Shown: piece by piece, positions 1-64,000 of the stretch
Layout of the letters: each line of letters starts with the position of its first letter
Numbering within the stretch: position 1 is the first letter of the stretch
Assembly: GCA_965221955.1 (NCBI GenBank)
Contig: CBDCTA010000022.1
Span: 373,734 to 437,733, forward strand
Direction of reading: 5' to 3'
DNA: 64,000 bases
Source: Gammaproteobacteria bacterium
GTDB lineage: Bacteria; Pseudomonadota; Gammaproteobacteria; UBA4575
Translations under genes and position numbers: made by a program
The notes under the pieces: model-generated
The model's input: only the letters and a program-made list of their open reading frames with translations
Databases searched by the model: none
What the model was told of the DNA's origin: nothing

Positions 1-394
1 CTTTTGAGGCTAGTTTTTTTTCTAAAAAAATTCGTAATGGATCGCTATCTAATAAACTACGTTTGCGAGGACCCATATGACTGCCACCAAGAATAAAACT
101 TAAGCCCCAGCGAAAAAAGTTTGCAAAAAAGTAACCGCTATCTGTTCGAAAAACTTTATCAGTTGTAAGTTCTAGCCATAGCTCGGCAAGTTGGTCGACG
201 GCTTCATGAAAACTTCCTTGGTATGCTGCCAAATGTGCAGCATTTACTGCACCCGCAGAGACCCCTGTAAGAATGGGTGGATGGAAATCATCATACTGAT
301 TACAAATATAGCGTAATACTCCGACTTGATATGCAGCTCTAGCGCCTCCGCCGGTCATCGCTAAGCCTAATTCCGTATTAATTGTATTCGGCAT
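1..394 (-). CDS. Patatin-like phospholipase (5' part only; runs off the window edge; not in the ORF track)
   Basis: Manual translation from ATG at 394: MPNTINTELGLAMTGGGARAAYQVGVL...LTGVSAGAVNAAHLA...RSLLDSDPLRIFLEKK. Open to base 1, with the Gly-rich GGGAR loop and GxSxG nucleophile motif. Confidence 0.9.
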   Translation of the reverse strand, partial: MPNTINTELGLAMTGGGARAAYQVGVLRYICNQYDDFHPPILTGVSAGAVNAAHLAAYQGSFHEAVDQLAELWLELTTDKVFRTDSGYFFANFFRWGLSFILGGSHMGPRKRSLLDSDPLRIFLEKKLASK

Positions 395-609
395 GTTGTT
401 TTACAGTCTAACTAGGCTTATAACATTACTTGTATGTGGTTGTGATGGGTGGCATTCACAAGCGGTCTACATATTTAGAAAGGAATTTTATAAAGATGCT
501 TTCAACGATAAGTCTTATAACGTATATATTTGGGTTATCTTATCGTCATGCTTCGAAATTGACTAGTCACCACATAAATGAAAGAAGTTAAGGGGTAAAG
601 CGGGTATTA

Positions 610-3255
610 ATGGCTGATATTGATCCACAAGAAACACAAGAATGGTTACATGCTCTAGATGCCATTCTTGAACGCGATGGCGAAGAACGTGCGCACTATA
701 TCATCGAGCAATTGATTACTAATGCGCGTTTGGCAGGCGTGAATCTGCCATTTCGAAGCACTACATCATATGTAAATACCATAGCAGCGGACGAAGAAGC
801 ACGTATACCGGGCAATCCTAGGATGGAACACCGGGTGCGTTCACTAGAGCGCTGGAATGCATTGGCAATGGTGGTTCGCGCCAATAAAAAATTTCCTGAA
901 CTTGGTGGGCATATATCAACTTACGCTTCTTGCGCCACTTTAATGAGTATTGGTTTTAATCATTTTTTTCACCCAGCAACGAAAGAATCAGCGGGTGACT
1001 GTATTTATTTTCAAGGCCATGCTGCTCCTGGTGTATATGCACGTGCATATTTAGAAAATCGAGTTAGCGAAGAACAATTACAAAATTATCGTCGTGAAGT
1101 TGAAGGCAAAGGTCTTTCATCTTATCCGCACCCTTGGTTGATGCCTAACTTTTGGCAGTTTCCAACAGTATCAATGGGGCTGGCACCCATCATGGGCATT
1201 TATCAAGCGCGTTTCATGGAGTACTTACATGACCGTGGAATTATTGATAAAGCGAATCGTAAAGTTTGGGTGTTTACCGGTGATGGTGAAATGGATGAAC
1301 CAGAATCGCTGGGTGCAATTTCCCTTGCGGCACGTGAAGAGTTAGATAATTTAATTTTTGTTATCAATTGCAATCTGCAGCGTTTAGACGGGCCTGTGCG
1401 CGGTAACGGAAAAATTATTCAAGAACTCGAGGGTGTGTTTCGAGGTGCAGGTTGGAATGTAATCAAACTTATTTGGGGAGGCAACTGGGATCCTTTACTT
1501 GCGAGAGATAAAGATGGGTTTTTGCGTAAGCGCATGAATGAAGCATTGGATGGAGACTATCAAAATTATCGTGCTAAGGGCGGCGCTTATGTTCGCGAAC
1601 ACTTTTTCGGTAAGTATCCAGAGCTGGAAAAAGTAATTGAAAATATGACAGATGATGATATCTGGCGATTGAACCGTGGTGGTCACGATCAACAAAAAGT
1701 TTATGCCGCGTATGCCGCCGCAGTAAAGCATCAAGGTCAACCGACTGTGATCTTAGCTAAAACGGTCAAAGGATATGGTTTAGGGAAAAGTGGTGAGAGT
1801 TTGAATATCGCTCATCAACTTAAAAAACCTGCAAAAGATTCTTTAATAGCTTTTCGTGATCGTTATCGAATACCGGTAAGTGATGAAGATTTGGAAGATG
1901 TGCCATTTTACAAGCCACCTGAAGACAGTGCAGAAATGCAATACCTGAAAGAATTACGCACTAAACTTCAAGGAGAAATTCCCAAACGTAACCAATCTTC
2001 CATTAATATAAAAATACCTCCACTTGAAATATTTAAAGATTTAATCGCAGGTAGCGATGGCCGAGAAAATTCCACTACGATGGCTTTTGTAAGAATTTTA
2101 TTAGCACTGACACGTGAAAAATCTATCGCAAAATATATTGTGCCGATCGTGCCTGATGAAGCACGCACGTTTGGTATGGAGGGGTTATTTCAAAGTATGG
2201 GTATTTATGCACATAAGGGCCAACTTTATGATCCGGTAGATGCAGATCAAGTGATGTATTACCGTGAAGATCAATCAGGACAAATTTTAGAAGAAGGTAT
2301 CAATGAAGCAGGTGCGATGTCATCTTGGATTGCAGCGGCTACCTCTTATAGCACCCACAATATGCCGATGATCCCTTTTTATATTTTTTATTCCATGTTT
2401 GGTTTTCAACGTATTGGTGACTTGGCTTGGGCAGCAGGGGATAGTCGTGCGCGCGGATTTTTAATTGGAGGAACGGCAGGGCGTACCACATTGGCTGGAG
2501 AAGGTTTACAACATCAAGATGGCCATAGTCACCTTCTGGCTTCCACTATTCCAAATTGTCGTGCCTATGATCCTGCATTTGCATACGAACTTGCAGTGAT
2601 TGTGCATTACGGTATGAAAATGATGTTTGAAGAAAAACAGGACTATTACTACTACATCACTGTGATGAATGAGAATTATGCACAACCTGAAATGCCTAAA
2701 GGGTGTGAGCAAGGCATCATCAATGGCATGTACCTATTTCAGCAAGTAAAAGCAAAACAACATCATGTTCAATTATTAGGTAGTGGAGCCATTTTATTAG
2801 AAGTTATTGCAGCGGCTGAACTATTGGAAAGAGACTTTTCTGTAAGCAGTGATGTTTGGAGTGTTACGAGTTTTAATCGATTAAGACGTAATGGCATGGA
2901 AGTACAACGATGGAACATGCTACATCCTGATGAAAAACCAAAAGAGTCTCATGTGAAACAATGTTTGCACGATACAAAGGGACCGGTTATTGCAGCGACG
3001 GATTATATGAAAATCTATGCAGATCAAATCCGTCCATATATAGACAAAAACTATGTGGTGTTGGGCACCGATGGGTTTGGGCGTAGCGATACGCGTAAGC
3101 AATTACGATATTTCTTTGAAGTCAATGCACAATACATTGCTACCGCGGCACTTTTTGCTTTGGTAGAAGAAGGCAGCTTAGATCGGTCCATTTTAGTGAC
3201 TGCGATGCAGAAATATGGGATTGATGCTGATAAATCCGATCCAGTATTTTCTTAA
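610..3255 (+). CDS. aceE: Pyruvate dehydrogenase E1 component, homodimeric type
   Basis: 881 aa. N-terminal DIDPQETQEWL, TPP motif GDGEMDE...NCNLQRLDGPV, and SYPHPWLMP and GEGLQHQDGHS signatures. Confidence 0.97.
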   Translation: MADIDPQETQEWLHALDAILERDGEERAHYIIEQLITNARLAGVNLPFRSTTSYVNTIAADEEARIPGNPRMEHRVRSLERWNALAMVVRANKKFPELGGHISTYASCATLMSIGFNHFFHPATKESAGDCIYFQGHAAPGVYARAYLENRVSEEQLQNYRREVEGKGLSSYPHPWLMPNFWQFPTVSMGLAPIMGIYQARFMEYLHDRGIIDKANRKVWVFTGDGEMDEPESLGAISLAAREELDNLIFVINCNLQRLDGPVRGNGKIIQELEGVFRGAGWNVIKLIWGGNWDPLLARDKDGFLRKRMNEALDGDYQNYRAKGGAYVREHFFGKYPELEKVIENMTDDDIWRLNRGGHDQQKVYAAYAAAVKHQGQPTVILAKTVKGYGLGKSGESLNIAHQLKKPAKDSLIAFRDRYRIPVSDEDLEDVPFYKPPEDSAEMQYLKELRTKLQGEIPKRNQSSINIKIPPLEIFKDLIAGSDGRENSTTMAFVRILLALTREKSIAKYIVPIVPDEARTFGMEGLFQSMGIYAHKGQLYDPVDADQVMYYREDQSGQILEEGINEAGAMSSWIAAATSYSTHNMPMIPFYIFYSMFGFQRIGDLAWAAGDSRARGFLIGGTAGRTTLAGEGLQHQDGHSHLLASTIPNCRAYDPAFAYELAVIVHYGMKMMFEEKQDYYYYITVMNENYAQPEMPKGCEQGIINGMYLFQQVKAKQHHVQLLGSGAILLEVIAAAELLERDFSVSSDVWSVTSFNRLRRNGMEVQRWNMLHPDEKPKESHVKQCLHDTKGPVIAATDYMKIYADQIRPYIDKNYVVLGTDGFGRSDTRKQLRYFFEVNAQYIATAALFALVEEGSLDRSILVTAMQKYGIDADKSDPVFS

Positions 3256-3260
3256 AATTT

Positions 3261-4523
3261 GTGAGCAAAAAAAACATACAAATTACAGACATAGCAGATT
3301 TTGAATCTGTAGATGTAGTGGAAATACTTGTTCAAGCTGGTGATGAGATCGCCGTAGATCAACCATTGATTACAGTAGAAAGCGAAAAGGCCATGATGGA
3401 TTATCCATCACCATACGCAGGTGTAGTGGATAAAGTCCTTGTTGAAGAAGGTAATAAAGTGAGTGAGGGTGACACTATTATCGTCTTGGATATGCAGGAA
3501 CATGAGAATACAACTCAGGGAAAAGTCATTCAAAAAGTTGAGCAACCCAATAGTCAGCCCAAACTAGAGATCAGCAAAGAAGTTAGTCAAGAAACCAATA
3601 CTGCATCTTCCCAGCAGTTGAACAATTTAAGTAAACAAAATGCTTATGCGAGTCCTGGCACACAGAAATATGCGCGCGAACTAGGCGTTAGTCTTGATGA
3701 TGTTCAAGGAAGTGGGCGTAAACAAAGGGTTTTAATAGAAGATGTTCAGCAGCATGTCCGCCAACGTTTAGGTAATGGGTCTGGGCCTCTTGCACCTGCT
3801 AGAAAGCCACTGGACTTTTCAAAATATGGCGCATCAGAAACGAAAGACTTAAATAAAATTCAAAAACTAACCGCAGAAAATATGCTACACGCTTGGAATA
3901 GCATTCCTCATGTAACGCATTTTGATCAAGCTGATGTCACACAACTTGAATTACATAGAAAAAAATTAGCAAAAGAATTAAGCTCTAAGCAAATTAAACT
4001 TACGCCACTTGCATTTGTAGCCAAAGCTTTGGTGGTTAGTCTAAAACAATTCCCGCAATTTAATTCATCCCTTGATGACGTTGCCGAAAAGATAATTTAT
4101 AAGGATTTTTTTCATATCGGCATTGCGGTAGATACAGAATATGGTCTATTTGTACCAGTGCTACGTGATGTGGATAAAAAACCGCTCGAACAAGTAGCAA
4201 AAGATTTAATTGATGTAAGTGAGCTTGCAAGAAAAAGAAAGCTTACCCCTAGTCATATGGGTGGAGCGAGTATGACGATTTCTAGTTTGGGTAATTTAGG
4301 CGGGCAAGCATTTACTCCAATTATAAACCCACCAGAAGTTGCTATCTTGGGCTTGTCAAAAATGATTATCAACGAAAAAACTTCTGGTGCTGAAACTGAA
4401 CAACAAAAATTATTACCTTTATCTTTATCGTATGATCATCGTGTAATTAATGGTGCAGAAGCAGCGCGTTTTTGCACACATTTGAAAAATGTTTTAGAAG
4501 ATATTTGGAAACTGATTCTTTAA
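3261..4523 (+). CDS. aceF: Dihydrolipoyl acetyltransferase E2 with a single lipoyl domain
   Basis: GTG start 5 nt after aceE. Lipoyl motif VESEKAMM, binding domain ASPGTQKYARELGV...GSG, catalytic PIINPPE and DHRVING. Confidence 0.93.
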   Translation: MSKKNIQITDIADFESVDVVEILVQAGDEIAVDQPLITVESEKAMMDYPSPYAGVVDKVLVEEGNKVSEGDTIIVLDMQEHENTTQGKVIQKVEQPNSQPKLEISKEVSQETNTASSQQLNNLSKQNAYASPGTQKYARELGVSLDDVQGSGRKQRVLIEDVQQHVRQRLGNGSGPLAPARKPLDFSKYGASETKDLNKIQKLTAENMLHAWNSIPHVTHFDQADVTQLELHRKKLAKELSSKQIKLTPLAFVAKALVVSLKQFPQFNSSLDDVAEKIIYKDFFHIGIAVDTEYGLFVPVLRDVDKKPLEQVAKDLIDVSELARKRKLTPSHMGGASMTISSLGNLGGQAFTPIINPPEVAILGLSKMIINEKTSGAETEQQKLLPLSLSYDHRVINGAEAARFCTHLKNVLEDIWKLIL

Positions 4524-4534
4524 TAGTTAATAGC

Positions 4535-5638
4535 ATGAGAATTGGTATTCCAAAAGAAATTAAAGCAGATGAATATCGAATCGCACTACTTCCTGTAGGC
4601 GCGCAGCTACTTGTAAAAGATGGGCACGATGTATTCATAGAAAAAAATGCGGGTTTAGCTAGTGGCTACGCAGATGAGGAATACCAATTAGTCGGAGCAG
4701 AAATTGTAGAATCGTCAGATGATCTATTTAGTCAATCTGACTTAATTATCAAAGTTAAAGAACCTCAAATAGAAGAGTTAGAAAAATTATCCGCATCACA
4801 GATTGTATTTGGATATCAGCATTTTGCTAGTTCTGCAGAGTTAACTGAAGCTTGCATAAAAAAGAATATCACGGCTTTAGCGTATGAAACGTTGACGGAT
4901 TCTCATGGGCAATTACCGTTATTAAAGCCCATGAGCGAAGTTGCAGGAAAGATGTCTATTCAAGAAGGGGCTAAATGTCTTGAAAAACCCATGTTAGGTC
5001 GTGGTGTGTTGCTCGGAGGCGTAGCGGGTGTAGCCCCTGCAAATGTGCTCATCCTTGGTGCGGGAGTAGTAGGTTCAAATGCCGCACGGGTTGCTGCGGG
5101 TCTCGGTGCGAATGTAGTGATCATGGATATTGATATCGACAAGCTAAGACATATTGACGAGGTCATGCCGGATAACGTTACGACGATATATTCTGATCCT
5201 CATGCCATTGAACAATGTGCCATCAATGCTGATTTAATTATTGGTGCCACCCTGATTCCAGGTGCGCGCGCGGTGAAGTTAATCCATAAGGAGCTTTTAA
5301 AAAGTTTAAAAAACGGAACCGTTATGGTTGATGTGGCAATTGATCAAGGTGGCTGCTTTGAAACCAGTAAACCCACTACACACCATGACCCTGTTTATGT
5401 GATTAATGATATTGTTCACTATTGTGTGACAAATATCCCTGGCGCTGTAGCACGTACAAGCAGTCAAGCATTATGTAATGCGACCTTACCCTATATACAA
5501 AAACTGAGTAATTTAGGTTTAGAAGCCTTTCTTCATGAAAGCAAAAATATGCGCAATGCGTTAAATATTCATGCTGGTAAAATTAAACATTTAGCGGTTG
5601 CAAATGCATTTCCAAATTTACCAAATAGCTTTCGTTAA
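4535..5638 (+). CDS. ald: Alanine dehydrogenase
   Basis: Start set to ATG 4535 (MRIGIPKEIKADEYRIAL). Motifs KVKEP, PLLKPMSEVAG, GAGVVG, DVAIDQGGCFETS and HYCVTNIPGAV. Confidence 0.95.
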   Translation: MRIGIPKEIKADEYRIALLPVGAQLLVKDGHDVFIEKNAGLASGYADEEYQLVGAEIVESSDDLFSQSDLIIKVKEPQIEELEKLSASQIVFGYQHFASSAELTEACIKKNITALAYETLTDSHGQLPLLKPMSEVAGKMSIQEGAKCLEKPMLGRGVLLGGVAGVAPANVLILGAGVVGSNAARVAAGLGANVVIMDIDIDKLRHIDEVMPDNVTTIYSDPHAIEQCAINADLIIGATLIPGARAVKLIHKELLKSLKNGTVMVDVAIDQGGCFETSKPTTHHDPVYVINDIVHYCVTNIPGAVARTSSQALCNATLPYIQKLSNLGLEAFLHESKNMRNALNIHAGKIKHLAVANAFPNLPNSFR

Positions 5639-6228
5639 CGAAATTCTAAAAAATAAATAGCCACACCTAATAAAATCAGCGCTATTTCAATTACGCTAAT
5701 CCAAATTAACATATAGCTAATTCTTCTAGCGGCAGGTTTCATTAGCAACCAAACATGTTGTTTATAGAATTTCCAAGGCAAAAACCAAGACCATTTTTGC
5801 CAGTCAATCAAATACTGCTGAATCGCTTCGGCCCATTTGGTCAAGCTTTTATCTACTTTATTTAACTGATCCAAATCTTCTTCAGCTTTAAGACCATGAT
5901 ACTTTTCAGTGATGGTTAATTTAGAGCCTTTGGGTACTTCTTCTATTAAGAAAATCGATTCATATTTAATTCCATTTTCATATTGAATACGTATACCGTT
6001 TTTCATCTTAGTGACATTCAAATTAGTTTGTAATGAAAATTCAGGTTTTTGGCTATGATTAACTAAATCGACGTAATATTTATGTGTTTGAATTTCTTCC
6101 CATTTCAGGATTTCAAGATAAGGATTAATTCTAAATAATGTCTCAAGTTTGAGGCAAAATTTGAATAATTCGGTATTGCTTAGCGGAGTTTTGAATTCAG
6201 CCCAAGCTTTGTTTTCTGTATGTTCCAA
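5635..6228 (-). CDS. Hypothetical protein, possible SRPBCC/START-like fold, with a C-terminal TM anchor
   Basis: 197 aa with a hydrophobic C-terminus (YMLIWISVIEIALILLGVAIYF). Last gene of the YeiH-USP run. Confidence 0.6.
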   Translation of the reverse strand: MEHTENKAWAEFKTPLSNTELFKFCLKLETLFRINPYLEILKWEEIQTHKYYVDLVNHSQKPEFSLQTNLNVTKMKNGIRIQYENGIKYESIFLIEEVPKGSKLTITEKYHGLKAEEDLDQLNKVDKSLTKWAEAIQQYLIDWQKWSWFLPWKFYKQHVWLLMKPAARRISYMLIWISVIEIALILLGVAIYFLEFR

Positions 6229-6234
6229 TGCGGA

Positions 6235-6702
6235 TTATGCGCAAACGAGAGGATGTGGTATTTGCAGGTGTTCTATTGGTAAATATTTATAAAAACGCTT
6301 GCCTGTCATGCGTGACTTTAGGCCAGGCATAGTTTTTGGGCGAGTTGAACCGGTAATCACTAGTTTATAATTACCTTCTTGACAGGCTTTAAGCAATTCG
6401 TTTTCTGGATCGCCGATCACTACCTTATGTTTAGCCTCGATGTCAAAAGGCTGCAATTGCTTTTGTAAACGAGTAATCGTTTCATCAATTTCATGTGCTA
6501 ATTCAGATTCTAGATAATTACCAAAACGTTCACGCGTAATCTCATTGTTTAGCCAATCATCACCAAGCATGTTTTTCCAAAATTCTGGAAGCACATATAA
6601 ATGTGTGAGTTCAGTATTGGTTAAGCATAGCTTTAATAATGCTTTCTCGGCCGCTTGCGCGCCAATTGTGCCATGGCTGGCAAGTAAAATTTTATTTAGC
6701 AC
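6235..6702 (-). CDS. Universal stress protein (USP)
   Basis: KILLASHGT at the N-terminus and VVIGDPENELLKAC...LVITGS. GTG at 6702 preferred because the 6726 start overlaps the small upstream ORF. Confidence 0.8.
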   Translation of the reverse strand: MLNKILLASHGTIGAQAAEKALLKLCLTNTELTHLYVLPEFWKNMLGDDWLNNEITRERFGNYLESELAHEIDETITRLQKQLQPFDIEAKHKVVIGDPENELLKACQEGNYKLVITGSTRPKTMPGLKSRMTGKRFYKYLPIEHLQIPHPLVCA

Positions 6703-6715
6703 TCGTTCTTGCTTT

Positions 6716-6838
6716 CTAATAGGCAAGATAGACGAATAGCGCGATCACTAAAGCCAATATCAAAGCCATTAAATCTTCTCTTCGATCACTGTTAAAAATA
6801 GATAAGACTGATCCGCGATCAAATTTTTGTTCTTGCAT
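6716..6838 (-). CDS. 40-aa single-TM small protein (not in the ORF track)
   Basis: MQEQKFDRGSVLSIFNSDRREDLMALILALVIALFVYLAY*. AGGAG RBS 8 nt before the ATG. Fills the gap between the YeiH-family gene and the USP. Confidence 0.75.
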   Translation of the reverse strand: MQEQKFDRGSVLSIFNSDRREDLMALILALVIALFVYLAY

Positions 6839-6858
6839 CTTAATTACTCCTGAGATTT

Positions 6859-8439
6859 TTAAATTGTTTCCGAAATCAGTAATAGAACAACCACTAAAGA
6901 TAAACTTGCTTTTATAAAGCCGACAATGCCGCCTATTACCGCAGGTTGTCCGCCTGCTTGTCGCATTGCAGAAACAGTAATTTGCATACCGAGTCCTACG
7001 AGCCCAAAAGCAAATAGCCAGGTAATCCAGTTTCTGAATGCCTTAATTTTTTTCGCAGTATGGCGCACAGACTTATGTGCTTTTTTAAGAATTTCATTTG
7101 CTGGTTTTGATAAAACCTTTGCATTAACCAAGCCGCGCAATACATCGTCATCATCAATACTCATGACCTTGCCATGTTGAATCAACTGTTGAAGCGCCTG
7201 TTTTCGATCTTGTCTTTGGACTTTAGTAACTTCGTTGCTTAATACACTTTTACTTTCATTGCTTAAAAGATTTTCAGACTTAAACCCACTCTCTTCCGTA
7301 TTGCCAAAATATTTACCTTTATAATGATTCGCGGGTGCAAATATTCCTGTGGTTGAAAGCGCAAAAAGTAAAATAAAGCCCAAGACAAATATTGGAAACT
7401 TTTCAAAAACGACTTTAGCAACGTTTACTTGTTGTGTTGCTTTATCTTCACGTTTTACATACCAAACGGATAACCATAAAACGATGATAGGTAAAACAAG
7501 TACACGTGTAATATTAAATATCTCAGCAACTTTTAGTGTTTCAATGCCATCAGGTTGGTAGGCTAATGCAGCGCCGGCTACTTGTGCAGAGTTTAAAATT
7601 CCGGTACCGGCCCAAGCCCCAAATTGCACATGGGATAAGTTGAGCAAATGTCCAATGATGGGAAAGATGAACATACACAGCACGCCCCATAACAAGATGG
7701 TGCCAATGGTGTAAGCGATTTCTACAGACTTGGCTTTAACTACAGGTGCGGCAGCAACCGTAGCTGAAACACCACAAACCCCCATGCCTGCTGACAAGAC
7801 GCCACCCATGGAGTTAGGAATTTTTCTTCGTGCCCCTAGCCATAAAACCAGACCCACCGAGCCCAACACAAAAAATCCAATCATGACGATCGAGAGGCCG
7901 CCAAGATTTTTTAACTCTGCTGCACTATAAAGTGTACCTAGCAAGATCACACCGGTTTTTAAACCCAGGCGTGAAAGACGCACCCCATTTTCTGCCCAAC
8001 CAGGAATTTTAAATACATTAACAACAATGATGCCGACTAAGATGCCTAATACAACATAATTTAAACCAAGTATTTCGTGTATAAATTTTCCTGTATTACC
8101 CACTTTGCCCATTCCTTTACCAAGCACAGCAATCTCAGGGGCAACAAACCAACGTACTACCATTGAAATCAAAAGAATAAACATGGCACCTGCAATCGTG
8201 GAAAGGTAATAGTCACATGTGCCCTCTTTATGCTTGCCTAGCCATTGCCAAAGGCCAAAAATGATAGAGAAGGCCCCGAAATAAAGAGGTAGAGTAGTCA
8301 GTTCATTAAAATATTTATATTTTTCACCACCGAGGTGATGAATATAGGTCGATAGGAGATCAGCACTGGAAAGATACCAAATAGCCAACATGATGAGCCC
8401 AATGATAAATAAGGCCGGAGATTTTTTTGTATAGACCAT
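6859..8439 (-). CDS. YeiH/PSE family (putative sulfate/sulfite exporter) membrane protein with a soluble insertion
   Basis: Many TM helices. Motifs LKTGVILLG, GVCGVSATVA, FGAWAGTGILNSAQV and AFGLVGLGMQ. Confidence 0.85.
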   Translation of the reverse strand: MVYTKKSPALFIIGLIMLAIWYLSSADLLSTYIHHLGGEKYKYFNELTTLPLYFGAFSIIFGLWQWLGKHKEGTCDYYLSTIAGAMFILLISMVVRWFVAPEIAVLGKGMGKVGNTGKFIHEILGLNYVVLGILVGIIVVNVFKIPGWAENGVRLSRLGLKTGVILLGTLYSAAELKNLGGLSIVMIGFFVLGSVGLVLWLGARRKIPNSMGGVLSAGMGVCGVSATVAAAPVVKAKSVEIAYTIGTILLWGVLCMFIFPIIGHLLNLSHVQFGAWAGTGILNSAQVAGAALAYQPDGIETLKVAEIFNITRVLVLPIIVLWLSVWYVKREDKATQQVNVAKVVFEKFPIFVLGFILLFALSTTGIFAPANHYKGKYFGNTEESGFKSENLLSNESKSVLSNEVTKVQRQDRKQALQQLIQHGKVMSIDDDDVLRGLVNAKVLSKPANEILKKAHKSVRHTAKKIKAFRNWITWLFAFGLVGLGMQITVSAMRQAGGQPAVIGGIVGFIKASLSLVVVLLLISETI

Positions 8440-8589
8440 GCAATACCCTTGTTATTTTTATTATTGAAATTTCAGCTATGCTAAATAAGAGCTATCACTG
8501 AGATGAGTATTATGGCTAAGAGTATAGCCACAAGTCTTATATCACAATCATAAACTTTCTATAAATATTTTTTATTTGTTCTATTAAAA

Positions 8590-10482
8590 ATGCGTAATCA
8601 AGATTATGACGATATTGCAGTTGCCCGAAACACTTGCGGTACATGTTTTGAAAATATTTTAAAACGTCGCATAAGCCGTCGTACATTTTTACAAGGAATG
8701 TGTACTACAAGTACAACTCTTGCATTTACAAATGATGTGATAGGGGCTAATACGAATTCATCGCTTTCATTTTCAGAAATTGCACACGGCTTAGATGAAA
8801 ATTTGCATATTCCTGAAGACTATTCTGTACAGGTGTTATTAAAGTGGGGTGATTCTTTATTTTCTAATACAGATGAATTCAATCCTTATGATCAAAGTGC
8901 TACGTCGCAGTTAACACGCTTTGGTTATAACAATGATTTTGTAGCGTATATGCCAATCGGAAAATCTAACAACTCATCTACACATGGTTTGTTAATTGTG
9001 AATCATGAATATGTGAATAGTTCTTTGATGCATCCTGGTTCGCCTCATCCATTTGAATTAAGCCGTGAACAAGTTGATACGGAAATGGCAGCGCATGGCT
9101 TAAGCATCGTAGAAGTACAAAAAAAAGCTAAAACATGGAAGGTTAATTACCGTACTCAATACAATCGTCGTATAACGCCTTTAACTTCGATGCAGCTAGC
9201 AGGGCCGGCTCGTGGACATCCAAGAGTAAAAACTAAATTTTCACCAAAGGGTGAAATTTGCCTAGGAACTTTTGGAAATTGTGCAGGAAGCATTACACCA
9301 TGGGGAACCGTGCTGACTGCAGAAGAAAATATCCAAACTTATTTTATAGGTAAAGCGAAAAACACGAATGAATATGAAAGCTACAAACGTTTTGGATTAT
9401 TAGGTAGCAAAACGGCTTTGTCTGTGTGGGGTAAATACCATCCACCTTGGAACCTCAATCATCATCCTCAAGCAGCGATGCATGCGGGTTGGGTCGTAGA
9501 ATTCGATCCTTATGATCCAAATTTTGTACCGATTAAACGTACTGCCTTAGGCCGTTGCAAACATGAGGGTTGTGGGGTGCATATTAATAAAGATGGCAGA
9601 GTAGTGATCTACATGGGAGATGATCAAATATTTGAATATGTTTATCGTTTTGTAAGTAAAAATAAATATCAGGCAGGTCAACAAAAACATAATCTATCGC
9701 TCTTAGACGAAGGTGAGCTTGCCGTTGCTGAATTTACGGATCAAGGTTCTATCATTTGGCATCCCTTGAAATATGGTAGCCGTCCGCATACCAAAGAAAA
9801 TGGATTCAATAGCCAAGCAGATGTTGTGTTAGATTTGCGCAAAGCTGCCGATTTGGTTGGCGCCACACCAATGGATAGGCCTGAAGAAATTAAAGTTAGC
9901 CCAAAATCTGGCAATGTGTTTGCAGTGCTTACGAATAATTTTAAACGTGATCCACTGCGTACTGATGCGGCAAATCCCCGGGCATTAAATCGCCATGGGC
10001 ATATCCTAGAGCTCATTCCTCCCCAACAAGACCACAGTGCAAGAGAGTATAAGTGGGAAGTTTTTATCTTGGCGGGCGATCCACAAAGCAAGTTGGATCG
10101 TGCTTATTACCATTCTCAGATTTCAGAAAATGGTTGGTTCTCTAATCCCGATAACTGCAGTTTTGATGAAAATGGAAATCTTTGGATTGCTACCGACGGT
10201 TTTAATCGCTCAGGTAAAGCGGATGGTATCTGGATAAGTGCTACTGAAGGAAAAAATAAAGCACTTAGTAAACAGTTTTTACGTGCACCAATCGGTGCAG
10301 AAATTTGTAGCCCTTGTTTTACGCCAGATCAAAAAACCATGTTTTGTTCTGTACAGCATCCGGGTGATGATTCTAGTTTTGATCAACCATCTACGCGTTG
10401 GCCGGATTTTGATGAGCAATTACCACCACGCCCTTCGGTCATCGCAGTTCAGCGTGATGATGATAAGCAGTTGCTTGCATAG
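8590..10482 (+). CDS. phoX: PhoX-family alkaline phosphatase, Tat-exported
   Basis: Twin-arginine SRRTFLQ. Motifs FGYNNDF, VNHEY, NCAGSITPWGTVLTAEEN, ALGRCKHE, GATPMDRPE, NPDN and VQHPG. Confidence 0.92.
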   Translation: MRNQDYDDIAVARNTCGTCFENILKRRISRRTFLQGMCTTSTTLAFTNDVIGANTNSSLSFSEIAHGLDENLHIPEDYSVQVLLKWGDSLFSNTDEFNPYDQSATSQLTRFGYNNDFVAYMPIGKSNNSSTHGLLIVNHEYVNSSLMHPGSPHPFELSREQVDTEMAAHGLSIVEVQKKAKTWKVNYRTQYNRRITPLTSMQLAGPARGHPRVKTKFSPKGEICLGTFGNCAGSITPWGTVLTAEENIQTYFIGKAKNTNEYESYKRFGLLGSKTALSVWGKYHPPWNLNHHPQAAMHAGWVVEFDPYDPNFVPIKRTALGRCKHEGCGVHINKDGRVVIYMGDDQIFEYVYRFVSKNKYQAGQQKHNLSLLDEGELAVAEFTDQGSIIWHPLKYGSRPHTKENGFNSQADVVLDLRKAADLVGATPMDRPEEIKVSPKSGNVFAVLTNNFKRDPLRTDAANPRALNRHGHILELIPPQQDHSAREYKWEVFILAGDPQSKLDRAYYHSQISENGWFSNPDNCSFDENGNLWIATDGFNRSGKADGIWISATEGKNKALSKQFLRAPIGAEICSPCFTPDQKTMFCSVQHPGDDSSFDQPSTRWPDFDEQLPPRPSVIAVQRDDDKQLLA

Positions 10483-10500
10483 TACTGGTTTGGAGAACAA

Positions 10501-10526
10501 AAAAGCCAGCTACTGCTGGCTTCTTT
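10501..10526. terminator. Bidirectional intrinsic terminator
   Basis: AAGCCAGC-TACT-GCTGGCTT stem flanked by an A-run and a T-rich tail, between convergent phoX and the PEP-CTERM gene. Confidence 0.8.
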
Positions 10527-10547
10527 ATAAATAAAAAATGTTATTAA

Positions 10548-11282
10548 TTACTTAAATAACTTTTTCTTTCTTGTAGCGCCTAGACCTAAAAGACCAAGGC
10601 CCATTAAAGCAAACGTTGCAGGTTCAGGTACTTGTGTTGTGATGCATCCACGATCATTTGTGTCACAATCACCATCATAGTTGGTGTCAAACCATGCATT
10701 ATTGCGTGGATAAAATCGTTCAATCGAACCATCAGGGTTAAAACTTGAGCTTAAGTTATAAGACGGATGAAACCAAATGCCAATATTAGTTGCGAATTGT
10801 GTGCCATCCCAGTCAGGACCTAATGCAGCATTGTTGATGGCAGTCGCATCCAAGCTAAAACCAAATACGTCACTACCGTTATCGTAAGTTGCACTGGAAT
10901 AATCTCCTAGATAGGGGTTTGCCATCCAGCTACCCGCATTATTGTTTCCATTGTAGGCATAAGCGGATAAGTTGCTTGAAGTGTAGTTGCCATAAAAAAT
11001 AGTGTATTCAAGAGGATTATTTTTTGGATTAGGGCCATCGCTGATAACTAACCAAAACCCATCAGGTGTGCTTGTGCCACTGTAATCTACTTCCCAGCTA
11101 AACTGGTTATTTGCATCATTGAAAGACGCAGAAATAGAGTCATAACCAAGATTGTTACTAGTGGCGTAACTACCACCAAATAATCCTGGATTATTTGTGT
11201 TATAGGTATAGATCGTAGCATTTGCAGTGGCTGCAAAAACGCAACTCGCAAAAAACAGTAATGCTGTTTTTGAAATGTTCAT
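10548..11282 (-). CDS. PEP-CTERM sorting-domain surface protein
   Basis: Start set to ATG 11282 (AGGAAGG RBS). Signal peptide ending ATANA, Asn/Ser/Tyr-rich body, and C-terminal VPEPATFALMGLGLLGLGATRKKK. Confidence 0.92.
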   Translation of the reverse strand: MNISKTALLFFASCVFAATANATIYTYNTNNPGLFGGSYATSNNLGYDSISASFNDANNQFSWEVDYSGTSTPDGFWLVISDGPNPKNNPLEYTIFYGNYTSSNLSAYAYNGNNNAGSWMANPYLGDYSSATYDNGSDVFGFSLDATAINNAALGPDWDGTQFATNIGIWFHPSYNLSSSFNPDGSIERFYPRNNAWFDTNYDGDCDTNDRGCITTQVPEPATFALMGLGLLGLGATRKKKLFK

Positions 11283-11405
11283 TATGTCGACTTCCTTCCT
11301 TAGAATATTGTAATTGGCAATGGCTAGGTGAGCATAAGCTAGTCCTACACTTAGCCGTAGGGATAAGTAAATCAAGGAATATACTATTGAATTAGCTTAT
11401 TTTAA

Positions 11406-11436
11406 GCAGTGAGCTTACTCACAGAAAGCTCACTGC
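11406..11436. promoter_or_regulatory. Perfect 11-bp inverted repeat (terminator or operator)
   Basis: GCAGTGAGCTT-N9-AAGCTCACTGC between the EF-hand gene and the PEP-CTERM gene. No convincing U-tract. Confidence 0.5.
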
Positions 11437-11515
11437 CAACATAAGGAATGTAAATTTATGTAAACACCATCATAGTTTTGAGAAAAAAATTACGTGGTAA
11501 AAGTAGGAAAAATAC

Positions 11516-11812
11516 TTACTTTTCGTCTGGATGAACAAATGAATCTGTCCATGGAGAAAGCTGGATAAATTCTCTAAATTCAGCACGGTTAATTAAGCCA
11601 TTTGAGTCTTCATCAAAACGATCAAAAATTTCATCTTCACCTAAGTTATAAACGGCCTTGGCCTCATCACGATCGAGGCGTTCATTGCGATTTAAATCTG
11701 CACCCCAAAAAAGACCATCTTCATAACTGCGTCCGCCACCAGACATTCCCGCGATTGAAGTGAGAGGAAGCAACACGAGTGTTGCAGCAAATAGTGCATA
11801 AATATATTTCAT
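11516..11812 (-). CDS. Small secreted EF-hand-like protein
   Basis: Signal peptide followed by DLNRNERLDRDE and FDRFDEDSNGLINRAEF Ca-binding loop-like motifs. Confidence 0.75.
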   Translation of the reverse strand: MKYIYALFAATLVLLPLTSIAGMSGGGRSYEDGLFWGADLNRNERLDRDEAKAVYNLGEDEIFDRFDEDSNGLINRAEFREFIQLSPWTDSFVHPDEK

Positions 11813-12176
11813 CGTTTTACTCCAGAATATTTTTTCTATGTGAATAGTAGACCTTATTACTAACTAAAAATTACATTCGATTGAGTAAAAAAGTTGGATT
11901 TTCTAAAATTATGCCTATAAAGAAAATAATGAAAATTTATAGGAGTATCTGTTTGCTATGACATTCAAAAAAATGAAGCCGTTTCTCTCTTAACAAACTA
12001 GCATGGCTCTCTATCCATACCTTATTAACCGAAAGAAATTTATTTAATCAGTGAGTACAGATTGAATGCAATAAAGTTCAAAGCTTTTTTATAAAATTTC
12101 TGTGTGGTTATAAGGGTATGTGGGGTATATAAAAATCAACTTCGACTAAACTAATCTTTATCTGCAAAAGTACAAT

Positions 12177-12899
12177 TTAGAATTTTAGCGTAGCAGAAAT
12201 TGGATTGTGGTCAGAAGAGTTAACGTAATGAGTGCCAGTGTTTTCAGCCTTTAAGGATCGCACATAGATATGATCTAGCAATTGACCGAAAACGGTCTTG
12301 CGGTGATCTTCCTGAAAAGACAGCGCATCTAAGCCATGTTCAAGTGCCAAAGATTCAAGAATTTTCATACGTTTTTTGCGCCAAGTATTGAAGTCACCCG
12401 ATAGAATCACGGGGCCTTCATGCTGAGCTAAAAAATCATGTATCTTATTAATTTGTTTGCGAAACTGATTTACACCAAAAGTAAAATTAATCGCATGGAT
12501 GTTTATCACAATAAGTGTTTCATCCGTACCTGATATTGCATACTCGGTAATATTAGTAGCTTTTGGTGTGGCAAGCCACGGTTCCCAACAAGTGAGATGA
12601 TGTTTTCTAAGTGGCTGATATTTACTAATGGTCATCACACCAGTGACACGTGACTTATTTCGATAGCCTTTGCTATATGATGAATGCACAGATTCACCAA
12701 CCACTTCAGCTAAGTCTGCATTTAAAAGGGCTTCTTGAATAATTACTAAGTCTTTACCTTCTGCAAGATCTAGCAAATCTTCACGCCAATTAGGTTTTTT
12801 ACCTTGTTTCATATTCCAACACAGGAAATTAATACTCGCAGCATCAAGTGCTGAGTAATTGGGTTCTAATGCGGATTTGGACGGATTATTTAGAAACAA
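12177..12899 (-). CDS. Endonuclease/exonuclease/phosphatase (EEP) family protein, YafD-like
   Basis: CWNMKQG, IIQEA, NIHAINF, SGDFNTW, LDHIYVR and SDHNP motifs. TTG start uncertain. Confidence 0.85.
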   Translation of the reverse strand: MFLNNPSKSALEPNYSALDAASINFLCWNMKQGKKPNWREDLLDLAEGKDLVIIQEALLNADLAEVVGESVHSSYSKGYRNKSRVTGVMTISKYQPLRKHHLTCWEPWLATPKATNITEYAISGTDETLIVINIHAINFTFGVNQFRKQINKIHDFLAQHEGPVILSGDFNTWRKKRMKILESLALEHGLDALSFQEDHRKTVFGQLLDHIYVRSLKAENTGTHYVNSSDHNPISATLKF

Positions 12900-13071
12900 G
12901 TGATTTCCATATCTATGTTGAAGTTAATTAGAATATCCAAAGATAACCTATTTAGAAATAATTAAAAGTAATAGACTGTATATAAGGACAAACACGAGGA
13001 ATACAAGGTTGTCTTAGAATTAATTGAAAGAAAAAATATTGAAATTGCCGAAAATAATGACCAGTTACTAC

Positions 13072-13986
13072 TCATTTTCTGCGTTCTAGCACTTCCTCAA
13101 AGCGTTTTAGCTCATCTAATGCTCTTGTATAACCAAATTCTATAAGCTCTTCGGCACGATCAAACTCAAACCAACTACATATATTGCGTGGTATTTCAAT
13201 GACGATATCTGGTCGATCCGCAGCTAGCTTAAAGCGCGCAATTGAGCTTTGCATGGTATCCATAGACTGAGTTACAAGATTGAAAAGCCCTAAATCCTGC
13301 TTACTTTTATCATTTGCACCTTTAGGTAATAGTCCTTCAATAAATTTCTCAATGCCAAGTTGATATTTATTTTTACCTTGATCTTCCGTGTCTTCGTGTT
13401 GCTCGGTTCCATGTTCTGGTTCAAAAATTTCTGCTGGACCATTTAGTCCTATTGCAACGGTTAATTCAGTATCGTCATTTAAGGTAGGTGCAATAGGGAT
13501 GGGGTTAATGATTCCACCGTCTACTAATAATCTATCTTGATATTGAACCGGTGAAAAAATCATGGGTACTGCAATTGAGGCACGAATTGCTTCAAATAAT
13601 GAACCATTAGTAAGCCAGATTTCTTTTTGCTCAAGAATATCTGTGGCTACTGCAGTGTACCCAATTGGCAAATTTTCTATCATACGATCTTTGATGATCT
13701 CATTAAGTGCCTCAATAATTTTTTCACCTTTAAATATAGATTTCCTGTTAAACGAAATATCGAGTAGACGAATAATATCTCTTCGTTTTAACTCTTTTAC
13801 CCAATCTAAATAAGTATCTAATTCGCCCGCAGCATAAATGCCACCAATTAACGCTCCCATGGAGGATCCAGAGATGTACTGAATTTCGTAATCATTTTCT
13901 TCTAAGCAATGAATTGCACCGATGTGCGCTAAACCACGTGCAGCACCACTTCCAAGTACGAGTGAAATTTTTGTTTTCTTTTTCAA
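13072..13986 (-). CDS. Patatin-like phospholipase (RssA/YchK type)
   Basis: GSGAARGLAHIG, GSSMG and DGG motifs. Lies 14 nt downstream of cls on the same strand. Confidence 0.9.
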   Translation of the reverse strand: MKKKTKISLVLGSGAARGLAHIGAIHCLEENDYEIQYISGSSMGALIGGIYAAGELDTYLDWVKELKRRDIIRLLDISFNRKSIFKGEKIIEALNEIIKDRMIENLPIGYTAVATDILEQKEIWLTNGSLFEAIRASIAVPMIFSPVQYQDRLLVDGGIINPIPIAPTLNDDTELTVAIGLNGPAEIFEPEHGTEQHEDTEDQGKNKYQLGIEKFIEGLLPKGANDKSKQDLGLFNLVTQSMDTMQSSIARFKLAADRPDIVIEIPRNICSWFEFDRAEELIEFGYTRALDELKRFEEVLERRK

Positions 13987-14000
13987 AGTCTAAATAAGTT

Positions 14001-15422
14001 TTATAAGTAAGGTGAAAATAACCATGCAATACCATCACGAACTTTAATCAGTAACGGTCGATTATCTACTTCTTCCAAAGTTACATTTTTACAAGTTAGT
14101 AAAATATTTTGAGCGTAATTACTCAATTTGGTTGCAAATTCTGCATCATAAACTTCTAAACCTACTTCATAATTTAACCTAAGACTACGAGGGTCGATGT
14201 TCGCAGATCCAATAAGGCTGTATAAATTATCGATTATGAATAATTTTGAATGAGAAAATGGTCCTGGTTGATAGAAAACATTCACTCCATTTTCAAGCAA
14301 TTCCCAAAGCATGTGGTGGGTTGCCCAGTTCACATAATTTAAGTTGTTTTTCTCTGGCAAAATAATAGTGACATTTACTCCACGAAATGCTGCAGTCTGT
14401 AATGCTGCAATCAATTCTCGGTTGGGTAAAAAATACGGTGTCATTAAAATAATAGTCTGCTTGGCAGAATTGATTGCGCTTAATAAAATGATTGATAGAT
14501 GATCTAAATTCTCACCAGGCCCATCAGTAATCGTTCGGCAAATTATTGAAGTATTTGAGTTTGGTGCACTTATATTCGTATTTTCTTTAATCTTACCTCC
14601 TACAAATTGCCAATCGGTCTCAAAAACATTTTGTAATTGATCCACTACAGGTCCAGTAACTTTAAAATGAATGTCTTTTAAAGAAGGTTTCGTATTTTCA
14701 TCGTATTGATAATATTCTTGCGAAATATTCATTCCTCCAATAAAGCTAAGGTTGCCATCTATAACTAATAACTTGCGATGGTTACGTAAATTAATACTTA
14801 AATTTAATGGTATTAGCTTCGGCGGCAAAAAGCGTAATACCTGTATGTCATTCTTTAAAAGTGTTCGCCGCACTTTTCGAAATGAGTAAAACTCCCCAAT
14901 ACCATCAATCAATACATATACCTCAACGCCACGATTTTTAGCTGCAACGAGTGCTTCAATAAATTGTTTGCCGATTTTGTCTTTTTTGAAAATATATACA
15001 CATAAATATATAAAATTTTCTGCAGAATTAATTGCACTCAGCATCGCATTATAAGTTTGCTCACCGGAATAAAACTCATCTAGCTGATTGTCTTCAGTCA
15101 AGGGTAGGCGAGTGATATGACTGGATACTTTCTCTAAGCTTTTTAATGGTTTCGGAATTTGATTCTTTAAATCACTATGCGTAATTCTCTCTTGCTTGTG
15201 TATATTGTCTTTAGGTATTGAAATGCTTAGTCGAAGTGCGCGTTTTCGGACACGATTTATTCCAAACATGAAATAAAGCAATGGGCCAAAAAAAGGTAGA
15301 AGAAAACAAACGCCAATCCAACCAAAAGCAGCTCTAGGATCTTTTTTATAAATTAAAGCGTGTGTAGCTGAATAAACAGCTACCACTAATAAAAACACAC
15401 TTATTGCATACTGATAAGGCAT
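14001..15422 (-). CDS. cls: Cardiolipin synthase (phospholipase D family)
   Basis: Two N-terminal TM helices, two HKD motifs (NHRKLLVID, HSKLFIID) and GSANIDPRSLRLNYE. Confidence 0.9.
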   Translation of the reverse strand: MPYQYAISVFLLVVAVYSATHALIYKKDPRAAFGWIGVCFLLPFFGPLLYFMFGINRVRKRALRLSISIPKDNIHKQERITHSDLKNQIPKPLKSLEKVSSHITRLPLTEDNQLDEFYSGEQTYNAMLSAINSAENFIYLCVYIFKKDKIGKQFIEALVAAKNRGVEVYVLIDGIGEFYSFRKVRRTLLKNDIQVLRFLPPKLIPLNLSINLRNHRKLLVIDGNLSFIGGMNISQEYYQYDENTKPSLKDIHFKVTGPVVDQLQNVFETDWQFVGGKIKENTNISAPNSNTSIICRTITDGPGENLDHLSIILLSAINSAKQTIILMTPYFLPNRELIAALQTAAFRGVNVTIILPEKNNLNYVNWATHHMLWELLENGVNVFYQPGPFSHSKLFIIDNLYSLIGSANIDPRSLRLNYEVGLEVYDAEFATKLSNYAQNILLTCKNVTLEEVDNRPLLIKVRDGIAWLFSPYL

Positions 15423-15512
15423 TTTGTGTGCGCGGGTGTCCCAAAACCCTTATTTTAAAATTTCAATGGTTGATGTGCACATTCGATACTATAATAATTT
15501 TGCATTATATAC

Positions 15513-15526
15513 TTGATTTATATCAA
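15513..15526. promoter_or_regulatory. FNR box (perfect), bidirectional between cls and a cytochrome c gene
   Basis: TTGATTTATATCAA, with -10-like TATAGT (15488-15493, minus) and TACTCT (15548-15553, plus) at class II spacing. Confidence 0.88.
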
Positions 15527-15581
15527 AAATAATCTGACTGTATCGATTACTCTAAAAGCGAACAAATAAGACGGAGTGAAT

Positions 15582-16040
15582 ATGAAAATTCTAAAAAAGT
15601 TTATGGCGAATAGTTTAACACTTATCGTAGTTTCCATTATTTTAACCGGCCCCACGCATGCCGGAGATTTGATGGAGCTTACTGAGACTGATGATGCCGT
15701 AATCGAGGGTGAGAAAGAGTACCAAGAGAGATGTGCACTCTGCCATGGAGAAAATGGTAAAGGAGATGGCCCATATTCTTTTGCTCTAGTTTTTAAACCT
15801 GCAGATTTGACTAAATTACTTAAGGAGGACGGCACGTTTCCTTTTTTAGAAACATATTTAATTATCGATGGGCGTGATATGAATAAATATCATGGCACAC
15901 GTTTAATGCCGATATGGGGAGATCGATATAGTCAAGAAACTTGGACTCATGTTAGTCCTGATTTTGCTAGCACCTTAATTAGGGGGCGTATATTTGAGCT
16001 GGTGTTATTCCTATATTCAATCCAAGATCCGGCACTATAA
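15582..16040 (+). CDS. Periplasmic monoheme cytochrome c (paralog 1 of 6)
   Basis: Signal peptide, CALCH, PADLTKL, GTFP, IDGR, HG...MPIWG and RGRIFEL. GGAG RBS favours ATG 15582. Confidence 0.88.
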   Translation: MKILKKFMANSLTLIVVSIILTGPTHAGDLMELTETDDAVIEGEKEYQERCALCHGENGKGDGPYSFALVFKPADLTKLLKEDGTFPFLETYLIIDGRDMNKYHGTRLMPIWGDRYSQETWTHVSPDFASTLIRGRIFELVLFLYSIQDPAL

Positions 16041-16074
16041 ATTTGTACTAATAAGAAGTTAGGAGGTATATAAA

Positions 16075-16260
16075 ATGCTAGGCGGAATTATTTTAATTAT
16101 TGCTGGAATTCTTGTAGCAGTTTACCCACCACTTTTATCGCTAATTGTAGCCTCAGTGTTAATATTATTAGGCATCATCACAGTTTCTATTGCCTATCAT
16201 AATAGGAAATTACGCAGACATTATGACAACCCTGTAATTGAGCTATTTTTTAGACTATAA
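16075..16260 (+). CDS. 61-aa two-TM small membrane protein
   Basis: Strong AGGAGG RBS and a hydrophobic hairpin (MLGGIILIIAGILVAVYPPLLSLIVAS...). Confidence 0.75.
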   Translation: MLGGIILIIAGILVAVYPPLLSLIVASVLILLGIITVSIAYHNRKLRRHYDNPVIELFFRL

Positions 16261-16296
16261 AAAAACTTTTAACAAAAAGCCTATCCTTAGTATCAG

Positions 16297-16851
16297 ATGT
16301 TTAACATCGATCAAGACGATATTAGAAGAATTTCTGGGCAACTTGATACCCTGTATACTGCTTTAAAATGCTATGTTTATTACACAGAGGTGAAAAGTAA
16401 ACTCGATATAGAAAAGAACAATGCGCAGTGCTGGGGATTTATTGAGTTTACCTTGATGTATACGATGCTAATAAATTGGAATGAAATATTTGGCATCAAT
16501 GCTAAAGGAAATCACTGGAAAGAACTTACTTTTGAGCAAGATGAATATATAGATAAACTCTATGATTCGGGGGGATATACCTATGCAAGTTGGTCTGAAT
16601 ATCGCCGTAAAATAAATGATCTTTGTAATACGTTTATTTCGTTTCCAGATCCATACCATCATAAAAATCAAGAGTATGATTTAACAGGCATAAAAGTTTC
16701 ACTAGAAGTCACCCATCATTGGCTACATAAGATTGTAGCTGATGCCAGCGATATTCTTAGTAACGAAGAAGCAGAGAAATGGCCGATTGCCAATATCAAT
16801 TATATTGAGGAGCTAAAAAAAGAAATTCAGGCTGTTTTTAATAATGCATAG
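16297..16851 (+). CDS. Hypothetical protein (possible degenerate HEPN-like helical domain)
   Basis: 184-aa ORF. The pattern INWNEIFG...HWK and DLCNTFISFPD sits where an RNxxxH motif would be. Family assignment is inference. Confidence 0.6.
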   Translation: MFNIDQDDIRRISGQLDTLYTALKCYVYYTEVKSKLDIEKNNAQCWGFIEFTLMYTMLINWNEIFGINAKGNHWKELTFEQDEYIDKLYDSGGYTYASWSEYRRKINDLCNTFISFPDPYHHKNQEYDLTGIKVSLEVTHHWLHKIVADASDILSNEEAEKWPIANINYIEELKKEIQAVFNNA

Positions 16852-16874
16852 CTATTTATAGTATGAAGATATGA

Positions 16875-17312
16875 TTATCTTTTATTATTTTTATTATGTA
16901 TAAGCTGTTGCATTTGTAGATAGGTGAAAGACGCTGTCCATGCGATGAGTACTAAACCGGTTAAAGCTTCGGAACCTGCGGTAAATCGAATGTGACCAAC
17001 AGGTACAATGTCTCCATAGCCTAGAGACGTATAATTCACAAAAGAAAAATATACGCAATCTAATATCGTATTGCTAAATTCGCCAATTACTTCACCCGTA
17101 TTATTGAGTGGCAGCAAAAAATAATATAAAAATGAAAACATCCATACTTCTATTACATGGGTAAGGATGACGATAAGTACGCCTACGGGTAATAGCAGCC
17201 TCGAGGGCCATGAACGCTTAAAATGTTTTTCAGCGAGATGAGTCAACACTTCATAATGAAGCGCAACGGCTAACACGATAACTAATATCGTGCTGATAAA
17301 AACGACTGGCAT
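16875..17312 (-). CDS. Small K+ channel-like protein (Ion_trans_2)
   Basis: Pore motif YFSFVNYTSLGYGDIVP flanked by TM helices. Confidence 0.85.
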   Translation of the reverse strand: MPVVFISTILVIVLAVALHYEVLTHLAEKHFKRSWPSRLLLPVGVLIVILTHVIEVWMFSFLYYFLLPLNNTGEVIGEFSNTILDCVYFSFVNYTSLGYGDIVPVGHIRFTAGSEALTGLVLIAWTASFTYLQMQQLIHNKNNKR

Positions 17313-17364
17313 TTAGGATATTTAGTTTTAAATTTATCAAAAAATATCTATAAGCCAGACAACT

Positions 17365-17502
17365 TTACCAATTAAATAAAGCGATTACGACCCAAAAAAC
17401 TACAGAAAGTCCTACACATAAAACGGCGACTTCAAACCAATTTTCTTTAGTAAAAGTAGCCAATTCATGGCAGAACTGATCAAATCTTGATGCGTATTTC
17501 AT
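17365..17502 (-). CDS. 45-aa single-TM small protein (not in the ORF track)
   Basis: MKYASRFDQFCHELATFTKENWFEVAVLCVGLSVVFWVVIALFNW*. GGAG RBS 7 nt upstream; degenerate TGA-N6-TCA site at 17587-17600. Confidence 0.6.
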   Translation of the reverse strand: MKYASRFDQFCHELATFTKENWFEVAVLCVGLSVVFWVVIALFNW

Positions 17503-17637
17503 TGCTAATCTCCATTTGTTTAAATAAGTAACAAGTCATTACTTGCTGACTTAAATTCAATACTAAGCCAACAATTAAAAATTGATCTGAGCTAAGTCAA
17601 TATCAGCTATACAAATGAATAATTGGGGATTAATTAT

Positions 17638-18717
17638 TTAGCTTCCCGTGGTGATCATGTTTATTAGCCAAGCTAATAGAATGACTTGAGGGACAGCAAT
17701 TAGCGGTAGAAATAATGCAATTTTCCAAGACTTAGTCGTATCACGTAACACCATAATCTCAGTGTAATCGGTAGATACACCCGTCATTAGAAAAGCGAAG
17801 CTATTCCCTGGTGCATTCGCGCGGGTCAATATATCTGCTGCAATGGGAGTGGAGCCTTCAGAACACACCTCTATCACGGTTGCAGCAATCAGAGTTAAGG
17901 CAAGTCCCATTACTGTCGGGCCAAAATAAGTTTGAAAGGTATCAGCATCCAAAAGTACTCGAACCAATCCTGCTAGTAATACACCAAATAATATCCAACG
18001 TATTACCATGCGTGATTCCATCACGCCATCTTTTAGCATCCCCCAAAAAAAAGATGTGCTAAACGTTGTAGCATTCCATCTAGATTTTGCTTCACGCCAG
18101 AATTGAAAGTTTTTGGGCAAGTCAATTTTATGGATATTATCCGGAAGTACTTTTGCAATGACTAACTTATCAAAAATGAGTCCAGTAATGATTGCAACCA
18201 ACATAGAAGCTGCAATAAATAATAGCGTCCATTTCAGTCCGACTAATGCGATTAAAATCAGCGTCAGCGAAAATGAATTCCATGGGCTCGCAACCAAAAA
18301 TGCCATCACTTGCCCTGCACTGACTCCTCTTTCATATAATTTTGCCCCGACCATTAAAATGCCATGACTGCATAAATCCAGTAACACACCACCTATGGTG
18401 GCGCGCAAGATGCCACGTAAGCCATTACCTGTTCCAAGCAAGGAAACCACAAACTCTCTTGGAACCTTAGTTAATATCGCGACCATAACCATCCCAATGG
18501 CGATCCCCCACCAAATAGTATTAATTAATTCAAAAGTAGAATGGCTTAATGAAGCCAGCGGTGAGATCGAAGAAATTTGGCTAGAAAAAAGCCAATGTAA
18601 ACAATAAAGCACTATTGAGAGGATTAAAGTGCTCCAAAGCAAATAATCAGGCCGACCTTTTTTTACATCGCAGCATGTGTTCTGCTTCGTAGTCTCTACA
18701 TGACAATGCTCGCTCAT
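17638..18717 (-). CDS. DUF318/ArsP-family permease
   Basis: Internal repeat motifs LDLCSHG and IEVCSEGSTPI, AFLVASP, and an N-terminal HCH...CC metal-binding-like tail. Confidence 0.8.
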   Translation of the reverse strand: MSEHCHVETTKQNTCCDVKKGRPDYLLWSTLILSIVLYCLHWLFSSQISSISPLASLSHSTFELINTIWWGIAIGMVMVAILTKVPREFVVSLLGTGNGLRGILRATIGGVLLDLCSHGILMVGAKLYERGVSAGQVMAFLVASPWNSFSLTLILIALVGLKWTLLFIAASMLVAIITGLIFDKLVIAKVLPDNIHKIDLPKNFQFWREAKSRWNATTFSTSFFWGMLKDGVMESRMVIRWILFGVLLAGLVRVLLDADTFQTYFGPTVMGLALTLIAATVIEVCSEGSTPIAADILTRANAPGNSFAFLMTGVSTDYTEIMVLRDTTKSWKIALFLPLIAVPQVILLAWLINMITTGS

Positions 18718-18920
18718 GAATACCCTTTAATGATCAGCTAAAAATGGTTGGTAAGTATTCTACTATTAACTTGCCAGCTAATCAGAGGAGTATCGAATAT
18801 GCTCACAAATACTATAGAGATTTCTCCAAGCATGATTGATTTAAATTAGGTTATTCCAAGAGTGTGTATTTGCTAGTGATCTATAAAATTAAATGAGAAT
18901 AACGTAAGTATATTATGTGT

Positions 18921-19313
18921 TTATGGATTATTGTTGTTTAATATCGACTGCATCCGCTCAATAAAATCTCTTTCCACAATTGGTTTTTCAATAAAATCTG
19001 CAGCGCCTGCTTGTATGGCTTTTACCGCTGTGTTCACACTGTTGTCACCATCAGCTAGGACCACAACAGGTGTAGACAAGCCATGTTCACGCATTTGTTT
19101 GATAAACGTTATACCATCAGTATTATTCAGCTTAATTTCGGTAATTAAACAGGCTGGAGTTTCAGAAATCGGTGCGGTTAAAAATGCTTTAGCATTATCA
19201 AAAGTTTTCACTTCGGCAGGAATTTTTTTCAGCAATTGAGTAATTTGATCGCGAGTATCCTCATCGTCTATGATGAGATGGATAGGTTTCCTTTTGTTTA
19301 ATTTCCAAATCAT
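18921..19313 (-). CDS. Single-domain receiver protein, FixT-like (phospho-Asp replaced by Glu)
   Basis: IIDDED, CLITEIKL (E where FixJ has CILADVRM) and DFIEKP. Directly downstream of fixJ with its own FNR box. Confidence 0.8.
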   Translation of the reverse strand: MIWKLNKRKPIHLIIDDEDTRDQITQLLKKIPAEVKTFDNAKAFLTAPISETPACLITEIKLNNTDGITFIKQMREHGLSTPVVVLADGDNSVNTAVKAIQAGAADFIEKPIVERDFIERMQSILNNNNP

Positions 19314-19402
19314 TGATAATTGTAATAGCTGCTATACGACTACACCTCAGGGTTTCAACCTGCCCTAACTAAAAGAATGACATAGATCAGAAGATCAAAA
19401 TA

Positions 19403-19416
19403 ATGATCTCAATCAA
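19403..19416. promoter_or_regulatory. FNR box (1 mismatch) upstream of the FixT-like gene
   Basis: ATGATCTCAATCAA, plus a weaker TGA-N6-TCA site at 19377-19390. Confidence 0.7.
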
Positions 19417-19494
19417 TTTTTTTCTATTTGGATCGCTTGGAGTGTTTATTTTGTGTCTAAACGGACTTGTTTGACTTAGCTAAGAGGACAATGA

Positions 19495-20100
19495 CTAAGA
19501 ATTGAGCATAATTTTAACCAGCTCAGCTACAGATTTTGCACCCAGTTTCTCCATAGCGTGCGAGCGGTGGATTTCGACTGTGCGATCACTAATATCCAGT
19601 TCCCGTGCAATCACTTTATTAGCTTTACCTTCTAAAACTAAATCAACTACTTCCTTCTCACGTGCAGTAAGCGTATTTACTCGATTTTGGTTAGCCAGTA
19701 GGTTTTCACGCAATTTTCGATTCGCAAGGTCTTTTTCTAGTGCTTGAGTGACGCAATCGAGTAGTTCTTGATCTCGAAATGGCTTTTGTAAAAATTCAAA
19801 TGCACCATCCTTCATCGCTTGAACTGCCATAGTAATATCGCCATGGCCTGTCATTATGATTAACGGTTGAGGTGCTTTTAATTCGATTAATTTGTGTTGC
19901 AATTCAATGCCACTCATACCAGGCATGCGCACATCTGCAAGAATGCAGCCAGATACGTTTTCATTAAATTCATTCAAAAAATTAACTGCCGAGTCATAAG
20001 CTTGAGTTTGTAATCCAATAGATTCAATTAATTCTACCAAGCTGTCGCGTACATCTTCATCGTCATCAATAATGTATACAATTTTTTGTTCTTCACTCAT
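19495..20100 (-). CDS. fixJ: FixJ-family response regulator (REC plus LuxR HTH)
   Basis: IIDDDEDVRDSL, CILADVRMPGMSG, MTGHGDITMAV and LTAREKEV...ANKVIARELDISDRTVEIHRSHAMEKL. Confidence 0.9.
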   Translation of the reverse strand: MSEEQKIVYIIDDDEDVRDSLVELIESIGLQTQAYDSAVNFLNEFNENVSGCILADVRMPGMSGIELQHKLIELKAPQPLIIMTGHGDITMAVQAMKDGAFEFLQKPFRDQELLDCVTQALEKDLANRKLRENLLANQNRVNTLTAREKEVVDLVLEGKANKVIARELDISDRTVEIHRSHAMEKLGAKSVAELVKIMLNS

Positions 20101-21623
20101 GCTTCTTCCAATACAGTAGGTATAGTGAAATGAAAAGTAGTTCCTTTATCTGTGTTTTGGGTAAACCACATATGCCCTCCATGCAGTTGGATGATTGATT
20201 GACAAATTGCTAAACCCATGCCCATCCCGGAAGATTTTGTCGTATAAAATGGGTTAAATAAATTTTGCGCGGTTTCTTCATCTATACCTTTGCCAAAATC
20301 TCTTACCGAAACTTGGATTCTATTTTCATTTTTTAATAAAGTAGATGAAACAATGATTTTTTTATATTTCTGGTCTTCTACTGCGGTTGCTTCCATTCCA
20401 TTACGAATTAAATTTAATATCACCTGTTGAATTTGTATTGCATCCGCTGCAACATTTGGCAAAGTATCTGCAAGCTCAAGTTTAATTTTAAACTCCATGG
20501 CTTGGGTATCTGCTTGCGCTAAATTCGCTGCCTCTTCTATTGAAGTATTAATATTTATATAGGCATGTGTTTTGGTTTCATGCTTCACCATAGCTCGTAA
20601 GCGAGCAATAACATCACTTGCCCGCAAAGAAGCTTTAGAGATTTTCTTAAGTAATTCATGCAATTTCTCATAGTCTATATTTTCAGCTTTTATCCTGCGT
20701 TGCGCTGCTTTCGCGTAGGAATCAATTGCGGTTAATGGCTGATTGATTTCATGTGCAATTCCAGCTGCCATTTCTCCCATCATGCTTACACGATCCATAT
20801 GTGCCAGTTGCTCTTGTTGAGTTTTGATTTGCTCTTCTGTCTCTACATCTTTAGTGATGTCTAAAATATGAGTGATTAATAAGGCAGGTTCACCTTTTTC
20901 ATCATGTGCAAGTGCGACATTTTCATTTACTAGCGCAACATTTAATAATACATTTATAACTTTGTTGTCTTTGCGTAGATAACGTTTTTCAAGACTGTAT
21001 CCAGATAGGTCACCGCTTAATAATTTTCGTAAGTAATCTTTGCTGACATCAATATCATCTGGGTGAGTAATATCGATGTAGGTTAGTTTTAAAAGTTCAG
21101 GTTTAGAGTAGCCTAAAATATCGCATAAAGTTGGATTTACATTTACATACTTACCATCTAGATTCATTACCGCTACACCAGTCGGCGCATTTTCAAAAAC
21201 CAGCCTGAACTCTTCTTCATATAAGCGAGATGCTTCTTGAGCCTGTTTGACATCGGTAAGATCCTGAATGAATCCGGTAAAATAATGCTGATTATTATCT
21301 GTGAATTCGGCGACGGATAACCATATCGGCAGGCTACTACCGCCCTTTCGTAGGGCAGTAAGTTCCCGCCCCTTTCCAATAATCTTGGCATCACCAGTGG
21401 TAAGATAACTATGAATATAACCATCATGTTGTTCTTGGTAGGGAGACGGCATAAGCATGCTGATATTTTTTCCAATGACTTCTTCTGCCGTATAAGCAAA
21501 CATTCTTTCAGCGGCAGGATTAAAGGACTGGATGATTCCAGCATTGTCGATGGTAATAATGCCCTCAAAAGATGATTCAATAATCGCGTGTAAGCGCGAA
21601 GCAGTATTCAAAGGGACAGTCAT
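20097..21623 (-). CDS. fixL: FixL-type O2-sensing histidine kinase (heme-PAS, PAS, HisKA, HATPase; no TM)
   Basis: Heme-PAS signature LMPSPYQEQHDGYIHSYLTTGDAKIIGKGRE (proximal His, distal Arg), H-box GIAHEINQPL, and N/G boxes. 4-nt overlap with fixJ. Confidence 0.9.
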   Translation of the reverse strand: MTVPLNTASRLHAIIESSFEGIITIDNAGIIQSFNPAAERMFAYTAEEVIGKNISMLMPSPYQEQHDGYIHSYLTTGDAKIIGKGRELTALRKGGSSLPIWLSVAEFTDNNQHYFTGFIQDLTDVKQAQEASRLYEEEFRLVFENAPTGVAVMNLDGKYVNVNPTLCDILGYSKPELLKLTYIDITHPDDIDVSKDYLRKLLSGDLSGYSLEKRYLRKDNKVINVLLNVALVNENVALAHDEKGEPALLITHILDITKDVETEEQIKTQQEQLAHMDRVSMMGEMAAGIAHEINQPLTAIDSYAKAAQRRIKAENIDYEKLHELLKKISKASLRASDVIARLRAMVKHETKTHAYININTSIEEAANLAQADTQAMEFKIKLELADTLPNVAADAIQIQQVILNLIRNGMEATAVEDQKYKKIIVSSTLLKNENRIQVSVRDFGKGIDEETAQNLFNPFYTTKSSGMGMGLAICQSIIQLHGGHMWFTQNTDKGTTFHFTIPTVLEEA

Positions 21624-22014
21624 AACATGGAATTAGTTTGATTCATGGGGTCTTATTATTTTTATTCTTTAACTACCCTATTAGCTGTGCGGCTAAATGC
21701 CATTACTTAATCAGCAGCCTTTCTGGTAACAGAAAAAACCAGCATTTTCGCTATAAGCAGTGCCATTTTAGCAGCGCAATCTTCTTTACAAATATGCAAT
21801 TATTTTTTCATATATTTCATGCCCTTAGCTGAACCTTGGCATCTATCCGTACATAGCTTGATCAGCCGAACTAGGTATTTTCCGAAGGTGTCATACGCGT
21901 ACGTACGAATTTTTTCTAACTAAGGTTCCAGGTCCAATAATACGTAAGGATGAAGATCTGATTTAGCACGGACAAAACAAAGATAACGAATATTTTTAAA
22001 CCGGAGTAAAGGCT

Positions 22015-22761
22015 ATGCAAACCGCAACCGCTATACCAGTTCAAAAGACATATGCATCAGCACATATGTACACACAAAATAATTGCCAACATTGCCATAA
22101 AACTGATGTTTGCTTTGCGCATTCATTAGAGGGTGAAGAGCTTGAAGCTTTTAATTCAATTGTTAAGCATTCTAAGAAATTAAATCGAGGGGATTATCTC
22201 TATCAAGCAGGAGATCAATTCAATTCGATTTATGTCATTCGCAGTGGTTCTATTAAAACCTTCATTGATGACGAAGAAGGTCGTGAACAAATATTAGGAT
22301 TTTCGATTCAGGGCGACGTAGTCGCATTAGACGGTACCACCTCAACGGTATATCCCACTTCCGCGCAAGCGCTAGAAACTACCTATGTATGTGAAATTCC
22401 TTTTGCACGCTACATGGAGTTAGCGGCTGAGATTCCTGCTCTTTATCAACACTTGTTGACACAAATGACTCATCAAATTCGAGATGATGAAGAACATACA
22501 TTGTTGATTGGTACAAAAAGCGCCGAACAACGTCTTGCGACCTTATTAGTCAATTTTTCCAATCGCTATGCTGAAAGAGGGTTTTCAAAGACGGAGTTTA
22601 ATCTACATATGTCACGTCGTGATATTGGCAACTACCTCTCAGCTGCCATGGAAACTGTTAGCCGATTATTTTCTCGCTTACAAGCGAATGGCCTTATTGA
22701 AGTACATGGCAAGCTCGTGGCCATTAAAGACCTAGAAGGATTGCAAAGATACGCATCATAG
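22015..22761 (+). CDS. fnr: FNR-type Crp/Fnr regulator with all four [4Fe-4S] cysteines
   Basis: CQHC-x5-C at the N-terminus, internal YVCEIPF, AEQRLA, and recognition helix ETVSR. Confidence 0.88.
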   Translation: MQTATAIPVQKTYASAHMYTQNNCQHCHKTDVCFAHSLEGEELEAFNSIVKHSKKLNRGDYLYQAGDQFNSIYVIRSGSIKTFIDDEEGREQILGFSIQGDVVALDGTTSTVYPTSAQALETTYVCEIPFARYMELAAEIPALYQHLLTQMTHQIRDDEEHTLLIGTKSAEQRLATLLVNFSNRYAERGFSKTEFNLHMSRRDIGNYLSAAMETVSRLFSRLQANGLIEVHGKLVAIKDLEGLQRYAS

Positions 22762-22770
22762 ATACTTTTT

Positions 22771-22929
22771 TAGGAATCGAGTTTAAAACATAGATGATAC
22801 TCCATGAAAGAGGTTGAAACGCTAAGGAAGGTGAAATTTAAAAGGAAGTTAATTTAAGGAGTGATGCTGCAGGGACAGGTAATGACGTTTAGTGTAAAAT
22901 TTAAAACAATTACTAAATGTCTAGCCCTG
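22771..22929 (+). ncRNA. Candidate CsrA/RsmA-binding GGA-repeat RNA (sRNA or fnr 3' UTR)
   Basis: Five GGA motifs, four of them ANGGA (22824, 22842, 22856, 22871), followed by the hairpin GACGTTTAGT/ACTAAATGTC (22884-22921). Confidence 0.35.
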
Positions 22930-22970
22930 GTCTTGAAATAACATATTACTTACAAATGGGTGATAAGAGC

Positions 22971-23387
22971 ATGAAAAAAAATTACACGTACAGTTTTATC
23001 TTAATTGTGTTGTTAATTTCTTCGATAAACATTAGTGCTGCTGAAGAAGTTAAAGATATAGTAGGTAAGAAAGAGTTTATGACCTATTGTGGGTCTTGCC
23101 ACGGAAGTGATGGAAAAGGGGATGGACCGATTGTTGACTTTATTAAACGAAAACCTGTGGATTTAACTCAACTTACTAAAAACAATGACGGTGCTTTCCC
23201 TTTTGAACGCATTTGGGGTGTATTTGATGGTAGTTATATCTTCGCAGAGCATGGTACGAGTGATATGCCGATTTGGGGTTATCGCTTTGTGCAAGAAGCA
23301 CAACAAAAAAATGAATCTGATATCTCTAGTAAAGCTAGAGCAAAAGCCTTAAATATAATTTTATATATACAAGTCATACAGGAGTGA
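22971..23387 (+). CDS. Periplasmic monoheme cytochrome c (paralog 2 of 6)
   Basis: Start set to ATG 22971 (MKKNY...). Signal peptide, CGSCH, PVDLTQL, GAFP and HGTSDMPIWG. Confidence 0.88.
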   Translation: MKKNYTYSFILIVLLISSINISAAEEVKDIVGKKEFMTYCGSCHGSDGKGDGPIVDFIKRKPVDLTQLTKNNDGAFPFERIWGVFDGSYIFAEHGTSDMPIWGYRFVQEAQQKNESDISSKARAKALNIILYIQVIQE

Positions 23388-23389
23388 TC

Positions 23390-23848
23390 ATGAAATCAGT
23401 AATCAAATGCTCAATGTTAATAGTTTTTACTCTTATATCACTACACGTGTATGCAGATTCAGCTGAACGTGATCCTATTATCGGTGGAGTGGAGTTTGAG
23501 CGTTCTTGCGCTATATGCCATGGATTTAATGGTAAAGGTGCAGGCGTGATGGCAGACTCATTAACAAAAGCGCCATCAGATTTAACGCAACTTACAAATA
23601 ACAATAATGGCCATTTCCCTTTTAATGACGTGTATCGAACTATTGAAGGTTCACCCAATGTTGGAGTTCATGGCACAAGAGAAATGCCAATTTGGGGTGA
23701 CCGTTATCGTATGGAAGCTGAAGAATATAATGAATTAGCTAAAAAATACCATGAAATAACTCAACAGTCCGCTATCGATGAATACCTTTATTCACGTGGT
23801 CTAATCCTTGACCTAATTGTTTATATTATGTCTATACAAGAACAATAA
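23390..23848 (+). CDS. Periplasmic monoheme cytochrome c (paralog 3 of 6)
   Basis: AGGAG RBS, signal peptide, CAICH, PSDLTQL, GHFP and HGTREMPIWG. Confidence 0.88.
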   Translation: MKSVIKCSMLIVFTLISLHVYADSAERDPIIGGVEFERSCAICHGFNGKGAGVMADSLTKAPSDLTQLTNNNNGHFPFNDVYRTIEGSPNVGVHGTREMPIWGDRYRMEAEEYNELAKKYHEITQQSAIDEYLYSRGLILDLIVYIMSIQEQ

Positions 23849-23873
23849 GCCTGTAAAAATTTAGGAGGTAAAT

Positions 23874-24107
23874 ATGTCTAAAACAGTTAGCAGAGATGAA
23901 TTATTAACCAAGCAACATGAGCTTATAGACCGTGTTACAGCTATTAAAAGAGATTTCGAGAGTGGATTAGACCCTGACCTCGAAGAGCAAGCTCAACAAT
24001 TGGAAAACTATGAGGTTTTACAGAGGTTGCTAGAACAAGCGAATGCAGAACTTGATAAAATAGACGAGCAATTAAGGAAAATGGCTGTTGTGTCTGATAC
24101 TAATTAA
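23874..24107 (+). CDS. DksA/TraR-like coiled-coil protein lacking the C4 zinc finger
   Basis: AGGAGG RBS. LDPDLEEQAQQLENYEVL...ELDKIDEQLRKM resembles the DksA/TraR-family N-terminal half. No Cys. Confidence 0.65.
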   Translation: MSKTVSRDELLTKQHELIDRVTAIKRDFESGLDPDLEEQAQQLENYEVLQRLLEQANAELDKIDEQLRKMAVVSDTN

Positions 24108-24127
24108 TAAAAACTTAGTGAACCAGG

Positions 24128-24580
24128 TTAAACCTTACGTACGGCTAACACATCACATTCTGCATTATTTAACACAGACTGTGCAGTAGATCCAATAAGC
24201 TTTTTAATGCCATGAACGCCATGTGCACCGACAATGATTAGATCCATTTTTTTAGCCTTCGCTGCAAATAAGATTGAAAAACGTGGTACACCAACTTCTG
24301 CTAGAAAGCTAACATTTCCTAAATTATATTTTTTCGCTTCTTCTTTGAGAGCAGCTTCAGCATCTTGTTTTAGTTTCATCTCCTCAGAGGACCACTCTCT
24401 GCTATAACTGATTGCCGCATTTTGTGAGGCGCCTATGAGAGTAGGCATATCTCGTTCCACAACATGAAACAAAGTGATATTTGCATCAGAGTCTTCACTT
24501 ATCGTTTCAAGTTTCTTGAAAATTACATCGGTTAATTCAGAATAATCAACCGCTACTAAAACATTTTTATAGGGAAACAT
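24128..24580 (-). CDS. Universal stress protein, UspA-like
   Basis: YKNVLVAVDYS, LFHVVE and DLIIVGAHG...LIGSTAQSVLNNAECDVLAV. Confidence 0.9.
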   Translation of the reverse strand: MFPYKNVLVAVDYSELTDVIFKKLETISEDSDANITLFHVVERDMPTLIGASQNAAISYSREWSSEEMKLKQDAEAALKEEAKKYNLGNVSFLAEVGVPRFSILFAAKAKKMDLIIVGAHGVHGIKKLIGSTAQSVLNNAECDVLAVRKV

Positions 24581-24582
24581 AT

Positions 24583-24849
24583 TTAGTGCTCCTTATTACG
24601 CAAATTATGTATGTCTTCTAAAAGTTGTAATGCCAGTGCTGCACCTGGAATGTTAATTTCTAATTCCTTATAAAATCTTGATGCACGCCCAATACGCTCA
24701 AAATCTTTGTGAGAAAACAACCATCTCTCAGGCTTATTTCCAGAAGGTTCAGCAATTCCCCAAGAAACCATTTCATCAACCGTCTCTTGATTTAATTTAT
24801 ATGATTTACAAACTGCCTTAGTTGTATAAAACACATTATTGTTCAGCAT
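24583..24849 (-). CDS. CbpM-like chaperone modulator (MerR-like HTH), orphan copy
   Basis: EMVSWGIAEP...WLF...RASRFYKELEINIPGAALALQLLEDI, similar to the 58881-59192 protein. Confidence 0.8.
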   Translation of the reverse strand: MLNNNVFYTTKAVCKSYKLNQETVDEMVSWGIAEPSGNKPERWLFSHKDFERIGRASRFYKELEINIPGAALALQLLEDIHNLRNKEH

Positions 24850-24926
24850 ATGATCCTTTATTGAAATATTACGTCTATGGCACTTACATCAGGATCTGAA
24901 TATAGGCATGTGTGTATGCTTGGTTG

Positions 24927-24940
24927 TTGATATATATCAA
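24927..24940. promoter_or_regulatory. FNR box (perfect), bidirectional
   Basis: TTGATATATATCAA between divergent genes, with TATATT -10-like hexamers on both sides (24899-24904 minus, 24963-24968 plus). Confidence 0.88.
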
Positions 24941-25012
24941 ACAGATAGAGGGTTTCTGTATTTATATTAGAAATCAAGAAATTCATATAATAATTTTTTT
25001 CACAACATTCGT

Positions 25013-26308
25013 ATGGACATTGAGTTAATTATCAATTTGTTAGTTTCTCTTGTCATTGGTGTAATTATTGGCTTTGAAAGAGAATGGAAGACTCAAAGTC
25101 AAGCTGGAAAAACCTATGATGCTGGGTTGCGAACCTTTGCGATAGTGAGTTTTTTAGGCGGAGTATCGGCGTTACTCAGCGATGCCGTCACACCTCTTAT
25201 ATTACCCGCCATTGCTTTAGGCTTATCTTCAATTATTTTTATTAGTTACAGACTGAATGCGAAAAAATCAGCAGATTTTGGTTATACAACCGAAGTTACG
25301 TTATTGCTTGTTTTTGCAATTGGTGCATTTGCAGCTGTGGGATATAAAGTTGAAGCTATTGCTTTGGCTGCCATAGTGGTTGCGCTGCTACGACTTAAGA
25401 GCAAATTACATTTATATATAAAAACACTTGATGCTGATGAAGTAAATGCAACGATCCAGTTGTTATTATTAGCTGCAGTTGCTCTACCTTTACTCCCTAA
25501 TACCAACATTGGACCTGGAGATGCGATTAATCCTCGTACCATAGGTGTCTTAATATTATTGATTGCTGGAATTTCTTATTTTGGTTATTTCAGTGTGAAA
25601 TTGCTTGGTAATCGTTTAGGTATATTTTTGACAGCACTGTTAGGTGGGTTAACTTCTTCAACGGCTGTAACCGTGGCTTTTTCAAAAATGGCATCGAATA
25701 ATAATGATTCCTCGAATGCATTGCTTGGCGGAGGCATTTCATTAGCTGCAGCGATGATGGGTCCGAGGTTACTCCTCATGATTGGTATTTTAAATTTATC
25801 GTTGCTTCGCTACATCAGCCCTGTATTAATCGTTCTTACATTAATTCCAGCCGTCGCTGTCATCTGGATTGCTTATCGTTTTCAGCAAGGTGAAAAACTG
25901 AATGCCGAGCTAAAACTAAAAAACCCATTACAGCTAGATACTGCAGCTATTTATGGCGTAGTGCTATCAATTTTATTTTTAATAGTGCATCTTGTTGAGG
26001 ATTATTTTGGTACAGCAGGTGTGTATACGCTGGCTGCATTATCTGGAATTGCCGATGTCGATGCAATTAGTATTACTTTAGCTAAATCATCCCATCCTGT
26101 TAGCGATAATCTTGTTGCACAAATCGCGGCGAATGGAATTTTAATTGCGGTTTTTGTTAATACCGCGGTTAAAGCTGTTATTTCTCAAGTGATAGGAGGA
26201 TGGAAATTGGCGAAATGGAGCGGAAGCATACTTCTTGTTGCATTTGTTGTTGGTTTACTTATGTATTTTACTATATCACCTATTGAAAATATTTTTAATA
26301 GTAACTAG
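25013..26308 (+). CDS. MgtC/SapB-domain plus DUF4010 membrane protein
   Basis: IIGFERE...AGLRTF (MgtC/SapB N-domain), GGLTSSTAVT and SGIADVDAISI. Many TM helices. Confidence 0.85.
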   Translation: MDIELIINLLVSLVIGVIIGFEREWKTQSQAGKTYDAGLRTFAIVSFLGGVSALLSDAVTPLILPAIALGLSSIIFISYRLNAKKSADFGYTTEVTLLLVFAIGAFAAVGYKVEAIALAAIVVALLRLKSKLHLYIKTLDADEVNATIQLLLLAAVALPLLPNTNIGPGDAINPRTIGVLILLIAGISYFGYFSVKLLGNRLGIFLTALLGGLTSSTAVTVAFSKMASNNNDSSNALLGGGISLAAAMMGPRLLLMIGILNLSLLRYISPVLIVLTLIPAVAVIWIAYRFQQGEKLNAELKLKNPLQLDTAAIYGVVLSILFLIVHLVEDYFGTAGVYTLAALSGIADVDAISITLAKSSHPVSDNLVAQIAANGILIAVFVNTAVKAVISQVIGGWKLAKWSGSILLVAFVVGLLMYFTISPIENIFNSN

Positions 26309-26321
26309 TTCAATTTTGTAT

Positions 26322-27203
26322 ATGCATGAAACAAATTTAAATAAGACCACAGTTGATAATTTGATCGACGCAAATACAAACTTTGAAGATTTAATAGAAA
26401 ATATCTTTAAAGATTATTTAGAAGAAATTCTAAATAATCATAAATTACTATCCAATTCATATGATGATGAAAACTTGCATCAAATGAGGGTTAGTTTAAG
26501 AAAATTTAAGTCTTTTTTAAGTTTTATTAAGAACGATATACCTAAAAAAGAATGGAAATATGCGAATACTTTATATAAAAATTTAATTAAACCAACCTCA
26601 AAGGCAAGAGATTATGATGTGTTTAAGAGTGAATATTTACATCCCAATTATACTCACAATAAAAAAGTGGGTGAGAGTCAGGAAATATATGAAGTATTTG
26701 AAAGTAAGCTAAAGAGTTTACATGAAAATATTGAAAGTCATTTAGCATCAAATCAATATTTGAATGACTTAGAAAAGTTATCTGATTGGGCAACACATTA
26801 TAGGTGGAAAAAGAAGTTATCAAAATTTAGAAAATGTAAAGGTGAGGAATTAATAGCTTTAGTCAATAGAATGGTACAACAAAAATACAAGAGTATTACT
26901 AAATATAAAAAGCATGTTTTAAATTTTAATCGTAAAGAACTACACCGATATCGAGTAGATATCAAAGAACTTCGATATACGTTAGAAGCACTAGAACCGT
27001 ATATCGAACATGGCAAGAAAGAAGCTAAATTGTTAAAAAACATGCAAGAAATTTTAGGCAAAATTAATGACACCTATACCGCTGAAAACGTAGTGCAAGA
27101 ATTAAACCTCAGCAATAATCATGCTCGACCCAGGCCATCCATTGAACAACGCGCCTTTGACCAAAGACATCGGTACTTCGTCCAATTAGCTAATATTAAA
27201 TAA
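26322..27203 (+). CDS. CHAD-domain (polyphosphate-binding) protein
   Basis: LHQMRVSLRKFKS, ARDYDV, LHRYRVDIKELRY and QEILGKIND. Start set to ATG 26322. Visibly more AT-rich than its neighbours. Confidence 0.8.
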   Translation: MHETNLNKTTVDNLIDANTNFEDLIENIFKDYLEEILNNHKLLSNSYDDENLHQMRVSLRKFKSFLSFIKNDIPKKEWKYANTLYKNLIKPTSKARDYDVFKSEYLHPNYTHNKKVGESQEIYEVFESKLKSLHENIESHLASNQYLNDLEKLSDWATHYRWKKKLSKFRKCKGEELIALVNRMVQQKYKSITKYKKHVLNFNRKELHRYRVDIKELRYTLEALEPYIEHGKKEAKLLKNMQEILGKINDTYTAENVVQELNLSNNHARPRPSIEQRAFDQRHRYFVQLANIK

Positions 27204-27213
27204 CTGCACTTTA

Positions 27214-27227
27214 TTGATCTTAATCAA
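27214..27227. promoter_or_regulatory. FNR box (perfect) upstream of hsp20
   Basis: TTGATCTTAATCAA. Confidence 0.88.
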
Positions 27228-27287
27228 TACTCCATTGAGTTTAGGATTTAGAATTTTCCTACTAAATTCACTACGGAGGATGCACAA

Positions 27288-27728
27288 ATGAAATTAGTCC
27301 CTAGAGATCCTTTTTTTAATTACTTCCCACATTTTAAGGATATTAATCGATTTTTTAATGTGGAATTAGACGATGAAGATAGCACAGTTGCTACAAGCGC
27401 TTGGACACCCGCCGTGGATATCGCTGAACATGACGATCATTTTCTTATTGAAGCCGATGTTCCAGGTGTTGATCCTAAAGACATTGAAGTCAGCATGGAG
27501 AGCGGTGTTATATCGCTAAAAGGTGAGCGCGAAAATGAGATAAAAGAGGAAAAAGAAGGCTACACTCGCGTTGAACGTTCACATGGAAGTTTTTATCGAC
27601 GTTTTAGCCTTCCTGAAACAGCCGATCCTGAGAACATTACGGCTAAATCAAGTAAAGGTGTATTAAAAATTACCGTTGGTAAAAAAGAAACTGCCAAGCC
27701 TAAAAAAATTACAGTAAACGTTCAATAG
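27288..27728 (+). CDS. Hsp20/alpha-crystallin small heat-shock protein
   Basis: WTPAVDI, ADVPGV, ERSHGSFYRRFSLP, GVLKI and a C-terminal IxV motif. GGAGG RBS. Confidence 0.93.
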   Translation: MKLVPRDPFFNYFPHFKDINRFFNVELDDEDSTVATSAWTPAVDIAEHDDHFLIEADVPGVDPKDIEVSMESGVISLKGERENEIKEEKEGYTRVERSHGSFYRRFSLPETADPENITAKSSKGVLKITVGKKETAKPKKITVNVQ

Positions 27729-27742
27729 ATCTGTCTCATATG

Positions 27743-27782
27743 CAAGACCGCATATCTAATAACAATTCGATGTGTGGTCTTG
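27743..27782 (+). terminator. Stem-loop after hsp20
   Basis: CAAGACCGCATATC-N12-GATGTGTGGTCTTG (14 bp including G-U pairs) followed by AAGTTTT. Confidence 0.55.
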
Positions 27783-27864
27783 AAGTTTTCAATTTTTAAA
27801 AATAGTATTTTTCAAGCTACAACCATCTGTTTGTTTTCTATAATGTAGGACACTATTTAAACTG

Positions 27865-27895
27865 CAGCATTGTTAACAATGCTGACATACATCAA
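27865..27895. promoter_or_regulatory. Perfect 20-bp palindrome overlapping a degenerate FNR box, upstream of the tandem USPs
   Basis: CAGCATTGTTAACAATGCTG (27865-27884) and CTGACATACATCAA (27882-27895). Confidence 0.6.
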
Positions 27896-27993
27896 AGCCT
27901 TATCCCAAATCAAATATATAGTGTGTATAAGATATTCGTAGGAATTAGTTAACTCTTTATGAGTGGCTTCGCTAATGATTAAGGAGATGAAAT

Positions 27994-28833
27994 ATGTCTA
28001 TTAAAGATATTTTAGTGATATGTGATGCAGGTGAAGCAAACGACTATCGTGTTGAAACCGCGATGTTATTGGCAAAAGTTTATCAGGCACATGTAACTGG
28101 CATACATTTTGTGCCCTTTCCTGTTATTCCAGTCTATGGTGGCGGCTATCCTGATGCTATTCCTTATCTTTCAACTGATCAAATGAAGCAGTCTGAAGAA
28201 ACAGCTAATGTACTATGTGAGAAATTTAAGAAGAAATCTGCTGAACTAGAAATCCCTAGCGAATGGAAAGTGATAGATGGCGTAGATGTTCGATATATTA
28301 TTGACAACGCGCGTTATGCCGATATCGTAATTGTTCCACAAGGTTATTCAAAATATGGGGAAGATTACACTCAGAAGATAGACGATTATTTATCTATTCA
28401 CTTGGGCCGGCCGCTATTAGTCGTTCCAGATCTAAAAAAAGTTTTCACTTTGCCTAGAAGAGTGGTGATTGCATGGAATGAAAGCCACGAAGCTGCAAGG
28501 GCGGTGCACGATGCGATGCCATTACTACAATATGCAGAAGAAATCCAAGTAATAAGTGTTGCATCAAGCGCAAAGAAAGAAAAACAGCTCATGATTTATG
28601 ATAATGATTTACGCAAACATCTATCTCATCATGGTATTGAAGTTGAGGTTGCATCCTTGGATCCAGCATCTAAAGGTACAGGAAAAACAATCTTAGAGGG
28701 CGCAATAGAGTATAATGCTGATTTAATCGTGATGGGTGCTTATGGGCATACACGTCTCAAAGAAATAGTCTTAGGCGGAGCGACGAAGTATTTATTAAAC
28801 AATACAACTATTCCTTTATTTTTATCGCATTAA
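27994..28833 (+). CDS. Tandem-domain universal stress protein (copy A)
   Basis: MSIKDILV, ARYADIVI, GRPLLVVP, IAWNESHEAARAVHDAMPLL and DLIVMGAYGHTRLKEIVLGGAT. Confidence 0.92.
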   Translation: MSIKDILVICDAGEANDYRVETAMLLAKVYQAHVTGIHFVPFPVIPVYGGGYPDAIPYLSTDQMKQSEETANVLCEKFKKKSAELEIPSEWKVIDGVDVRYIIDNARYADIVIVPQGYSKYGEDYTQKIDDYLSIHLGRPLLVVPDLKKVFTLPRRVVIAWNESHEAARAVHDAMPLLQYAEEIQVISVASSAKKEKQLMIYDNDLRKHLSHHGIEVEVASLDPASKGTGKTILEGAIEYNADLIVMGAYGHTRLKEIVLGGATKYLLNNTTIPLFLSH

Positions 28834-28874
28834 CAATACTACACGCATCCTAATTAATATTAATAATAAATAGC

Positions 28875-29714
28875 ATGTCAATTAAAGACATTTTGGTAGT
28901 TTGTGATACGGGTGAAGCAAATGATTTTCGGGTTGAAACCACTTTGTTATTTGCAAAAGTTTTCGATGCACATGTAACCGGAATTCATTTAACACCTTAT
29001 TCGATCCCATCTGAATCTAGCAGTGGTTTTAATAAAGTAATTGATTACTTATCGAGCGAAAAACTTGAAACAGCTAAAGAGACTGCTGAGACAATCAAAG
29101 CTAATTTTGAAAGTAAAGCATCAGAATTAGAAGTTCCTTATGAATGGAATTTTACAGATGGTATCGACAAACAATTTATCATTGACCATGCACGATACGC
29201 AGACTTTGTTGTATTACCACAAGGTTATTCTAGTATTGCAGAGGAACACCCGCATAGAATAGATGATTACTTATCGATCTATATGGGGCGTCCGACAGTC
29301 ATAATTCCCGATATTAAGAAAGTATTTAACTTACCTAAAAGAATTATCATTGCTTGGGATGAAAGCAAAGAAGCTGCGCGTGCGGTGCATGATGCAATGC
29401 CTTTTTTAGAATATGCAGAAAATGTGCAAATTGTGAGTGTTTCAGGTACTCCTAAAGAGGAAAAGAGCAATATCATTTACAGCGATGATTTACGTAAGCA
29501 TTTATCTCATCATGGTATTAGCACTGATGTAATCCTTGCCGATGAACTAGAAGAAGGTATAGGTAAAACGATTTTGCAAAGCGGGTTTGAATATGATGCT
29601 GATTTAATCGTGATGGGAGCCTATGGCGAAACTCGGCTTGAGGAAATCGTATTAGGTGGAGTTACCAGATATCTGCTGAATAACACAACCATACCTCTTT
29701 TTTTATCGCATTAA
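28875..29714 (+). CDS. Tandem-domain universal stress protein (copy B, duplicate of A)
   Basis: Same length (279 aa) and colinear with copy A. Identical C-terminus LLNNTTIPLFLSH. Confidence 0.92.
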   Translation: MSIKDILVVCDTGEANDFRVETTLLFAKVFDAHVTGIHLTPYSIPSESSSGFNKVIDYLSSEKLETAKETAETIKANFESKASELEVPYEWNFTDGIDKQFIIDHARYADFVVLPQGYSSIAEEHPHRIDDYLSIYMGRPTVIIPDIKKVFNLPKRIIIAWDESKEAARAVHDAMPFLEYAENVQIVSVSGTPKEEKSNIIYSDDLRKHLSHHGISTDVILADELEEGIGKTILQSGFEYDADLIVMGAYGETRLEEIVLGGVTRYLLNNTTIPLFLSH

Positions 29715-29774
29715 TTATATGTAATCTTGTTAATCTTAGGAAAGCTACAGTTACTCCTATGATTTATTGCAAAC

Positions 29775-30974
29775 ATGACTGAACCGCCTTTAGCCAGAAG
29801 AATATCTCTGCCTTTATTAACTTTATATGGGCTAGGGACCATTCTAGGTGCAGGGATTTACGTTTTAATTGGCGAGGTCGCACTGCGTGCGGATCAATTA
29901 GCTCCTTTATCGTTCATCGCTGCAGCACTTATTGCAGCGGTTACCGCATATTCATTTGCACGCTTGGCTTCTATGTTCCCTAAAAGTGCTGGAGAAGCCG
30001 CGTATGCCTATGCTGCGTTTAATAAGCGCATTATATCCGTATTAGTAGGCTTGGCTGTTGTAATGGTGGGAACCGTTTCTGCTGCAACCATGACCAAAGG
30101 GTTTGCAGGTTACTTCATCGCGCTTTTCCAAATTCCAGAATTAGTAGTGATCTTGAGTGTCATTGTAATGATCACTGCATTTGCAATTTGGGGAATTAGT
30201 CAGTCTTTAATTATTGCTTCATGTATCACGATTATAGAAATTATTGGCTTACTTTTTGTAATTTATGCTGTCATAGATGTAAATGAACTAGAAAACTTTA
30301 GTCTTCCTACCTCTGCTTCTATCTTATCCGGTGGCGGCGTTATATTGTATGCAGCCTTTATTTCGTTTTACGCTTATATTGGTTTTGAAGATATAGTCAA
30401 TATTGCAGAAGAAACTAAAAACCCAACCAGAGTAGTACCTCTTGCCATAACCTTATCTTTAATATTTTCGACCTTACTGTATGTAGCACTTTCTATTACG
30501 TGTACCGTTTTTATACCTTCATCTATTTTTAATACAAGTAGTGCTCCATTGGTCTCAATAGTTGAATATAAAAACTACAACCCAACTATTATGGCAATGA
30601 TCAGCATGATCGCGATCATAAACGGTGCATTAGTACAATTGATTATGGCGTCAAGAGTTTTATATGGAATGGCAGAACAAAAACTATTCATGCCTATATT
30701 TAAGACGGTAAATAAGAAAACCCGCACACCAATAGTAGCAACTATTACAATTGCTATAGTACTCATAATTCTTACGACTGTTTTTGATTTAGTCACTCTA
30801 GCCGAAATTACCAGCACTATAACGTTAGGGATTTTTATCGTTGTTCAATCTTCTCTTATTTATCTCTCTATTAAAGGACATAGCAAAAACAAGCTAGACT
30901 ATATTCTTCCAGTTTTCGGAATTTCGCTTAATTTCGTGTTACTGTTTTTTGGTTACCTTAACGTGCAACATTAG
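29775..30974 (+). CDS. APC-family amino acid permease
   Basis: GLGTILGAGIY, PKSAGEAAY, FYAYIGFEDIVNIAEETKNP and SRVLYGMA. Confidence 0.9.
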   Translation: MTEPPLARRISLPLLTLYGLGTILGAGIYVLIGEVALRADQLAPLSFIAAALIAAVTAYSFARLASMFPKSAGEAAYAYAAFNKRIISVLVGLAVVMVGTVSAATMTKGFAGYFIALFQIPELVVILSVIVMITAFAIWGISQSLIIASCITIIEIIGLLFVIYAVIDVNELENFSLPTSASILSGGGVILYAAFISFYAYIGFEDIVNIAEETKNPTRVVPLAITLSLIFSTLLYVALSITCTVFIPSSIFNTSSAPLVSIVEYKNYNPTIMAMISMIAIINGALVQLIMASRVLYGMAEQKLFMPIFKTVNKKTRTPIVATITIAIVLIILTTVFDLVTLAEITSTITLGIFIVVQSSLIYLSIKGHSKNKLDYILPVFGISLNFVLLFFGYLNVQH

Positions 30975-31240
30975 CCACATTTAAATGCAATAAAATATTT
31001 GTTTTTATATTGATTTATAAAAAATTGGGTCAGCATACTTGCCTATGATGATGCACATCATAAGTACCAAAGAACCATAGTAACTGAGATTTCAGGTTTG
31101 CTTAAAGGCAAGCGAGTAGTGCGCAGCCATGAGCACGAATGTATAAAGTATTACAAGTTAAAGGGAAATAAATAAGAAGAATAAAAATTAAAGTCTGAAT
31201 AAATACTGACAATATATTTATCCAAGATCATGCTATCTAC

Positions 31241-31483
31241 TTACAGTCCAACTAATTCGGCATGCATGTTATGTTGTTTCGCAAGTTTTACAAATTCTAA
31301 AGACTTAATTACTTCAGGATCATAAACAATGATCATTAAATGAGGTTTATCATCGTGAAAGGATGCAGAATAAACACCATTCTCATGTAATAGTACATCA
31401 CGAAAATCTTCTAAATTGCCATGAGACAATTCTTCGTCTATATGCAACATCACATCAACAGTTGTAGCTTCCTTATCGTTCAT
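31241..31483 (-). CDS. 80-aa protein of unknown function (HMA/ferredoxin-like pattern without CxxC)
   Basis: AGGAG RBS, DVMLHIDE...GV...HLMIIVYDP...HAELVGL, and a perfect FNR box upstream. Confidence 0.75.
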   Translation of the reverse strand: MNDKEATTVDVMLHIDEELSHGNLEDFRDVLLHENGVYSASFHDDKPHLMIIVYDPEVIKSLEFVKLAKQHNMHAELVGL

Positions 31484-31546
31484 CGTAATACAATTCTCCT
31501 TAAAAATTATTGGTTAATATTGAAGCTCATAATAAGTAATTCCACC

Positions 31547-31560
31547 TTGATATATATCAA
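31547..31560. promoter_or_regulatory. FNR box (perfect)
   Basis: TTGATATATATCAA, 63 nt upstream of the 31483 start. Confidence 0.88.
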
Positions 31561-31605
31561 CTAAAGATATTTGGGCATTTAATTTCTCCATAGTCTTCAA
31601 ATATT

Positions 31606-31932
31606 TTATTTGTATTTACAAAAAACATCATGTAACGATGTAACGATATGAGACAAATCTTTATCCACGAGTTTATAGTAGATAGTTTGTGATTCACGGC
31701 GTGTTTCAACTAAATTGTGCTGTCTTAATACTGCAAGATGCTGGGATAAGGCAGACTGACTAAGATCTACAAATTCATTAATCTCACTTACCGTCATCTC
31801 GTTCTTAACCAACATACATAAAATCATCAATCTTGCTTCATGAGCAATAATTTTTAGCGTACGAGCTACGTTTTCACGTTGCTCTAACATATCGTCTGCA
31901 GATTCTTCTCTTAGTTTTGCTTTAACAGGCAT
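31606..31932 (-). CDS. ArsR-family persulfide-sensing repressor (SqrR/BigR/YgaV type)
   Basis: AHEARLMILCML (helix-2 Cys), SQSALSQHLAVLR, RRESQTIYY and C-terminal VFC (helix-5 Cys). Confidence 0.88.
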   Translation of the reverse strand: MPVKAKLREESADDMLEQRENVARTLKIIAHEARLMILCMLVKNEMTVSEINEFVDLSQSALSQHLAVLRQHNLVETRRESQTIYYKLVDKDLSHIVTSLHDVFCKYK

Positions 31933-31971
31933 AAATATTATCTAAGTACAGCATTAACTATAGTTATAGAT

Positions 31972-32017
31972 ATTAGATTTTACTAATTTAGCTTGCGCTA
32001 AATTAGTAAAATTTGAT
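31972..32017. promoter_or_regulatory. Candidate ArsR/SqrR operator array
   Basis: Perfect 16-bp inverted repeat ATTTTACTAATTTAGC-TTGC-GCTAAATTAGTAAAAT (31977-32012). Also readable as three abutting ATTA-N8-TAAT-like units at a 15-bp period. Confidence 0.7.
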
Positions 32018-32083
32018 ATACATATCCTATTATATAGCAAGCCTATATAAAAATAGATAGCTAAATACGAAAAATTGATTCAA

Positions 32084-32097
32084 GTGATTGAAATCAA
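32084..32097. promoter_or_regulatory. FNR box (1 mismatch) upstream of the dsrE2-like operon
   Basis: GTGATTGAAATCAA. Confidence 0.6.
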
Positions 32098-32168
32098 ACA
32101 GCTACATAAATATTCAAGTTTTAATGGACCGAAGCAACATTCAATTGGAGACAACCTAAACGATACAC

Positions 32169-32792
32169 ATGGATAGAGAAGTGAACACAGCAAGCCAATT
32201 AACTGGTAATAAATTTGAAACAGAAGAATTTAACCGCTTATTTGATGAACGCTTTGAGCAAAAAATGCATGAGCGTGAAATAAACAAAGTTCCAAGAATG
32301 GCACTCATTGCCACGAAAGGAACGTTAGATATGGCCTATCCACCTTTTATTCTTGCTTCAACTGCAGCAGCAATGGGTTGGGAAGTCTCTGTTTTTTTCA
32401 CATTCTATGGTCTCAATTTACTTAAAAAAGAAATCAATACAGAAGTATCACCTCTTGGTAATCCTGCAATGCCAATGAAAATGCCTTTCGGGCCAGAGTG
32501 GTTCAAAAACATTGATTGGGAAATTCCAAACATTGTAACCAGCAATATCCCAGGTTTTGAAAGATTAGCAACGTTACTGATGAAAAAAACTTTGTCATCA
32601 AAGGGCGTAGCGAGCCTAAGTGAATTACGAGAACTTGTTATTGAGGCCGAAGTTAAATTAGTTGCATGCCAAATGACTGTAGATTTATTTGGCTATCAAA
32701 AAGAAGATTTTATTAAGGAGATTTCAGATTGGGTTGGTGCTGCAACATTTTTACCTTATGCGCAAAAATCTGATATCTGTTTATTTATTTAA
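32169..32792 (+). CDS. DsrE2-like (DsrE/DsrF/DrsH family) sulfur relay protein
   Basis: ATKGTLDMAYPPFILASTAAAMG...FFTFYGL and a conserved Cys in LVACQMT. Confidence 0.87.
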   Translation: MDREVNTASQLTGNKFETEEFNRLFDERFEQKMHEREINKVPRMALIATKGTLDMAYPPFILASTAAAMGWEVSVFFTFYGLNLLKKEINTEVSPLGNPAMPMKMPFGPEWFKNIDWEIPNIVTSNIPGFERLATLLMKKTLSSKGVASLSELRELVIEAEVKLVACQMTVDLFGYQKEDFIKEISDWVGAATFLPYAQKSDICLFI

Positions 32793-32832
32793 AGGGACTG
32801 TTTAATTACTTGAAATTTTAAAAGGAAGAAGG

Positions 32833-34191
32833 ATGTTAAATAAAAAAATACTGATTGTACTAAGCCTATTTTTTGTGCCGATTATGGCTAATGCTACTAA
32901 CGGTTATTTTGCACACGGAACAGGTTTAATAAATAGAGCACTTGGTGGTGCTGGTGTTGCCTTCCCACAAGATGCAATGGCTGGAGCAACCAATCCCGCA
33001 GGTATGGCGTTTGTAGGTAATCGAATTGACATTGGTGCAGTATTGTTTAAGCCTGATCGTGAATATTCTGCAGGGCCGAGTTTAATTAACGGCAATATGG
33101 GAGCATTTACTATCGGTCAAGGTACTGAAGAGAGTGGAGATGAAAATTTTATTATTCCAAGTTTTGGTATCAACTATATGCTTACCGAGCGTGATGCCAT
33201 TGGTTTATCGGTTTATGGAAATGGTGGACTGAATACAACGTATGATGGAGGTAGTGCATTTTTCTTCAACCCAATGGCAATGGGCGTAGTTAATCCTCCT
33301 GGCACATTTGGTGATGGCACGGCTGGTGTAGATCTTTTTCAAATCTTTTTTAATTTTTCCTATGCACGCCAATTTTCGGATAATTTTTCAGTAGGAATTA
33401 GTCCAATCTTTGCGGTACAAGGATTTCGAGCCAATGGATTGGGTGCATTTGCTGGGTTTACAAAAACATTTAACGAAAGTGGTTTTACTACGGTACCAGA
33501 TAATTTAACCAGTAATGGAACAAACTACTCATACGGTGGTGGAGTGCAAGTTGGAGCTCTTGCAAGAGATGTCATTGGCACTGCAGATTTTGGAATTTCA
33601 TACCGTTCAAAGATGTATATGGATGAATTCGATGATTATTCGGATTTATTTGCTGAAGATGGTGACTTTGATATTCCTTCCACATTATGGGCAGGTTTTG
33701 CAGTCGACTTAACTGAAAAAATAACTTTAGTCGCAGATTATCAAAAGATTTGGTATGAAGATGTCGAAGCGGTAAGTAATGATATCCAAAACTTAGAGGC
33801 TTGTCCTATTGCTATGTTGGGCGGCACAGATGTTGAAAGCTGCTTGGGTGGCGACAATGGTGCAGGGTTTGGTTGGGATAACATTGATGTCATCAAAGTA
33901 GGTCTACAATGGCAATCCCACCCTAATGTCACTATGCGGTTTGGTTATAGCCATTCTGATCAGCCCATTGATGATGATCAAGTGCTGTTTAACATATTGG
34001 CACCTGGAGTGATTGAAGATCACATTACCATTGGTGCGACAATTGAAACCAAAATGGGCGAGATTAATTTAGAAGCCATGCATGCCTTAAGTGAATCTGT
34101 GAAAGGGCGTAGTGCTTTTGATCCTACACAAGAAATTCGTCTTAAGATGAATCAGTTTGAACTAGGTATTGGTTGGTCAAAAGAATTTTAG
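32833..34191 (+). CDS. FadL/TodX-family outer-membrane channel for hydrophobic solutes
   Basis: Signal peptide, TNGYFAHG...ALGGAGVA...NPAGM hatch motif, beta-strand pattern and C-terminal Phe. Confidence 0.87.
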   Translation: MLNKKILIVLSLFFVPIMANATNGYFAHGTGLINRALGGAGVAFPQDAMAGATNPAGMAFVGNRIDIGAVLFKPDREYSAGPSLINGNMGAFTIGQGTEESGDENFIIPSFGINYMLTERDAIGLSVYGNGGLNTTYDGGSAFFFNPMAMGVVNPPGTFGDGTAGVDLFQIFFNFSYARQFSDNFSVGISPIFAVQGFRANGLGAFAGFTKTFNESGFTTVPDNLTSNGTNYSYGGGVQVGALARDVIGTADFGISYRSKMYMDEFDDYSDLFAEDGDFDIPSTLWAGFAVDLTEKITLVADYQKIWYEDVEAVSNDIQNLEACPIAMLGGTDVESCLGGDNGAGFGWDNIDVIKVGLQWQSHPNVTMRFGYSHSDQPIDDDQVLFNILAPGVIEDHITIGATIETKMGEINLEAMHALSESVKGRSAFDPTQEIRLKMNQFELGIGWSKEF

Positions 34192-34210
34192 ATCCCGCTG
34201 GAGTTATTGT

Positions 34211-34441
34211 ATGGAGCAAAAAATATTTGAGCTGGATACATCAGGGCTTAATTGCCCATTGCCAGTATTAAAGCTAAGAAAAATTTTAAAGACAATGGAT
34301 TCAGGTCAAGAAGTAAAAGTGATTGCCACAGACCCAGGGTCTGTTAAAGACTTTGCGTCATTTTGTAATCAGACAGGAGATCAATTAATAGAATCTAAAG
34401 AAGAAAATGGAAAATATATTTATAAAGTAAAAAAGAAATAA
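34211..34441 (+). CDS. tusA: TusA-family sulfur carrier
   Basis: Start set to ATG 34211 (GGAG RBS). LDTSGLNCPLP and ATDPGSVKDF motifs. Confidence 0.9.
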   Translation: MEQKIFELDTSGLNCPLPVLKLRKILKTMDSGQEVKVIATDPGSVKDFASFCNQTGDQLIESKEENGKYIYKVKKK

Positions 34442-34454
34442 TCTAGATAATCTT

Positions 34455-34970
34455 ATGTTTAAGAATTTATTTATATCACTCACATTGTTGATAATTTTAT
34501 TTTTATCGGTTGCACAAGCAGAGTCAGTCCTCATGTCACCCGAATGGGGGCAGTTAGCCTGTGAGGCATGGAATGAAGATACAATTCTTACTATTAAACT
34601 CGTGGAATCTGGCTGGGTAGAAAATGATTTAAATAGAGGCTACAAGGCCATTACGTTATATCGATCAGATTGCCCAAAGAGTAAAAGGGCTCAATTAAAG
34701 ATCAGTTTAGTAAATGAAAAAGTTGAATGCACATATGGCGGTGGAGTTATCGAGAAAACAGTAGATAAAAAAGTTGATTACATTATGCATGCGAATACGC
34801 AACGTTGGATCGAAATGGGTAAAGGCGAGTACGGTCCTATGAAAGCTATGATGCTGCGTAGATTAAAGTTTAAAGGTCCAAAAATGGAAGCCATGGGTAA
34901 CATGGGACCATTTAAAAATTTTTTATTACTTGCGGGCTCAGTTCCAAGCGATGCATCTAGCTGTCCATAA
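34455..34970 (+). CDS. Periplasmic SCP2 (sterol carrier)-like protein
   Basis: Signal peptide ending AQA. SPEW...CEAWN, W..MGKGEYGPMKAMMLRRLKFKGPKMEAM SCP2-like pattern, and four Cys. Confidence 0.75.
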   Translation: MFKNLFISLTLLIILFLSVAQAESVLMSPEWGQLACEAWNEDTILTIKLVESGWVENDLNRGYKAITLYRSDCPKSKRAQLKISLVNEKVECTYGGGVIEKTVDKKVDYIMHANTQRWIEMGKGEYGPMKAMMLRRLKFKGPKMEAMGNMGPFKNFLLLAGSVPSDASSCP

Positions 34971-34987
34971 ATACATACAAATAAATT

Positions 34988-35809
34988 TTACCTAGTTTTT
35001 AATCGAGTTAATTTTTCTCCGTTTTTCAACACCACTATTTCTCCTTCATCCAGTGGTTGCCAAGCTTCAGATGTTAACGGAACACTGGCAACAAGCACTA
35101 CATTCTGTTCTACCTGACTAGATTCTATATTAAGTCCGGCAATATCTTGTTTGATTTCTGAATCAATTGAACAAGTTCTACATAAAATATGTAAACCAGG
35201 GGGACGAAACTCTTTCTCATCATTATGCATTCGTTTATGACCATGTGCGAATAAAAGTTCACTGTCAGAATAAATAAAATTTGCTGGGCCATATGGCCTA
35301 ATCAAACTTGCAAAATAGGCTAGCTTGCGAATTCTTTCTTCTATAGTAGGCACTTGACCGGAACTCCAACACTCTTCAAGTATGCTCATCAAAGCACAAA
35401 ATGCATACTCAGAGTCCGTATTACCAAGAGGGCGAGCAATTGTATGGTTTAGATTTTTATCAGATGTGATGCCATGCAAATCTCCGTTGTGAGCAAAAAC
35501 ATGGATTTTCCCTCCGAGTTCACGGGAAAAAGGTTGTGTGTTTTCTAAGCTCACTTTTCCTTGTGTGGCTTGACGAATATGTGAAAGTACCACCTTGCTT
35601 TGGAAGTGGTGGCTTTTTACAAAGTTTAGGCATTCACTATTACTTGCACTACTAGGTTCTTTTATTATCTGCGCATCTCTATCAGCATAGAATGCGATAC
35701 CCCAACCGTCTTTGTGCGGACCTTCCAAGCCTCCATGTTTTGAGAATTCGTCAAGCGAAAACGTTACATTTGTAGGTTGATTACTGGATATTGCAAAAAG
35801 TTCACACAT
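34988..35809 (-). CDS. Class II glutamine amidotransferase (YafJ/EgtC-like Ntn hydrolase)
   Basis: N-terminal MCELF, HKDGWGI, HIRQAT, NTQPF, FAHNG, TDSE and VASVPLT. Confidence 0.9.
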   Translation of the reverse strand: MCELFAISSNQPTNVTFSLDEFSKHGGLEGPHKDGWGIAFYADRDAQIIKEPSSASNSECLNFVKSHHFQSKVVLSHIRQATQGKVSLENTQPFSRELGGKIHVFAHNGDLHGITSDKNLNHTIARPLGNTDSEYAFCALMSILEECWSSGQVPTIEERIRKLAYFASLIRPYGPANFIYSDSELLFAHGHKRMHNDEKEFRPPGLHILCRTCSIDSEIKQDIAGLNIESSQVEQNVVLVASVPLTSEAWQPLDEGEIVVLKNGEKLTRLKTR

Positions 35810-35826
35810 ATAAATGAAAAAAATAA

Positions 35827-36690
35827 CTAACTACGCATGGGTTCTACATGCACTACCACATCATCAATCGCAAATTTTTCATAAAGTTCTTCTTCGATAA
35901 GATCCGCGACCTTATGAGACTCCTCTGTCGACATGTTAGCTCTTACTGTGACTACAACATCAGCAAAAGTTTCTTGGCCAATATTGCGTGAACGTAGTCT
36001 TTCAATTTTTATGACATCGTCAATTTGTTCAATAGCTTCTACTATTTTTGCTTGATCGACTGCGGCTTCATCAACCAAAATTGGTATGCTTTTTCGAAAT
36101 AACTGGAATGCAAGGTAAAACACTAGGCCCGAGACAAATACAGCAAAAATAAAATCAAAAATAGGATAGCCGTGTATAGCTAATTGCCAACCACAGATGA
36201 CCCCTATCGTAACGAGTACATCGCTAAAAGTATGTTTTGCATCTGCCTTTAATAAATCTGAATTTAATCGTTTAGCTTGAATATTTTCCCAACTAGATAT
36301 CAAAACATTCACAATCAATACGCCGAACATAACAATAAGCCCCCAACGACTTGGTAATATTGGATTACCAATGCGCTCAAATGCACGTATCACTACTTCG
36401 ATAGCGATAACACTAAGAAGTGTGGCTAATACAAAAACAGCTAAGGTTTCAAATTTTCTGTGCCCATAAGGATGGTTTTGATCAGGAGGAGAAGCAGACA
36501 CCCTAGATACAATGTATGCGAATACATTATTAAAGACATCTGTAAGAGAATGTAACGCATCACTAAGGATTGCACTAGATCCCGTATGAATACCAACTAC
36601 AGTTTTCGCAATCAATACAGCAGTATTGGCTAAACCTTCAAGAATAAGAACAACGCGAACTTTGCGGTCTTGTTCATTTGTTCTATTCAT
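35827..36690 (-). CDS. Cation diffusion facilitator (FieF-like)
   Basis: SDALHSLTD, HPYGHRKFE, ADAKHTFSD and C-terminal VVHVEP. Confidence 0.92.
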   Translation of the reverse strand: MNRTNEQDRKVRVVLILEGLANTAVLIAKTVVGIHTGSSAILSDALHSLTDVFNNVFAYIVSRVSASPPDQNHPYGHRKFETLAVFVLATLLSVIAIEVVIRAFERIGNPILPSRWGLIVMFGVLIVNVLISSWENIQAKRLNSDLLKADAKHTFSDVLVTIGVICGWQLAIHGYPIFDFIFAVFVSGLVFYLAFQLFRKSIPILVDEAAVDQAKIVEAIEQIDDVIKIERLRSRNIGQETFADVVVTVRANMSTEESHKVADLIEEELYEKFAIDDVVVHVEPMRS

Positions 36691-37483
36691 ATTTCCTTAA
36701 ATATACGCTCCAGTAGACAATTGCAACTAATAATCCTCCACCTACAATATTGCCAAGCGTAACAGGAATAAGGTTAGACAAAAAATCCATCAAGCTAATA
36801 CCGCCACCACTAATTAACATACCTAATGGAATAAAATACATATTCGCCACGGAGTGCTCAAAGCCTAATGCTACGAATGCAGATATTGGGAAAATAATTG
36901 CTAATATTTTCCCAGCTACATGACGAGCAGAAAAACATAACCAAACTGCCAAACAAACTAATACATTACACAAAATTCCTCTTATGAATGCTTGCAATGG
37001 ATCAAGATTAACTTTTGCAATTGCAATTTCAAGTGCGGTTTCTGAAACTGCACCATCACCAAAAGACAGAGTGCCAGACCAAAATACTAATGCAGCCATA
37101 CCTACGGCACCGCTTAAGTTAGCAAAATATACAAGCCCCCAGTTTCTTAATAATTGTAAGGTAGATACTTTACGATCTGCCCATGCCATGACAATGAGAT
37201 TGTTTCCTGTAAATAATTCTGCACCACCGACTACTACCAGTATTAAGCCAAGTGAAAATGCAACACCGCCTAATAGTCGTGCTGAGCCTAACCCCATAAA
37301 TTGATTGGTCATGACCAAAGTAAAAAACATTGCGCCATAGGCAATGAATGCTCCAGCTAGCAACCCAAGCATAAGGGTTGGCATAGTAGGTAAAGCGGCT
37401 TTTTTTACCCCAACCTTTTCAACCAACTCCGCCATTTTAGCGGGCGCATAGGCATCAAAATCCTGTTCTGACAAAATTAACAA
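36683..37483 (-). CDS. Formate/nitrite (FNT) family channel
   Basis: FSLGLILVVVGGAELFTGN, GILCNVLVCLAVW, FVALGFEHSVANM and TLGNIVGG. Confidence 0.92.
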   Translation of the reverse strand: MLILSEQDFDAYAPAKMAELVEKVGVKKAALPTMPTLMLGLLAGAFIAYGAMFFTLVMTNQFMGLGSARLLGGVAFSLGLILVVVGGAELFTGNNLIVMAWADRKVSTLQLLRNWGLVYFANLSGAVGMAALVFWSGTLSFGDGAVSETALEIAIAKVNLDPLQAFIRGILCNVLVCLAVWLCFSARHVAGKILAIIFPISAFVALGFEHSVANMYFIPLGMLISGGGISLMDFLSNLIPVTLGNIVGGGLLVAIVYWSVYLRKYE

Positions 37484-37535
37484 TTCCTATTCTTGTTGTT
37501 GCTGTTAAGGCTAATAAAGCCCGCAAATGTAGACA

Positions 37536-37549
37536 TTGATGAATATCAA
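37536..37549. promoter_or_regulatory. FNR box (perfect) upstream of the FNT-CDF-GATase operon
   Basis: TTGATGAATATCAA. Confidence 0.88.
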
Positions 37550-37576
37550 TATGAATTTACATATTATACATTTTAG

Positions 37577-39172
37577 CTAATCTTTATTGCTAATTTCGCT
37601 CTTTTTTATACGATTTTTGATGGTCGATGAAAGTTGTTCGATATTAATTTCTTTTTCAGTATTTACAACGAGAAGCTGGGACTTTTCTTGTTTCTCGAAA
37701 GGGCGATGCCGCTCAATTTGATAATGTAATACTTTTAAATCTGCTTCGGAGGGTTCGAGTTTATTCTTAGCTCTTAAAGTGATGCGATTCTTTAAAGTAT
37801 TTTCAGAAGCCTGAAAATCTAAAATTATAAACGTTACCTTCAGTTCTTTTGCAATTGCAAAAAAATCCTGTCTCGATTGATGATGTAAAAAACATGCATC
37901 TACGATAACGGTGAATCCTGCACTTATGATATGTTTTGCCAGCTCAGCAAGTCTCGCATAAGTTTGCTTGGAAGACTGTGACGAATAAATTCCAGTATTT
38001 ATATTTGACTGTGTTTTCGCGGATGATGCATATCCATGCAGTCTTTTTCGTTCTACATCCGAACGAATTCGTATTGCGCCTAATGCTTCTAACAACGGCT
38101 CAGTATGAGTAGATTTTCCAGACCCCGAAAATCCATGTGTAATGATCAATGCAATTTTTTTAGTTGAGATATATTCAGATGCTAGCCCTAAATAAGAATT
38201 AAAATCTTGTTGTGTTGTTTTTTTCTTAGTAGCTGAGAGATTTTTTTGGGCTAAGCGTAGCAATGAGACTTTAGCTCTTACCATGGCTCGGTATACTAAA
38301 TAATACTTTAATATGGCTAATCCTTGATAATCGCCTGTTAGTTGTAAGTATAAATTTATTAATCGATTTGCATATTCAGGGTAGCCACGATCATTTAAAT
38401 CCATCGTAGTAAAAGCAATTTCGCTAATTACATCAATCCAACGCAGATGCTCATTAAAATCAATGCCATCAAAAATAGTAACTTTGTCTTCGATTAATAC
38501 CATATTGCCAAGATGCATATCACCATGACATTCTCGAATAAAGTTATTTTTTCTTCTATATAGAAACTCATCATATTTATTCAGATATTCAACTTCACTC
38601 CATTTTCTAATTTTTTCTAGTTCCGCAGTATTTTTATTATCAACAAGGTTGTTTTTTATTTGTGAAAAGTTGTCTATTATCCAGTGATGAATATCTTCTG
38701 GAGTACCGAGTTTAGCTTTAACAACTTCATCAGAAATTCGTAAGTGAAAATTTGCAATCTCGTTTGCCATCTCGTCGATATGTTTTAGCAATAATTGCCT
38801 ATGTACAGCCAAATTACTTAACAGATAGGCTTGAGGAAACTGCAACATCTTGACAGCATATTCAATTACACTTCCATCCTTGCTAAATGATGGCTGATCA
38901 ATACTTCCAGTTATAGCTACAACTTCTAGATAAAGATTAGGGGCTAATCGCCTATTTAAACGCAACTCTTCTTCGCAAAATAATTTACGTTTATCCAGCG
39001 TTGAAAAATCAACAAAACTGTATTGAATTGGTTTTTTAATCTTGTATGCATACTGACCAGTAAGCACGACCCAAGATATGTGTGTTTCTATGACTTCTAT
39101 TTTGTTAACAGAATGTCCATATATATGAGGATTCTGAAGAGCATCGATTAACAGGTTTGAATTAATATTCAC
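37577..39172 (-). CDS. APH-like kinase plus AAA_33 P-loop fusion (Rv2004c-like)
   Basis: ETHISWV, YKIKKP, ELRLNRRLAP, RECHGDMHLGN, DGIDFN, GFSGSGKST and RSDVERK. Confidence 0.88.
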   Translation of the reverse strand: MNINSNLLIDALQNPHIYGHSVNKIEVIETHISWVVLTGQYAYKIKKPIQYSFVDFSTLDKRKLFCEEELRLNRRLAPNLYLEVVAITGSIDQPSFSKDGSVIEYAVKMLQFPQAYLLSNLAVHRQLLLKHIDEMANEIANFHLRISDEVVKAKLGTPEDIHHWIIDNFSQIKNNLVDNKNTAELEKIRKWSEVEYLNKYDEFLYRRKNNFIRECHGDMHLGNMVLIEDKVTIFDGIDFNEHLRWIDVISEIAFTTMDLNDRGYPEYANRLINLYLQLTGDYQGLAILKYYLVYRAMVRAKVSLLRLAQKNLSATKKKTTQQDFNSYLGLASEYISTKKIALIITHGFSGSGKSTHTEPLLEALGAIRIRSDVERKRLHGYASSAKTQSNINTGIYSSQSSKQTYARLAELAKHIISAGFTVIVDACFLHHQSRQDFFAIAKELKVTFIILDFQASENTLKNRITLRAKNKLEPSEADLKVLHYQIERHRPFEKQEKSQLLVVNTEKEINIEQLSSTIKNRIKKSEISNKD

Positions 39173-39189
39173 AATAGTTTCATTAATAC

Positions 39190-41928
39190 TTATTCATTCA
39201 ACAAGCATTCTTTTTTGGTCAGTAATTTATAAATTTCCATAACCACGAATATTGTTAAAGCAATACATAATAAATAAAACCATTGTTTTAAAGCGACTGG
39301 TTGAATATGTAATACATCATTAAGACCTGGTATATACATTGCAAAGATATGAACCAATTGTGCGGTTACAGTTCCAAAAAGTAATAATGGATTACCCAAT
39401 GGGTTAAGCTGGAATACAGAACGCGTTTCAGAGCGACTATTAAAAACATGGATGTTTAAGAATAAAACCATTAACAATAGAGTGAAGTTACGTGCCTCAT
39501 CAATTGAGTAGCCTGCATTTATAGAATAACGAAATATTAGAAATGAAAGACCGCCAATTACGAGCGCTGAAATAAATACCCTTTCAAGCATAATTTTATT
39601 AAATATTTTTTCATCAGGTGGACGAGGAGGCTGGCCAAGCTCATCACCTTCTTCGGGTTCAAAAGCGAGTGCCATATCCTGAATACCATTCGTTACTAAG
39701 TTAAGCCACAGTAATTGCACGGCAAATAATGGAACAGGTAATCCTGTGAATAGCGCTAATGCAACGAGTACAATTTCAGCTGCGCCTGCCGATATTAAAA
39801 GAAATATCACTTTACGTATGTTTGCGTAAGCGATTCTTCCTTCTTCTATTCCAGCTACTATTGATGCAAAATTATCATCAGTAATAATCATATCTGATGT
39901 CTCTTTTACAATGTCACTCCCTTGTTTGCCCATTGCAACACCTACGTGTGCGGCACGTAGTGCTGGTGCGTCATTCGCACCATCTCCAGTAACAGCAACA
40001 TAGTGACCATTTTGTTGCATGGAACGTACGATATCTAATTTCTGTTTTGGCTCTACTCTTGCAAAGACATGTGCATGCTTGACTAATTCTTGTTGATCAC
40101 GTTTAGATTGATGGGCAATTCTTTTTAGTTCTTCACCAGTTACAACTTGGCTGGGATTGCTTGCTAAATTAAGTTCATGAGAAATTGCATAAGCAGTCTG
40201 AGGGTGGTCACCCGTAATCATGGTTACTTCAATTCCGGCTTTACGGCAGGCGTGAATGGCACCCTTAGCTTCGGCTCGTAGAGGATCAATCATTGCCACA
40301 AGTGCTAAAAAAGTAAGGTCCTTTAAATGACTAGGCAATATTCTTTTTTCACTACCCATTTCAATTTTGCCTGAAGCAATGGCTAATAATCTAAATCCAG
40401 ATTTTGCTAAATGAGTAGCTTGTTGCTCATACCATGCTTGGTCAAATACTACATCACCATCTACAGTATTCATGTGTGAGCACATTTGAGATAAATCTTC
40501 AAAAGCACCTTTTACAAATACAGTAGGTGTACTTTCTACAAGGTGGGCTGCAGCGGAATATCGATTCTCAGATTCATAAGGTAAGACAGCGATTTCGGGA
40601 TAATCTTGCAATGCTTTAACTCGTGTCACTCCAAGTTTGAATGCCATTACTAGCATAGCAATATCTACGGTATCACCATGATAAACCCAGTCATGGTTTT
40701 TCCTACCTAAAAAACCTTCATTTACTAAAACTGACGCAATGGCTAGGCTGGATAATAGTGTTTGTTGTTTATTTGTGCAGTCACTTCCATCTAAACAAAC
40801 TGCATTCCCAAAAAGATCAGTGCCTTCTCCCGTTAAAGCAATTGGTAACTCATGAGGTAATATAATTTGAGCAGCTGTAATTTTGTTTACCGTCAGCGTT
40901 CCAGTTTTATCAGCAGCAATCATCGTACAAGAACCCAATGCCTCAACTGCCAATAAACGTCTTACTATTACGTTACGTTTTGCCATCCGCCTAACTCCAA
41001 TTGCCAAAGCGACTGTTAAGGCAACCGGTAAACCTTCTGGAATTGCAGCTACGGCCAGTGCAACTACAACAAAAAATATCTCGCGCATTGCATGGCCTTG
41101 TAACAACATTGCTGCACCCATAAAAACTGTTGCAAAGCCAATCACTATTGCAATCTTAATAGTGAACTGCTGCATGCGCGTAACAAGTGGAGGCTTAATG
41201 GCTTGGTCGTATATGACTGCTTCTGCAATATGTCCTAATTGAGTATTTGAACCCGTTGCGATGACAATACCTTCTGCACGCCCTTTTAGAACTAAAGTGC
41301 CTTTGAAAGTCATATTTAATTGATCTGCTATAGCTGTGTTTTCCCTTAAGATTAATGCAGATTTTTTTTCTACCGGCGTAGATTCTCCTGTTAATAATGA
41401 TTCATCAATTTGTAAATCATGTTCATTCAGCAGCCTTATATCTGCCGGAACTTTATCTCCCGACTGTAGTAAAACTAAATCTCCTGGCACAAGTTGATCA
41501 GCATTGATTTCAAGTGCTTCACCTGCACGGATAACATGTGCAAATTCAGTAATAAATTCTCGTAAACTTATTGCACTGCGTTCGGCACCATATTCTTGCG
41601 CCGTGCCAATTACTGCATTAATTAATAGAATTGCAAAAATAAAAACGGTATCACTTAATTCGCCAAGTAATAAGGAAATTGCTGCAGCAGCGAGTAATAT
41701 ATAAATAAATGGATCTAAAAATTGCCGAAAAAATATAAGAATAAGGTTGATATTTGAAGTCTGAGGTAGCGTATTTAATCCATATTCAGCTAGACGAGAG
41801 CTTGCCTCATCTTGCTTTATACCTTCATGTGAAGAGCTATACTCTCTTAACACTTCTTCTGTGCTAAGTGAGCATGGCTGCTTATTGGCATTTTGATTAT
41901 CGAATTGATTGGGCGGTGAGGAATTCAC
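39190..41928 (-). CDS. Cation-transporting P-type ATPase (type II, CtpF-like)
   Basis: LTGES, PEGLP, DKTGTLT, KGA, MITGD, TGDGANDAPAL and QLLWLNLVTN. Confidence 0.94.
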   Translation of the reverse strand: MNSSPPNQFDNQNANKQPCSLSTEEVLREYSSSHEGIKQDEASSRLAEYGLNTLPQTSNINLILIFFRQFLDPFIYILLAAAAISLLLGELSDTVFIFAILLINAVIGTAQEYGAERSAISLREFITEFAHVIRAGEALEINADQLVPGDLVLLQSGDKVPADIRLLNEHDLQIDESLLTGESTPVEKKSALILRENTAIADQLNMTFKGTLVLKGRAEGIVIATGSNTQLGHIAEAVIYDQAIKPPLVTRMQQFTIKIAIVIGFATVFMGAAMLLQGHAMREIFFVVVALAVAAIPEGLPVALTVALAIGVRRMAKRNVIVRRLLAVEALGSCTMIAADKTGTLTVNKITAAQIILPHELPIALTGEGTDLFGNAVCLDGSDCTNKQQTLLSSLAIASVLVNEGFLGRKNHDWVYHGDTVDIAMLVMAFKLGVTRVKALQDYPEIAVLPYESENRYSAAAHLVESTPTVFVKGAFEDLSQMCSHMNTVDGDVVFDQAWYEQQATHLAKSGFRLLAIASGKIEMGSEKRILPSHLKDLTFLALVAMIDPLRAEAKGAIHACRKAGIEVTMITGDHPQTAYAISHELNLASNPSQVVTGEELKRIAHQSKRDQQELVKHAHVFARVEPKQKLDIVRSMQQNGHYVAVTGDGANDAPALRAAHVGVAMGKQGSDIVKETSDMIITDDNFASIVAGIEEGRIAYANIRKVIFLLISAGAAEIVLVALALFTGLPVPLFAVQLLWLNLVTNGIQDMALAFEPEEGDELGQPPRPPDEKIFNKIMLERVFISALVIGGLSFLIFRYSINAGYSIDEARNFTLLLMVLFLNIHVFNSRSETRSVFQLNPLGNPLLLFGTVTAQLVHIFAMYIPGLNDVLHIQPVALKQWFYLLCIALTIFVVMEIYKLLTKKECLLNE

Positions 41929-42060
41929 ATTTATTTATTAGTAGTTTAGCTATATCAAACTCGCGTTTATTTTTGTTGCCTAAACAGCACATTCCTGATT
42001 AAAGGAGTTAATGGATAAACATCAGTTGAATAAAGATAACTGCTGATTCCTAAACATATG

Positions 42061-42074
42061 TTGAGTTAAATCAA
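42061..42074. promoter_or_regulatory. FNR box (1 mismatch) upstream of the GNAT gene
   Basis: TTGAGTTAAATCAA, followed by TACTCCAT exactly as after the hsp20 box. Confidence 0.75.
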
Positions 42075-42145
42075 TACTCCATGGGCAGATTTATCGACAA
42101 TTAGGCTATTAATGGGTTAGTCCTATAGTCATGGGAGGCTTAGCT

Positions 42146-42667
42146 ATGCAAACTGCTACAAAACTTCAGCATGTAGAAGAGATTGATGGCCAACAGGTCA
42201 TCATTCGTCCCGTAACGCTTGATGATGCTGAAATGGAGCGAGACTTTATAGAAGAGTTATCGCCTTTGAGTAAACACTATCGATTTCTAGGCGGTGTGGC
42301 ACATTTAACCCCCGATGAACTCGTAGATTTATGTGATACAGATTTTGAGAATAAAATGGCGTTTATGGCAATCGTTCATGATAAGGGAGTCGAGAAACAA
42401 ATTGGTGTAAGTCGCTATGCGGTCAATCAATATGGAGATGCCTACGAATGTTCTGTTGCAGTTGCCGACCAATGGCAGGGTAAAGGACTAGGCGCAATGT
42501 TAATGAAATATTTGATTGACTATGCGCGTGAGAATGGTGTTCAACGTTTGTATTCAATCGATTTTGCTGAAAATCACAAAATGAAGTCTTTAGCAAAAGA
42601 CTTAGGTATGCATGTAGAACCCGATCCAAATGACTCTAAGCAAGTAATATATAGTTTATATATTTGA
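42146..42667 (+). CDS. GNAT acetyltransferase (stand-alone Pat-type GNAT domain)
   Basis: Start set to ATG 42146 (GGAGG RBS). IRPV..DD, LSPLSKHYRF, VADQWQGKGLG and ENHKM motifs. Confidence 0.85.
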   Translation: MQTATKLQHVEEIDGQQVIIRPVTLDDAEMERDFIEELSPLSKHYRFLGGVAHLTPDELVDLCDTDFENKMAFMAIVHDKGVEKQIGVSRYAVNQYGDAYECSVAVADQWQGKGLGAMLMKYLIDYARENGVQRLYSIDFAENHKMKSLAKDLGMHVEPDPNDSKQVIYSLYI

Positions 42668-42686
42668 TATTTTTGGATTAAACGCA

Positions 42687-42974
42687 ATGAATAATAGTGT
42701 AGAAGTAAGTAATAATATTAAATCGAAAAGCATATGGATGCGGCTAGTATTTATGCTCATCGTCGCAGTACTTTATTCGATTTCTAGAATTGTTGTAACT
42801 GCAGTGGTGGTGTTTCAGTTTTTCTGGGTACTATTTACTGGTGAAAAGAATGAAAAGTTACAAAACTTAGGTGAATCTCTTGCGGACTATACTTATCAAA
42901 TAGTTTTATATTTAACTTTTAATACTGAAGATCGCCCATTTCCGTTTGACCTTGAGTGGCCAATAAAAAAATAG
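42687..42974 (+). CDS. DUF4389-family membrane protein
   Basis: WMRLVFML...QFFWVLFTGEKNEKL...YLTFNTEDRPFPF. Confidence 0.8.
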   Translation: MNNSVEVSNNIKSKSIWMRLVFMLIVAVLYSISRIVVTAVVVFQFFWVLFTGEKNEKLQNLGESLADYTYQIVLYLTFNTEDRPFPFDLEWPIKK

Positions 42975-43127
42975 ACTTTTACACTAATACTGGGTTTTAA
43001 GAAATCAGTGTTTACTAAATACTTGTGCGCAAACTGTTAAAGGAAATTGATCTTAGTCATTCTAAACACATTCTCTTATTATTGAATTTCACCCAAACTC
43101 AAATTTCTCCTAATAAATAACTCCTTC

Positions 43128-43141
43128 TTGCTCTAGATCAA
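43128..43141. promoter_or_regulatory. FNR box (1 mismatch); second weaker site at 43047-43060
   Basis: TTGCTCTAGATCAA and TTGATCTTAGTCAT. Confidence 0.6.
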
Positions 43142-43206
43142 AAGTTTTCAAACCATTCTTTGGTTTCCTATTGAGTCTTAGTAGAGGCTATATTAAGGGG
43201 TAATTT

Positions 43207-44379
43207 ATGCATAACCGAGTATTAATCTTTTTCGATTCAATAATACTGATCATGCTAACAACGATATTTTCTACAGGACTTGCCACAGATGTGCAACAAG
43301 ACATTAAAGCAGTGGGAGCAAAAATTAGAGTCATCTCTGAAAATGCCAATAACATTTATGCAGCGGGAGCAAATGTTTCCATTGAAGGTAAAGTTAATGA
43401 GGATATATGGGTTGCGGGTGCGATTGTAGATATTGAAGTTGATACTGATGGTGATCTACACGCCGCTGGGGCACGCGTGAACCTTAATGGCACAGTTAAT
43501 GGAACTGCGCGAATCGCAGGAGCAGATTTAAAAATTGATGCAGTTATTGAAGAATCACTTAATGCCGCTGCTGCATCCATTGTGATTTCAGAAAATACGA
43601 AGCTTGATGATGAATCCTCATTAGCGGCTGCATTAATAGAATTTCATGGAACTGCACATGACGATCTAAAACTATATGCAGATGAAGTTGTATTTTCAGG
43701 ACATGCAAATAATTCAATTACTATTGAAGCAAGAAATGTACGACTAGAAGAAACGGCACGAATTGAAGGTGATTTAATTATTCGCTCCAGTGAAGAACCC
43801 GTTATCTCTTCAAGTGCAGCTGTTGCTGGAAAAGTAACTCAAACAGGTCTCGAAGATTCAGAGTTTTTTAAAGATAAAGAGGATGAGTTTGATGGCCGTG
43901 GATTTTTCATACTTCTTTCAACCAGTATATTTTTGCTCGGTTTAATACTCGTCTTATTTACTCGCAGTTTTACCGAACAAGCTATTACTACTTTACGATT
44001 AAAGCCAGGCCGTAGCTTTCTCTCGGGTCTGCTTGTGTTTTTTGGCGTGCCGTTTTTTGTATTTATTGCAATGATTAGTTTTATTGGAATTCCAATAGGT
44101 GTTGCTACACTTTTATTACTACCGTTTTTACTTATTCTTGGTCTTACAACCACAAGTCTTGGTATTTCAGACTGGTTGTTAAATAAGAAAAATGAAGCTA
44201 AAAAAACAGGTCAACGGCTTCTTTTGCTACTTGTGGGTGTAATCCTACTTATCGTTATAGGCGTCATTCCATTTATAGGCGGTTTGCTAATTTTCATAGC
44301 TTTGTTACTAGGGCTTGGCGCCACAGCCGTTACCTTTATTTCTCGTTTGAGCGACAAATCCAAAGAAGCAATAGCTTAA
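43207..44379 (+). CDS. Secreted beta-helix (bactofilin/polymer-forming-like) repeat domain plus C-terminal multi-TM protein
   Basis: Signal peptide, repeated AAGA.V.I.G.V units, and about 5 C-terminal TM segments. Confidence 0.7.
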   Translation: MHNRVLIFFDSIILIMLTTIFSTGLATDVQQDIKAVGAKIRVISENANNIYAAGANVSIEGKVNEDIWVAGAIVDIEVDTDGDLHAAGARVNLNGTVNGTARIAGADLKIDAVIEESLNAAAASIVISENTKLDDESSLAAALIEFHGTAHDDLKLYADEVVFSGHANNSITIEARNVRLEETARIEGDLIIRSSEEPVISSSAAVAGKVTQTGLEDSEFFKDKEDEFDGRGFFILLSTSIFLLGLILVLFTRSFTEQAITTLRLKPGRSFLSGLLVFFGVPFFVFIAMISFIGIPIGVATLLLLPFLLILGLTTTSLGISDWLLNKKNEAKKTGQRLLLLLVGVILLIVIGVIPFIGGLLIFIALLLGLGATAVTFISRLSDKSKEAIA

Positions 44380-44456
44380 AAAGTCTTCCCTATTAATCTT
44401 AAGATTTAAGATGTTGCTTTTGAAATGTGAAAGTTAATATCGATTTGAGTTCTATA

Positions 44457-44873
44457 TTACTCTACTTGAATGCATTTTAAGTACTCTATTAGGTTGCTGA
44501 TTCGTTCATCTACAACATCTTCGTCAGTCTCAATGTCTTTAAAGTGCTGACCCCAAATTGGCATTTCTTGTCCATGGTAATCACCTACTCTACGACCATC
44601 AATAATGTTATATACAGCTGTTTCGGGAAATGATCCTCCATTTTCTTTGCTAAGAATAGTGAGATCACTTGGTGTTGCTGAGAGTTGTTTTGCTTTAGGC
44701 CCTGCACCTTTGCCATCATCTCCGTGGCAGCTTGCGCAATTGTTCATATACTCTTTGGCGCCGATAATTTGCTCAATCTCGGCATCCGCATGAAGATTAG
44801 AATGCGCAATGGATACTACAGAAATTACAACAATTGCTGCGCTTTTATATAAATTAGTATTCATACATTTCAT
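44457..44873 (-). CDS. Periplasmic monoheme cytochrome c (paralog 4 of 6)
   Basis: Signal peptide, CASCH, PSDLTIL, GSFP, IDGR and HGQEMPIWG. Confidence 0.88.
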   Translation of the reverse strand: MKCMNTNLYKSAAIVVISVVSIAHSNLHADAEIEQIIGAKEYMNNCASCHGDDGKGAGPKAKQLSATPSDLTILSKENGGSFPETAVYNIIDGRRVGDYHGQEMPIWGQHFKDIETDEDVVDERISNLIEYLKCIQVE

Positions 44874-45307
44874 TGCACTTGAATCTCTTCTAAATACAAA
44901 AGCAGCTCAAAGATGCGGCCGCGAACAAAGGTCCTTGTGAAACGTTCATCTACATACAACAGGCTTTCATGATCAAAGCGATCACCCCAGATTGGCATAG
45001 ACTTAGGGCCGTGGACTTTTATATCGTCTCTTCCTTCAACTGTTCTATAGATTTTTCTGGTTGGGAAAATGCCATTATTTTCTTTTTGTAGTAAAGATAG
45101 ATTAGTAGGCTTGACGATAAGTTTGGGTGCATAGATGCCATTACCTTTACCATTATCACCATGACACAATGCGCACGAACGCATGTATTCAGATTTGCCT
45201 GCGTCGATTGCCTCTTGCAGTTCTTGTCCCACAGCAATTGTTGAAGTTCCAATAAAAATTATCAGAAGACATATAAGCCCTCGAAAAATGCTAAGCAGCA
45301 TACTCAT
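44870..45307 (-). CDS. Periplasmic monoheme cytochrome c (paralog 5 of 6)
   Basis: Signal peptide, CALCH, PTNLSLL, GIFP, HGPKSMPIWG and RGRIFEL. Confidence 0.88.
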   Translation of the reverse strand: MSMLLSIFRGLICLLIIFIGTSTIAVGQELQEAIDAGKSEYMRSCALCHGDNGKGNGIYAPKLIVKPTNLSLLQKENNGIFPTRKIYRTVEGRDDIKVHGPKSMPIWGDRFDHESLLYVDERFTRTFVRGRIFELLLYLEEIQVQ

Positions 45308-45384
45308 TGATTTTATCTCCTGTATATTATTATCTACTGATTAAAAATATAATTATAACCCTGACACTATAATAATTGTTGATA

Positions 45385-45398
45385 TTGATCGAGAGCAA
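45385..45398. promoter_or_regulatory. FNR box (1 mismatch) upstream of cytochrome pair 5-4
   Basis: TTGATCGAGAGCAA. Confidence 0.7.
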
Positions 45399-45415
45399 GT
45401 TTCATCTAATTAAAA

Positions 45416-45811
45416 TCAGTTTCTATGCTTATTATGCTGATGACCTTTAGGTGTTTCTGAATATTCCTGTGAAACGAAAAATGGTGCAGCTGCTAGAGCT
45501 AATATCGCAATTAGTCCAATCAATCCGAGAATTAAACGAGAACTACTAGACTCTTTGGCTCTGCCCTGAAACACTTTTTGAATAAATTTCCAATGTAATA
45601 TTAAATGTGTAGCTAATACAGTTAAAAATATAAAAGTTATATAAAAGTGTATTTCACCCCATTCATGTCGCGACATTCCAAATATTTCAATATATCTTCC
45701 ACTTCCATGTGGTAGTACGTATCGCATTAATACACCTGTAGAAACCACAAACACAAAGCTAATAAAAGCGAGTATATCTATAAACATTACTACTTTTGCT
45801 TTATTAATCAT
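45416..45811 (-). CDS. DUF4405-family membrane protein (possible heme b binder)
   Basis: STGVL...RHEWGEIH...HLILHW with three TM helices. Confidence 0.8.
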   Translation of the reverse strand: MINKAKVVMFIDILAFISFVFVVSTGVLMRYVLPHGSGRYIEIFGMSRHEWGEIHFYITFIFLTVLATHLILHWKFIQKVFQGRAKESSSSRLILGLIGLIAILALAAAPFFVSQEYSETPKGHQHNKHRN

Positions 45812-45869
45812 TGGAAGTTTTTTCCTTTCTTAATACTTAAGATGCTGTATTAATGAGGCATAAAAAAAT

Positions 45870-47267
45870 TTATAGATCATATGATTGATGAATTTTAGGC
45901 ATTTTAACCTTTGTATTATGTAACTCTTGTGCAAAGGCCTGCATGCTCTCTTTTTCACCATGCACTAAGAAGGTTGTTTTTGGGTTACCTGTTTTTGCAT
46001 GCCAAGCTAATAATTCAGCTTGATCTGCATGTGCAGAAAATCCACCTATAGTATGAATATTTGCATGCACTGGTATTTCTTCACCAAAAATACGCACGCT
46101 TTTTGCCCCATCAATTATGTTGCGCGCTAAAGTTCCATGTGCTGCATACCCAACAAAGATCACACTACACTCTTTACGCCAAAGATTATATTTTAAATGA
46201 TGACGAACTCGACCACCGGTACACATTCCCGAACCCGCCATAATAATTGCGCCACCTGAGATCTGGTTTATCGCTATAGACTCTGCTGTTTCTCTAGCAA
46301 AGTGAAGACCAGGTGGACTAAAGACATCATTACTTTCATGTGAAACTTGTAAAGTCTCTGCATCAAAGCATTCAGGATGACGTTCATATATTTCGGTAGC
46401 AGAAATCGCCATGGGAGAATCAAGAAACACATTGCTAAAATGTTTCAAGTAATTATTTTTAATTCCTTCACGCAATGTATAAAGAATCTCTTGGGCACGC
46501 TCTAGTGCAAATGTAGGAATAATTACATTACCACCTCTACCAATTGTGTCATTGATCACGTCAAATAATTCATCTGTGGACGGTTGTAATTGCTTATGTA
46601 ATCGATCTCCATAGGTAGTTTCCATAACAACAGTATCTACATGTGGTGGCGGTGTGGGGTCGCGTAATATGATGCGGCCACTATAACCAAGATCACCAGA
46701 AAACAATAAACGATGATAATGATGCTCTTCTTGTAATTCTAAAAATATACTTGCCGAGCCGAGTATGTGGCCTGCATCAATAAAGGTTGCCTTTATGCCA
46801 GGCGTTAACTCAATAGGAGTGCCATAACTGGCTTTACGACCAAAACATTCTAGACAATTTAGTGCATCAAGCGTGGTATACAAAGGTTCAATTCTACTGT
46901 CTCGCGTTTTGCCACCACGGCGTCGCATTCTTCTTAATTGATAACGTGCTTCTTCTTCATGCAAGCCTGCAGAATCGAGCATAATTAGCCGTGCTAATTC
47001 AACGGATGCTGCAGTGGTGATCACTTCACCCTTAAAACCTCGTTTAACGAGTAAAGGGATTCGTCCGCAATGATCGAGATGTGCATGGGTAAGTAATAGA
47101 TAGTCGATTGATGCTGGGTCAAAACCAAAAGGTTCGGCATTTTCTTCAACAAGTTCTCTTCTGCCCTGATACATTCCACAATCCACCAGCACACGTTTAC
47201 CTGAGCACTCCAACAGATGGCAAGAACCGGTAACATTTTGGTCTGCACCATGAAAAGAGATTCTCAT
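45870..47267 (-). CDS. Metallo-beta-lactamase/beta-CASP ribonuclease (CPSF3/YSH1-like)
   Basis: VTGSC, DCG, THAHLDHCG, AGHILGS, SGDLG, ETTYG, FALERAQE, SGMCTGGR and FSAHAD. Confidence 0.92.
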   Translation of the reverse strand: MRISFHGADQNVTGSCHLLECSGKRVLVDCGMYQGRRELVEENAEPFGFDPASIDYLLLTHAHLDHCGRIPLLVKRGFKGEVITTAASVELARLIMLDSAGLHEEEARYQLRRMRRRGGKTRDSRIEPLYTTLDALNCLECFGRKASYGTPIELTPGIKATFIDAGHILGSASIFLELQEEHHYHRLLFSGDLGYSGRIILRDPTPPPHVDTVVMETTYGDRLHKQLQPSTDELFDVINDTIGRGGNVIIPTFALERAQEILYTLREGIKNNYLKHFSNVFLDSPMAISATEIYERHPECFDAETLQVSHESNDVFSPPGLHFARETAESIAINQISGGAIIMAGSGMCTGGRVRHHLKYNLWRKECSVIFVGYAAHGTLARNIIDGAKSVRIFGEEIPVHANIHTIGGFSAHADQAELLAWHAKTGNPKTTFLVHGEKESMQAFAQELHNTKVKMPKIHQSYDL

Positions 47268-47276
47268 TATTTCTCT

Positions 47277-48227
47277 CTATATAAGTGATCCACCATTACT
47301 CTCATACCAACATAACAAGCCTTCCCAAATTTCTTCCGCAGTTTCCGCATACCAAAACAGATCGCGATCCTCAATATCAATGACTCCTTCATCAAGCATG
47401 AAGTCAATATTAAATGCTTTTCGCCAATAGTCTTCACCAACTAAAATAACAGGAACAGGTTTGATTTTTCGTGTTTGAATTAAGGTTAAAGTTTCAAATA
47501 ATTCATCAAAGGTTCCATAGCCACCAGGAAATGCGACTAGAGCTTTCGCTCTCAACATGAAATGCATTTTACGTAATGCAAAATAATGAAACTGAAAACA
47601 CAATTCTGGACTTATGTAAGGATTAGGGAATTGCTCAAGCGGTAAAGTAATATTTAAGCCTACATTTTTTGCACCTACATCATGCGCACCACGATTTGTA
47701 GCTTCCATAATCCCAGGCCCACCGCCAGTCATGACAACTAAGCGTGAATCTTCAGGACCTTTTCCAGAATTTGCTACTAATTTAGAAAACTCACGGGCAA
47801 TATCATAATAGTGGCTCTTTGCTAAAATACGTTCTGCTACTAGAAGTTTTCTTTTTAACTCAACATCCTCTGGTTGCTTACTTGTAGCATCACGTAAGTA
47901 GTTAACTTTCTTGTTTGCAGAAGCTGGTTCAACAATTCGTGTACTGCCAAATACTACAATTGTATTATCCACGCCATGCTGTTTCATTAATCTTTCAGGC
48001 TTAAGGTAATCAAGCGCTAAGCGCACACCACGTGCATCATCACTTGCTAAGAAATCTATGTCTTTAATGGATGATATGTAGGATGGGCTATTAAGAATAA
48101 CTTTTAATTTTTCTTTACATTCTGGGTCTTCTTCAACGGGCTTAGGTGTTTGCCACGGTAAGGACTCTTTACGTCGAGTCGGGTCAGCTGGTTTAGGTAT
48201 TTCAGGCTTATGATCTTTGTCATTCAT
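47277..48227 (-). CDS. LOG-family nucleotide monophosphate nucleosidase (long type)
   Basis: VVFGSTR, TGGGPGIMEA, EQFPNPY, YFALRKMHF and PGGYGTFDE. Confidence 0.88.
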   Translation of the reverse strand: MNDKDHKPEIPKPADPTRRKESLPWQTPKPVEEDPECKEKLKVILNSPSYISSIKDIDFLASDDARGVRLALDYLKPERLMKQHGVDNTIVVFGSTRIVEPASANKKVNYLRDATSKQPEDVELKRKLLVAERILAKSHYYDIAREFSKLVANSGKGPEDSRLVVMTGGGPGIMEATNRGAHDVGAKNVGLNITLPLEQFPNPYISPELCFQFHYFALRKMHFMLRAKALVAFPGGYGTFDELFETLTLIQTRKIKPVPVILVGEDYWRKAFNIDFMLDEGVIDIEDRDLFWYAETAEEIWEGLLCWYESNGGSLI

Positions 48228-48249
48228 GATTTAATGTACTTTAAAATTT

Positions 48250-48888
48250 TTAAAATCGAGGAGGATTCTTTTTCCAATAACTAATCAAAATAAATCCAAA
48301 TAGCATTCCACCTAAGTGCGCAAAATGTGCAATCCCTTCAGCGGTACCTGTTATTCCAAACCATAATTCAATTATTCCAAATAGAATTACAAACCATCTT
48401 GCTTGCATAGGGATAGGGGGAAAGATAAGTATGAGCCTTTCTTTGGGGAAAAACATTCCAAACGCTAGAAGCAAGCCAAACACTCCGCCCGATGCGCCTA
48501 CTGTTGGATAAATATTGCCGCTTTGTGATGAGACCAGCAATTGCATTAATCCTGCACCTATCACACAAACAAAATAATACACAGCAAAAACTTTTGAACC
48601 CCATAAATTTTCAATACGTGAACCAAACAACCATAAGGCATACATATTCAACAACAAATGCATTACTCCTCCATGTAAAAATGCATACGTTACCAATTGA
48701 GAAATTTCAAATCCTGGTCGGATTATTGGTGTACCAAGACCAGGAGATAGATTTAATGGCCAAAGTGCCAATTCGGAGATCATGACATTGCCCATATACA
48801 TTTGAAGCAAGAACATTACACAATTAACAATGAGTAATGATTTGACAACTAAGGGTACGGAAGAATATGGAGTGGTAAAACCTGCCAT
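48250..48888 (-). CDS. Rhomboid intramembrane serine protease
   Basis: FLHGGVMHLLLNM, GASGG and AHFAHLGG. Confidence 0.92.
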   Translation of the reverse strand: MAGFTTPYSSVPLVVKSLLIVNCVMFLLQMYMGNVMISELALWPLNLSPGLGTPIIRPGFEISQLVTYAFLHGGVMHLLLNMYALWLFGSRIENLWGSKVFAVYYFVCVIGAGLMQLLVSSQSGNIYPTVGASGGVFGLLLAFGMFFPKERLILIFPPIPMQARWFVILFGIIELWFGITGTAEGIAHFAHLGGMLFGFILISYWKKNPPRF

Positions 48889-49027
48889 GCTATACCTTAT
48901 TTTAAAGTATTATTTTTATTGAACGTTTCATTAATATTAGTATGTTATTGAAACTTTTGAGTTTTACCTAAGAATTTACCCATACACGCTCCAGTTTATA
49001 CAATATAAGGGTTTACTATAACGTATC

Positions 49028-49041
49028 TTGATACATATCAA
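49028..49041. promoter_or_regulatory. FNR box (perfect), bidirectional between the rhomboid operon and ftsH
   Basis: TTGATACATATCAA. Confidence 0.88.
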
Positions 49042-49115
49042 TTAACAAAACCGATTTTTGTAATAGTTTGGTTAAAAAATATATTTGTAATCACCGAGTT
49101 ATAATTTGACTATTT

Positions 49116-50993
49116 ATGGAGAATAAACACCAATTTTCAATTTGGTACTTTGTAATAGCATTCTTATTTATTGCTTACCTACAAAGCTTCTTCAATCCGC
49201 CTCGAATTGAAAATTTACCCTATAGTGAATTTAAAATATTACTTAAAGCAAAGAAATTAGAAAAATTACGACTTACTGAAACAGATATCTCGGGTACGAT
49301 TTTACTTAGAGATATCGATGAACATTTGCCTTATGAAAGAGTAGAAGCATTAAAGATTAATGGCGATGTAGAGCGCGCATTTTATACAGTTCGCCTTAAT
49401 GACCCTAAATTAATGGAAGATTTAGAGAGTTCTGGTGTTAGTTTCGCGGGCAAAAAAGAAAATCGTTGGCTAAGTAATGTGATTTCCTGGGTTATACCTA
49501 TCTTGTTATTTTTTGCGCTTTGGTCATATCTGTTTAGACGAATGGGGAGTCTAGGTGGCGGTATGATGGAGATCGGGAAAAGTAAAGTTAAAGTCTATGT
49601 AGAAAAAGATACAAAAGTTACCTTTGCAGATGTTGCTGGTGTTGAAGAAGCAAAGGAAGAGCTTCAAGAAATTGTTAATTTTTTAAATGATCCACAAGGC
49701 TACAGTAAACTCGGTGCAAGAATTCCTAAAGGTATCTTGCTAGTTGGGCCGCCAGGAACGGGTAAAACTTTACTTGCACGAGCCGTGGCTGGCGAGGCAG
49801 GGGTGCCTTTTTTTTCAATTAATGGTTCTGAATTTGTAGAAATGTTTGTTGGAGTAGGTGCTGCGCGAGTACGTGATTTATTTGAGCAAGCTCGACAGAA
49901 AGCACCGGCAATTATTTTCATCGACGAGCTCGATGCATTGGGTCGAGCACGAGGAATTAGTCCGGTAAGTGGTGGACATGATGAAAAAGAACAAACACTC
50001 AATCAATTGTTATCTGAAATGGATGGTTTTGATCCAAGTAAAGGTTTAGTTTTACTTTCGGCAACAAATCGACCAGAAATTTTAGACCCAGCATTACTAC
50101 GTGCTGGACGCTTCGATCGACAAGTGCTTGTAGATCGTCCAGATAAACTAGGCCGTGTACAAATATTAAAAGTACACATAAAGAAAATAAAGCTAGCAAA
50201 GGATATAAGTTTAGAAAGCATTGCTTCGCTAACACCAGGCTTCACAGGTGCGGATTTGGCAAACTTAGTTAATGAAGCAGCTTTGTTAGCTACACGACGC
50301 CATGGAGAAGAGGTCACTTTAGATGATTTTACACAAGCCATTGAACGTATTGTAGCTGGGCTTGAAAAAAAGAATCGTTTACTCAATCCAAAAGAACGAG
50401 AAGTAGTTGCCCATCATGAAATGGGACATGCTTTGGTTGCGATGTCATTACCAGGCGTAGATGTTGTACATAAAATTTCAATTATTCCGCGAGGGATAGG
50501 TGCACTCGGTTATACAATTCAACGTCCTACTGAAGATCGTTTTTTAATGACACGCGAAGAACTTGAAAACAAAATGGCGGTATTGTTAGGTGGGCGCGCT
50601 TCTGAGCAATTAATTTTTAATCATCTCTCTACGGGTGCTGCGGACGATCTAGCAAAAGCAACAGATATCGCACGTAGTATGGTTACACAATATGGCATGG
50701 ATGAAGAACTTGGCCAAGTTGTGTATCAAGAAGAAGCGCCATTATTTCTAGAGGGTGTACCAGGATACAACAAACGTGATTTCAGTGAAGAAACTGCACG
50801 TGAAATTGATTGTGCAGTGCGAACACTTGTGAATAATGCGTTTGAAAAGGCCACAGAAATTTTAATAAATAATCGAGACATACTTGAGCGTGGCGCAAAA
50901 ATGTTACTTGAAAAAGAAACATTAGCTGAAACAGAGTTGGCAACTCTCCAACAGCAAATTCCCTTAGCTGCTATAACTAAGTTACATACATAA
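49116..50993 (+). CDS. ftsH: ATP-dependent zinc metalloprotease FtsH (probably an accessory paralog)
   Basis: Two TM helices, [17 protein letters not shown] region [10 protein letters not shown] and HEMGH. Not in the usual rlmE-ftsH-folP context. Confidence 0.94.
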
Positions 50994-51012
50994 GAAAAAA
51001 TTGGATGTAAAA

Positions 51013-51426
51013 ATGAGTGAAAAACCAGAACTATCAATTAACCCTGAGACTATTGGTTATATTGCAATGATGGCGCGTGAATTCCATGCCAAAGAACAAG
51101 TTTCTATTCCAGAAGAACCTTTAAGCGCAACTTCCGATTGGGCTATGCAAGTGCTTGCGGATCATATGGATGACCCAACCTATAATGAGCTGAAATCTAC
51201 GATTGAAGATTTAGAACCTGATCAACAAGTGCAATTAGTCGCACTCATGTGGTTAGGTCGTGGTACATTCTCAATTGATGAATGGGATGATGCTTTACAA
51301 GAAGCTGGTGATAGCTGGACTAAAAATACTGCAAATTACGTAATGGGTACGCCTTTGCTCTCGAATTATTTGGAAGAAGGTTTGTCTCTATTAGGCTACT
51401 CAACGGAAGATTACGAAGTTAGTTGA
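51013..51426 (+). CDS. DUF3775-family protein
   Basis: LVALMWLGRG...W...YVMGTPLLSNYLEEGL. ATG 51013 preferred over TTG 51001. Confidence 0.8.
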   Translation: MSEKPELSINPETIGYIAMMAREFHAKEQVSIPEEPLSATSDWAMQVLADHMDDPTYNELKSTIEDLEPDQQVQLVALMWLGRGTFSIDEWDDALQEAGDSWTKNTANYVMGTPLLSNYLEEGLSLLGYSTEDYEVS

Positions 51427-51436
51427 TATAGATCAA
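51423..51436. promoter_or_regulatory. FNR box (perfect) built into the DUF3775 stop codon
   Basis: TTGATATAGATCAA. The TGA at 51424-51426 is the stop codon. TATAGT -10 at 51458-51463. Confidence 0.85.
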
Positions 51437-51501
51437 CTCTTAACGGTAATACTTATATATAGTTTTATAATTCTACAAGCTTTGAGCTAAAGGGATTTGT
51501 A

Positions 51502-51600
51502 ATGGAGAAAATCGCTAAACATAAGTTAGTGCTGTTAGTTGTTGTAGCAATACTGGCATTAATAATTATCTTTTCGAGCCCGATACTTTCACAGATTTAG
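51502..51600 (+). CDS. 32-aa single-TM microprotein (not in the ORF track)
   Basis: MEKIAKHKLVLLVVVAILALIIIFSSPILSQI*. AAGGGA RBS and a dedicated FNR-box promoter. Confidence 0.7.
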   Translation: MEKIAKHKLVLLVVVAILALIIIFSSPILSQI

Positions 51601-51669
51601 ACGTAACTTAAAACGATTAGGCGTATTTTCAACGGACTGTTGAGCTTTTTGTCTGAAAATAATCCGTTT

Positions 51670-52059
51670 TTACTTGTCTGTGAAATCACGCTTCGCTTGA
51701 GAACCCCTTGAAGTAGCTTCATGACTTTTAATGTCTCCTCTGCGGACACGTGCATAATCTTCTAGTTGTCGACGTGCAGCATCAAATGCGTCACGTATTG
51801 CAACATAGGCATCTTCATGCGCATGGCTATTATGCTTATTTCGACTAACAACTATCTCTTTATCAGGCACTGTGATATCAATGCGCACGTCATAGAGGTT
51901 GCCTTGATGATGACGTTGGTGTTGAGCTTCAATCACAACGCGACAGTGTGAGATATGTGGGTAATAGTGTTCTAGTTTTTCCGCTTTTTCGCGAATTTTA
52001 GTTTCGACAAAATCCGAGTGCTCAAACCCTCTAAAGGTTATTTGTAAAGGTGATTGCAT
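51670..52059 (-). CDS. HPF/RaiA-family ribosome-associated protein
   Basis: LQITFRG...IREKAEKLE...CRVVIE...DAYVAIRDAFDAARRQL. Confidence 0.85.
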   Translation of the reverse strand: MQSPLQITFRGFEHSDFVETKIREKAEKLEHYYPHISHCRVVIEAQHQRHHQGNLYDVRIDITVPDKEIVVSRNKHNSHAHEDAYVAIRDAFDAARRQLEDYARVRRGDIKSHEATSRGSQAKRDFTDK

Positions 52060-52144
52060 ACAATTTCTCTACTTTTTTATTGAGTTGAGCTGTTATATAA
52101 ATGTTTCATTTTTAATAACTATAAACAGATATTTAATTCAAGCA

Positions 52145-52158
52145 TTGACCAATGTCAA
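52145..52158. promoter_or_regulatory. FNR-type box (symmetric TTGAC variant)
   Basis: TTGACCAATGTCAA between the divergent HPF-like and hydrolase genes. Confidence 0.7.
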
Positions 52159-52194
52159 AGGTGTGATGCTGAATATTGACTTAAATAAAAGACG

Positions 52195-53325
52195 ATGAAT
52201 TTTAATAGAAATGCAATTTTAGGTTATGGGCTGGTATTAATTGTTATTATCTCCTTGGTTTTATATGTTTACATTAGACAAAACGAAAGCATTCTATTTC
52301 TAGATGATTTAGCAGCAGGTCAGAAACCAAGTCGACTTAAAAGCCAAACTGCAGATCCAGCACAAATACACCTTGATTACGAAAGTGAAGGTCTTCAATA
52401 CCGAGCAGATTTATATATCCCTAGAACATCGCCATTAGCTAGTATCGTTTTGATACCAGGTGTAGCAGAGCAGGGTAAAAATGATCCAAGATTAATAGCC
52501 TTTGCTACCACACTTGCACGCAGTCATTTTATTGTTCTTGTTCCTGATATAACTAATCTGCGCGAGTTCAAAATTCGGGCTGAAGACAGCCGCGCTATTA
52601 TAGATGCTTTTAAGTTTTTAGCATCTCGGCCAGAATTCCCAACACAAAGACAGGCTGGTATAGGCGCCTTTAGTTACGCTGCCGGGCCCGCGGTATTAGC
52701 AGCACTTAACTCAGAAGTACGCGAAAAAATTGATTTTATATTAAGCGTTGGGGGTTATTATGATGTTGAACAAGTTATTACATTTTTTACTACAGGATAT
52801 TTTAAAAATGATAATGGATGGCAATATCAAAAACCAAATGAATACGGTAAATGGGTGTTTGTGCTGAGTAATATTGAACGCTTATCAAACCCAAAAGATA
52901 AAGAGATTTTCAATGAAATCGCACAGCGTAAAATGCATGATCCAGATGCAATAATCGATGATTTAACTGGTGATTTAACTGTTGAAGCAAACTCGATACT
53001 TAAACTTTTGAAAAATCAAGATCATAGTGAAGCGCAAAACCTTATTAAAAAAATTCCAAACACAATTCGCTCTGATCTTAATGCCCTAAATCTTTCTAAC
53101 AAAGATCTTGGGCAACTTCATGCTAAATTAATTTTATTGCATGGCATTGACGACGATATTATTCCTTACACCGAAAGCATTTCATTAGCCAGAGCTGTAA
53201 CAAAAGGTCAGGCCAATTTATTTATCGTTGATGGCTTAGCGCATGTAAATGTGCGCCCAAATTTATTGAATCAATGGAAATTATTTCGTGCGATTGATAC
53301 GTTACTGGCACTACGTGAAGAATAA
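52195..53325 (+). CDS. Membrane-anchored alpha/beta-hydrolase-fold protein
   Basis: N-terminal TM helix, elbow-like GAFSYAAG, LLHGIDDDIIP and GLAHV. Confidence 0.7.
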   Translation: MNFNRNAILGYGLVLIVIISLVLYVYIRQNESILFLDDLAAGQKPSRLKSQTADPAQIHLDYESEGLQYRADLYIPRTSPLASIVLIPGVAEQGKNDPRLIAFATTLARSHFIVLVPDITNLREFKIRAEDSRAIIDAFKFLASRPEFPTQRQAGIGAFSYAAGPAVLAALNSEVREKIDFILSVGGYYDVEQVITFFTTGYFKNDNGWQYQKPNEYGKWVFVLSNIERLSNPKDKEIFNEIAQRKMHDPDAIIDDLTGDLTVEANSILKLLKNQDHSEAQNLIKKIPNTIRSDLNALNLSNKDLGQLHAKLILLHGIDDDIIPYTESISLARAVTKGQANLFIVDGLAHVNVRPNLLNQWKLFRAIDTLLALREE

Positions 53326-53428
53326 CACTACTACTTTCTTATTGATTGATTGTTATTCATGAATGAGTGCTTTATAGCAAGCCGGTATAAACTTAAATTA
53401 AACCTTCTAATAAATATAGATGATTTGT

Positions 53429-53442
53429 TTGATATAGGTCAA
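53429..53442. promoter_or_regulatory. FNR box (1 mismatch) upstream of the FmdB-like gene
   Basis: TTGATATAGGTCAA. Confidence 0.75.
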
Positions 53443-53500
53443 CTTAGAGAAGTGCCAAGCAATAGTATAAATACATTGATATAAACAACTAAACAATGCG

Positions 53501-53665
53501 ATGCCTATTTACGATTTCAAATGTAACGATTGTGGCCATGAATTTGAAATGATCGAATCATTCAAAGAACATGATGAACACAAGGAAAAGTGTCCTAAGT
53601 GCAATAGCGCCAATATTGAAAGAGTATTCAGCGCAGTTAGCGTACAAACTTCAAAAAAGTCTTAG
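53501..53665 (+). CDS. FmdB-family zinc-ribbon protein, 54 aa (not in the ORF track)
   Basis: MPIYDFKCNDCGHEFE...CPKCNSANIERVFSAVSVQTSKKS*. Confidence 0.88.
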   Translation: MPIYDFKCNDCGHEFEMIESFKEHDEHKEKCPKCNSANIERVFSAVSVQTSKKS

Positions 53666-53666
53666 T

Positions 53667-54242
53667 CTAAGAAGCCAATAAGAAAATTAAAACTGCTGTG
53701 ACTAGTGCTATAAAAAGAGTGCGAAAACCTGACCATAACCAGTTGCTATTACTAATTTCCCCCAAAAAAACACCTAACAAGAATACGATTCCAAATGCTA
53801 TCAATATAGCGGTTTCTATTGCGCCGATAGGTAAAATAAATTCATGAGTAGCGATCCAGATTGGCGATAAAATTATTAGTGATATTACTAATGGTGAAAG
53901 ACTATTAACTGAAGCGGTAATCAAGGGCAAGTAGCGTGCTGCCTGGCCGTAAGCAGAACTTTCTAAATCTTTTAGCATTGCTTGTTCGAGCTCACCCAAT
54001 TGCTTTTTTTGCTCTGCGGACTCACTCATATATGCACTGGTTAAGCCACTCATTCCAAGAGCAATTGCTGCACCAAAACAAGCATTCATAACGATATTTA
54101 AGTTTGTCGAATCACTCAAGTAAAAACCTACAATAATGCCAAGCATTGTAAGTGCACCATCAAAACCATTAACAATGAAGTATCGCCTTAGAATGCCTTG
54201 CGAACGTGAAATTTTAAAAAAGAGTGATAACTGCTTAAACAT
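53667..54242 (-). CDS. VIT1/CCC1-like (TIGR00267-type) membrane protein
   Basis: RRYFIVNGFDGALTMLG, IALGMSGLTSAYMSESAE and ELEQAML. Confidence 0.8.
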   Translation of the reverse strand: MFKQLSLFFKISRSQGILRRYFIVNGFDGALTMLGIIVGFYLSDSTNLNIVMNACFGAAIALGMSGLTSAYMSESAEQKKQLGELEQAMLKDLESSAYGQAARYLPLITASVNSLSPLVISLIILSPIWIATHEFILPIGAIETAILIAFGIVFLLGVFLGEISNSNWLWSGFRTLFIALVTAVLIFLLAS

Positions 54243-54267
54243 GCTATCTGATTTAGAAAATGTCTAC

Positions 54268-54531
54268 CTAATTTTCAACATTTATGACTTGCACTTTGTC
54301 GATGCTGTGAACTGAACCTCCCAAGCTTGTAATTACTTTAGAGATGGTTTCATAATCTAAATCTTCTCCATCAATATCAATAATGACGGATTCGGTTTTT
54401 TCATCTACCTCATCAACCGTTAATTCTATTTTTGCTCCAGGACATTTTTCTGAAATTGCAGAAGTAAAATTTATACAATCTGGGTGGTGAGGTTTTAAGA
54501 CATCAAGAACTATACGTTTTATTGAAATCAT
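54268..54531 (-). CDS. DUF211-family protein
   Basis: IKRIVLDVLKPHHP...EVDEKTE...GGSVHSIDKV. Confidence 0.85.
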   Translation of the reverse strand: MISIKRIVLDVLKPHHPDCINFTSAISEKCPGAKIELTVDEVDEKTESVIIDIDGEDLDYETISKVITSLGGSVHSIDKVQVINVEN

Positions 54532-54617
54532 AATACTTTAATTTATTTATTTTCGAATTTTATTTAAACAGTAATGGGGTCGTTTTAGAATTTTTATCTA
54601 ACCATGTATTATTTTGT

Positions 54618-54839
54618 TTACCTTTTTATCTCATCATCTCGATAATGAAAATCTATCCAACACCTTGGTAAACTTTCTCCAGATAAGAAAGTTAAATCTT
54701 TTTTTCTAAATTTTTCTGGTTCTTGAACTTCCTCTCCCCAGTGAGATCGACCCTCAACATCAGCTTTAAAAGGATCAAATAAATCAGAAATATTTAATAT
54801 TTCTACTAAATGATGATTCTCTGAATTTTTAAGAAACAT
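54618..54839 (-). CDS. Conserved-looking 73-aa protein of unknown function
   Basis: MFLK...LVEI...LFDPF...GEEVQEPEKF.K..L.FLSGESLPRCW.D.HYR. Follows trxC on the same strand. Confidence 0.75.
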   Translation of the reverse strand: MFLKNSENHHLVEILNISDLFDPFKADVEGRSHWGEEVQEPEKFRKKDLTFLSGESLPRCWIDFHYRDDEIKR

Positions 54840-54853
54840 ATTAAATATACAGC

Positions 54854-55290
54854 TTATAAATTTGCTTCAACAAACTTTACAAGATTTTGTTGATCCAGTG
54901 CTCCCGATTGCCGTGCAACTTCTTTACCATTCTTGAATACTATAATTGTAGGAATGCTACGAATTCCATAATGTGCTGCAATATCTTGAGAAAACTCGGT
55001 GTTTAGTTTTGCCAGCCGTGCATGCGGTTCAATGACAGTGCATGTCTGTTCAAATATTGGCGCCATCATTTTGCACGGCCCGCACCAGGAAGCCCAAAAG
55101 TCCACAACTACAGGCACATCGGTTTTGTTAATAACTTTTGAGAAGTTTTTACTGGTTAACTCTAACGGCTTACCATTAAACAAATATTGATGACACTTGC
55201 CACATTTGGGGTGTTGAGCAGTTTATTGTGTAGTAGACGATTTGTTACTTCACAATGTGGGCAAGTAATATTGATTAAATTTGACGCCAT
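54854..55290 (-). CDS. trxC: Thioredoxin 2 (zinc-finger thioredoxin), split by a 1-nt frameshift near 55220
   Basis: One frame from ATG 55290 reads [19 protein letters not shown]. The other frame reads [17 protein letters not shown]...[11 protein letters not shown]. Confidence 0.85.
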
Positions 55291-55330
55291 TTGAATAAAT
55301 AAGGAGGCATGAATAGTAACTTCAAGTTTG

Positions 55331-55768
55331 CTATGGGGCTTGTAAGGTATCTAAAAATATAAGTAACTCAAATATACGTCCACGTACAAAAGTTTGTGCA
55401 TTATCAGAACCAAACTCGGATATGCTCTCAGAACGATAGCGATTTCCCCAGATTGGCATACTGCTGCTGCCATGGAATGTGAAATCATCGCGGCCGTCAA
55501 TCATTCGGTAAATGCTTGGTATGGGTATGGTTCCATTATTATTTCTAGCTAAAACAGTTAAATCGGCTGGTTTAGTAAGTAGTCTCGAAGCGTAAAGACC
55601 ATCACCTTTTCCTTTAACGCCATGACAAATTTCACAAGAACGCTGATATTCGATTTTTCCTGCTTCAGCAGTATTATTAACCACATCAGCAAATACTGGT
55701 CCGCATACTGTATAGATCAATAATAATCGGACTGAATGTTTTAGAAATTGCTTGTTAAATTGAAACAT
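55331..55768 (-). CDS. Periplasmic monoheme cytochrome c (paralog 6 of 6)
   Basis: Signal peptide, CEICH, PADLTVL, GTIP, IDGR, HGSSSMPIWG and RGRIFEL. Confidence 0.88.
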   Translation of the reverse strand: MFQFNKQFLKHSVRLLLIYTVCGPVFADVVNNTAEAGKIEYQRSCEICHGVKGKGDGLYASRLLTKPADLTVLARNNNGTIPIPSIYRMIDGRDDFTFHGSSSMPIWGNRYRSESISEFGSDNAQTFVRGRIFELLIFLDTLQAP

Positions 55769-55836
55769 AAACTACTCTCAGACCATCTACTCAGGATTAA
55801 TGTTAATTAGACTAATTCTTCTATAGTTACTAGGTA

Positions 55837-55850
55837 TTGATCTAGCACAA
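55837..55850. promoter_or_regulatory. FNR box (2 mismatches) upstream of cytochrome 6
   Basis: TTGATCTAGCACAA. Confidence 0.55.
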
Positions 55851-55864
55851 TAAAGACCCATAAC

Positions 55865-56761
55865 TTAGCGACAAATAAAATATCCAGGATAATGTGAAGT
55901 ACAGGACATCACGTGGGTAATGGCATTGGTGTCATATTCATCACCTGAGCGATAAGTCTCAAAATAATCATTTAGTTTTTGTACACGAGCAGGCATTGAA
56001 CCAATTGCTTGTAGACCTAATGATACTCCGTAGTTCGTAAATGCAAATTTAGTCTCAGGAAGATAAGGTTCTCGACAAAAATATCCTTCTTCTTGCCACA
56101 TATGATCTAGCATTGAAAGACAGCGCTTTTTTTGTGTAACTGCCCATTCTTCGTTTGGAAAAAAATGTGTCAACCACAACATCATGCCTAAACCAAGGTC
56201 TTGTGTTATCGTGAGATCCAAAGCAGTTTGGTCGATTAATTTTTTCATATCTCCTATTTGATGTAAGAGAGAAGCTTCATTCAGCATTCGATAGGAGACA
56301 TAGCCATCAAACGCATCCAGCGCTCCTAAACCATAACCCGGATAAGGTGCATCAAGGGTCTCATTCATTTTCCAAATCACACCCTTGCCTGGAATTACAA
56401 ATCGGTCATGTACTTGTGTTACAAGTTCAACACCTTTGTCGCGATAAGATGGGATAAATTTTCCAAGTACTGATAGCGCATACATCCACATGGCAAGATA
56501 GTGAAAATATTGTCCGTCTCGATCGAATGCTTCACCAATCCGAATTCCGCGCGGTCTTCCTAATACACGTTCTACTTCTGCAACGAGTTGTTCAGCTTGA
56601 TCAAGATAATGATCACCACTTAACTCTTCATACAGAGATACGAGCAATACCAAGCCAAATGCATCTGTCCATAAATAGCGTAATCCATTTGGCCAAATGG
56701 ATTGCTCACGCATCCACGCAAGCTTATCGAGGACATACTCGATATCTTTTTGCGCAGACAT
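55865..56761 (-). CDS. Conserved hypothetical protein (possible alpha/alpha-toroid fold)
   Basis: RYLWTDAFG, GIRIG and DRDGQYFHYLAMWMYAL motifs. Lies 8 nt downstream of the Pcm fusion gene. Confidence 0.7.
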   Translation of the reverse strand: MSAQKDIEYVLDKLAWMREQSIWPNGLRYLWTDAFGLVLLVSLYEELSGDHYLDQAEQLVAEVERVLGRPRGIRIGEAFDRDGQYFHYLAMWMYALSVLGKFIPSYRDKGVELVTQVHDRFVIPGKGVIWKMNETLDAPYPGYGLGALDAFDGYVSYRMLNEASLLHQIGDMKKLIDQTALDLTITQDLGLGMMLWLTHFFPNEEWAVTQKKRCLSMLDHMWQEEGYFCREPYLPETKFAFTNYGVSLGLQAIGSMPARVQKLNDYFETYRSGDEYDTNAITHVMSCTSHYPGYFICR

Positions 56762-56769
56762 AATAATGA

Positions 56770-58770
56770 TTAGAGCCCGAACGGATAGGTGTCGGGCAAC
56801 GCTTCTAGCTCTTTTGTTTGGAAAGGATTTACGGCTTGAGTTTTATCGAACCAAATATATTCATCAAATTGCTTGGGTAAGACAGCATGAAAATAATGGC
56901 TCGCGAGCTCTGTTTCAGGTCGATAAATTACTCCAATTGCACGTTCCAGACGTGATTTCAGTAGTTCATTATGCACGTCTTGTGATTTTGGATTTTTTAA
57001 TGCTAACAAAAAGCCAGGTATATTGGTTTGATGGAATATTCTTTCATAACTTTTTTCAAGTGATGGCCTGACTTGTTTCACTTCCATAGGACCATCCCAA
57101 TCCGATGCCGCTGCAACGGTGCCAGTGTCTGTGCCAAACCCTATGTTATAACTTTCACAATTCAGTTCTTGTCGACACAAATAGCCAATATTGTATTCGC
57201 CACGCGTGAACATCTCTGTTGCGGATGCATCGCCAATATGAGAATTATGTGCCCAAACTATGCCTTTACTATTTTCTCCATAAAATTTTAGTAATGTTTG
57301 CAATGTTTCGAACATATGGCTATCACGTAAATTCCACGATGCACGAGAGCCATAATACATAATGCGATAATACCGCTCTGCATTTGCAACCAGTCTTGCG
57401 TTTTGTACGGTATCTAAAAATCGTTCGCCATCATGTTGAGTGTAATCACTGTGTTTGTGCAATATATCCGTCAACATTTGCACCACTTCTTCTTCGCATG
57501 ATTTATATGAACCTGAAATCGCTGCACGCCCATAGGTTGCAGGGTCTTTCTGCCAAGGGTTTAAACACCCATAACGCTCACGTGCAACTGCAGCACTCGC
57601 GGGATCAATCTCATCAAGGTAATCTAAAATAGATCGAATAGAATTAAAAAGGCTGTAAAGGTCAAGGCCGTGAAAAGCTACGCGTTGTTTTAGCTTTTTA
57701 TGCGTATTGTATTCACGCAACCAATCGACAAATTGTCTAACCGCTGTATTACGCCACATCCATACTGGAAATCGTGCGAAAGCAGTCCATTCTGAAGGTG
57801 GATATTCAAAATGCCTTACATAATGATCGATACGCGATGCATCCGGCCAATCTCCTTCAATGGCAATAAAATTAAATCCTTTCTTAGTAATGAGCTCGCG
57901 AGAGATGCGTTCACGCATACGATAAAACTCGTCTGTACCGTGCGAAGCTTCGCCAAGCAACACGACTCTTGCATCGCCAATTCGCTGCAGTAAAGGCTCA
58001 AGATTAGCTGTTTCGATAGAATCGAGTCTCTCCGCTACATTTTGTATTTCGTTTACTAATCTGCTTTTTTTATCTTCATGTTTAACTTTAGCCTTTTGCG
58101 TAAGAGCTAATTCTTCATTTTCTGCATCCCATCCTTCTTGACCAATTAGTGGTACAAAACGAACATCTGCAATATCTTCATATTCAAAATCACTTTCTCC
58201 AGTACGTGTGACTCGCACTAATTCTTGTGCACGTGGGTCGGTGCCAATTGGGATTACTAATCGACCTCCAATTTTTAATTGTTTCTTAAGTGATTCCGGA
58301 ACTTCGGGTCCGCCGGCTGCCACTACAATCGCATCATAAGGCGAATGTAGTGGCCATCCGCGTGTTCCATCTTCATGCAATACATGTACGTTTTCATAAC
58401 CAAGCTCTTGTAATGTAGTGTTTGCTTTTGCAGCAATTTGGCCAATTCTTTCTATGGTATAAACTTCGCTTGCAATTTCAGCAAGCACTGCAGCTGCATA
58501 TCCTGAGCCTGCACCAATTTCTAATACTTTTTCGTTACCTTTTAGTAATAATATTTCTGTCATCAGAGCGACAATATAAGGTTGAGAAATTGTCTGTCCT
58601 TCTCCTATAGGCAATGGTGTGTCTTCATACGCGAATTCTCGTAGTTCATCAGGCACAAATGCTTCGCGCGAAACGGTTCGCATTGCATTTAATACTAATT
58701 CAGAATGTATACCTCGCGCGGCAATATGATTTTCAACCATATTTTCACGAAGTTTGACAAAATCTGTCAT
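56770..58770 (-). CDS. pcm: Protein-L-isoaspartate O-methyltransferase fused to an erythromycin-esterase-like domain
   Basis: N-domain AYEDTPLPIGEGQTISQPY, LEIGAGSGY and VRFVPL. C-domain LLGEASHGT, EGDWPD, WNLRD, VWAHNSH and ERAIGVIY. Confidence 0.9.
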   Translation of the reverse strand: MTDFVKLRENMVENHIAARGIHSELVLNAMRTVSREAFVPDELREFAYEDTPLPIGEGQTISQPYIVALMTEILLLKGNEKVLEIGAGSGYAAAVLAEIASEVYTIERIGQIAAKANTTLQELGYENVHVLHEDGTRGWPLHSPYDAIVVAAGGPEVPESLKKQLKIGGRLVIPIGTDPRAQELVRVTRTGESDFEYEDIADVRFVPLIGQEGWDAENEELALTQKAKVKHEDKKSRLVNEIQNVAERLDSIETANLEPLLQRIGDARVVLLGEASHGTDEFYRMRERISRELITKKGFNFIAIEGDWPDASRIDHYVRHFEYPPSEWTAFARFPVWMWRNTAVRQFVDWLREYNTHKKLKQRVAFHGLDLYSLFNSIRSILDYLDEIDPASAAVARERYGCLNPWQKDPATYGRAAISGSYKSCEEEVVQMLTDILHKHSDYTQHDGERFLDTVQNARLVANAERYYRIMYYGSRASWNLRDSHMFETLQTLLKFYGENSKGIVWAHNSHIGDASATEMFTRGEYNIGYLCRQELNCESYNIGFGTDTGTVAAASDWDGPMEVKQVRPSLEKSYERIFHQTNIPGFLLALKNPKSQDVHNELLKSRLERAIGVIYRPETELASHYFHAVLPKQFDEYIWFDKTQAVNPFQTKELEALPDTYPFGL

Positions 58771-58829
58771 CAACACTTCCCTAGCATTATCGGAAAGGCA
58801 AAAGTTAAGTAATTAGATAACTTTTTGTG

Positions 58830-58843
58830 TTGATCTTTATCAA
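58830..58843. promoter_or_regulatory. FNR box (perfect) upstream of the pcm fusion
   Basis: TTGATCTTTATCAA. Confidence 0.88.
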
Positions 58844-58880
58844 CTCTATGAGGTTGTGAAAGAAAATATCCAGGCTATTT

Positions 58881-59192
58881 TTATTTTTCGGATTCGAACC
58901 TATATAAACGTTCTCTTAATCCCCCGATTTCCTCTAATAAATCCAGTGCTAAGGCAATGCCTGCTAAGTTTAAGCCTAAATCTCGCTCTAATCGCATTGC
59001 AGTATGTGCTTTTTGTAAGTTTGATCCGGTGAATCGCCATTGATGTTGCTCTTTCCCTATGGGGTCTAGTACACCTTCCTGAACCAATTCAATAATCCAC
59101 TCAGCATGACAGTTACAAACACGACACATATCGCTCATGGAGAGCTCTAGCTGTTCATCTAACACAGCCCCAGTAATAACGTTGTCTTGCAT
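58881..59192 (-). CDS. cbpM: Chaperone modulator CbpM
   Basis: ELVQEGVLDP...WRF...RLERDLGLNLAGIALALDLLEEI, directly after cbpA. Confidence 0.9.
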   Translation of the reverse strand: MQDNVITGAVLDEQLELSMSDMCRVCNCHAEWIIELVQEGVLDPIGKEQHQWRFTGSNLQKAHTAMRLERDLGLNLAGIALALDLLEEIGGLRERLYRFESEK

Positions 59193-59197
59193 ATTTT

Positions 59198-60148
59198 TTA
59201 CACTCCCAATTCAGCGCGTGGGTTAAACGCGAGCTCTTGTTCCATCTTGCGATATAACTGTTTTGCTTTTTCAGTATCTGCAGTAGGTAATTTAATTTGC
59301 AAAGTCACATAGATGTCTCCTGCAGGAGATCCGGGAATACCCTTACCTTTTAATCGTAATTTTCGGTTTGCTGCAGTATTTGGAGGAATTTTGAGATCCA
59401 GCTTGCCCGTAGGAGTTGGAATTTTTACATTGACACCAAGTGCCGCTTCCCAAGGTGCTACAGGTACATCCAAGTACACATCACGTCCTTCAACGTGATA
59501 GAGCATATGAGGCTTAAATTCGATTTCCAAATAAAGATCACCAGCTTCACCTCCTGAAACGCTTGAAGCACCTTGTCCCGCTAAACGAATTTTTTGGCCT
59601 TGTTTTACACCTTTTGGAATTTTTACAGATAGTTTGTGCTCTTTATTAACCACTCTACCCGTATTATCTAGAAAAGGAGTACGCAAATTAATCTCACGTG
59701 TTGCACCTGAGTATGAATCTTCGAGATCAATTAATACTTTGGCATGATGATCTTCGCCTCTTTGGCTAAACCCTGTATGTGCACGCCTACCTGCTGATGG
59801 GCCAAAGCCGTGACCAAATAACGTTTCAAAGAAATCACTAAAATCTGCACCACCAGCTTTTGCATACCCATCACCACTGAATTCAAATCCCGCATCCCAA
59901 TTTGGGGGCGGACGAAAATCTTGGCCTGCTTGCCAATTGGCACCCAACTGGTCATATGCAGCTCTTTTTTCTGGATCTTTGAGTACTTCGTAAGCTTCGC
60001 CTACTTCTTTAAACTTTTGTTCCGCATCCTTTTCTTTGCTGACATCAGGGTGGTATTTTCTAGCCAACTTCCGATAGGCGCGCTTGATTTCGTCCTGTTT
60101 AGCATCACGCTCCACGCCCATAATCTTGTAATAGTCTTTGTAATCCAT
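59198..60148 (-). CDS. cbpA: DnaJ-class co-chaperone CbpA (no zinc finger)
   Basis: MDYKDYYKIMGV...RKYHPD J-domain, G/F region DFSDFFETLFG and C-terminal PWEAALG. Confidence 0.92.
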   Translation of the reverse strand: MDYKDYYKIMGVERDAKQDEIKRAYRKLARKYHPDVSKEKDAEQKFKEVGEAYEVLKDPEKRAAYDQLGANWQAGQDFRPPPNWDAGFEFSGDGYAKAGGADFSDFFETLFGHGFGPSAGRRAHTGFSQRGEDHHAKVLIDLEDSYSGATREINLRTPFLDNTGRVVNKEHKLSVKIPKGVKQGQKIRLAGQGASSVSGGEAGDLYLEIEFKPHMLYHVEGRDVYLDVPVAPWEAALGVNVKIPTPTGKLDLKIPPNTAANRKLRLKGKGIPGSPAGDIYVTLQIKLPTADTEKAKQLYRKMEQELAFNPRAELGV

Positions 60149-60201
60149 AGCAAACAATATTTTATTTAGGTGAATATTGAAAGCATTCTACGCTAGGTGT
60201 A

Positions 60202-60215
60202 TTGACACATATCAA
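60202..60215. promoter_or_regulatory. FNR box (1 mismatch), bidirectional
   Basis: TTGACACATATCAA between divergent cbpA and the DUF2934-like gene. Confidence 0.8.
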
Positions 60216-60277
60216 AGCGTTTATAAGACATTTGTAACAAAATGACTGAACTAAAACTTCGTGTGCTGGAGTATGTT

Positions 60278-60466
60278 ATGCCAAACAAAACACAATTACG
60301 GAAAACACACGTTAAAAGCAAGGTAGTCTATGAACAGGATTACCAAGAAACACTAACGGATACTGCTCATTATAAAGCTGAGCAGTGCGGGTTTGTACCT
60401 GGCTATGCGCAAGAAGAATGGGTCGAAACAGAGAATGATATTCGTGCAATGCTTAAGCTGCATTAA
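60278..60466 (+). CDS. DUF2934-like small protein
   Basis: AHYKAEQCGFVPGYAQEEWVETENDI pattern. GGAG RBS favours ATG 60278. Confidence 0.7.
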   Translation: MPNKTQLRKTHVKSKVVYEQDYQETLTDTAHYKAEQCGFVPGYAQEEWVETENDIRAMLKLH

Positions 60467-60508
60467 GTGAATATTCATTCATAAATAATAAAAAAATAAT
60501 AAAAATTT

Positions 60509-61090
60509 ATGGAGAAGCGTGTCTTAATTATCCAGGGCCACCCTGATGGCTCAAAGCAACATTATTGCCACGCAATTTCTAATGCATACAAAAATGGCGC
60601 AAGAAATAATGGCTATGAGGTTAGGTTCATTAATATCGCCCAACTTAATTATCCTATCTTGCGCACTCAAGAAGAATTTGAAAGTGATGAACTCGTAAAC
60701 GACATTAAAAATTCCCAACAAGATATCCGCTGGGCTAATCATATCGTTATTATTTATCCATTATGGCTGGGTGGTATGCCAGCCTTGCTAAAAGGATTTT
60801 TTGAACAAACATTTCGCTATGGATTTGCTATTGGTCATGAAACCAAAAAAATGCCTAAAAAACTACTTAAAGGTAAATCCGCCCGAGTATTCGTCACCAT
60901 GGGTATGCCAGCATTTATATATAGATGGTTTTTTGGTGCTCATAGTCTAAAGAGTTTGCAAAAAAGTATTTTAGGTTTGGCAGGAATTAAACCTGTTAAA
61001 TATAATTTGATTGGGTTAGTAGACGCTAGTAATAATAGGCGTATGAAGTGGCTTAAGAAAATACAAGTTCTTGGTCAACAAGGAGTGTAA
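60509..61090 (+). CDS. Flavodoxin-like NAD(P)H:quinone oxidoreductase (KefF/MdaB family)
   Basis: IIQGHP, YPLWLGGMPALLKGFFE and LLKGKSARVFVTMG. Confidence 0.9.
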   Translation: MEKRVLIIQGHPDGSKQHYCHAISNAYKNGARNNGYEVRFINIAQLNYPILRTQEEFESDELVNDIKNSQQDIRWANHIVIIYPLWLGGMPALLKGFFEQTFRYGFAIGHETKKMPKKLLKGKSARVFVTMGMPAFIYRWFFGAHSLKSLQKSILGLAGIKPVKYNLIGLVDASNNRRMKWLKKIQVLGQQGV

Positions 61091-61132
61091 ACTTAACCTT
61101 TGTGTACGCAAAAATACTAATTCGTACAAGAC

Positions 61133-61879
61133 ATGCAAACTAATAACAATAAAGCCCTGCCTAGAAATGCTAAGGATCAGGTCACTCTCAGCACTAAAGC
61201 CTTAAGTAAAATCTATCAAACAGGAGATGTGAAAGTCCATGCACTACGCGATGTAGACCTTTCATTATATGAATCTGAATTAGTAGTTTTATTAGGGGCA
61301 TCCGGAAGTGGTAAATCTACATTAGTAAATATCATCGGCGGCTTGGACACGCCAACGTCTGGACAAGTATTTTTTTACCAAGATGACCTAACTGCTTATA
61401 ACGATCATCAACTTACTTTGTTTCGACGAGAAAACGTTGGCTTTGTATTCCAATTTTACAACTTAATACCCAGTTTAACTGCTCTTGAAAATGTTGCATT
61501 GGTTACAGAGATTTCTAAAGACCCTATGCGCCCAGATGACGCACTTGCGATAGTAGGTTTAACAGAGCGGGTTAATCATTTCCCAGCACAATTATCAGGC
61601 GGTGAGCAGCAGCGTGTCGCTATTGCACGTGCGATTGCCAAACGCCCATCTATTTTATTATGCGATGAGCCCACAGGTGCATTAGATAGTAAAACGGGGA
61701 TTTTAGTTTTAGAAGCCATTGAACGTGTTAACCAAGAGCTTGGTACAACTACCATCCTAATCACACATAATGCTGTCATTTCTGATATGGCGGATCGTGT
61801 TGTCACACTAGCCGATGGACAAATAAAGTCTATCAGTGAGAATTCTCAACGCTGCACACCTAAAGACCTCGTTTGGTAA
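61133..61879 (+). CDS. ABC transporter ATP-binding protein (LolD/MacB type)
   Basis: [43 protein letters not shown] and ITH. Confidence 0.93.
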
Positions 61880-64000
61880 TGCATGCACTTGACCATAAAC
61901 TGATACGAGATTTATGGCGATTACGCGGGCAGGTGCTCGCCATAGGTTTAGTCATTGCTTCTGGTGTAGGCATACTGGTGATGTCTTTAAGCACCCTTGA
62001 ATCATTAAGGGATACTTCAAATGCATATTATGAGCGTTATCGCTTTGCTGATGTTTTTTCAGGGTTAGAGCGTGCGCCAATAGGTTTAAAAAATCGTATT
62101 GCGGATATTCCAGGCGTTCAAACAGTACAAACACGAATCGTAAAATTTGCGGTATTAAATATAGAAGGTTTTGAAGAGCCAGTAATTGGTCAATTAGTTT
62201 CAATCCCAGAGCGTGGTGAACCGTTGTTAAACCAACTTGCTTTACGAAATGGTCGATTCGTATCACCTGGCCGGGTTGATGAAGTAGTCATCAGTGAACC
62301 TTTTGCAGATGCACATGAATTAAAAAGTAGGCGATCATTTTGAAGCCATTATGAATGGTAATAAACGTAAGCTTGATGTAGTGGGTATCGCACTTGCGCC
62401 AGAGTTTGTTTATGCCATAGGGCCAGGCGCATTAATGCCAGATGAGAAACGTTTTGGAATTATATGGATGGGCCGCAAAGCGTTAGCCTCAGCTTATGAT
62501 CTTGATGGTGCATTTAATGACATATCATTGTCGTTGTTAGTCAATACCGGATCCAAAATTTGTCATAAAACACTTAGATCAGCTTACCAAAGATTATGGC
62601 AGTATTGGCGCAATCGCGCGTAAAGACCAAATTTCTAATTGGTTCTTAATGAATGAAATCGAACAAATGCGCACCATGAGCATGCTGTTACCGACTATCT
62701 TTTTAACTGTGGCAGCTTTTCTAACACAAATGGTGTTATCGAGATTAATTGCTACCGAACGCAGTGAAATTGGTTTGCTTAAAGCTTTTGGCTACACGCG
62801 TTTACAAGTAGCTTGGCATTATGCGCGGATGGTGATTGCCATTTCAGGCATTGGTATTTTATTAGGTTGGGTGCTTGGCACTTGGCTAGGTAGATACCAA
62901 ACTGGGCTTTATGCAGAACTTTACCGTTTTTCCGTTTCTTTATTTTAAGCCTAGCTTAACTACGTTTGGTATAAGTGCATTAGTCAGTGTATTGGCAGCA
63001 TTGGTAGGTTCTACTCGAGCCGTTTACAGTGCGGCAACCTTACCACCAGCGGAAGCCATGCTACCTCCTTCGCCTCCAGTGTTATAAGCGTCGCAAAAAT
63101 TTCATCACGCGTTTATTAGCTTGGCTCGACCAACCCACACGCATCATATTTAGACAACTTGCACGTTGGCCGATACGTTCAATGCTTACCAGCATAGGTG
63201 TTGCTTTTGCGGTGGCCGTTTTAGTCATGTCGCTTTCTTGGTTTGACTCAATCAGGCAAATTATTGATGTGTATTTTTTTGATGCACAACGTCAAGACAT
63301 CACTATTGGTCTCAGCAATGAGCAAGGTGATGAAATTGTTTATGAATTGGGACACCTTCCAGGTGTGCTAAGCGTAGAACCTTCTCGAATTGTAAGCACA
63401 GAATTCTATGCCAGTAACCGTAAGCACCGAGGTACCATACAAGGGGTTTCATCCTCCGCAATCCTTAATCCTGTTTATGACGTAGAACGGGGCATTGTCC
63501 CGATTTATTCTAATGGACTTTCACTAAATAGCATGTTGGCTGAAAAATTACAGGTTGCAGTGGGTGATTTAGTGCTAGTCAAAATTCTGCAAGAACGTAG
63601 GCCCGAAGTATTAATACCTGTCGTTGATATATTTGAATCCTATATTGGCATGCCTGCATACATGAATATTGATGCGCTTAACCGACTCATGAAAGTAGGG
63701 AAACAGGTTGAATTTTTAAATATGCTAGTGGATGAAAAATACGAATCTGAACTATTTGCTGAACTAAAAGAAATTCCTGATGTTGCCGCTGTAAGTTTGC
63801 GCCAAGCTGCCGTGGATACTTTCAATGACACGATGGCAGAAAATTTACTTATTTTCGTTACTTTATTTTCTAGTTTTGGATGCGCATTAGCGTTTGGGCT
63901 GGTTTATAACAGTACGCGCATAACGTTGTCAGAACGGGGTCGCGAGTTGGCCACTTTACGTGTGCTTGGATTTACCAGAGCTGAAATTTCGTACATTTTA
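61879..64000 (+). CDS. FtsX/MacB-type ABC permease, partial, with four +1 frameshifts
   Basis: One continuous protein (KLIRDLWRLRGQ...ERSEIGLLKAFGY...LPPAEAM...ERGRELATLRVLGF) is recovered by removing one base at each of about 62324, 62549, 62929 and 63082. Confidence 0.85.

Follow-up and report, generated by a model that had tools for sequence, protein, structure and literature searches.

A described counterpart of the locus reported here is the lxa locus of Burkholderia cenocepacia, a 50,722 bp block of 50 genes with 17 intergenic TGA-N6-TCA motifs, an Anr-like regulator, and two-component systems. Its induction at low O2 reaches 240-fold, and its deletion lowers anoxic survival. The window analyzed here (64,000 nt from an uncultured, probably marine bacterium) holds a close analogue, an apparent low-oxygen survival gene island with its own oxygen sensors, of a kind known from Burkholderia; the parallel with lxa drawn in the first-pass annotation is borne out for both the gene families and the motif. 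We consider it likely that an accessory genomic island forming one oxygen-controlled regulon occupies the DNA from ~12–13 kb to the window end and its continuation on contig C29.

The island starts at ~11.9–13.1 kb of the window and ends beyond position 64000, on contig C29. The initial description of a ~50 kb island thus stood as regards a clustered FNR-box regulon, but not as regards the boundaries. The extension onto a second contig, the long, short, and absent forms of the island, two small genes, and two FNR paralogs are additions to that first reading. Members of the genus carry a long island, a short one (21 kb), or none (as in the complete congeners G001 and G010), placed at two chromosomal sites. 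The final segment of the window (60509..64000, + strand), encoding a flavodoxin-like reductase and ABC/FtsX transporter genes, is variable DNA, present in G011 and G013 and absent from G001, G010, and G014, and no FNR box was seen within it. By our tally, using ORF-based gene calls and operons assigned from strand and gap only, ~43 of the 54 island genes belong to transcription units headed by a box; the 11 genes without a convincing box include fixLJ, fnr and its two cytochromes, the ArsR gene, and the DUF211/VIT1 genes.

Nine perfect TTGAT-N4-ATCAA boxes occur in the window, a count reached by 0 of 100 shuffles (mean 0.41, largest 4). Eight are intergenic, all within the island, and are those already reported (15513, 24927, 27214, 31547, 37536, 49028, 51423, and 58830). 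The ninth (33968), previously overlooked, lies within a FadL-like ORF and is conserved in none of the three relatives checked; we did not count it as a site, and it is probably a chance match. The seven reported one-mismatch boxes (19403, 32084, 42061, 43128, 45385, 53429, and 60202) were likewise recovered, that at 45385 being overlapped by a better-placed one-mismatch box at 45379, as were four weaker ones with two mismatches each (27882, 43047, 52145, and 55837). In total, the window holds 22 boxes with at most one mismatch, against 7.55 ± 2.42 expected. The first 15 kb, described as free of boxes, lack perfect ones but contain three with one mismatch (2237, 3221, and 3694), each of which falls within a long ORF. 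A genome-wide scan, set beforehand as a check, found 18 intergenic perfect boxes in the 2.69 Mb genome, eight of them in the island, which accounts for 7,280 of 332,047 intergenic nt (2.2%, as defined by a crude ORF mask, 87.7% coding; binomial p = 1.9e-9). Of 57 intergenic one-mismatch boxes genome-wide, eight are also in the island. The best 51 kb window of the genome is the island itself, with 16 intergenic boxes (≤1 mismatch), followed by windows with 8 and 4. The complete congeners lacking the island have 21 (G001) and 26 (G010) perfect boxes, and a comparable cluster was not found among the G010 positions listed. The clustering of boxes is therefore real, and stronger than first claimed.

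Comparison with the congeners G002, G004, G005, and G013, whose island DNA is ~70–79% identical, showed that the boxes are retained at orthologous promoters. Over 16 promoter alignments, 312 of 330 half-site columns (94.5%) are identical, against 105 of 132 spacer columns and 3570 of 6798 flanking intergenic columns (52.5%). A second conservation peak at +36, +37, and +41 in these alignments corresponds to TAnnnT at a gap of 22; with a gap of 21–23, this element occurs downstream in 16 of 24 box–gene pairs versus a background of 9.8% (p = 2.5e-11). Such spacing to a −10 element, from which the −41.5 position is deduced, suggests class II FNR geometry; at ~24 promoters, a box shared among congeners is accompanied by a −10 element so spaced. 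Box centers lie 43.5–158.5 nt upstream of start codons. Among 77 loci of other taxa encoding homologues of the island AAA_33 gene, an upstream box (≤1 mismatch) was present at 5, versus 2 in shuffled controls; given this absence of enrichment, the wiring is lineage-specific.

All four oxygen regulators named in the first-pass annotation (FNR, FixL, FixJ, and a FixT-like receiver) are encoded in the island. The product of fnr (22015-22761, +; NCBIfam Fnr NF008365, 240.9 bits, cut-off 228) has the four cluster cysteines (CxxCx5C...C; C24, C27, C33, and C126) and an ETVSR recognition helix and, judged by these features, is a true FNR; a pair of small cytochrome c genes, assigned by family matches, follows it (22917-23387 and 23384-23848, +). 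The fixL-fixJ operon (19495..21623, −), with no FNR box of ≤2 mismatches upstream, encodes a FixL (20097-21623) with two PAS domains, HisKA, and HATPase, and a FixJ (19495-20100) with receiver and GerE domains. Both fall below their NCBIfam equivalog cut-offs (335 vs. 850 for FixL; 229.7 vs. 255 bits for FixJ). The first PAS domain of FixL matches FixL heme-domain structures (E = 1e-30) and retains both the aligned His and the GxGR Arg; FixL is thus predicted to be a heme-PAS sensor. The receiver-only protein (18921..19313, −; Response_reg, 1.3e-19) is a FixT-like pseudo-receiver, with Glu at the phospho-acceptor position ("CLITE" aligned to FixJ "CILAD"), kept in G002, G013, and G014. A one-mismatch FNR box (19403..19416) lies 96.5 nt upstream of its gene and has the identical form in G002 and G013.

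In the mechanism we propose, falling O2 would lead deoxy-FixL to phosphorylate FixJ, and FixJ~P would switch on the island fnr via a FixJ-box-like block (21870..21888, +) ~136 nt upstream of the gene. This block is similar to the FixJ site of S. meliloti fixK (PMC4999443), and its conservation extends to G014 and, in weaker form, to G013; we offer the FixJ-to-fnr link as a lead from motif resemblance in three genomes. Newly made FNR would retain its [4Fe-4S] cluster at low O2 only, and in this form would dimerize, bind boxes centered near −41.5, and recruit RNA polymerase. Its targets would include the non-phosphorylatable receiver, a FixJ look-alike that may damp FixL in a FixT-type negative feedback.

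The programme was first described as self-contained, which holds insofar as the island brings its own FNR, FixL, FixJ, and receiver, but not for the genome as a whole, which encodes two further FNR paralogs. Both share the cluster cysteines of the island FNR and its recognition helix (ET(V/I)SR), and one is conserved across nearly all congeners, so either could also act on the island boxes, and the factor bound there may not be the island FNR. The regulatory reading, a clustered FNR-box regulon with its own FNR, FixL, FixJ, and receiver, is well supported by the sequence features above.

The cargo families named in the first-pass annotation are present. They cover protein repair and holding (HSP20, FtsH, DnaJ/CbpA-CbpM, PCMT-esterase, and thioredoxin), ribosome hibernation (HPF), RNA turnover (a beta-CASP RNase), ion homeostasis (P-type ATPase, CDF, K+ channel, and MgtC), and membrane lipid remodeling (Cls and patatin), alongside three USP genes, six small cytochromes c, sulfur-carrier proteins, and ~7 proteins without an informative family. 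Respiratory FNR targets of the ccoN/hemN type are, as first noted, absent from the window; ccoN lies on contig C29, where its upstream box has two mismatches. Such a cargo suggests that the island serves survival and maintenance when oxygen is short, a role demonstrated by experiment for lxa, and by the same analogy the island may constitute a "hypoxic dormancy programme" induced at low O2.

At the left end of the island, a patatin-like phospholipase gene (13072-13986, −; Pfam Patatin, 3.5e-30) forms an operon with that of a cardiolipin-synthase-like PLD protein (14001-15422, −; Pfam PLDc_2, 2.7e-49). A perfect box (15513..15526; also perfect at the orthologous sites in G002 and G013) is shared by two divergent promoters, those of cls and cytochrome c, and lies 97.5 nt upstream of the PLD operon (TAGTAT, gap 21) and 56.5 nt upstream of the small cytochrome c gene (15576-16040, +; Cytochrome_CBB3/Cytochrom_C matches). 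Next are a 184-a.a. protein for which no family was found (16297-16851, +), a K+-channel-like protein (16875-17312, −; Pfam Ion_trans_2, 7e-13), and an ArsP_1-type permease (17638-18717, −; Pfam ArsP_1, 2.1e-29) with a weak, two-mismatch box upstream (18836..18849; TAGTAT, gap 21). Beyond the regulators, a perfect box at divergent promoters (24927..24940; perfect in G002 and G013) is 84.5 nt upstream of a MerR_2-type regulator/USP pair (24583-24849 and 24128-24580, −; Pfam; TATATT, gap 22) and 79.5 nt upstream of the gene for an MgtC/DUF4010 membrane protein, which is paired with a CHAD-domain protein (25013..27203, +; Pfam). The promoter of the HSP20/alpha-crystallin gene hsp20 (27288..27728, +; Pfam HSP20, 6.1e-26) carries a perfect box (27214..27227; perfect in G002 and G013; TAGAAT, gap 21), and a weak, two-mismatch box (27882..27895; TATAGT, gap 21), similar to one in G002, precedes a USP operon of two 279-a.a. 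USP proteins and an amino-acid permease (27994..30974, +; Pfam Usp and AA_permease_2).

An 80-a.a. protein for which no family was found (31241..31483, −) has counterparts of 81–84% identity in G002, G004, and G013, all of them preceded by a box; here, the perfect box (31547..31560), conserved in the congener alignments, is 70.5 nt upstream. An ArsR-family regulator (31606..31932, −; Pfam HTH_5, 5.4e-14) is followed by a one-mismatch box (32084..32097) 78.5 nt upstream of dsrE2, at equal distance in G002 and G013, and by DsrE2-like, FadL-like outer-membrane, TusA, and SCP2-domain genes (32169..34970, +; Pfam). Genes for a formate/nitrite-transporter family channel, a CDF cation efflux protein, and a class-II glutamine amidotransferase (34988..37483, −; Pfam) have a perfect box 59.5 nt upstream (37536..37549; identical in G002, G004, and G013). 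The 531-a.a. AAA_33 protein (37577-39172, −) and the P-type ATPase (39190-41928, −; both Pfam and NCBIfam) come next, then a one-mismatch box (42061..42074), covered by the conservation comparison, between the ATPase and GNAT genes. The GNAT acetyltransferase is paired with a DUF4389 protein (42131..42974, +). A one-mismatch box (43128..43141), with a related box in G002, precedes the gene for a 390-a.a. protein with no Pfam or NCBIfam match (43207..44379, +), possibly DUF8173/bactofilin-like, a lead from its nearest Atlas clusters (DUF8173, score 0.97). Two small cytochrome c genes (44457..45307, −) face the one-mismatch box at 45379..45392 noted above, with TATAAT at gap 21 towards them. Genes for a rhomboid protease, a LOG/SLOG-type protein, the beta-CASP metallo-RNase, and a DUF4405 protein (45416..48888, −) lie 146.5 nt from a perfect upstream box at divergent promoters (49028..49041; perfect in G002, G005, and G013).

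The FtsH-family protease (TIGR01241, 781.9 bits, above cut-off) and a DUF3775 protein (Pfam) occupy 49116..51426 (+). Two orphan boxes have conserved, previously overlooked small genes downstream. The perfect box at 51423..51436 (TATAGT, gap 21 on the + side) is 72.5 nt from a small hydrophobic 32-a.a. ORF (51502..51600, +), 78–84% identical in G002 and G013, with a two-mismatch box 69.5–73.5 nt upstream in each. The one-mismatch box at 53429..53442 is 65.5 nt from the gene for a 54-a.a. FmdB-family zinc-ribbon protein (53501..53665, +; TIGR02605, 67 bits, cut-off 31.3); in G002 and G013, the orthologous gene is preceded by a box at 64.5–66.5 nt. Between them are the ribosome hibernation factor (51670..52059, −; Pfam Ribosomal_S30AE, 2.8e-16; S30AE/HPF family) and a 376-a.a. 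protein with no Pfam match and faint esterase matches only (52195..53325, +), separated by a weak, two-mismatch box (52145..52158; TATAGT, gap 21 towards hpf). The DUF211 and VIT1-like genes (53667..54531, −) are followed by thioredoxin (54854-55183, −) and a small cytochrome c (55331-55768, −), with a two-mismatch box upstream of the latter (55837..55850; TAGTCT, gap 22), retained at equal distance in G002 and G013. A 668-a.a. PCMT/erythromycin-esterase fusion (Erythro_esteras, 3.2e-132; PCMT, 1.7e-62) and a 298-a.a. member of an unnamed family (55865..58776, −) precede a perfect box retained in G002, G013, and G005 (58830..58843). The likeness to M. tuberculosis Rv2030c, proposed earlier, extends to the erythromycin-esterase domain only, which here follows a different N-terminal domain. 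Finally, the DnaJ-like gene, encoding a CbpA-like co-chaperone and accompanied by that of a CbpM-like MerR_2 partner (58881..60157, −), has a one-mismatch box (60202..60215) at 51.5 nt upstream.

Exact matches to the FNR-type consensus TTGATNNNNATCAA (hereafter, boxes; TTGAT-N4-ATCAA) occur nine times in the window, compared to a mean of 0.41 and a maximum of four in dinucleotide-preserving shuffles (n = 100; 0/100 reached nine). Among the nine are all eight perfect boxes proposed by the first-pass annotation (window positions 15513, 24927, 27214, 31547, 37536, 49028, 51423, and 58830), which had claimed a ~50 kb island of FNR-controlled genes. The ninth match, at 33968, lies within a FadL-like ORF and was treated as a chance match, given that the orthologous position carries two to four half-site changes in three of three congeners, despite surrounding coding DNA that is 73–84% identical. 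With up to one mismatch allowed, 22 matches were found in the window against 7.55 ± 2.42 expected, and these include all seven one-mismatch boxes listed in that annotation, while its four weaker boxes are also present, with two mismatches each. The one-mismatch matches in the first 13 kb (2237, 3221, and 3694) all fall within long ORFs. We also noted a degenerate, two-mismatch box between the amino-acid permease and an 80-aa gene (31010–31023), whose apparent counterpart by coordinate mapping would be a perfect box in the congener G013 (locus L103:7086).

The source assembly comprises 2.69 Mb in 29 contigs, and the window (C22:373734–437733) stops at a contig end. A total of 41 exact boxes were found across the assembly, of which nine lie in C22:389246–432563. 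Intergenic DNA, set by a crude ORF mask (2,672 ORFs, 87.7% coding), contains 18 exact and 57 one-mismatch boxes, and the island (from ~12–13 kb of the window to its end) accounts for eight of each, although just 7,280 of the 332,047 bases counted as intergenic fall within it (binomial p = 1.9e-9 for the exact boxes). When 51 kb windows were ranked by intergenic boxes with up to one mismatch, the island came top with 16, followed by a region of contig C26 with eight, and then by one with four. In the congeners, the complete island-less genomes G001 and G010 contain 21 and 26 exact boxes, respectively (the listed G010 positions being scattered), and the island-bearing G014 contains 38; a reversed-pattern control gave 2–7 matches per genome compared to 21–38 perfect boxes in all genomes searched. 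Box density is therefore higher in the island than elsewhere, contrary to what would have refuted the first-pass annotation. Ten intergenic perfect boxes lie outside the island (e.g., C4:66081, C11:7907, C26:78264, and C29:261326), upstream of SoxY, a methyltransferase, an MscS-type channel, a glutamate-synthase-domain protein, a Na+/H+ exchanger, a formate-tetrahydrofolate ligase fragment, and several unknowns, and none of the ten precedes a classical respiratory FNR target.

Island DNA in four genomes of the same genus (G002, G004, G005, and G013) is ~70–79% identical to that of the source genome, and in the orthologous upstream regions of 22 target genes a box was almost always present, at a closely similar distance. 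Examples include hsp20 (67.5, 68.5, and 67.5 nt), the formate/nitrite-transporter-family gene fnt (59.5, 59.5, 59.5, and 56.5 nt), and ftsH (81.5, 70.5, 68.5, and 72.5 nt). In an alignment of 16 promoters, with identity counted to the source genome and two G004 rows (paralog matches) dropped, 312 of 330 half-site columns were identical (94.5%), compared to 105/132 spacer columns (79.5%) and 3570/6798 other upstream columns (52.5%). A second conservation peak is located at +36, +37, and +41 from the box start, corresponding to a TAnnnT hexamer 22 nt past the box. Such a hexamer occurs at a gap of 21–23 nt towards the gene in 16 of the 24 box-gene pairs of the source genome (background of 9.8% in island intergenic DNA, p = 2.5e-11), with the box centre lying 43.5–158.5 nt from the start codon. 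If the hexamer is a −10 element, this spacing sets the box centre at −41.5, the textbook position of FNR at class II promoters such as those of E. coli.

Two boxes that had appeared to be orphans precede very short ORFs: a 54-aa ORF (53501–53665) begins 65.5 nt downstream of box 53429, and a 32-aa hydrophobic ORF (51502–51600) begins 72.5 nt downstream of box 51423. The former encodes a zinc ribbon of the FmdB family (67 bits on TIGR02605, whose cut-off is 31.3) conserved at 85% in G002 and G013, and the 32-aa peptide is conserved at 78–84% in the same two genomes; each of these orthologues has a box 64.5–73.5 nt upstream. A second FmdB copy in G013 (70%) is encoded in DNA additional to that of the source genome (L113/L114, G013:C4:8570–36584) and has a perfect box of its own. 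With operons assigned from strand and gap alone, ~24 box-headed transcription units would account for about 43 of the 54 genes between 13072 and 60157. A convincing box was missing at fixLJ, at fnr and two cytochromes, and at the genes for a 184-aa protein, the K+ channel, ArsR, DUF211/VIT1, and thioredoxin, the last of which may be co-transcribed with the upstream cytochrome gene.

The CRP/FNR-family protein of the island (22015–22761, 248 aa) scored 240.9 bits on the NCBIfam Fnr model NF008365 (cut-off of 228), and displays four cysteines (C24, C27, C33, and C126; CxxCx5C plus a central Cys) and the recognition helix ETVSR, indicating that it is FNR proper and not a cysteine-less FixK. Four such cysteines, three N-terminal and one central, hold the [4Fe-4S] cluster of FNR, and those of the island protein presumably correspond to C20, C23, C29, and C122 in E. 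coli. Two further FNR-type genes in the source genome (C29:138783–139520 and C29:471730–472407) encode the same cysteine pattern and an ET(V/I)SR helix, which is ETVSR in the first. This first copy, the core paralog, lies ~4 kb from ccoN and is present in 12 of 14 congeners, including the island-less G001 and G010. The three proteins differ in the residue that follows the second cysteine (island FNR, His; core paralog, Ser; third copy, Leu), a position that alters O2 reactivity in E. coli FNR, for which Cys-23 is named, and in three P. putida FNRs (PMC4505428). Orthologues of the island-type FNR (77–87% identity) were confined, among the genomes searched, to those with island DNA or the adjoining fixL. 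Upstream of the core paralog are two symmetric CTGAT-N4-ATCAG palindromes (C29:139637 and 139686), which are candidate autoregulation sites.

A regulatory role predicted for the boxes is well supported by their enrichment, phylogenetic footprinting, and promoter geometry, and the island is probably an FNR-driven low-oxygen regulon. That the boxes might instead have arisen by chance in the AT-rich DNA between genes, or as copies of a REP- or MITE-like repeat with no regulator role, is suggested by the base composition of the island (37.0% GC) and by the perfect match at 33968, which does resemble chance. However, the observed box count was attained by no shuffle, conservation is confined to the 10 half-site positions while the spacer and flanks vary, the sites keep a fixed spacing to the putative −10 elements and to start codons, and no repeat unit reaching past the box was seen in the alignments of the 16 promoters; this origin is already contradicted by the conservation footprint and can be regarded as extremely improbable. 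The identity of the protein acting at the boxes is a separate matter. With its matching cysteines and ETVSR helix, its occurrence in island-less congeners, a different residue at the position affecting O2 reactivity, and the excess of perfect boxes over the reversed control in every genome searched, the core paralog could mainly serve the island boxes, making the island a dense outpost of a global FNR regulon in which the island FNR would merely tune the O2 threshold or be redundant. We consider this possible but doubtful, as the genome's best boxes cluster in the island, ccoN has a two-mismatch box alone, and the co-inheritance of the island-type FNR with island DNA or fixL argues for a dedicated role. 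Binding by another factor of the CRP/FNR family, whether a CRP-like protein (C3:67235–67792) or an NO sensor of the Dnr/NnrR type, is highly unlikely; the CRP-like protein does exist as a fourth family member in the genome, but lacks the N-terminal cysteines and has REMAGR in place of ET(V/I)SR, CRP-type factors prefer TGTGA-N6-TCACA, and no additional family member in the source genome reached E = 1e-10.

The FixL-like kinase of the island comprises two PAS domains followed by HisKA and HATPase_c domains, and the first PAS domain (residues 10–130) matches the FixL heme-domain structures 2cmn/1dp6 (E = 1e-30). The His of the FixL motif RHDSYI, the proximal heme ligand in FixL, is kept in the island protein as QHDGYI, and the Arg of GIGR as GKGR. 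Given that the kinase falls below the cut-off of the rhizobial model NF041777 (335 bits compared to 850) and that FixJ, a receiver with a LuxR/GerE helix-turn-helix, falls just under that of its best match, NF006900 (229.7 bits compared to 255), both are termed FixL- and FixJ-like by architecture, the kinase not being a rhizobial equivalog. A small protein encoded nearby in the island (18921–19313) contains a Response_reg domain alone, in which CLITE aligns to CILAD of FixJ, placing a Glu, conserved in G002, G013, and G014, at the acceptor Asp of a degenerate acidic pocket. Its gene has a one-mismatch box 96.5–106.5 nt upstream in the source genome, G002, and G013. The protein is thus, like FixT, a single receiver whose gene lies under a box, but does not have Fe-S-binding cysteines; Caulobacter FixT reportedly binds an Fe-S cluster, which the island protein, with one Cys in total, cannot do in that manner. 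Its mode of action may be FixT-like.

No FNR box was found in the fixL-fnr intergenic region, although it does contain a block that is conserved in G014 and, to a lesser extent, in G013. The part of this block at 21870–21888 resembles the S. meliloti fixK FixJ site and the SELEX consensus quoted in PMC4999443, and offers a lead as a candidate FixJ site. We infer a step from FixJ to fnr and feedback by the pseudo-receiver. FixK is not known to carry an Fe-S cluster, whereas the activator here is a cysteine-bearing FNR and is, therefore, likely an O2 sensor itself. With the FixLJ-FixK-FixT system of Caulobacter and rhizobia, the island shares a heme-PAS kinase, FixJ, an adjoining CRP/FNR-family activator, and a gene for a small inhibitor (putative in the island) that is preceded by a box for this activator (10.1101/2024.02.05.579008; PMC4999443), the last being represented by the receiver-only gene with its one-mismatch box. 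The positive feedback described for Caulobacter fixLJ (10.1101/2024.02.05.579008) is not evident here, as no FNR box lies upstream of fixLJ. To a specialist in FNR or FixLJ, the mechanism itself would be expected.

The left flank of the island (window 1 to ~11.9 kb) is syntenic in G001, G010, G011, G013, and G014. In G013 and G002, DNA matching the window end is followed 5.4 kb on by DNA matching C29:1–2302, a stretch with another exact box at C29:1574, and in G014, which has no island at the left-flank locus, a homologue of C29:2452–3889 lies 10 kb from the end of left-flank synteny. Based on these comparisons, the island extends from ~12–13 kb through the window end to approximately C29:2.4 kb, a length of ~55–60 kb. 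The conserved left flank encodes a PEP-CTERM-anchored protein (10548–11375), and a 98-aa ORF at the left edge of the island (11516–11812) has DNA look-alikes elsewhere in G013 and G014.

The island is longer in G013, with ~20 kb more than in the source genome and five further exact boxes, and ends at a tRNA-Arg. In the complete genome of G014, a short version of 20.7 kb (C1:333,639–354,378) retains 22 genes in the same order and five exact boxes. It begins with patatin/cls, continues with fixLJ-fnr and then USP/HSP20, and closes with fnt, GNAT, and the 390-aa gene. This version lies within DNA syntenic to contig C18 of the source genome, ~490 nt from a tRNA-Asn, and the alternative site in the source genome (C18:35–42.5 kb) displays no box and no island homologue. 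A gene fusing PCMT and an erythromycin-esterase domain (668 aa), which marks the long version, was present in 4/14 congeners (G002, G004, G005, and G013). The island FNR orthologue was found in G002, G006, G011, G013, G014, and, in part, G004, and the FixL orthologue in G004, G006, G011, G013, and G014; both were also found in G015, which belongs to another genus. None of the three markers occurs in the complete genomes G001 and G010. The island thus shows the variable presence among relatives and the two chromosomal contexts of a mobile genomic island, although its GC content is only mildly deviant (37.0% compared to 38.6% for the genome, in the lowest 9% of windows). Pfam detected no integrase or transposase in the 58 ORFs (≥80 aa) located between 13072 and the end of the window, or in two ORFs of the left flank (a set excluding 11516–11812), and tRNA and Rfam scans of the window gave no matches.

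Tentatively, these features might describe a portable, modular "hypoxia plug-in", i.e., one block carrying both a two-tier O2 gate and all of its high-affinity target promoters. In such a block, heme-FixL/FixJ would control the synthesis of an O2-gated Fe-S FNR, with the pseudo-receiver as a brake, and related species could gain, lose, shorten (to the 21 kb core), or extend (to >55 kb) their capacity for anoxia survival, through the transfer of a single DNA segment from one chromosomal site to another, the tRNA-Asn locus being an example. Were this the case, some seven conserved proteins that fall in no informative family would represent novel components of anoxic persistence in bacteria. The genus also offers a natural experiment, in which genomes with no island, the 21 kb core, or >55 kb can be set against the oxygen regime of the habitat.

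The cargo, as assigned by Pfam and NCBIfam, covers several functions. Membrane and ion-related genes encode Cls/PLD, patatin, a K+ channel, an ArsP_1 permease, MgtC/DUF4010, a CDF transporter, a VIT1-like protein, and a P-type ATPase closest to, but under the cut-offs of, type IIA models. Protein holding and repair are represented by HSP20, an FtsH-family protease, a DnaJ/CbpA-like protein with its MerR_2 partner, the PCMT-esterase fusion, thioredoxin, and a rhomboid protease; translation and RNA by an S30AE/HPF ribosome hibernation factor and a beta-CASP metallo-RNase; and general stress by three universal stress protein (USP) genes. Electron and sulfur carriers include six small cytochromes c, DsrE2, and TusA, alongside a FadL-like outer-membrane protein, while transport and metabolism genes encode an amino-acid permease, the formate/nitrite-transporter-family channel, a class-II amidotransferase, and GNAT, LOG-like, CHAD, and SCP2 proteins. 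The regulators in the cargo are ArsR and two MerR_2 proteins. An FtsX-type permease following an ABC ATPase appears to be split over three ORFs (156, 90, and 99 aa; 61873–62948), with the FtsX match in the 99-aa ORF alone, and is possibly a broken gene or an assembly error.

Poorly characterised members of the cargo include a 531-aa AAA_33 protein, DUF4389, DUF4405, DUF3775, and DUF211. The ORFs of 184, 80, 390, 376, and 298 aa matched no family in Pfam or NCBIfam, and an NCBIfam search of ten proteins yielded the FmdB zinc ribbon as the sole confident name. Atlas look-alikes provide leads for two of these ORFs, with the 390-aa protein appearing DUF8173/bactofilin-like and the 298-aa protein a possible member of an unnamed family. 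The promoter architecture supplies a strong regulatory context for these five proteins and the 32-aa peptide, as well as for the FmdB zinc ribbon, DUF4389, DUF3775, DUF4405, DUF211, and the PCMT-esterase fusion, making the proteins with no informative family and the fusion candidates for anoxic persistence functions.

The closest likeness is to the lxa locus of Burkholderia cenocepacia J2315 (Sass et al. 2013, PMC3721108), which spans 50,722 bp and 50 genes with 17 intergenic TGA-N6-TCA motifs, encodes an Anr-related regulator adjoining a two-component system, is induced 2- to >240-fold at low O2, and is required for anoxic survival. Its cargo includes six USPs, an alpha-crystallin, cytochrome c551/552, a metal-dependent RNase, an FtsH-type protease, a cation ATPase, and ABC and outer-membrane transport proteins (PMC3721108). 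We compared the two at the family level, using the product names for BCAM0275a–BCAM0323 in the table of PMC3721108. Both are ~50 kb blocks of ~50 genes with a comparable number of motifs (17 TGA-N6-TCA in lxa; 16 boxes with up to one mismatch, plus weaker ones, in the island), and both pair an Anr/FNR-like regulator with an adjoining two-component system. Their common cargo comprises USPs, alpha-crystallin/HSP20, cytochrome c, a metal-dependent RNase, an FtsH-type Zn protease, a cation P-type ATPase, ABC transporter genes, and an outer-membrane transport protein, and both vary in presence among relatives. Relative to the lxa genes listed in that table, the PCMT-esterase fusion, HPF, the CbpA/CbpM-like pair, Cls/patatin, DsrE2/TusA, the rhomboid protease, and six cytochrome c paralogs are particular to the island, while the nitroreductase, ribonucleotide reductase, phosphofructokinase, and sulfate transporter listed for lxa are missing from it. 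A 2025 review proposed FixL-FixJ-FixK as the lxa switch and aligned lxa with the Anr and DosR regulons (PMC12071387). Based on this feature-by-feature match, we file the island as lxa-kind in a distant host, an uncultured low-GC gammaproteobacterium as opposed to Burkholderia, with two sizes and two chromosomal sites in evidence here. The lxa-type design, where a whole low-oxygen survival regulon (a predicted one in the island) and its sensors occupy one block, is not peculiar to Burkholderia; for lxa, induction and phenotype are established.

The Anr regulon of P. aeruginosa uses the same consensus, TTGATNNNNATCAA, as quoted in PMC12071387, and has USPs among its targets. The targets of Anr and of E. 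coli FNR are spread around the chromosome and serve mainly respiration and fermentation, whereas the best sites here are packed in one accessory block without respiratory enzymes. The absence of respiratory FNR targets from the window, proposed by the first-pass annotation, holds in Pfam, which displayed no terminal oxidase or reductase; ccoN lies elsewhere (C29:143598–145079), with a two-mismatch box upstream, and HemN was not found above cut-off. With the M. tuberculosis DosR regulon, the cargo overlaps at the family level in alpha-crystallin, USPs, a P-type ATPase, and an erythromycin-esterase-domain protein. The PCMT-esterase fusion echoes a DosR-regulon protein, in that the Rv2030c orthologue consists of a phosphoribosyltransferase domain followed by an esterase domain (PMC7387457), while the esterase domain here is fused to PCMT. 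No DosR/DosS/DosT-type system was seen in the island, where the sensors are FixL and FNR and the regulators FixJ, FNR, two MerR_2 proteins, and ArsR; the likeness to DosR is in cargo only.

By analogy with lxa and DosR, the island would function in dormancy or persistence. The six small cytochrome c genes, the DsrE2-TusA pair, the formate/nitrite-transporter-family channel, thioredoxin, and a flavodoxin-like reductase, along with SoxY in the genome and the perfect box upstream of it, could instead point to a module for active metabolism under micro-oxic or anoxic conditions in a sulfur oxidiser, supplying alternative electron carriers and sulfur and ion traffic at an oxic-anoxic interface. However, the window contains no terminal oxidase, reductase, or dehydrogenase, and the largest coherent group of genes relates to maintenance (HSP20, three USPs, HPF, FtsH, DnaJ/CbpM-like, PCMT, and RNase), a mix also seen in lxa, the deletion of which affects anoxic survival and not growth (PMC3721108). 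A metabolic module seems possible but rather unlikely.

Homologues of the AAA_33 protein were retained at 80 loci (Methylococcales, Marinobacter, Pseudomonas, and others), with at most 52% identity. These loci were rejected as island relatives, since they are not syntenic with the island and contain few boxes, namely 10 perfect boxes in 1.28 Mb, with a box of up to one mismatch upstream of the AAA_33 gene in 5 of the 77 loci with enough upstream DNA, compared to 2 in shuffled controls. Two exceptions, both from metagenome-assembled genomes (L056 and L019), have small FixLJ/FNR/USP or HSP20/FtsH/HPF/USP clusters with boxes, which suggests that islands of this kind are widespread among proteobacteria. 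A plasmid search with the AAA_33 protein gave no evidence of plasmid carriage (Amphritea and Cupriavidus records), the Amphritea "plasmid" locus being rejected due to its housekeeping-type genes. In the Cupriavidus metallidurans CH34 megaplasmid (L208), a 64%-GC replicon, a perfect box (19893) lies ~100 nt upstream of the AAA_33 homologue, a gene without such a box in most other taxa.

A left-flank protein is 85–86% identical to those of two metagenome-assembled genomes labelled Gammaproteobacteria/Pseudomonadota and at most 68% identical to those of sulfur-oxidising lineages, SoxY is encoded in the source genome, and the sequencing runs containing the stretch are labelled marine metagenome or bear a coded organism name. 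The host is, thus, an uncultured, probably marine, sulfur-oxidiser-like gammaproteobacterium and, on these data, no listed pathogen. Elsewhere in its genome, we noted a second, smaller cluster (C26:72028–92000) of eight intergenic boxes with up to one mismatch, one of them perfect, and another perfect box at an ORF edge. The genes in this cluster encode an adenylate-cyclase-domain protein, an M23 peptidase, a ferritin/Dps-like protein, a split formate-tetrahydrofolate ligase, a large serine recombinase, a phage terminase, and a ParB-methylase, and the cluster may be another mobile FNR-controlled block.

Follow-up and report, generated by a model that had tools for sequence, protein, structure and literature searches.

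The window analysed here, a 64,000-nucleotide stretch of a gammaproteobacterial genome, holds six genes for small c-type cytochromes, named c1 to c6. Isoelectric points refer to the mature proteins.

15582-16040, plus strand: c1, 152 aa, acidic (pI 4.6), C-terminal RGRIFEL
22971-23387, plus strand: c2, 138 aa, pI 5.4, first of a tandem pair directly 3' of fnr
23390-23848, plus strand: c3, 152 aa, pI 4.8, with a 12-residue insertion ahead of the last helix
44457-44873, minus strand: c4, 138 aa, pI 4.5, second gene of the pair with c5
44870-45307, minus strand: c5, 145 aa, pI 7.0, RGRIFEL, the copy chosen for modelling
55331-55768, minus strand: c6, 145 aa, pI 6.1, RGRIFEL, last gene of a three-gene string

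The six paralogous reading frames reported in the first-pass annotation are all present. In full-length alignments c2-c6 are 37-44% identical to c1, and 24 columns are invariant among the six, including the motifs G..E....C..CHG..GKG.G, P..L..L, G..P, HG and MPIWG. The motif set described earlier is therefore seen in every copy, as is the RGRIFEL end in three of them. Mature pI values span 4.5-7.0, and the hydrophobic, Sec-type N-termini, read directly from the sequence, have the look of exported proteins. Both tandem pairs are tight: the c4 start lies over the c5 stop with a 4-base overlap, and 2 bases separate c2 from c3.

The surrounding genes that matter for the interpretation are the following.

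18921-19313, minus strand: single-domain receiver, divergent from fnr
19495-20100, minus strand: FixJ-like response regulator, divergent from fnr
20097-21623, minus strand: FixL-like PAS histidine kinase, divergent from fnr
22015-22761, plus strand: fnr, CRP/FNR regulator with Cys24-x2-Cys27-x5-Cys33 and Cys126 in its sequence
45416-45811, minus strand: DUF4405 membrane protein, 131 aa, just upstream of c5
55865-56761, minus strand: 298-aa protein without a Pfam family
56770-58776, minus strand: fusion of a protein-isoaspartate methyltransferase (PCMT) and an erythromycin-esterase-like (EreA-like) domain

The cysteine spacing of the window fnr product is that of E. coli FNR, and the three signalling genes at 18921-21623 adjoin fnr in relatives too. 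The string of PCMT-EreA-like fusion, 298-aa protein and c6 is likewise kept in relatives, and the fusion also adjoins a family member in a Sulfitobacter locus (L020). The same stress genes recur beside family members in Roseovarius, Sulfitobacter, Bradyrhizobium and a Burkholderiaceae MAG. The DUF4405 protein is the sole membrane candidate near any copy, and its adjacency to c5 is inconsistent among relatives. A Pfam scan of the window revealed no oxidase, reductase or dehydrogenase beside any copy, in agreement with the orphan status assigned earlier. The neighbourhood survey recommended at that stage extended this finding: a redox partner or oxidase adjoined the family gene in 0 of 38 distant loci scanned, so adjacency identifies no partner.

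The haem domain and its ligands

By sequence and predicted fold, c1-c6 are ordinary class I monohaem cytochromes c. Five of the six copies pass the PF00034 cut-off of 21.3 bits (22.2-30.0 bits), and c4 (29.1 bits) and c5 (27.0 bits) reach that of PF13442 (27); c6 stays below both, at 17.1 and 24.1 bits, respectively. The AlphaFold model of c5 (pLDDT 88.9) gave only c-type cytochromes in the top rows of a VIA-align comparison (Z 8.3-10.1). The best of these, all class I cytochromes c, were Kustc0457 (Z 10.1), Thioalkalivibrio c552 (Z 10.0) and ACIII ActE (Z 9.3). Foldseek returned zero matches for the same model at E<=0.001, and NCBIfam and PDB profile searches found neither a curated family nor a close solved relative for c1-c6. 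As in the first-pass annotation, we found no characterised member of the family.

Several named cytochromes were ruled out by these searches. For c550, c551, c6, PedF, cL, XoxG-type and SoxA proteins, the NCBIfam scores were 11-26 bits against cut-offs of 68-2000. A CcoP/FixP identity (TIGR00782) was rejected at a best score of 25.9 bits against 179.95, with one haem motif and the FixP_N match absent, and cytochrome c4 was rejected because there is one haem per gene and the c4 structure 8uf3_A matched at E 0.63.

All six copies, and 63 of 63 family members from a diverse set, keep the CxxCH residues C51, C54 and H55 (c1 numbering). The same 63 also show no exception at the Met and Pro of MPIWG, where the Met lies 55 residues past the CxxCH histidine. 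Such invariance is as expected of the sixth haem ligand, and the earlier proposal of this Met as the likely distal ligand is supported by the alignment. The additional histidine five residues before the Met, once described as invariant, is kept in at least 90% of the 63 members, not in all.

That histidine could be a switchable ligand if the proteins were not carriers but haem proteins that bind or sense ligands or store electrons. Its conservation is consistent with such a role, as are neighbours that are stress genes and not respiratory genes, and a basal copy that directly follows a truncated globin gene in two relatives. However, the Met is invariant, the fold is that of a standard His/Met class I cytochrome and an output domain is absent. 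In other class I cytochromes, a histidine close to the Met loop can bind a haem propionate. Electron storage, put forward in the first-pass annotation, is unlikely because the proteins carry one haem each, which holds little charge. We regard a sensing or storage role as quite unlikely.

FNR boxes and low-oxygen control

Boxes were scanned with the consensus TTGAT-N4-ATCAA and graded by mismatches. Four sites in the window bear on the cytochrome genes and their neighbours.

15513-15526: exact FNR box, TTGATTTATATCAA, centred 62 bases ahead of the c1 start codon
45379-45398: two overlapping one-mismatch FNR boxes, including the box at 45385, 78-84 bases ahead of the start of c5 (c5-c4 pair)
55837-55850: degenerate box, TTGATctagCACAA, two mismatches with one perfect half-site, 75 bases ahead of c6
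58830-58843: exact FNR box upstream of the genes for the PCMT/erythromycin-esterase-like fusion and the 298-aa protein

The c1 box is exact in five of six close c1 orthologs and has one mismatch in the sixth; in two basal c1-clade copies it is absent (2-3 mismatches). At c6, similar sequence occurs in two of three orthologs, with 2 and 3 mismatches. The interval between fnr and c2 contains nothing at up to two mismatches, its best site having three, and no terminator-like site was found there. In the relative where another gene intervenes between fnr and c2, c2 carries its own exact box. The claim that each copy sits behind an FNR box or directly after fnr thus stands for the exact site at 15513 and the one-mismatch site at 45385, but is weakened for 55837 with its two mismatches, and c2-c3, which have no box, follow fnr.

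The region as a whole is rich in such sites. The window has 22 at up to one mismatch against 7.55 +/- 2.42 in 100 shuffles, none of which reached 22, and 9 of the 41 exact boxes of the genome fall within this stretch, which makes up 2.4% of the genome. Further afield, 9 of 72 distant family genes have an FNR/FixK-type box (at most one mismatch) upstream, compared with 17 of 1156 control windows. All nine are proteobacterial, and FixK-type boxes precede family members in Bradyrhizobium, Roseovarius and Sulfitobacter. Low-oxygen control of c1-c6 is plausible from these patterns. Among the listed sequencing runs that contain this DNA, none is recorded as RNA. No box at up to one mismatch was detected upstream of ccoN, the caa3-linked ccp gene or fnr; its lack at ccoN leaves co-regulation with cbb3 unsupported.

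Conservation of the copies and their likely function

The six genes in the window are part of a larger set. The genome encodes eight family members, two of them outside the window (G000:C11:115-540 and G000:C4:67086-67448), so that the earlier count of six holds for the window but not for the genome. At E<=1e-30 a family profile collected 908 representatives, whose sources include Alpha-, Beta- and Gammaproteobacteria as well as Acidobacteriota and further phyla. Among class I cytochromes c the family forms a large subfamily that is uncurated and, though widespread, unstudied. Copy number, surveyed with the profile as recommended earlier, ranged from 0 to 11 matches per related genome; a Roseovarius genome has 7, and in one Burkholderiaceae-type family only 3 of 201 genomes had a match. 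Because the family is large and spans several phyla, the six copies represent a lineage expansion of a pre-existing family and not a private invention.

One might ask whether the copies are redundant leftovers of duplication without separate roles, since fold and motif set are common to all of them and match counts vary from 0 to 11 among relatives. Against this, each of c1-c6 forms a separate clade with ultrafast-bootstrap support of at least 97 (orthogroup support 100/99 for c1, 100/99 for c3 and 97/96 for c4) and has a fixed genomic place: synteny of the copies is kept in seven related genomes (G002, G006, G011, G013, G014, G015 and G022). The order fnr-c2-c3 is also preserved in seven related genomes, one of them with the gene inserted between fnr and c2. 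The six open reading frames lack internal stops and all retain the invariant residues. Redundancy is thus highly improbable; these old, separately conserved orthogroups suggest that the isoforms are non-redundant, and their differing surface charge suggests differing partners or redox potentials.

Two-domain fusions occur naturally: among the best 150 representatives of the family, 21 are 213-275 aa long and have two full matches, and family motifs are present in both domains of all eight fusion sequences inspected. Together with pairs conserved across genomes, these fusions lend indirect support to the heterodimeric relay suggested earlier, and the two translationally coupled pairs may act as split two-haem units.

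Outside the window, the genome encodes CcmF, CcmC, cytochrome c1 and aa3, caa3 and cbb3 oxidases, with a true CcoP at G000:C29:145838-147130. Among genomes of the organism's taxonomic family, a canonical FixO (called at E<=1e-69) was present in 11 of 13 with at least three family matches against 1 of 12 with none or one. Exceptions in the two directions are G019, with three matches and FixO absent, and G016, with FixO and zero matches. The distance between a family match and the FixO match is 6.6-8.2 kb in five relatives, and in two of these (G010 and G014) the family match was verified, with its gene content, as a c1-clade copy. Because the related genomes are kin, this co-occurrence may reflect a single shared lifestyle package gained or lost together.

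The genome also has two CCP_MauG matches, and dihaem cytochrome c peroxidases are commonly under FNR control. The cytochromes could then mainly supply electrons to these periplasmic enzymes, protecting against peroxide when oxygen returns after anoxia. On a plasmid of Methylotuvimicrobium alcaliphilum 20Z, a string of cytochrome c peroxidase, hypothetical protein and NifX-like protein genes does lead up to a family member. In the genome studied here, however, no copy adjoins a peroxidase, and the caa3-linked ccp gene lacks an upstream box even at two mismatches. CCP_MauG was found in all 24 related genomes of the taxonomic family, including all seven with zero cytochrome matches, which indicates that the peroxidase can do without these carriers. 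A main role in peroxide protection is therefore unlikely.

Sulfur metabolism offers another possible set of partners. The organism has soxYZ together with genes for flavocytochrome c sulfide dehydrogenase and DsrE-like proteins, and under scarce oxygen the cytochromes might accept electrons from the periplasmic oxidation of sulfur compounds by Sox, flavocytochrome c or the thiosulfate or sulfite enzymes. The eighth paralog sits behind a YeeE-like sulfur-transport gene that adjoins soxYZ, a pairing with the YeeE-like gene that recurs in G001 and G014, and Thioalkalivibrio c552 is among the closest folds. But this paralog has no FNR box upstream and belongs to a separate clade, the six window copies lie away from sulfur enzymes, and Bradyrhizobium, roseobacters and Acidobacteriota commonly carry the family at loci without sulfur genes. 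We give little credence to sulfur oxidation as the dedicated role.

We consider it marginally probable that the six proteins are FNR-induced periplasmic electron carriers for microoxic respiration. The host is a marine sulfur bacterium in which the six genes, within a low-oxygen stress island, probably provide extra carriers at very low oxygen. The proteins would be exported to the periplasm, where haem would be attached via the Ccm system of the genome, with the CxxCH histidine and the MPIWG Met as predicted axial ligands. The island would be an oxygen-limitation island under the FNR-type regulator and the FixLJ-type two-component system. When oxygen drops, FNR would activate c1 and the c5-c4 pair, and c6 to a lesser degree, through boxes about 60-85 bases before the start codons; expression of c2-c3 would come from fnr read-through or a weak promoter specific to the pair. 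The additional carrier capacity would link electron donors of the periplasm or membrane, namely the bc1 complex and sulfur-oxidising enzymes, to the high-affinity cbb3 oxidase, with cytochrome c peroxidases as possible further acceptors.

Comparison with known systems

The haem domains of CcoP/FixP, subunit III of cbb3 oxidases (PF13442; PDB 3mk7_C), resemble c1-c6 in the class I fold, the G..Y...C..CHG..G.G start and the MP.WG-type Met loop, with PDB profile matches at E 7e-10 to 1e-8 and Z 8.3. CcoP is a membrane-anchored oxidase subunit with two or three haems, whereas c1-c6 are free, have one haem and end in a long terminal helix with (V/I)RGRI.EL...Y..SIQ. Cytochrome c4, an electron donor to cbb3 oxidases, combines two class I domains in one unit, which is paralleled by the two-domain fusions and conserved tandem pairs of the family; sequence kinship was undetected (8uf3_A, E 0.63), and the window genes encode one haem each.

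The closest free-standing solved fold is c552 of the sulfur-oxidising gammaproteobacterium Thioalkalivibrio paradoxus (PDB 9vr0, 7o9u; Z 10.0, rmsd 2.0 over 90 residues), which belongs to another family, with 21% identity and a match of E 0.004 over the haem-binding start only. Kustc0457 of Kuenenia stuttgartiensis (PDB 6h5l_B) combines the best Z with the best sequence match among solved structures (E 2.8e-15). It differs in being dihaem, and the sequence match is confined to the first half of the domain. The title of its entry names a complex with the HAO-like protein Kustc0458; no HAO-like gene was found near the window copies in the Pfam scan of the window.

Two further comparisons come from low-oxygen systems. 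A comparative genomics study of Alphaproteobacteria (Dufour et al., 2010, PMC2908626) placed orthologous set 2551, "Cytochrome c class I", in the predicted FixK regulon as a conserved target, in company with genes for Hsp20, CBS-domain proteins and alcohol dehydrogenase; our likening of this set to the c1-c6 family is by description, not by gene lists. In the lxa locus of Burkholderia cenocepacia, BCAM0284, a "cytochrome c551/c552", is induced 146-fold in low oxygen (PMC3721108). Table 4 of that paper lists co-regulated genes for universal stress proteins, an alpha-crystallin, an Anr-like regulator, a two-component system, a metal-dependent RNase, a cation ATPase, an outer-membrane transport protein and a c-type cytochrome. 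BCAM0284 was compared with c1-c6 by description and locus content, not by sequence, and the likeness is one of gene content rather than of shown orthology: by Pfam, the window holds every kind of gene named here.

Cytochrome c genes of the window and their family

The first-pass annotation placed six paralogous cytochrome c genes in the window. The window sequence contains open reading frames at all six positions:

15582-16040, + strand, ORF of c1
22971-23387, + strand, ORF of c2
23390-23848, + strand, ORF of c3
44457-44873, - strand, ORF of c4
44870-45307, - strand, ORF of c5
55331-55768, - strand, ORF of c6

The proposed paralogy is apparent from the alignment, in which c2-c6 share 37-44% identity with c1 and the six-way comparison has 24 invariant columns. 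These reproduce the motif string noted earlier, i.e., G..E....C..CHG..GKG.G, P..L..L, G..P, HG and MPIWG. RGRIFEL is indeed present in three copies (c1, c5 and c6), and all six proteins have a putative signal peptide, read by eye as a basic and then hydrophobic N-terminus ending at a small-residue site. The two tandem pairs were also found as described, c5 and c4 overlapping by four bases and c2 and c3 being separated by two. The count of six is correct for the window; the genome total is eight, as a six-sequence profile searched against the whole 2.69-Mb assembly also detected a copy on contig C11 (G000:C11:115-540) and one on contig C4 (G000:C4:67086-67448). Below these eight members, the next profile matches had E values of 7.5e-5 or weaker and included haem domains of real CcoP. 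Family members score about 110-280 bits with such profiles, and generic cytochromes less than about 40 bits.

Only generic cytochrome c models of Pfam matched, with five of the six proteins at or just above the cut-off and c6 below both, and no NCBIfam model came near its cut-off for c1-c6. The ESM Atlas returned only clusters named 'c-type cytochrome', and names in the protein collection were generic among 72 matches and 120 listed of 974, in agreement with the initial view that the family has no known characterised function. It is a subfamily named by no curated resource. The best sequence match among solved structures was the dihaem Kustc0457 (E 2.8e-15), covering only the first half of the domain, followed by CcoP domains. 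An AlphaFold model of c5 (pLDDT 88.9; input alignment of 63 sequences) gave no Foldseek match in the PDB at E<=0.001. With a wider structural aligner the top ranks were taken solely by generic class I cytochromes c; the matches included Kustc0457 (Z 10.1), Thioalkalivibrio c552 (Z 10.0, rmsd 2.0 for 90 residues), ActE of alternative complex III (Z 9.3 and 9.0) and CcoP (Z 8.3).

Invariant positions across 63 diverse members are both Cys residues, the His and its next Gly, the loop Met-Pro, one Gly farther on and a C-terminal Gln; this fits the proposal of the MPIWG Met as candidate ligand. The extra His, described as invariant, is kept in at least 90% of these members, not in all. The c1-c6 proteins may be ligand binders acting through this conserved His; by every computable criterion the family is an ordinary His/Met class I cytochrome c, and c1-c6 depart nowhere from known cytochrome c architecture.

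The pI values of the mature proteins are 4.5 (c4), 4.6 (c1), 4.8 (c3), 5.4 (c2), 6.1 (c6) and 7.0 (c5), so that each tandem pair consists of one strongly acidic and one less acidic member. Complex prediction with mature c2, c3 and two haems (score 0.01, mark 0.32) speaks neither for nor against pairing.

Conservation, spread and two-domain fusions

Matches occur in 17 of the 24 other genomes of the organism's own taxonomic family, with 1 to 11 per genome, and 16 genomes from different families of the class gave no match. Several of the related genomes are closed. Comparison of 20 regions from ten relatives identified a common arrangement in G002, G006, G011, G013, G014, G015 and G022. In these seven, fixLJ is divergent from fnr, which is followed by c2, c3 and a 77-aa ORF; c1 adjoins a cardiolipin-synthase-like gene; a methyltransferase/esterase-like fusion, a 298-aa protein, c6 and thioredoxin stand in a row; and c5 precedes c4. 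In a maximum-likelihood tree of 63 sequences, c1-c6 and the C4 copy each have their own clade (ultrafast bootstrap 97-100), and the C11 copy is nested in the c5 clade; the deep joins of the tree are unsafe because there are few columns and some long branches.

The 77-aa ORF (window 23874-24107, directly after c3) encodes an acidic coiled coil with 71-93% identity in the seven relatives. It was rejected as a periplasmic partner because no signal sequence is present and the coiled coil appears cytoplasmic. DUF4405 was rejected as a fixed membrane partner: it adjoins c5 in the window, is one gene away in G002 and is absent from the c5-c4 locus of G013. The fusion upstream of c6, of protein-isoaspartate methyltransferase and erythromycin-esterase-like parts (668 aa), and the 298-aa protein, which has no Pfam family, occupy window 55865-58776, downstream of an exact FNR box.

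Outside this lineage, 591 pattern matches led to 184 confirmed relatives, and 80 loci with genome contigs were kept, from Motiliproteus, Halomonas, Roseovarius, Sulfitobacter, Bradyrhizobium, Burkholderiaceae, Thiobacillaceae, many Acidobacteriota, Binatia and others; 68 ORFs of these loci carry the full motif set. Searched against 1.84 billion representatives, the family profile matched 23,816 at E<=0.001, 6,518 at E<=1e-10 and, counted after clustering at 50% identity, 908 at E<=1e-30. A Roseovarius genome holds seven family matches, a tandem pair among them, independently of the window's lineage.

Two full profile matches occur in 21 of the best 150 representatives (213-275 aa), and the complete motif set is present in both halves of all eight that were read. 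Thus, natural two-domain, two-haem fusions of the family exist, and they suggest that the c2-c3 and c5-c4 pairs may act as split two-haem units. Three proteins of 1100-1400 aa (P0193, P0199 and P0209), in which the haem-binding start of the profile is matched 15-19 times, look like giant multihaem repeats built from the N-terminal part of the family domain.

FNR boxes and the low-oxygen island

The window has 22 sites with at most one mismatch to TTGAT-N4-ATCAA, compared with 7.55 +/- 2.42 in shuffles, and contains 9 of the genome's 41 exact sites and 22 of its 464 one-mismatch sites. The first-pass annotation had put every cytochrome gene behind an FNR box or directly after fnr. For c1 the box is exact, lies 62 bases upstream of the start codon and is exact in five of six close orthologs, with one mismatch in the sixth. 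Weaker boxes precede the other boxed genes: one-mismatch boxes at -78 and -84 for c5-c4, with one-mismatch boxes likewise in three orthologs, and a two-mismatch, TTG(T/C)GCTAGATCAA-like box for c6, kept in two of three orthologs. The c2-c3 pair has no box upstream; the fnr-c2 spacer contains no terminator-like site, and in G015, which has an extra gene between fnr and c2, c2 has its own exact box. The C4 copy has none. The FNR-type regulator of the window has Cys24, Cys27, Cys33 and Cys126, which is also the spacing of the E. coli FNR iron-sulfur ligands.

Of 72 distant family genes, 9 are preceded within 360 bases by a box that has no more than one mismatch, compared with 17 of 1156 control windows. 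These nine genes all come from Proteobacteria (Motiliproteus, Paracoccaceae, a betaproteobacterial MAG, Sulfitobacter, Roseovarius, Bradyrhizobium, Rhodoblastus and two alphaproteobacterial MAGs). Of the sequencing runs listed as containing window 44300-47300, none is recorded as RNA.

By Pfam content the window is a low-oxygen stress island. Its regulators are FixL-like and FixJ-like proteins and FNR, and its stress genes encode four universal stress proteins, Hsp20 and a ribosome hibernation factor. Further members are a CHAD protein, an MgtC-like protein, a beta-CASP RNase, a LOG-like protein, a rhomboid protease, FtsH, a thioredoxin and a FadL-like outer-membrane protein paired with DsrE-like proteins; transport is represented by a P-type cation ATPase, a formate/nitrite transporter (FNT) and a cation efflux protein (CDF). 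Window 16875-54531 as a whole reads as a low-oxygen or dormancy island.

We conclude with good confidence that c1-c6 belong to a common but uncharacterised subfamily of exported His/Met cytochromes c with one haem, and that they lie, under predicted FNR-type control, in a conserved low-oxygen island.

Candidate partners and comparison with known hypoxia loci

The absence of a redox partner beside the genes, noted initially for the window, extends to distant members: no oxidase, reductase or dehydrogenase recurred, and no redox neighbour was conserved, in 38 distant loci (14 proteobacterial and 24 mostly acidobacterial, the latter with heterogeneous neighbours). Distant family members are again flanked by genes of the kinds present in the window. 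In Roseovarius these encode a CRP-type regulator and a P-type ATPase; Bradyrhizobium combines a P-type ATPase with two universal stress proteins; a Burkholderiaceae MAG has phosphoribosyltransferases and a Lon-like protease; and Sulfitobacter (locus L020) has the window's methyltransferase/esterase-like fusion together with a tandem universal stress protein. In one Roseovarius and one Terriglobia genome, the family cytochrome adjoins a large CheB-CheR-PAS-histidine kinase fusion (loci L021 6471-11093 and L066 546-4244).

Elsewhere, the organism's own assembly encodes a Ccm haem-attachment system, cytochrome c1 and aa3, caa3 and cbb3 oxidases, the last with a three-haem CcoP; cytochrome bd was not found in it. 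With moderate confidence, we assign c1-c6 a role in microoxic respiration as supplementary, isoform-specific electron carriers, with the cbb3 oxidase as the most likely destination. Canonical FixO, a cbb3 subunit, was found (E<=1e-69) in 11 of 13 family genomes with three or more cytochrome matches (the others being G005, 86% complete, and G019) and in one of 12 with zero or one match (G016), which is a pattern and not a statistical test because the genomes are kin. Five relatives have a family match at a distance of 6.6-8.2 kb from that of FixO; in the two inspected, this copy belongs to the c1 clade and comes directly after the gene for a truncated globin, with an FNR-like regulator nearby. 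Neither ccoN nor the caa3-linked ccp gene nor fnr is preceded by a box with one mismatch or fewer, which counts against simple co-regulation.

In two relatives (loci L126, 7905-9697, and L129, 7035-10033), the genes for a truncated globin and a family cytochrome overlap; the pair lies downstream of a second FNR-like regulator and within a few kb of a cbb3-type oxidase cluster. The organism's own genome retains the same regulator, OmpW and globin at G000:C29:136963-139520, followed by a different 112-aa gene; a near-identical copy of this segment is on contig C10. CcoP usually has two haem motifs; the 430-aa protein of this genome (G000:C29:145838-147130, L102 5839-7131) has three, and its gene is followed by one for a hemerythrin. 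A fourth, divergent haem-copper oxidase at G000:C18:194000-200500 (L100; COX1 match of 177 bits) is accompanied by a COX2-like subunit, a 107-aa cytochrome c, SCO1 and a divergently transcribed Rrf2-family regulator; it may be an oxidase of unusual type or be related to nitric oxide reductases.

Other electron routes were considered. The c1-c6 proteins may be peroxidase donors: the assembly has two peroxidase-family proteins, and on a Methylotuvimicrobium alcaliphilum plasmid the family gene comes after a cytochrome c peroxidase gene (17 plasmid records carry a family member). The peroxidase family is uninformative here because it is present in 24 of 24 related genomes. They may also be acceptors for sulfur oxidation, as the assembly encodes soxYZ and a flavocytochrome c sulfide dehydrogenase, besides a NapC/NirT-type cytochrome. 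The C4 copy, the divergent eighth paralog, ends a gene string (G000:C4:67083-72362, L098 7084-12362) with a YeeE-like sulfur-transport gene and several proteins without Pfam family, one with a haem motif. This string adjoins soxYZ, near flavocytochrome c genes, and the pairing of YeeE-like transporter and family cytochrome recurs without FNR box in G001 and G014.

A broader reading, which we consider unlikely as a whole, is that the family forms the periplasmic arm of a widely shared hypoxic-persistence programme instead of a plain respiratory shuttle. Split two-haem units would then arise from tandem or fused domain pairs, and the near-invariant His beside the Met ligand would allow haem coordination to change at low potential or pH, leading to binding or detoxification of O2, NO, sulfide or peroxide. 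Alternatively, the proteins might buffer the periplasmic redox state in anoxia. Each isoform set would be tuned to its own conditions. If the proteins are plain carriers to cbb3, the gain is annotation of thousands of 'c-type cytochrome' genes and no new principle; the interest of the family lies in its conserved hypoxia link and isoform expansion. The question of why several carriers are needed, and which of them support respiration and survival at the oxic-anoxic boundary, becomes testable.

By kinds of genes, the window's gene list overlaps the low-oxygen (lxa) locus of Burkholderia cenocepacia (PMC3721108). BCAM0284, a 'cytochrome c551/c552' of that locus, has a 146-fold rise in low oxygen (PMC3721108), and a comparative study of Alphaproteobacteria names 'cytochrome c class I' among predicted FixK targets (PMC2908626). 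Both may be members of the family; a literature search gave no function for BCAM0284, and a scan that scored 19 candidates in each of 201 genomes, from the taxonomic family to which one Burkholderiaceae MAG belongs, gave a match in at least 3. A small c-type cytochrome of unexplained role recurs beside universal stress proteins in low-oxygen stimulons of quite different bacteria, the lxa locus and the predicted FixK regulon being examples. The window provides a defined candidate sequence family for it, with clear motifs, natural fusions and 908 representatives, expanded in its own lineage to 6-11 conserved isoforms with visible predicted FNR control.

Follow-up and report, generated by a model that had tools for sequence, protein, structure and literature searches.

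A gammaproteobacterial operon joining sulfane-sulfur relay genes to genes for a FadL-family barrel and a secreted SCP2-fold protein

The cytoplasmic part of the locus described here most resembles the rhd-tusA-dsrE2 relay of Allochromatium vinosum and the TusA/DsrE sets linked to sHdr. The pairing of TusA with DsrE2 is described in PMC11094781, in which the function of DsrE2A "remains unclear." For the envelope proteins, the closest solved systems are the outer-membrane channels FadL, TodX, TbuX, and CymD and the SCP2 carriers (TT1886, or Thermus SCP2; eukaryotic SCP2; UbiJ; and the C-terminal domain of SdsA1). The NPA motif of the FadL/TodX plug matters, and PDB titles of solved FadL-family entries name NPA, N33A, and P34A mutants. 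The regulator has its nearest counterparts in BigR, SqrR, and HlyU; persulfide is sensed by BigR and SqrR.

Relay and envelope genes within one operon

Within the window (the whole 64,000-nucleotide stretch of DNA that was analyzed), four forward-strand genes separated by gaps of 13 to 40 bp encode DsrE2 (207 amino acids [aa]; positions 32169 to 32792), a FadL/TodX-family outer-membrane barrel (452 aa; 32833 to 34191), TusA (76 aa; 34211 to 34441), and a predicted secreted protein of SCP2 fold (171 aa; 34455 to 34970). The operon would join two cytoplasmic relay proteins for sulfane sulfur, DsrE2 and TusA, to two envelope proteins for hydrophobic cargo; it encodes no inner-membrane transporter or other inner-membrane step. 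A two-cysteine regulator of the ArsR/SmtB family is encoded divergently, on the reverse strand (31606 to 31932). The five gene identities and the divergent arrangement of arsR had been put forward in a preliminary description of the locus, and the open reading frames and their family matches bear them out. Following arsR downstream in the same orientation is orf80 (80 aa; 31241 to 31483), which was without a match in Pfam and NCBIfam searches and whose nearest Atlas clusters are unnamed or labeled "putative HMA domain" at 0.92. Its product is possibly HMA-like, which serves as a lead only, and the gene is kept beside arsR and FadL genes in loci L001 to L003, L010, L097, and L107.

As in the relay of A. 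vinosum and the sHdr-linked sets, DsrE2 and TusA are encoded together and have invariant cysteines, and the host is a Dsr-type sulfur oxidizer with the TusA-DsrE2 pairing found in PMC11094781. Unlike the rhd-tusA-dsrE2 relay, the operon contains no rhodanese gene, the barrel gene stands between the two relay genes, and the gene for the secreted protein follows them. DsrE2 (PF13686, 164.9 bits) exceeds the equivalog cutoff of NF047629 (218.7 versus 210 bits), its start ATG is kept across orthologs, and its active-site Cys167, within the motif ACQMT, is invariant in all 13 copies of the module. TusA (PF01206, 77.2 bits versus a cutoff of 28.6) has the CPLP cysteine that is invariant in 10 of 10 sequences; its score against the equivalog for E. 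coli-type TusA, NF001423, is below the cutoff (68.8 versus 78). The ATG at 34211 is a likelier start for tusA than the alternative TTG at 34169, because in the L001 ortholog no more than 79 codons separate the two stops that bound the frame.

The barrel matches PF03349 at 44.5 bits (cutoff, 29.7), and a relative at locus L077 does so at 92.7 bits. It has a signal-peptide-like N terminus and an N-terminal plug segment, and its AlphaFold2 (AF2) model (pLDDT, 80.5; pTM, 0.81) is placed by Foldseek closest to TodX (3bs0, E = 1.4e-32), followed by FadL (1t16, 5.5e-27), TbuX, and CymD. The predicted barrel and plug thus resemble those of all four solved channels (E values of 1e-32 to 1e-24 and TM scores of about 0.6 to 0.7), as does the invariant N-P(-A) motif of the plug: within ATNPAG, N54 and P55 are unchanged in 20 of 20 sequences. 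The barrel differs from the solved members in being only 14 to 19% identical to them and from FadL channels in that its subfamily is often encoded beside DsrE2, TusA, SCP2-like, or dsr genes.

The sequence of the secreted protein can barely be related to those of solved SCP2 proteins, with a best profile E value of 0.0035; it matches PF02036 (32.7 bits versus a cutoff of 21.3) over residues 90 to 153 only and matches no NCBIfam model. The SCP2-like identity given to it in the preliminary description was upheld by structure prediction. The AF2 model is confident (pLDDT, 88.7; mean of 91 over residues 161 to 170), and Foldseek returns 1wfr (2.9e-8) and 2cx7 (2e-7), with TM scores of 0.50 to 0.68; every one of the best 27 matches listed, all 22 at E ≤ 0.001 among them, has an SCP2 fold or is an SCP2-like domain of an alkylsulfatase-type protein. 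Fold and PF02036 match are shared with the known SCP2 carriers. In contrast to solved SCP2 proteins, this one is secreted and, across an alignment of 45 sequences, has four invariant cysteines (36, 73, 92, and 170) and seven invariant methionines. The invariant methionines cluster in YGPMKAMM...GPKMEAMGNMGPF, and one of the cysteines is penultimate (SCP-COOH). A hydrophobic, signal-like N terminus is present in all 23 of the rows listed from the 45-row alignment, and sequences from different orders share a mean column identity of 58%. The family also departs from other SCP2 carriers in being small, tight, and tied to the genomes and gene clusters of sulfur oxidizers: species genomes yielded 286 relatives, and only 212 representatives (at 50% identity) were recovered at E ≤ 1e-3 among 1.84 billion. 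The methionine-rich C-terminal helices are only suggestive of lipophilic-ligand binding, and the four cysteines may form structural disulfides.

Candidate regulatory sites upstream of dsrE2

ArsR belongs to the winged-helix ArsR fold family (PF01022, 52.2 bits; NF033788, 92.7 versus a cutoff of 55). Its best NCBIfam match is the BigR model, at 99.4 bits where the equivalog needs 155; the protein is best classed as a relative of the BigR/SqrR/HlyU group and not as BigR. Among solved structures, HlyU comes first (9e-22), followed by BigR (3pqj) and SqrR (6o8l), both matched over residues 12 to 106, and in the alignment C39 and C105 both fall opposite the cysteine pair of HlyU (4k2e, 5znx, and 3jth). 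In this locus, arsR and the sulfur genes are divergent, and the DNA that separates them contains a palindrome that is a candidate operator.

The large palindrome reported earlier is present as a perfect 36-bp repeat (31977 to 32012) with 16-nucleotide (nt) arms and a 4-nt spacer, occurring once in the window; a separate search gives 28-nt arms at 86%. Its core, CTAATTTAG-N6-CTAAATTAG (31984 to 32007), consists of two CTAAWTTAG half-sites 6 bp apart. This pair is kept in three orthologous loci (L001 to L003), and the exact double half-site has its sole instance in the 2.69-Mb genome here. About 60 bp separate the palindrome from the start of arsR, and it stands about 90 bp upstream of an FNR-like box; its main effect may be on arsR itself, by autoregulation, and not on the dsrE2 operon.

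The FNR-like box itself, GTGATtgaaATCAA (GTGATTGAAATCAA), at 32084 to 32097, had likewise been noted between arsR and the dsrE2 operon; it matches 9 of 10 specified bases, precedes the dsrE2 ATG by 72 nt, and is positionally kept in L001 to L003 as TTGATtca(g/a)GTCAA. A second, exact box, TTGATATATATCAA (31547 to 31560, no mismatches), lies 64 nt upstream of orf80. The window contains 22 such boxes where 7.55 would be expected, and of the 41 exact sites in the genome, 9 fall there. They are likely read by the Fnr transcription factor encoded in the same window (22015 to 22761, forward strand), which was identified from its profile scores (NF008365, 240.9 bits versus a cutoff of 228; PF13545 match). 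FixL/FixJ-like, Usp, and Hsp20 genes also occur in the window with Fnr. Low oxygen would probably raise expression of the operon through Fnr, and the divergent two-cysteine ArsR would probably hold the operon until persulfide modifies it.

Association of the envelope families with sulfur oxidation

The host encodes rDsr (dsrA, 631.8 bits in a profile search of the genome, with dsrB adjoining), dsrOPN, and seven DsrC-like genes. Genes for FccB, which has a TAT signal, and FccA adjoin a second dsrE2 gene; a gene for a second secreted methionine-rich protein also neighbors FccAB. No SoxB was found in the host genome (96.6% complete, 2.69 Mb). Since the host combines FccAB and rDsr with the lack of SoxB, periplasmic zero-valent sulfur must reach the cytoplasm, and the organism therefore faces exactly the periplasm-to-cytoplasm gap to which the preliminary description had pointed.

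The co-occurrence with sulfur genes that such a role predicts was found for both envelope families. Among 80 SCP2-like loci kept for synteny counts, 46 have sulfur genes within two genes of the SCP2-like gene. In 15 of the 80, a FadL-like gene is directly upstream, accompanied by DsrE2 in 12 cases and by TusA in 10; the FadL-adjacent arrangement appears at no fewer than five scattered places in the SCP2 tree, and 12 loci from several orders share the arrangement DsrE2-FadL-SCP2, with SCP2 identities of 52 to 67%. Another 24 place the SCP2-like gene directly after dsrC and/or a cysG-like gene, mostly behind dsrO-dsrP-dsrN at the end of a dsr cluster (in L077, 3 bp after the cysG-like gene); all of these fall in one clade and so count as one evolutionary event. 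Seven further loci adjoin genes for DsrE, rhodanese fusions, a YeeE-like protein, an SQR-like protein accompanied by an RND pump, or a PhsA-like enzyme. The remaining 34 have no sulfur gene within two genes, 12 of them having unannotated neighbors; in L069, DsrC-like open reading frames lie farther off than two genes.

The same association is seen at the level of genomes. In a class sample of 401 genomes, counted raw and with relatedness ignored, dsrA is present in 16 of 20 SCP2-like carriers versus 108 of 381 noncarriers, and 19 of the 20 carriers have dsrA or soxB. The three complete carriers without dsrA have SoxB and DsrE2; conversely, 108 of the 124 dsrA genomes have no SCP2-like gene. 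For the FadL subfamily, detected with a profile built only from sequences of sulfur-associated lineages, the corresponding raw counts are 74 of 124 dsrA-positive genomes (60%) and 26 of 276 dsrA-negative genomes (9%).

The two families do not depend on each other. Among dsrA-positive genomes, the FadL subfamily occurs in 10 of 16 with the SCP2-like gene versus 64 of 108 without it (odds ratio, 1.1), such that the presence of neither predicts the other. The FadL subfamily is absent from 9 of 20 SCP2-like carriers, and the SCP2-like gene is absent from 89 of 100 FadL carriers, as in a same-genus genome (G150; FadL identity, 77%) and a same-family genome (G317; 74%). Of the 11 sampled genomes with both genes, 6, from four taxonomic families, have them no more than about 300 bp apart. 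Only 6 of the 23 closest FadL loci are beside SCP2-like or TusA genes, and 8 of the 23 have hemerythrin, mostly together with ccoNO(P) and/or nonsecreted DUF302 genes, rather than sulfur genes. The place of the FadL gene is also labile in the host lineage: it is in a cco cluster in sister genomes, at both places in one metagenome-assembled genome (L092 and L096), and confined to the operon here. The association of both envelope families with sulfur oxidation gives partial support to the sulfur-transport route originally proposed.

A candidate envelope route for zero-valent sulfur

The best explanation of the locus, which we hold tentatively and somewhat short of even confidence, is that the operon traffics zero-valent sulfur (S8 or long or organic polysulfanes), linking the oxidation pathway in the cytoplasm with periplasmic deposits or the outside. 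Hydrophobic sulfur would cross or enter the outer membrane via the FadL barrel, and the methionine-lined pocket of the SCP2-like protein would shield it across the periplasm. It would then be delivered by a putative inner-membrane step, encoded outside the operon, to DsrE2 and TusA, which would receive it as persulfide for rDsr. Import seems more likely than export.

Both envelope proteins could instead handle an ordinary hydrophobic organic compound, for instance a fatty acid, a membrane lipid, or a molecule of the quinone or isoprenoid type, as part of an envelope adaptation to low oxygen or sulfide stress, with sulfur not the cargo and with DsrE2 and TusA coexpressed only via the same Fnr-governed stimulon. 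Organic compounds are carried by the solved relatives TodX, FadL, TbuX, and CymD, and the SCP2-fold relatives are sterol and fatty-acid carriers, UbiJ, and alkylsulfatase domains. The density of FNR-type boxes in the window, its Fnr, FixL/FixJ-like, Usp, and Hsp20 genes, the hemerythrin and mostly also cbb3-type oxidase genes at 8 of the 23 closest FadL loci, and the independence of the two families among dsrA genomes are consistent with such an adaptation. We nevertheless consider it rather unlikely, as it leaves unexplained that 19 of 20 SCP2-like carriers are sulfur oxidizers, that the SCP2-like gene lies inside dsr clusters, as in L077, and is repeatedly found next to sulfur genes of five different kinds, and that the FadL subfamily is about six times commoner in dsrA genomes.

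A role of the SCP2-like protein in sulfur metabolism need not entail a hydrophobic shuttle: its invariant cysteines could bear covalently attached sulfur or form a redox pair, or its invariant methionines could be a site for Cu(I) or another soft metal, with the FadL gene an unrelated neighbor. Sulfur trafficking as a rule uses covalent cysteine carriers, DsrE2 and TusA having invariant cysteines themselves, and the four invariant cysteines (one penultimate), the seven clustered invariant methionines, the 9 of 20 carriers without the FadL subfamily, and the second secreted methionine-rich protein beside FccAB in the same genome all fit this possibility. It is distinctly unlikely, however, given that the predicted model retains a lipid-carrier fold with intact C-terminal helices and appears to hold the C-terminal cysteine in a confidently placed segment and not on a floppy arm, that the four cysteines of a secreted protein would most simply form two disulfides, and that distant lineages keep the FadL adjacency. 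Chance is the least probable source of the gene order. Local rearrangement could have inserted the FadL and SCP2-like genes into a normal cytoplasmic dsrE2-tusA pair, and both the lability of the FadL gene among cco cluster, both places, or operon only and the lack of an SCP2-like gene in G150 of the same genus point that way; but the DsrE2-FadL-SCP2 order in 12 loci of several orders at 52 to 67% SCP2 identity, the adjacency of the two genes in 6 of the 11 sampled genomes with both, and gaps of just 13 to 40 bp in the window make it very improbable.

With relatives confined almost wholly to sulfur oxidizers, the FadL and SCP2-like proteins are candidates, open to experiment but as yet unproven, for the movement of water-insoluble sulfur across the envelope. 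The secreted methionine-rich SCP2-fold family could be the missing periplasmic carrier of zero-valent sulfur in rDsr- and sHdr-type oxidizers, with the FadL subfamily as the outer-membrane gate for insoluble sulfur, a broader reading that we regard as doubtful; the SCP2 protein would then ferry S8 or long polysulfanes, with the inner membrane at one end of the path and sulfur deposits or the outer membrane at the other. A literature search found no description of a link between sulfur and either this FadL subfamily or the SCP2-like family. If true, the FadL gate and SCP2 carrier would together be the first route defined in molecular terms by which elemental sulfur passes a Gram-negative envelope.

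The operon and its control region

The preliminary description placed an arsR gene divergently from dsrE2, fadL, tusA and an SCP2-like gene, and open reading frames occupy exactly those coordinates, with their families matched by Pfam and NCBIfam models. The ArsR-type regulator (31606-31932, minus strand) scores 52.2 bits with PF01022 and 92.7 bits with NF033788 (cut-off, 55), and its best specific model, BigR, gives 99.4 bits, below the cut-off of 155. Its nearest solved relatives are HlyU (9e-22), BigR and SqrR, and both C39 and C105 align with HlyU cysteines; judged from family resemblance, the regulator may be under persulfide control. The four operon genes lie on the plus strand with intergenic gaps of 13 to 40 bp. 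DsrE2 (32169-32792; PF13686, 164.9 bits; NCBIfam equivalog, 218.7 bits, cut-off 210) retains the cysteine of ACQMT in all 13 copies from related modules; in the available text of PMC11094781, the function of DsrE2A is described as still unclear and its predicted membrane anchoring is doubted. The FadL/TodX-family barrel (32833-34191; PF03349, 44.5 bits, cut-off 29.7) is followed by TusA (PF01206, 77.2 bits), which ends at 34441 and has an invariant CPLP cysteine in 10 of 10 copies. TusA may start at ATG 34211 or at an overlapping TTG at 34169, the former being likelier because the orthologous frame in locus L001 spans only 79 codons from stop to stop. The last gene encodes an SCP2-like protein of 171 aa (34455-34970; PF02036, 32.7 bits, cut-off 21.3), whose N terminus, MFKNLFISLTLLIILFLSVAQA/ES, looks like a Sec signal peptide.

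Downstream of arsR, an 80-aa protein without a Pfam family (orf80; 31241-31483, minus strand) has an exact FNR box of its own, and in six related loci it again adjoins arsR, the FadL gene or both. An Atlas pointer to an HMA-like fold serves as a lead only.

Both control elements that had been noticed between arsR and dsrE2 were recovered, the FNR box with one mismatch. A perfect palindrome with 16-nt arms and a 4-nt spacer (31977-32012) occurs a single time within the window, and alignment of the arsR-dsrE2 spacer with those of three orthologous loci (L001 to L003) reduces it to a conserved core of two 9-bp half-sites, CTAAWTTAG, 6 bp apart. This exact pair has no second copy in the 2.69-Mb genome, in which single half-sites number 67. 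The FNR-type box (GTGATtgaaATCAA, 32084-32097) lies 72 nt 5' of the dsrE2 ATG, and L001 to L003 carry TTGATtca(g/a)GTCAA at the equivalent position. About 60 bp separate the palindrome from the start of arsR, and about 90 bp separate it from the FNR-like box on its dsrE2 side; judged from this geometry, the site would serve arsR autoregulation no less probably than dsrE2 repression.

FNR-type boxes with at most one mismatch number 22 in the window versus 7.55 +/- 2.42 in shuffles, and of the 41 exact TTGAT-N4-ATCAA sites in the genome, 9 (15513, 24927, 27214, 31547, 33968, 37536, 49028, 51423 and 58830) fall within this 2.4% of its length. With this enrichment and its genes for Fnr (22015-22761; NF008365, 240.9 bits, cut-off 228), a FixL/FixJ-like pair, several universal stress proteins (Usp) and Hsp20, the window looks like a low-oxygen stimulon island. 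Tandem Usp paralogs of 279 aa each (27994-28833 and 28875-29714, plus strand) immediately precede an amino-acid permease gene and the operon, and are syntenic in four related loci (L001, L003, L092 and L099). A formate/nitrite-transporter-family channel (36683-37483, minus strand; FocA model, 228 bits, under the cut-off of 290) has the exact FNR box at 37536 upstream, and its synteny with the operon is kept in close relatives; hydrosulfide channels are among the members of this family.

Association with sulfur oxidation across genomes

The window's assembly (2.69 Mb, 29 contigs, 96.6% complete) encodes dsrA (631.8 bits) with dsrB adjoining, dsrO, dsrP and dsrN, seven DsrC-like genes, and a TAT-exported FccB with FccA, adjoining a second DsrE2 (71.5% identical). 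SoxB was sought in this 96.6%-complete genome and not found. The combination of rDsr and FccAB without SoxB implies that zero-valent sulfur is made outside the cytoplasm and oxidized inside, so that the problem of moving sulfur across the envelope, named in the preliminary description, applies to this organism.

The same genome (G000) encodes a 453-aa protein on contig C4 (71000-72362; L123:1001-2362, minus strand), neighbored by NapC-like, FccA, FccB and Tll0287-like genes and by the second DsrE2. With its signal- or anchor-like N terminus, acidic stretch, extreme Met-rich low-complexity region (PMMNPNMM...) and C-terminal DUF302, it is another exported, Met-rich protein encoded among sulfur genes. 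On contig C29, a DUF6866/Sfum_1244-family gene (310511-311512) separates the dsr cluster from a tusA gene, and in five betaproteobacterial loci (L008, L053, L054, L059 and L076) a member of this family, encoded on the opposite strand, comes immediately downstream of a tusA-dsrE2-fadL-SCP2 module. This is an uncharacterized family that tracks sulfur oxidation genes.

In an even sample of 401 genomes of the window's class, 20 have the SCP2-like gene and 124 have dsrA. Sixteen of the 20 carriers have dsrA versus 108 of 381 noncarriers (Fisher P = 5e-6, which overstates the association because kin are not independent). The three complete carriers without dsrA all encode SoxB and DsrE2 above cut-off, and the fourth carrier, whose genome is 55% complete, has a dsrA-positive congener; marked sulfur oxidizers thus make up 19 of the 20. 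The SCP2-like gene is missing from 108 of the 124 dsrA genomes. A profile of 20 FadL subfamily members (E <= 1e-50) detected the subfamily in 100 of the 400 genomes scored, comprising 74 of 124 dsrA-positive and 26 of 276 dsrA-negative genomes, for an odds ratio of 14 that ignores relatedness and derives from a profile of sulfur-associated lineages. The co-occurrence with sulfur genes that had been proposed as a check is therefore seen for both families.

Envelope proteins and their gene neighborhoods

Relatives of the SCP2-like protein number 286 in species genomes and, in a metagenome protein set, 866 clusters at 90% identity have a representative that is SCP2-like at E <= 0.001. Among 1.84 billion, only 212 representatives at 50% identity are SCP2-like at E <= 1e-3, and 44 at 1e-30. 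These proteins form a discrete family: 45 members from several orders have a mean column identity of 58%, with four cysteines (36, 73, 92 and 170) and seven methionines invariant, and a hydrophobic signal-like N terminus occurs in all 23 displayed rows of this alignment. Of the PDB matches listed for the AF2 model (pLDDT 88.7), the best 27, which take in all 22 at E <= 0.001, are either SCP2 folds or the SCP2-like domains of alkylsulfatase-type proteins, among them Thermus TT1886 and SCP2, eukaryotic SCP2, UbiJ, and the C-terminal domains of SdsA1, Pisa1 and YjcS. By sequence, in contrast, the protein is barely related to solved proteins, and a profile search of PDB sequences with the SCP2-like alignment (A1) returned marginal matches only; Atlas look-ups gave no function. 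A C-terminal "swinging arm" cysteine like that of SoxY or DsrC was rejected, as mean pLDDT is 91 over residues 161 to 170 and falls (to 66) only at residue 171.

The neighborhood census retained 80 loci of the 286 relatives. Neighbors were labeled with HMMs built for this study, Pfam on a model locus, and Pfam plus NCBIfam on neighbors, replacing stop-to-stop ORF clustering, which mixed real and shadow frames in high-GC loci (the antisense strand of the SCP2 gene had formed cluster 1, and dsrP and dsrN had fallen together in cluster 2). For 41 loci without an initial class, 80 of 122 neighbor ORFs were run against Pfam, leaving out L007, L038, L062, L065 and very short or long frames; the L038 SCP2 protein is nearly identical to that of L032 in the tree, and the neighbor layout is the same. 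A GC3-based gene caller missed the SCP2 gene in eight loci (L004, L016, L030, L037, L041, L043, L048 and L078).

A FadL-like gene is directly 5' of the SCP2-like gene in 15 of the 80 loci (12 with DsrE2 and 10 with TusA), from Thiotrichales, uncultured beta- and gammaproteobacterial MAGs, Acidithiobacillales, Acidiferrobacteraceae and Arenicellales. In 24 others, from Sphaerotilaceae/Comamonadaceae-type MAGs, the gene directly follows dsrC and/or a cysG-like gene, most behind dsrO-dsrP-dsrN; in L077 it begins 3 bp past the cysG-like gene. Four of these 24 (L024, L029, L077 and L079) carry a same-subfamily FadL after a Rieske/CMD gene, three also with TauE, and the copy in L077 shares 38% identity with the FadL of the window. 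Other sulfur genes lie within two genes in 7 loci (DsrE, MFS-rhodanese and MBL-rhodanese fusions, YeeE-like, SQR-like in an HlyD-RND set, and a PhsA-like molybdoenzyme), and none was recognized within two genes in 34, the neighbors of 12 being unannotated. A further locus, L069, has DsrC-like ORFs at greater distance. A quick tree groups the 24 dsr-linked copies in a single clade (100% support), which therefore counts as one event, and spreads the FadL-linked arrangement over at least five places; the long branch of L062 in this tree is an artefact. Two loci (L005:966-7041 and L023:151-5854) share the order HlyD-like, SQR-like flavoprotein, RND pump and SCP2-like protein, with OsmC next in L005. 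Culturable carriers include Thermithiobacillus tepidarius DSM 3134 (L051) and Stenotrophobium rhamnosiphilum (L063).

The AF2 model of the FadL-like protein (pLDDT 80.5) best matches the fold of TodX (1.4e-32), then FadL, TbuX and CymD, and N54-P55 of the plug motif is invariant. Its 23 closest loci are 38 to 85% identical by best tblastn segment (19 at >=64%). The gene occurs with SCP2-like and/or TusA genes in 6, with hemerythrin in 8 (mostly also with ccoN-ccoO(-ccoP) and/or DUF302), with only arsR and/or orf80 in 2, near dsrN/dsrP in 2, and elsewhere in 5. The hemerythrin-linked copies (L094, L095, L096, L098, L100, L103, L106 and L109; 64 to 79% identical) are mostly in a ccoN-ccoO(-ccoP) cluster, mostly then with a non-secreted DUF302, and with a bacterial globin in two. 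A secreted double-DUF302 partner was rejected, the DUF302 protein after FadL in L094 having no signal peptide. One MAG has both arrangements (L092 and L096), the cco-hemerythrin cluster of the window's genome (contig C29) has no FadL, and genomes of the same genus (G150) and family (G317) have FadL at 77% and 74% identity without the SCP2-like gene. These differences among relatives imply that the channel gene is mobile between oxygen-related and sulfur-related settings, which may share Fnr control.

Possible cargo and direction of transport

Several independent lines of association link both envelope proteins to dissimilatory sulfur oxidation, and for the SCP2-like family we regard this link as probable. 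It is a coherent but tentative reading that the four proteins constitute one route with hydrophobic zero-valent sulfur as its cargo, which would be imported through the envelope to cytoplasmic rDsr. Import towards rDsr is favored because some copies of the SCP2-like gene are embedded in dsr clusters and others adjoin YeeE-like or MFS-rhodanese genes of importer type. Export would also be compatible with the SQR-like/RND context of L005 and L023, where an SQR-like gene within an efflux-pump set hints that a sulfide oxidation product is exported.

The route as first proposed is partly supported in that both envelope families are associated with sulfur oxidation, but not in the coupling of the two, since within dsrA-positive genomes FadL is independent of the SCP2-like gene (10 of 16 versus 64 of 108). 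Chance linkage of the genes is a further, less likely reading, against which stands their position in 6 of the 11 sampled genomes that have both, where, in 4 families, they are no more than about 300 bp apart. The cargo could instead be ordinary lipid, with the genes under a common low-oxygen regulon, a reading that the FNR boxes and hemerythrin-linked copies favor but that does not account for the sulfur association of both families. A Cys- and Met-rich SCP2-like protein might also have a covalent or metal-binding role, although its four cysteines would most simply form two disulfides.

Within the searchable part of the open full-text literature (subscription journals lie outside it), nothing linked SCP2 or a sterol carrier protein to dsr, TusA or sulfur globules, or FadL to sulfur transport; in the available text of PMC10487802 and PMC10092268, FadL of sulfur bacteria appears as a fatty-acid transporter only. 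The locus is a new use, or a variant, of two known folds. The passage of insoluble zero-valent sulfur over the outer membrane and periplasm to Dsr or sHdr is recognized as a gap in knowledge of the microbial sulfur cycle, for which this operon and related loci offer two small, expressible candidate proteins whose distribution tracks sulfur oxidation. If sulfur transport is true, the mechanism would bear on sulfur globule turnover, bioleaching and sulfide removal; if false, there would still be a new secreted SCP2 family of sulfur bacteria.
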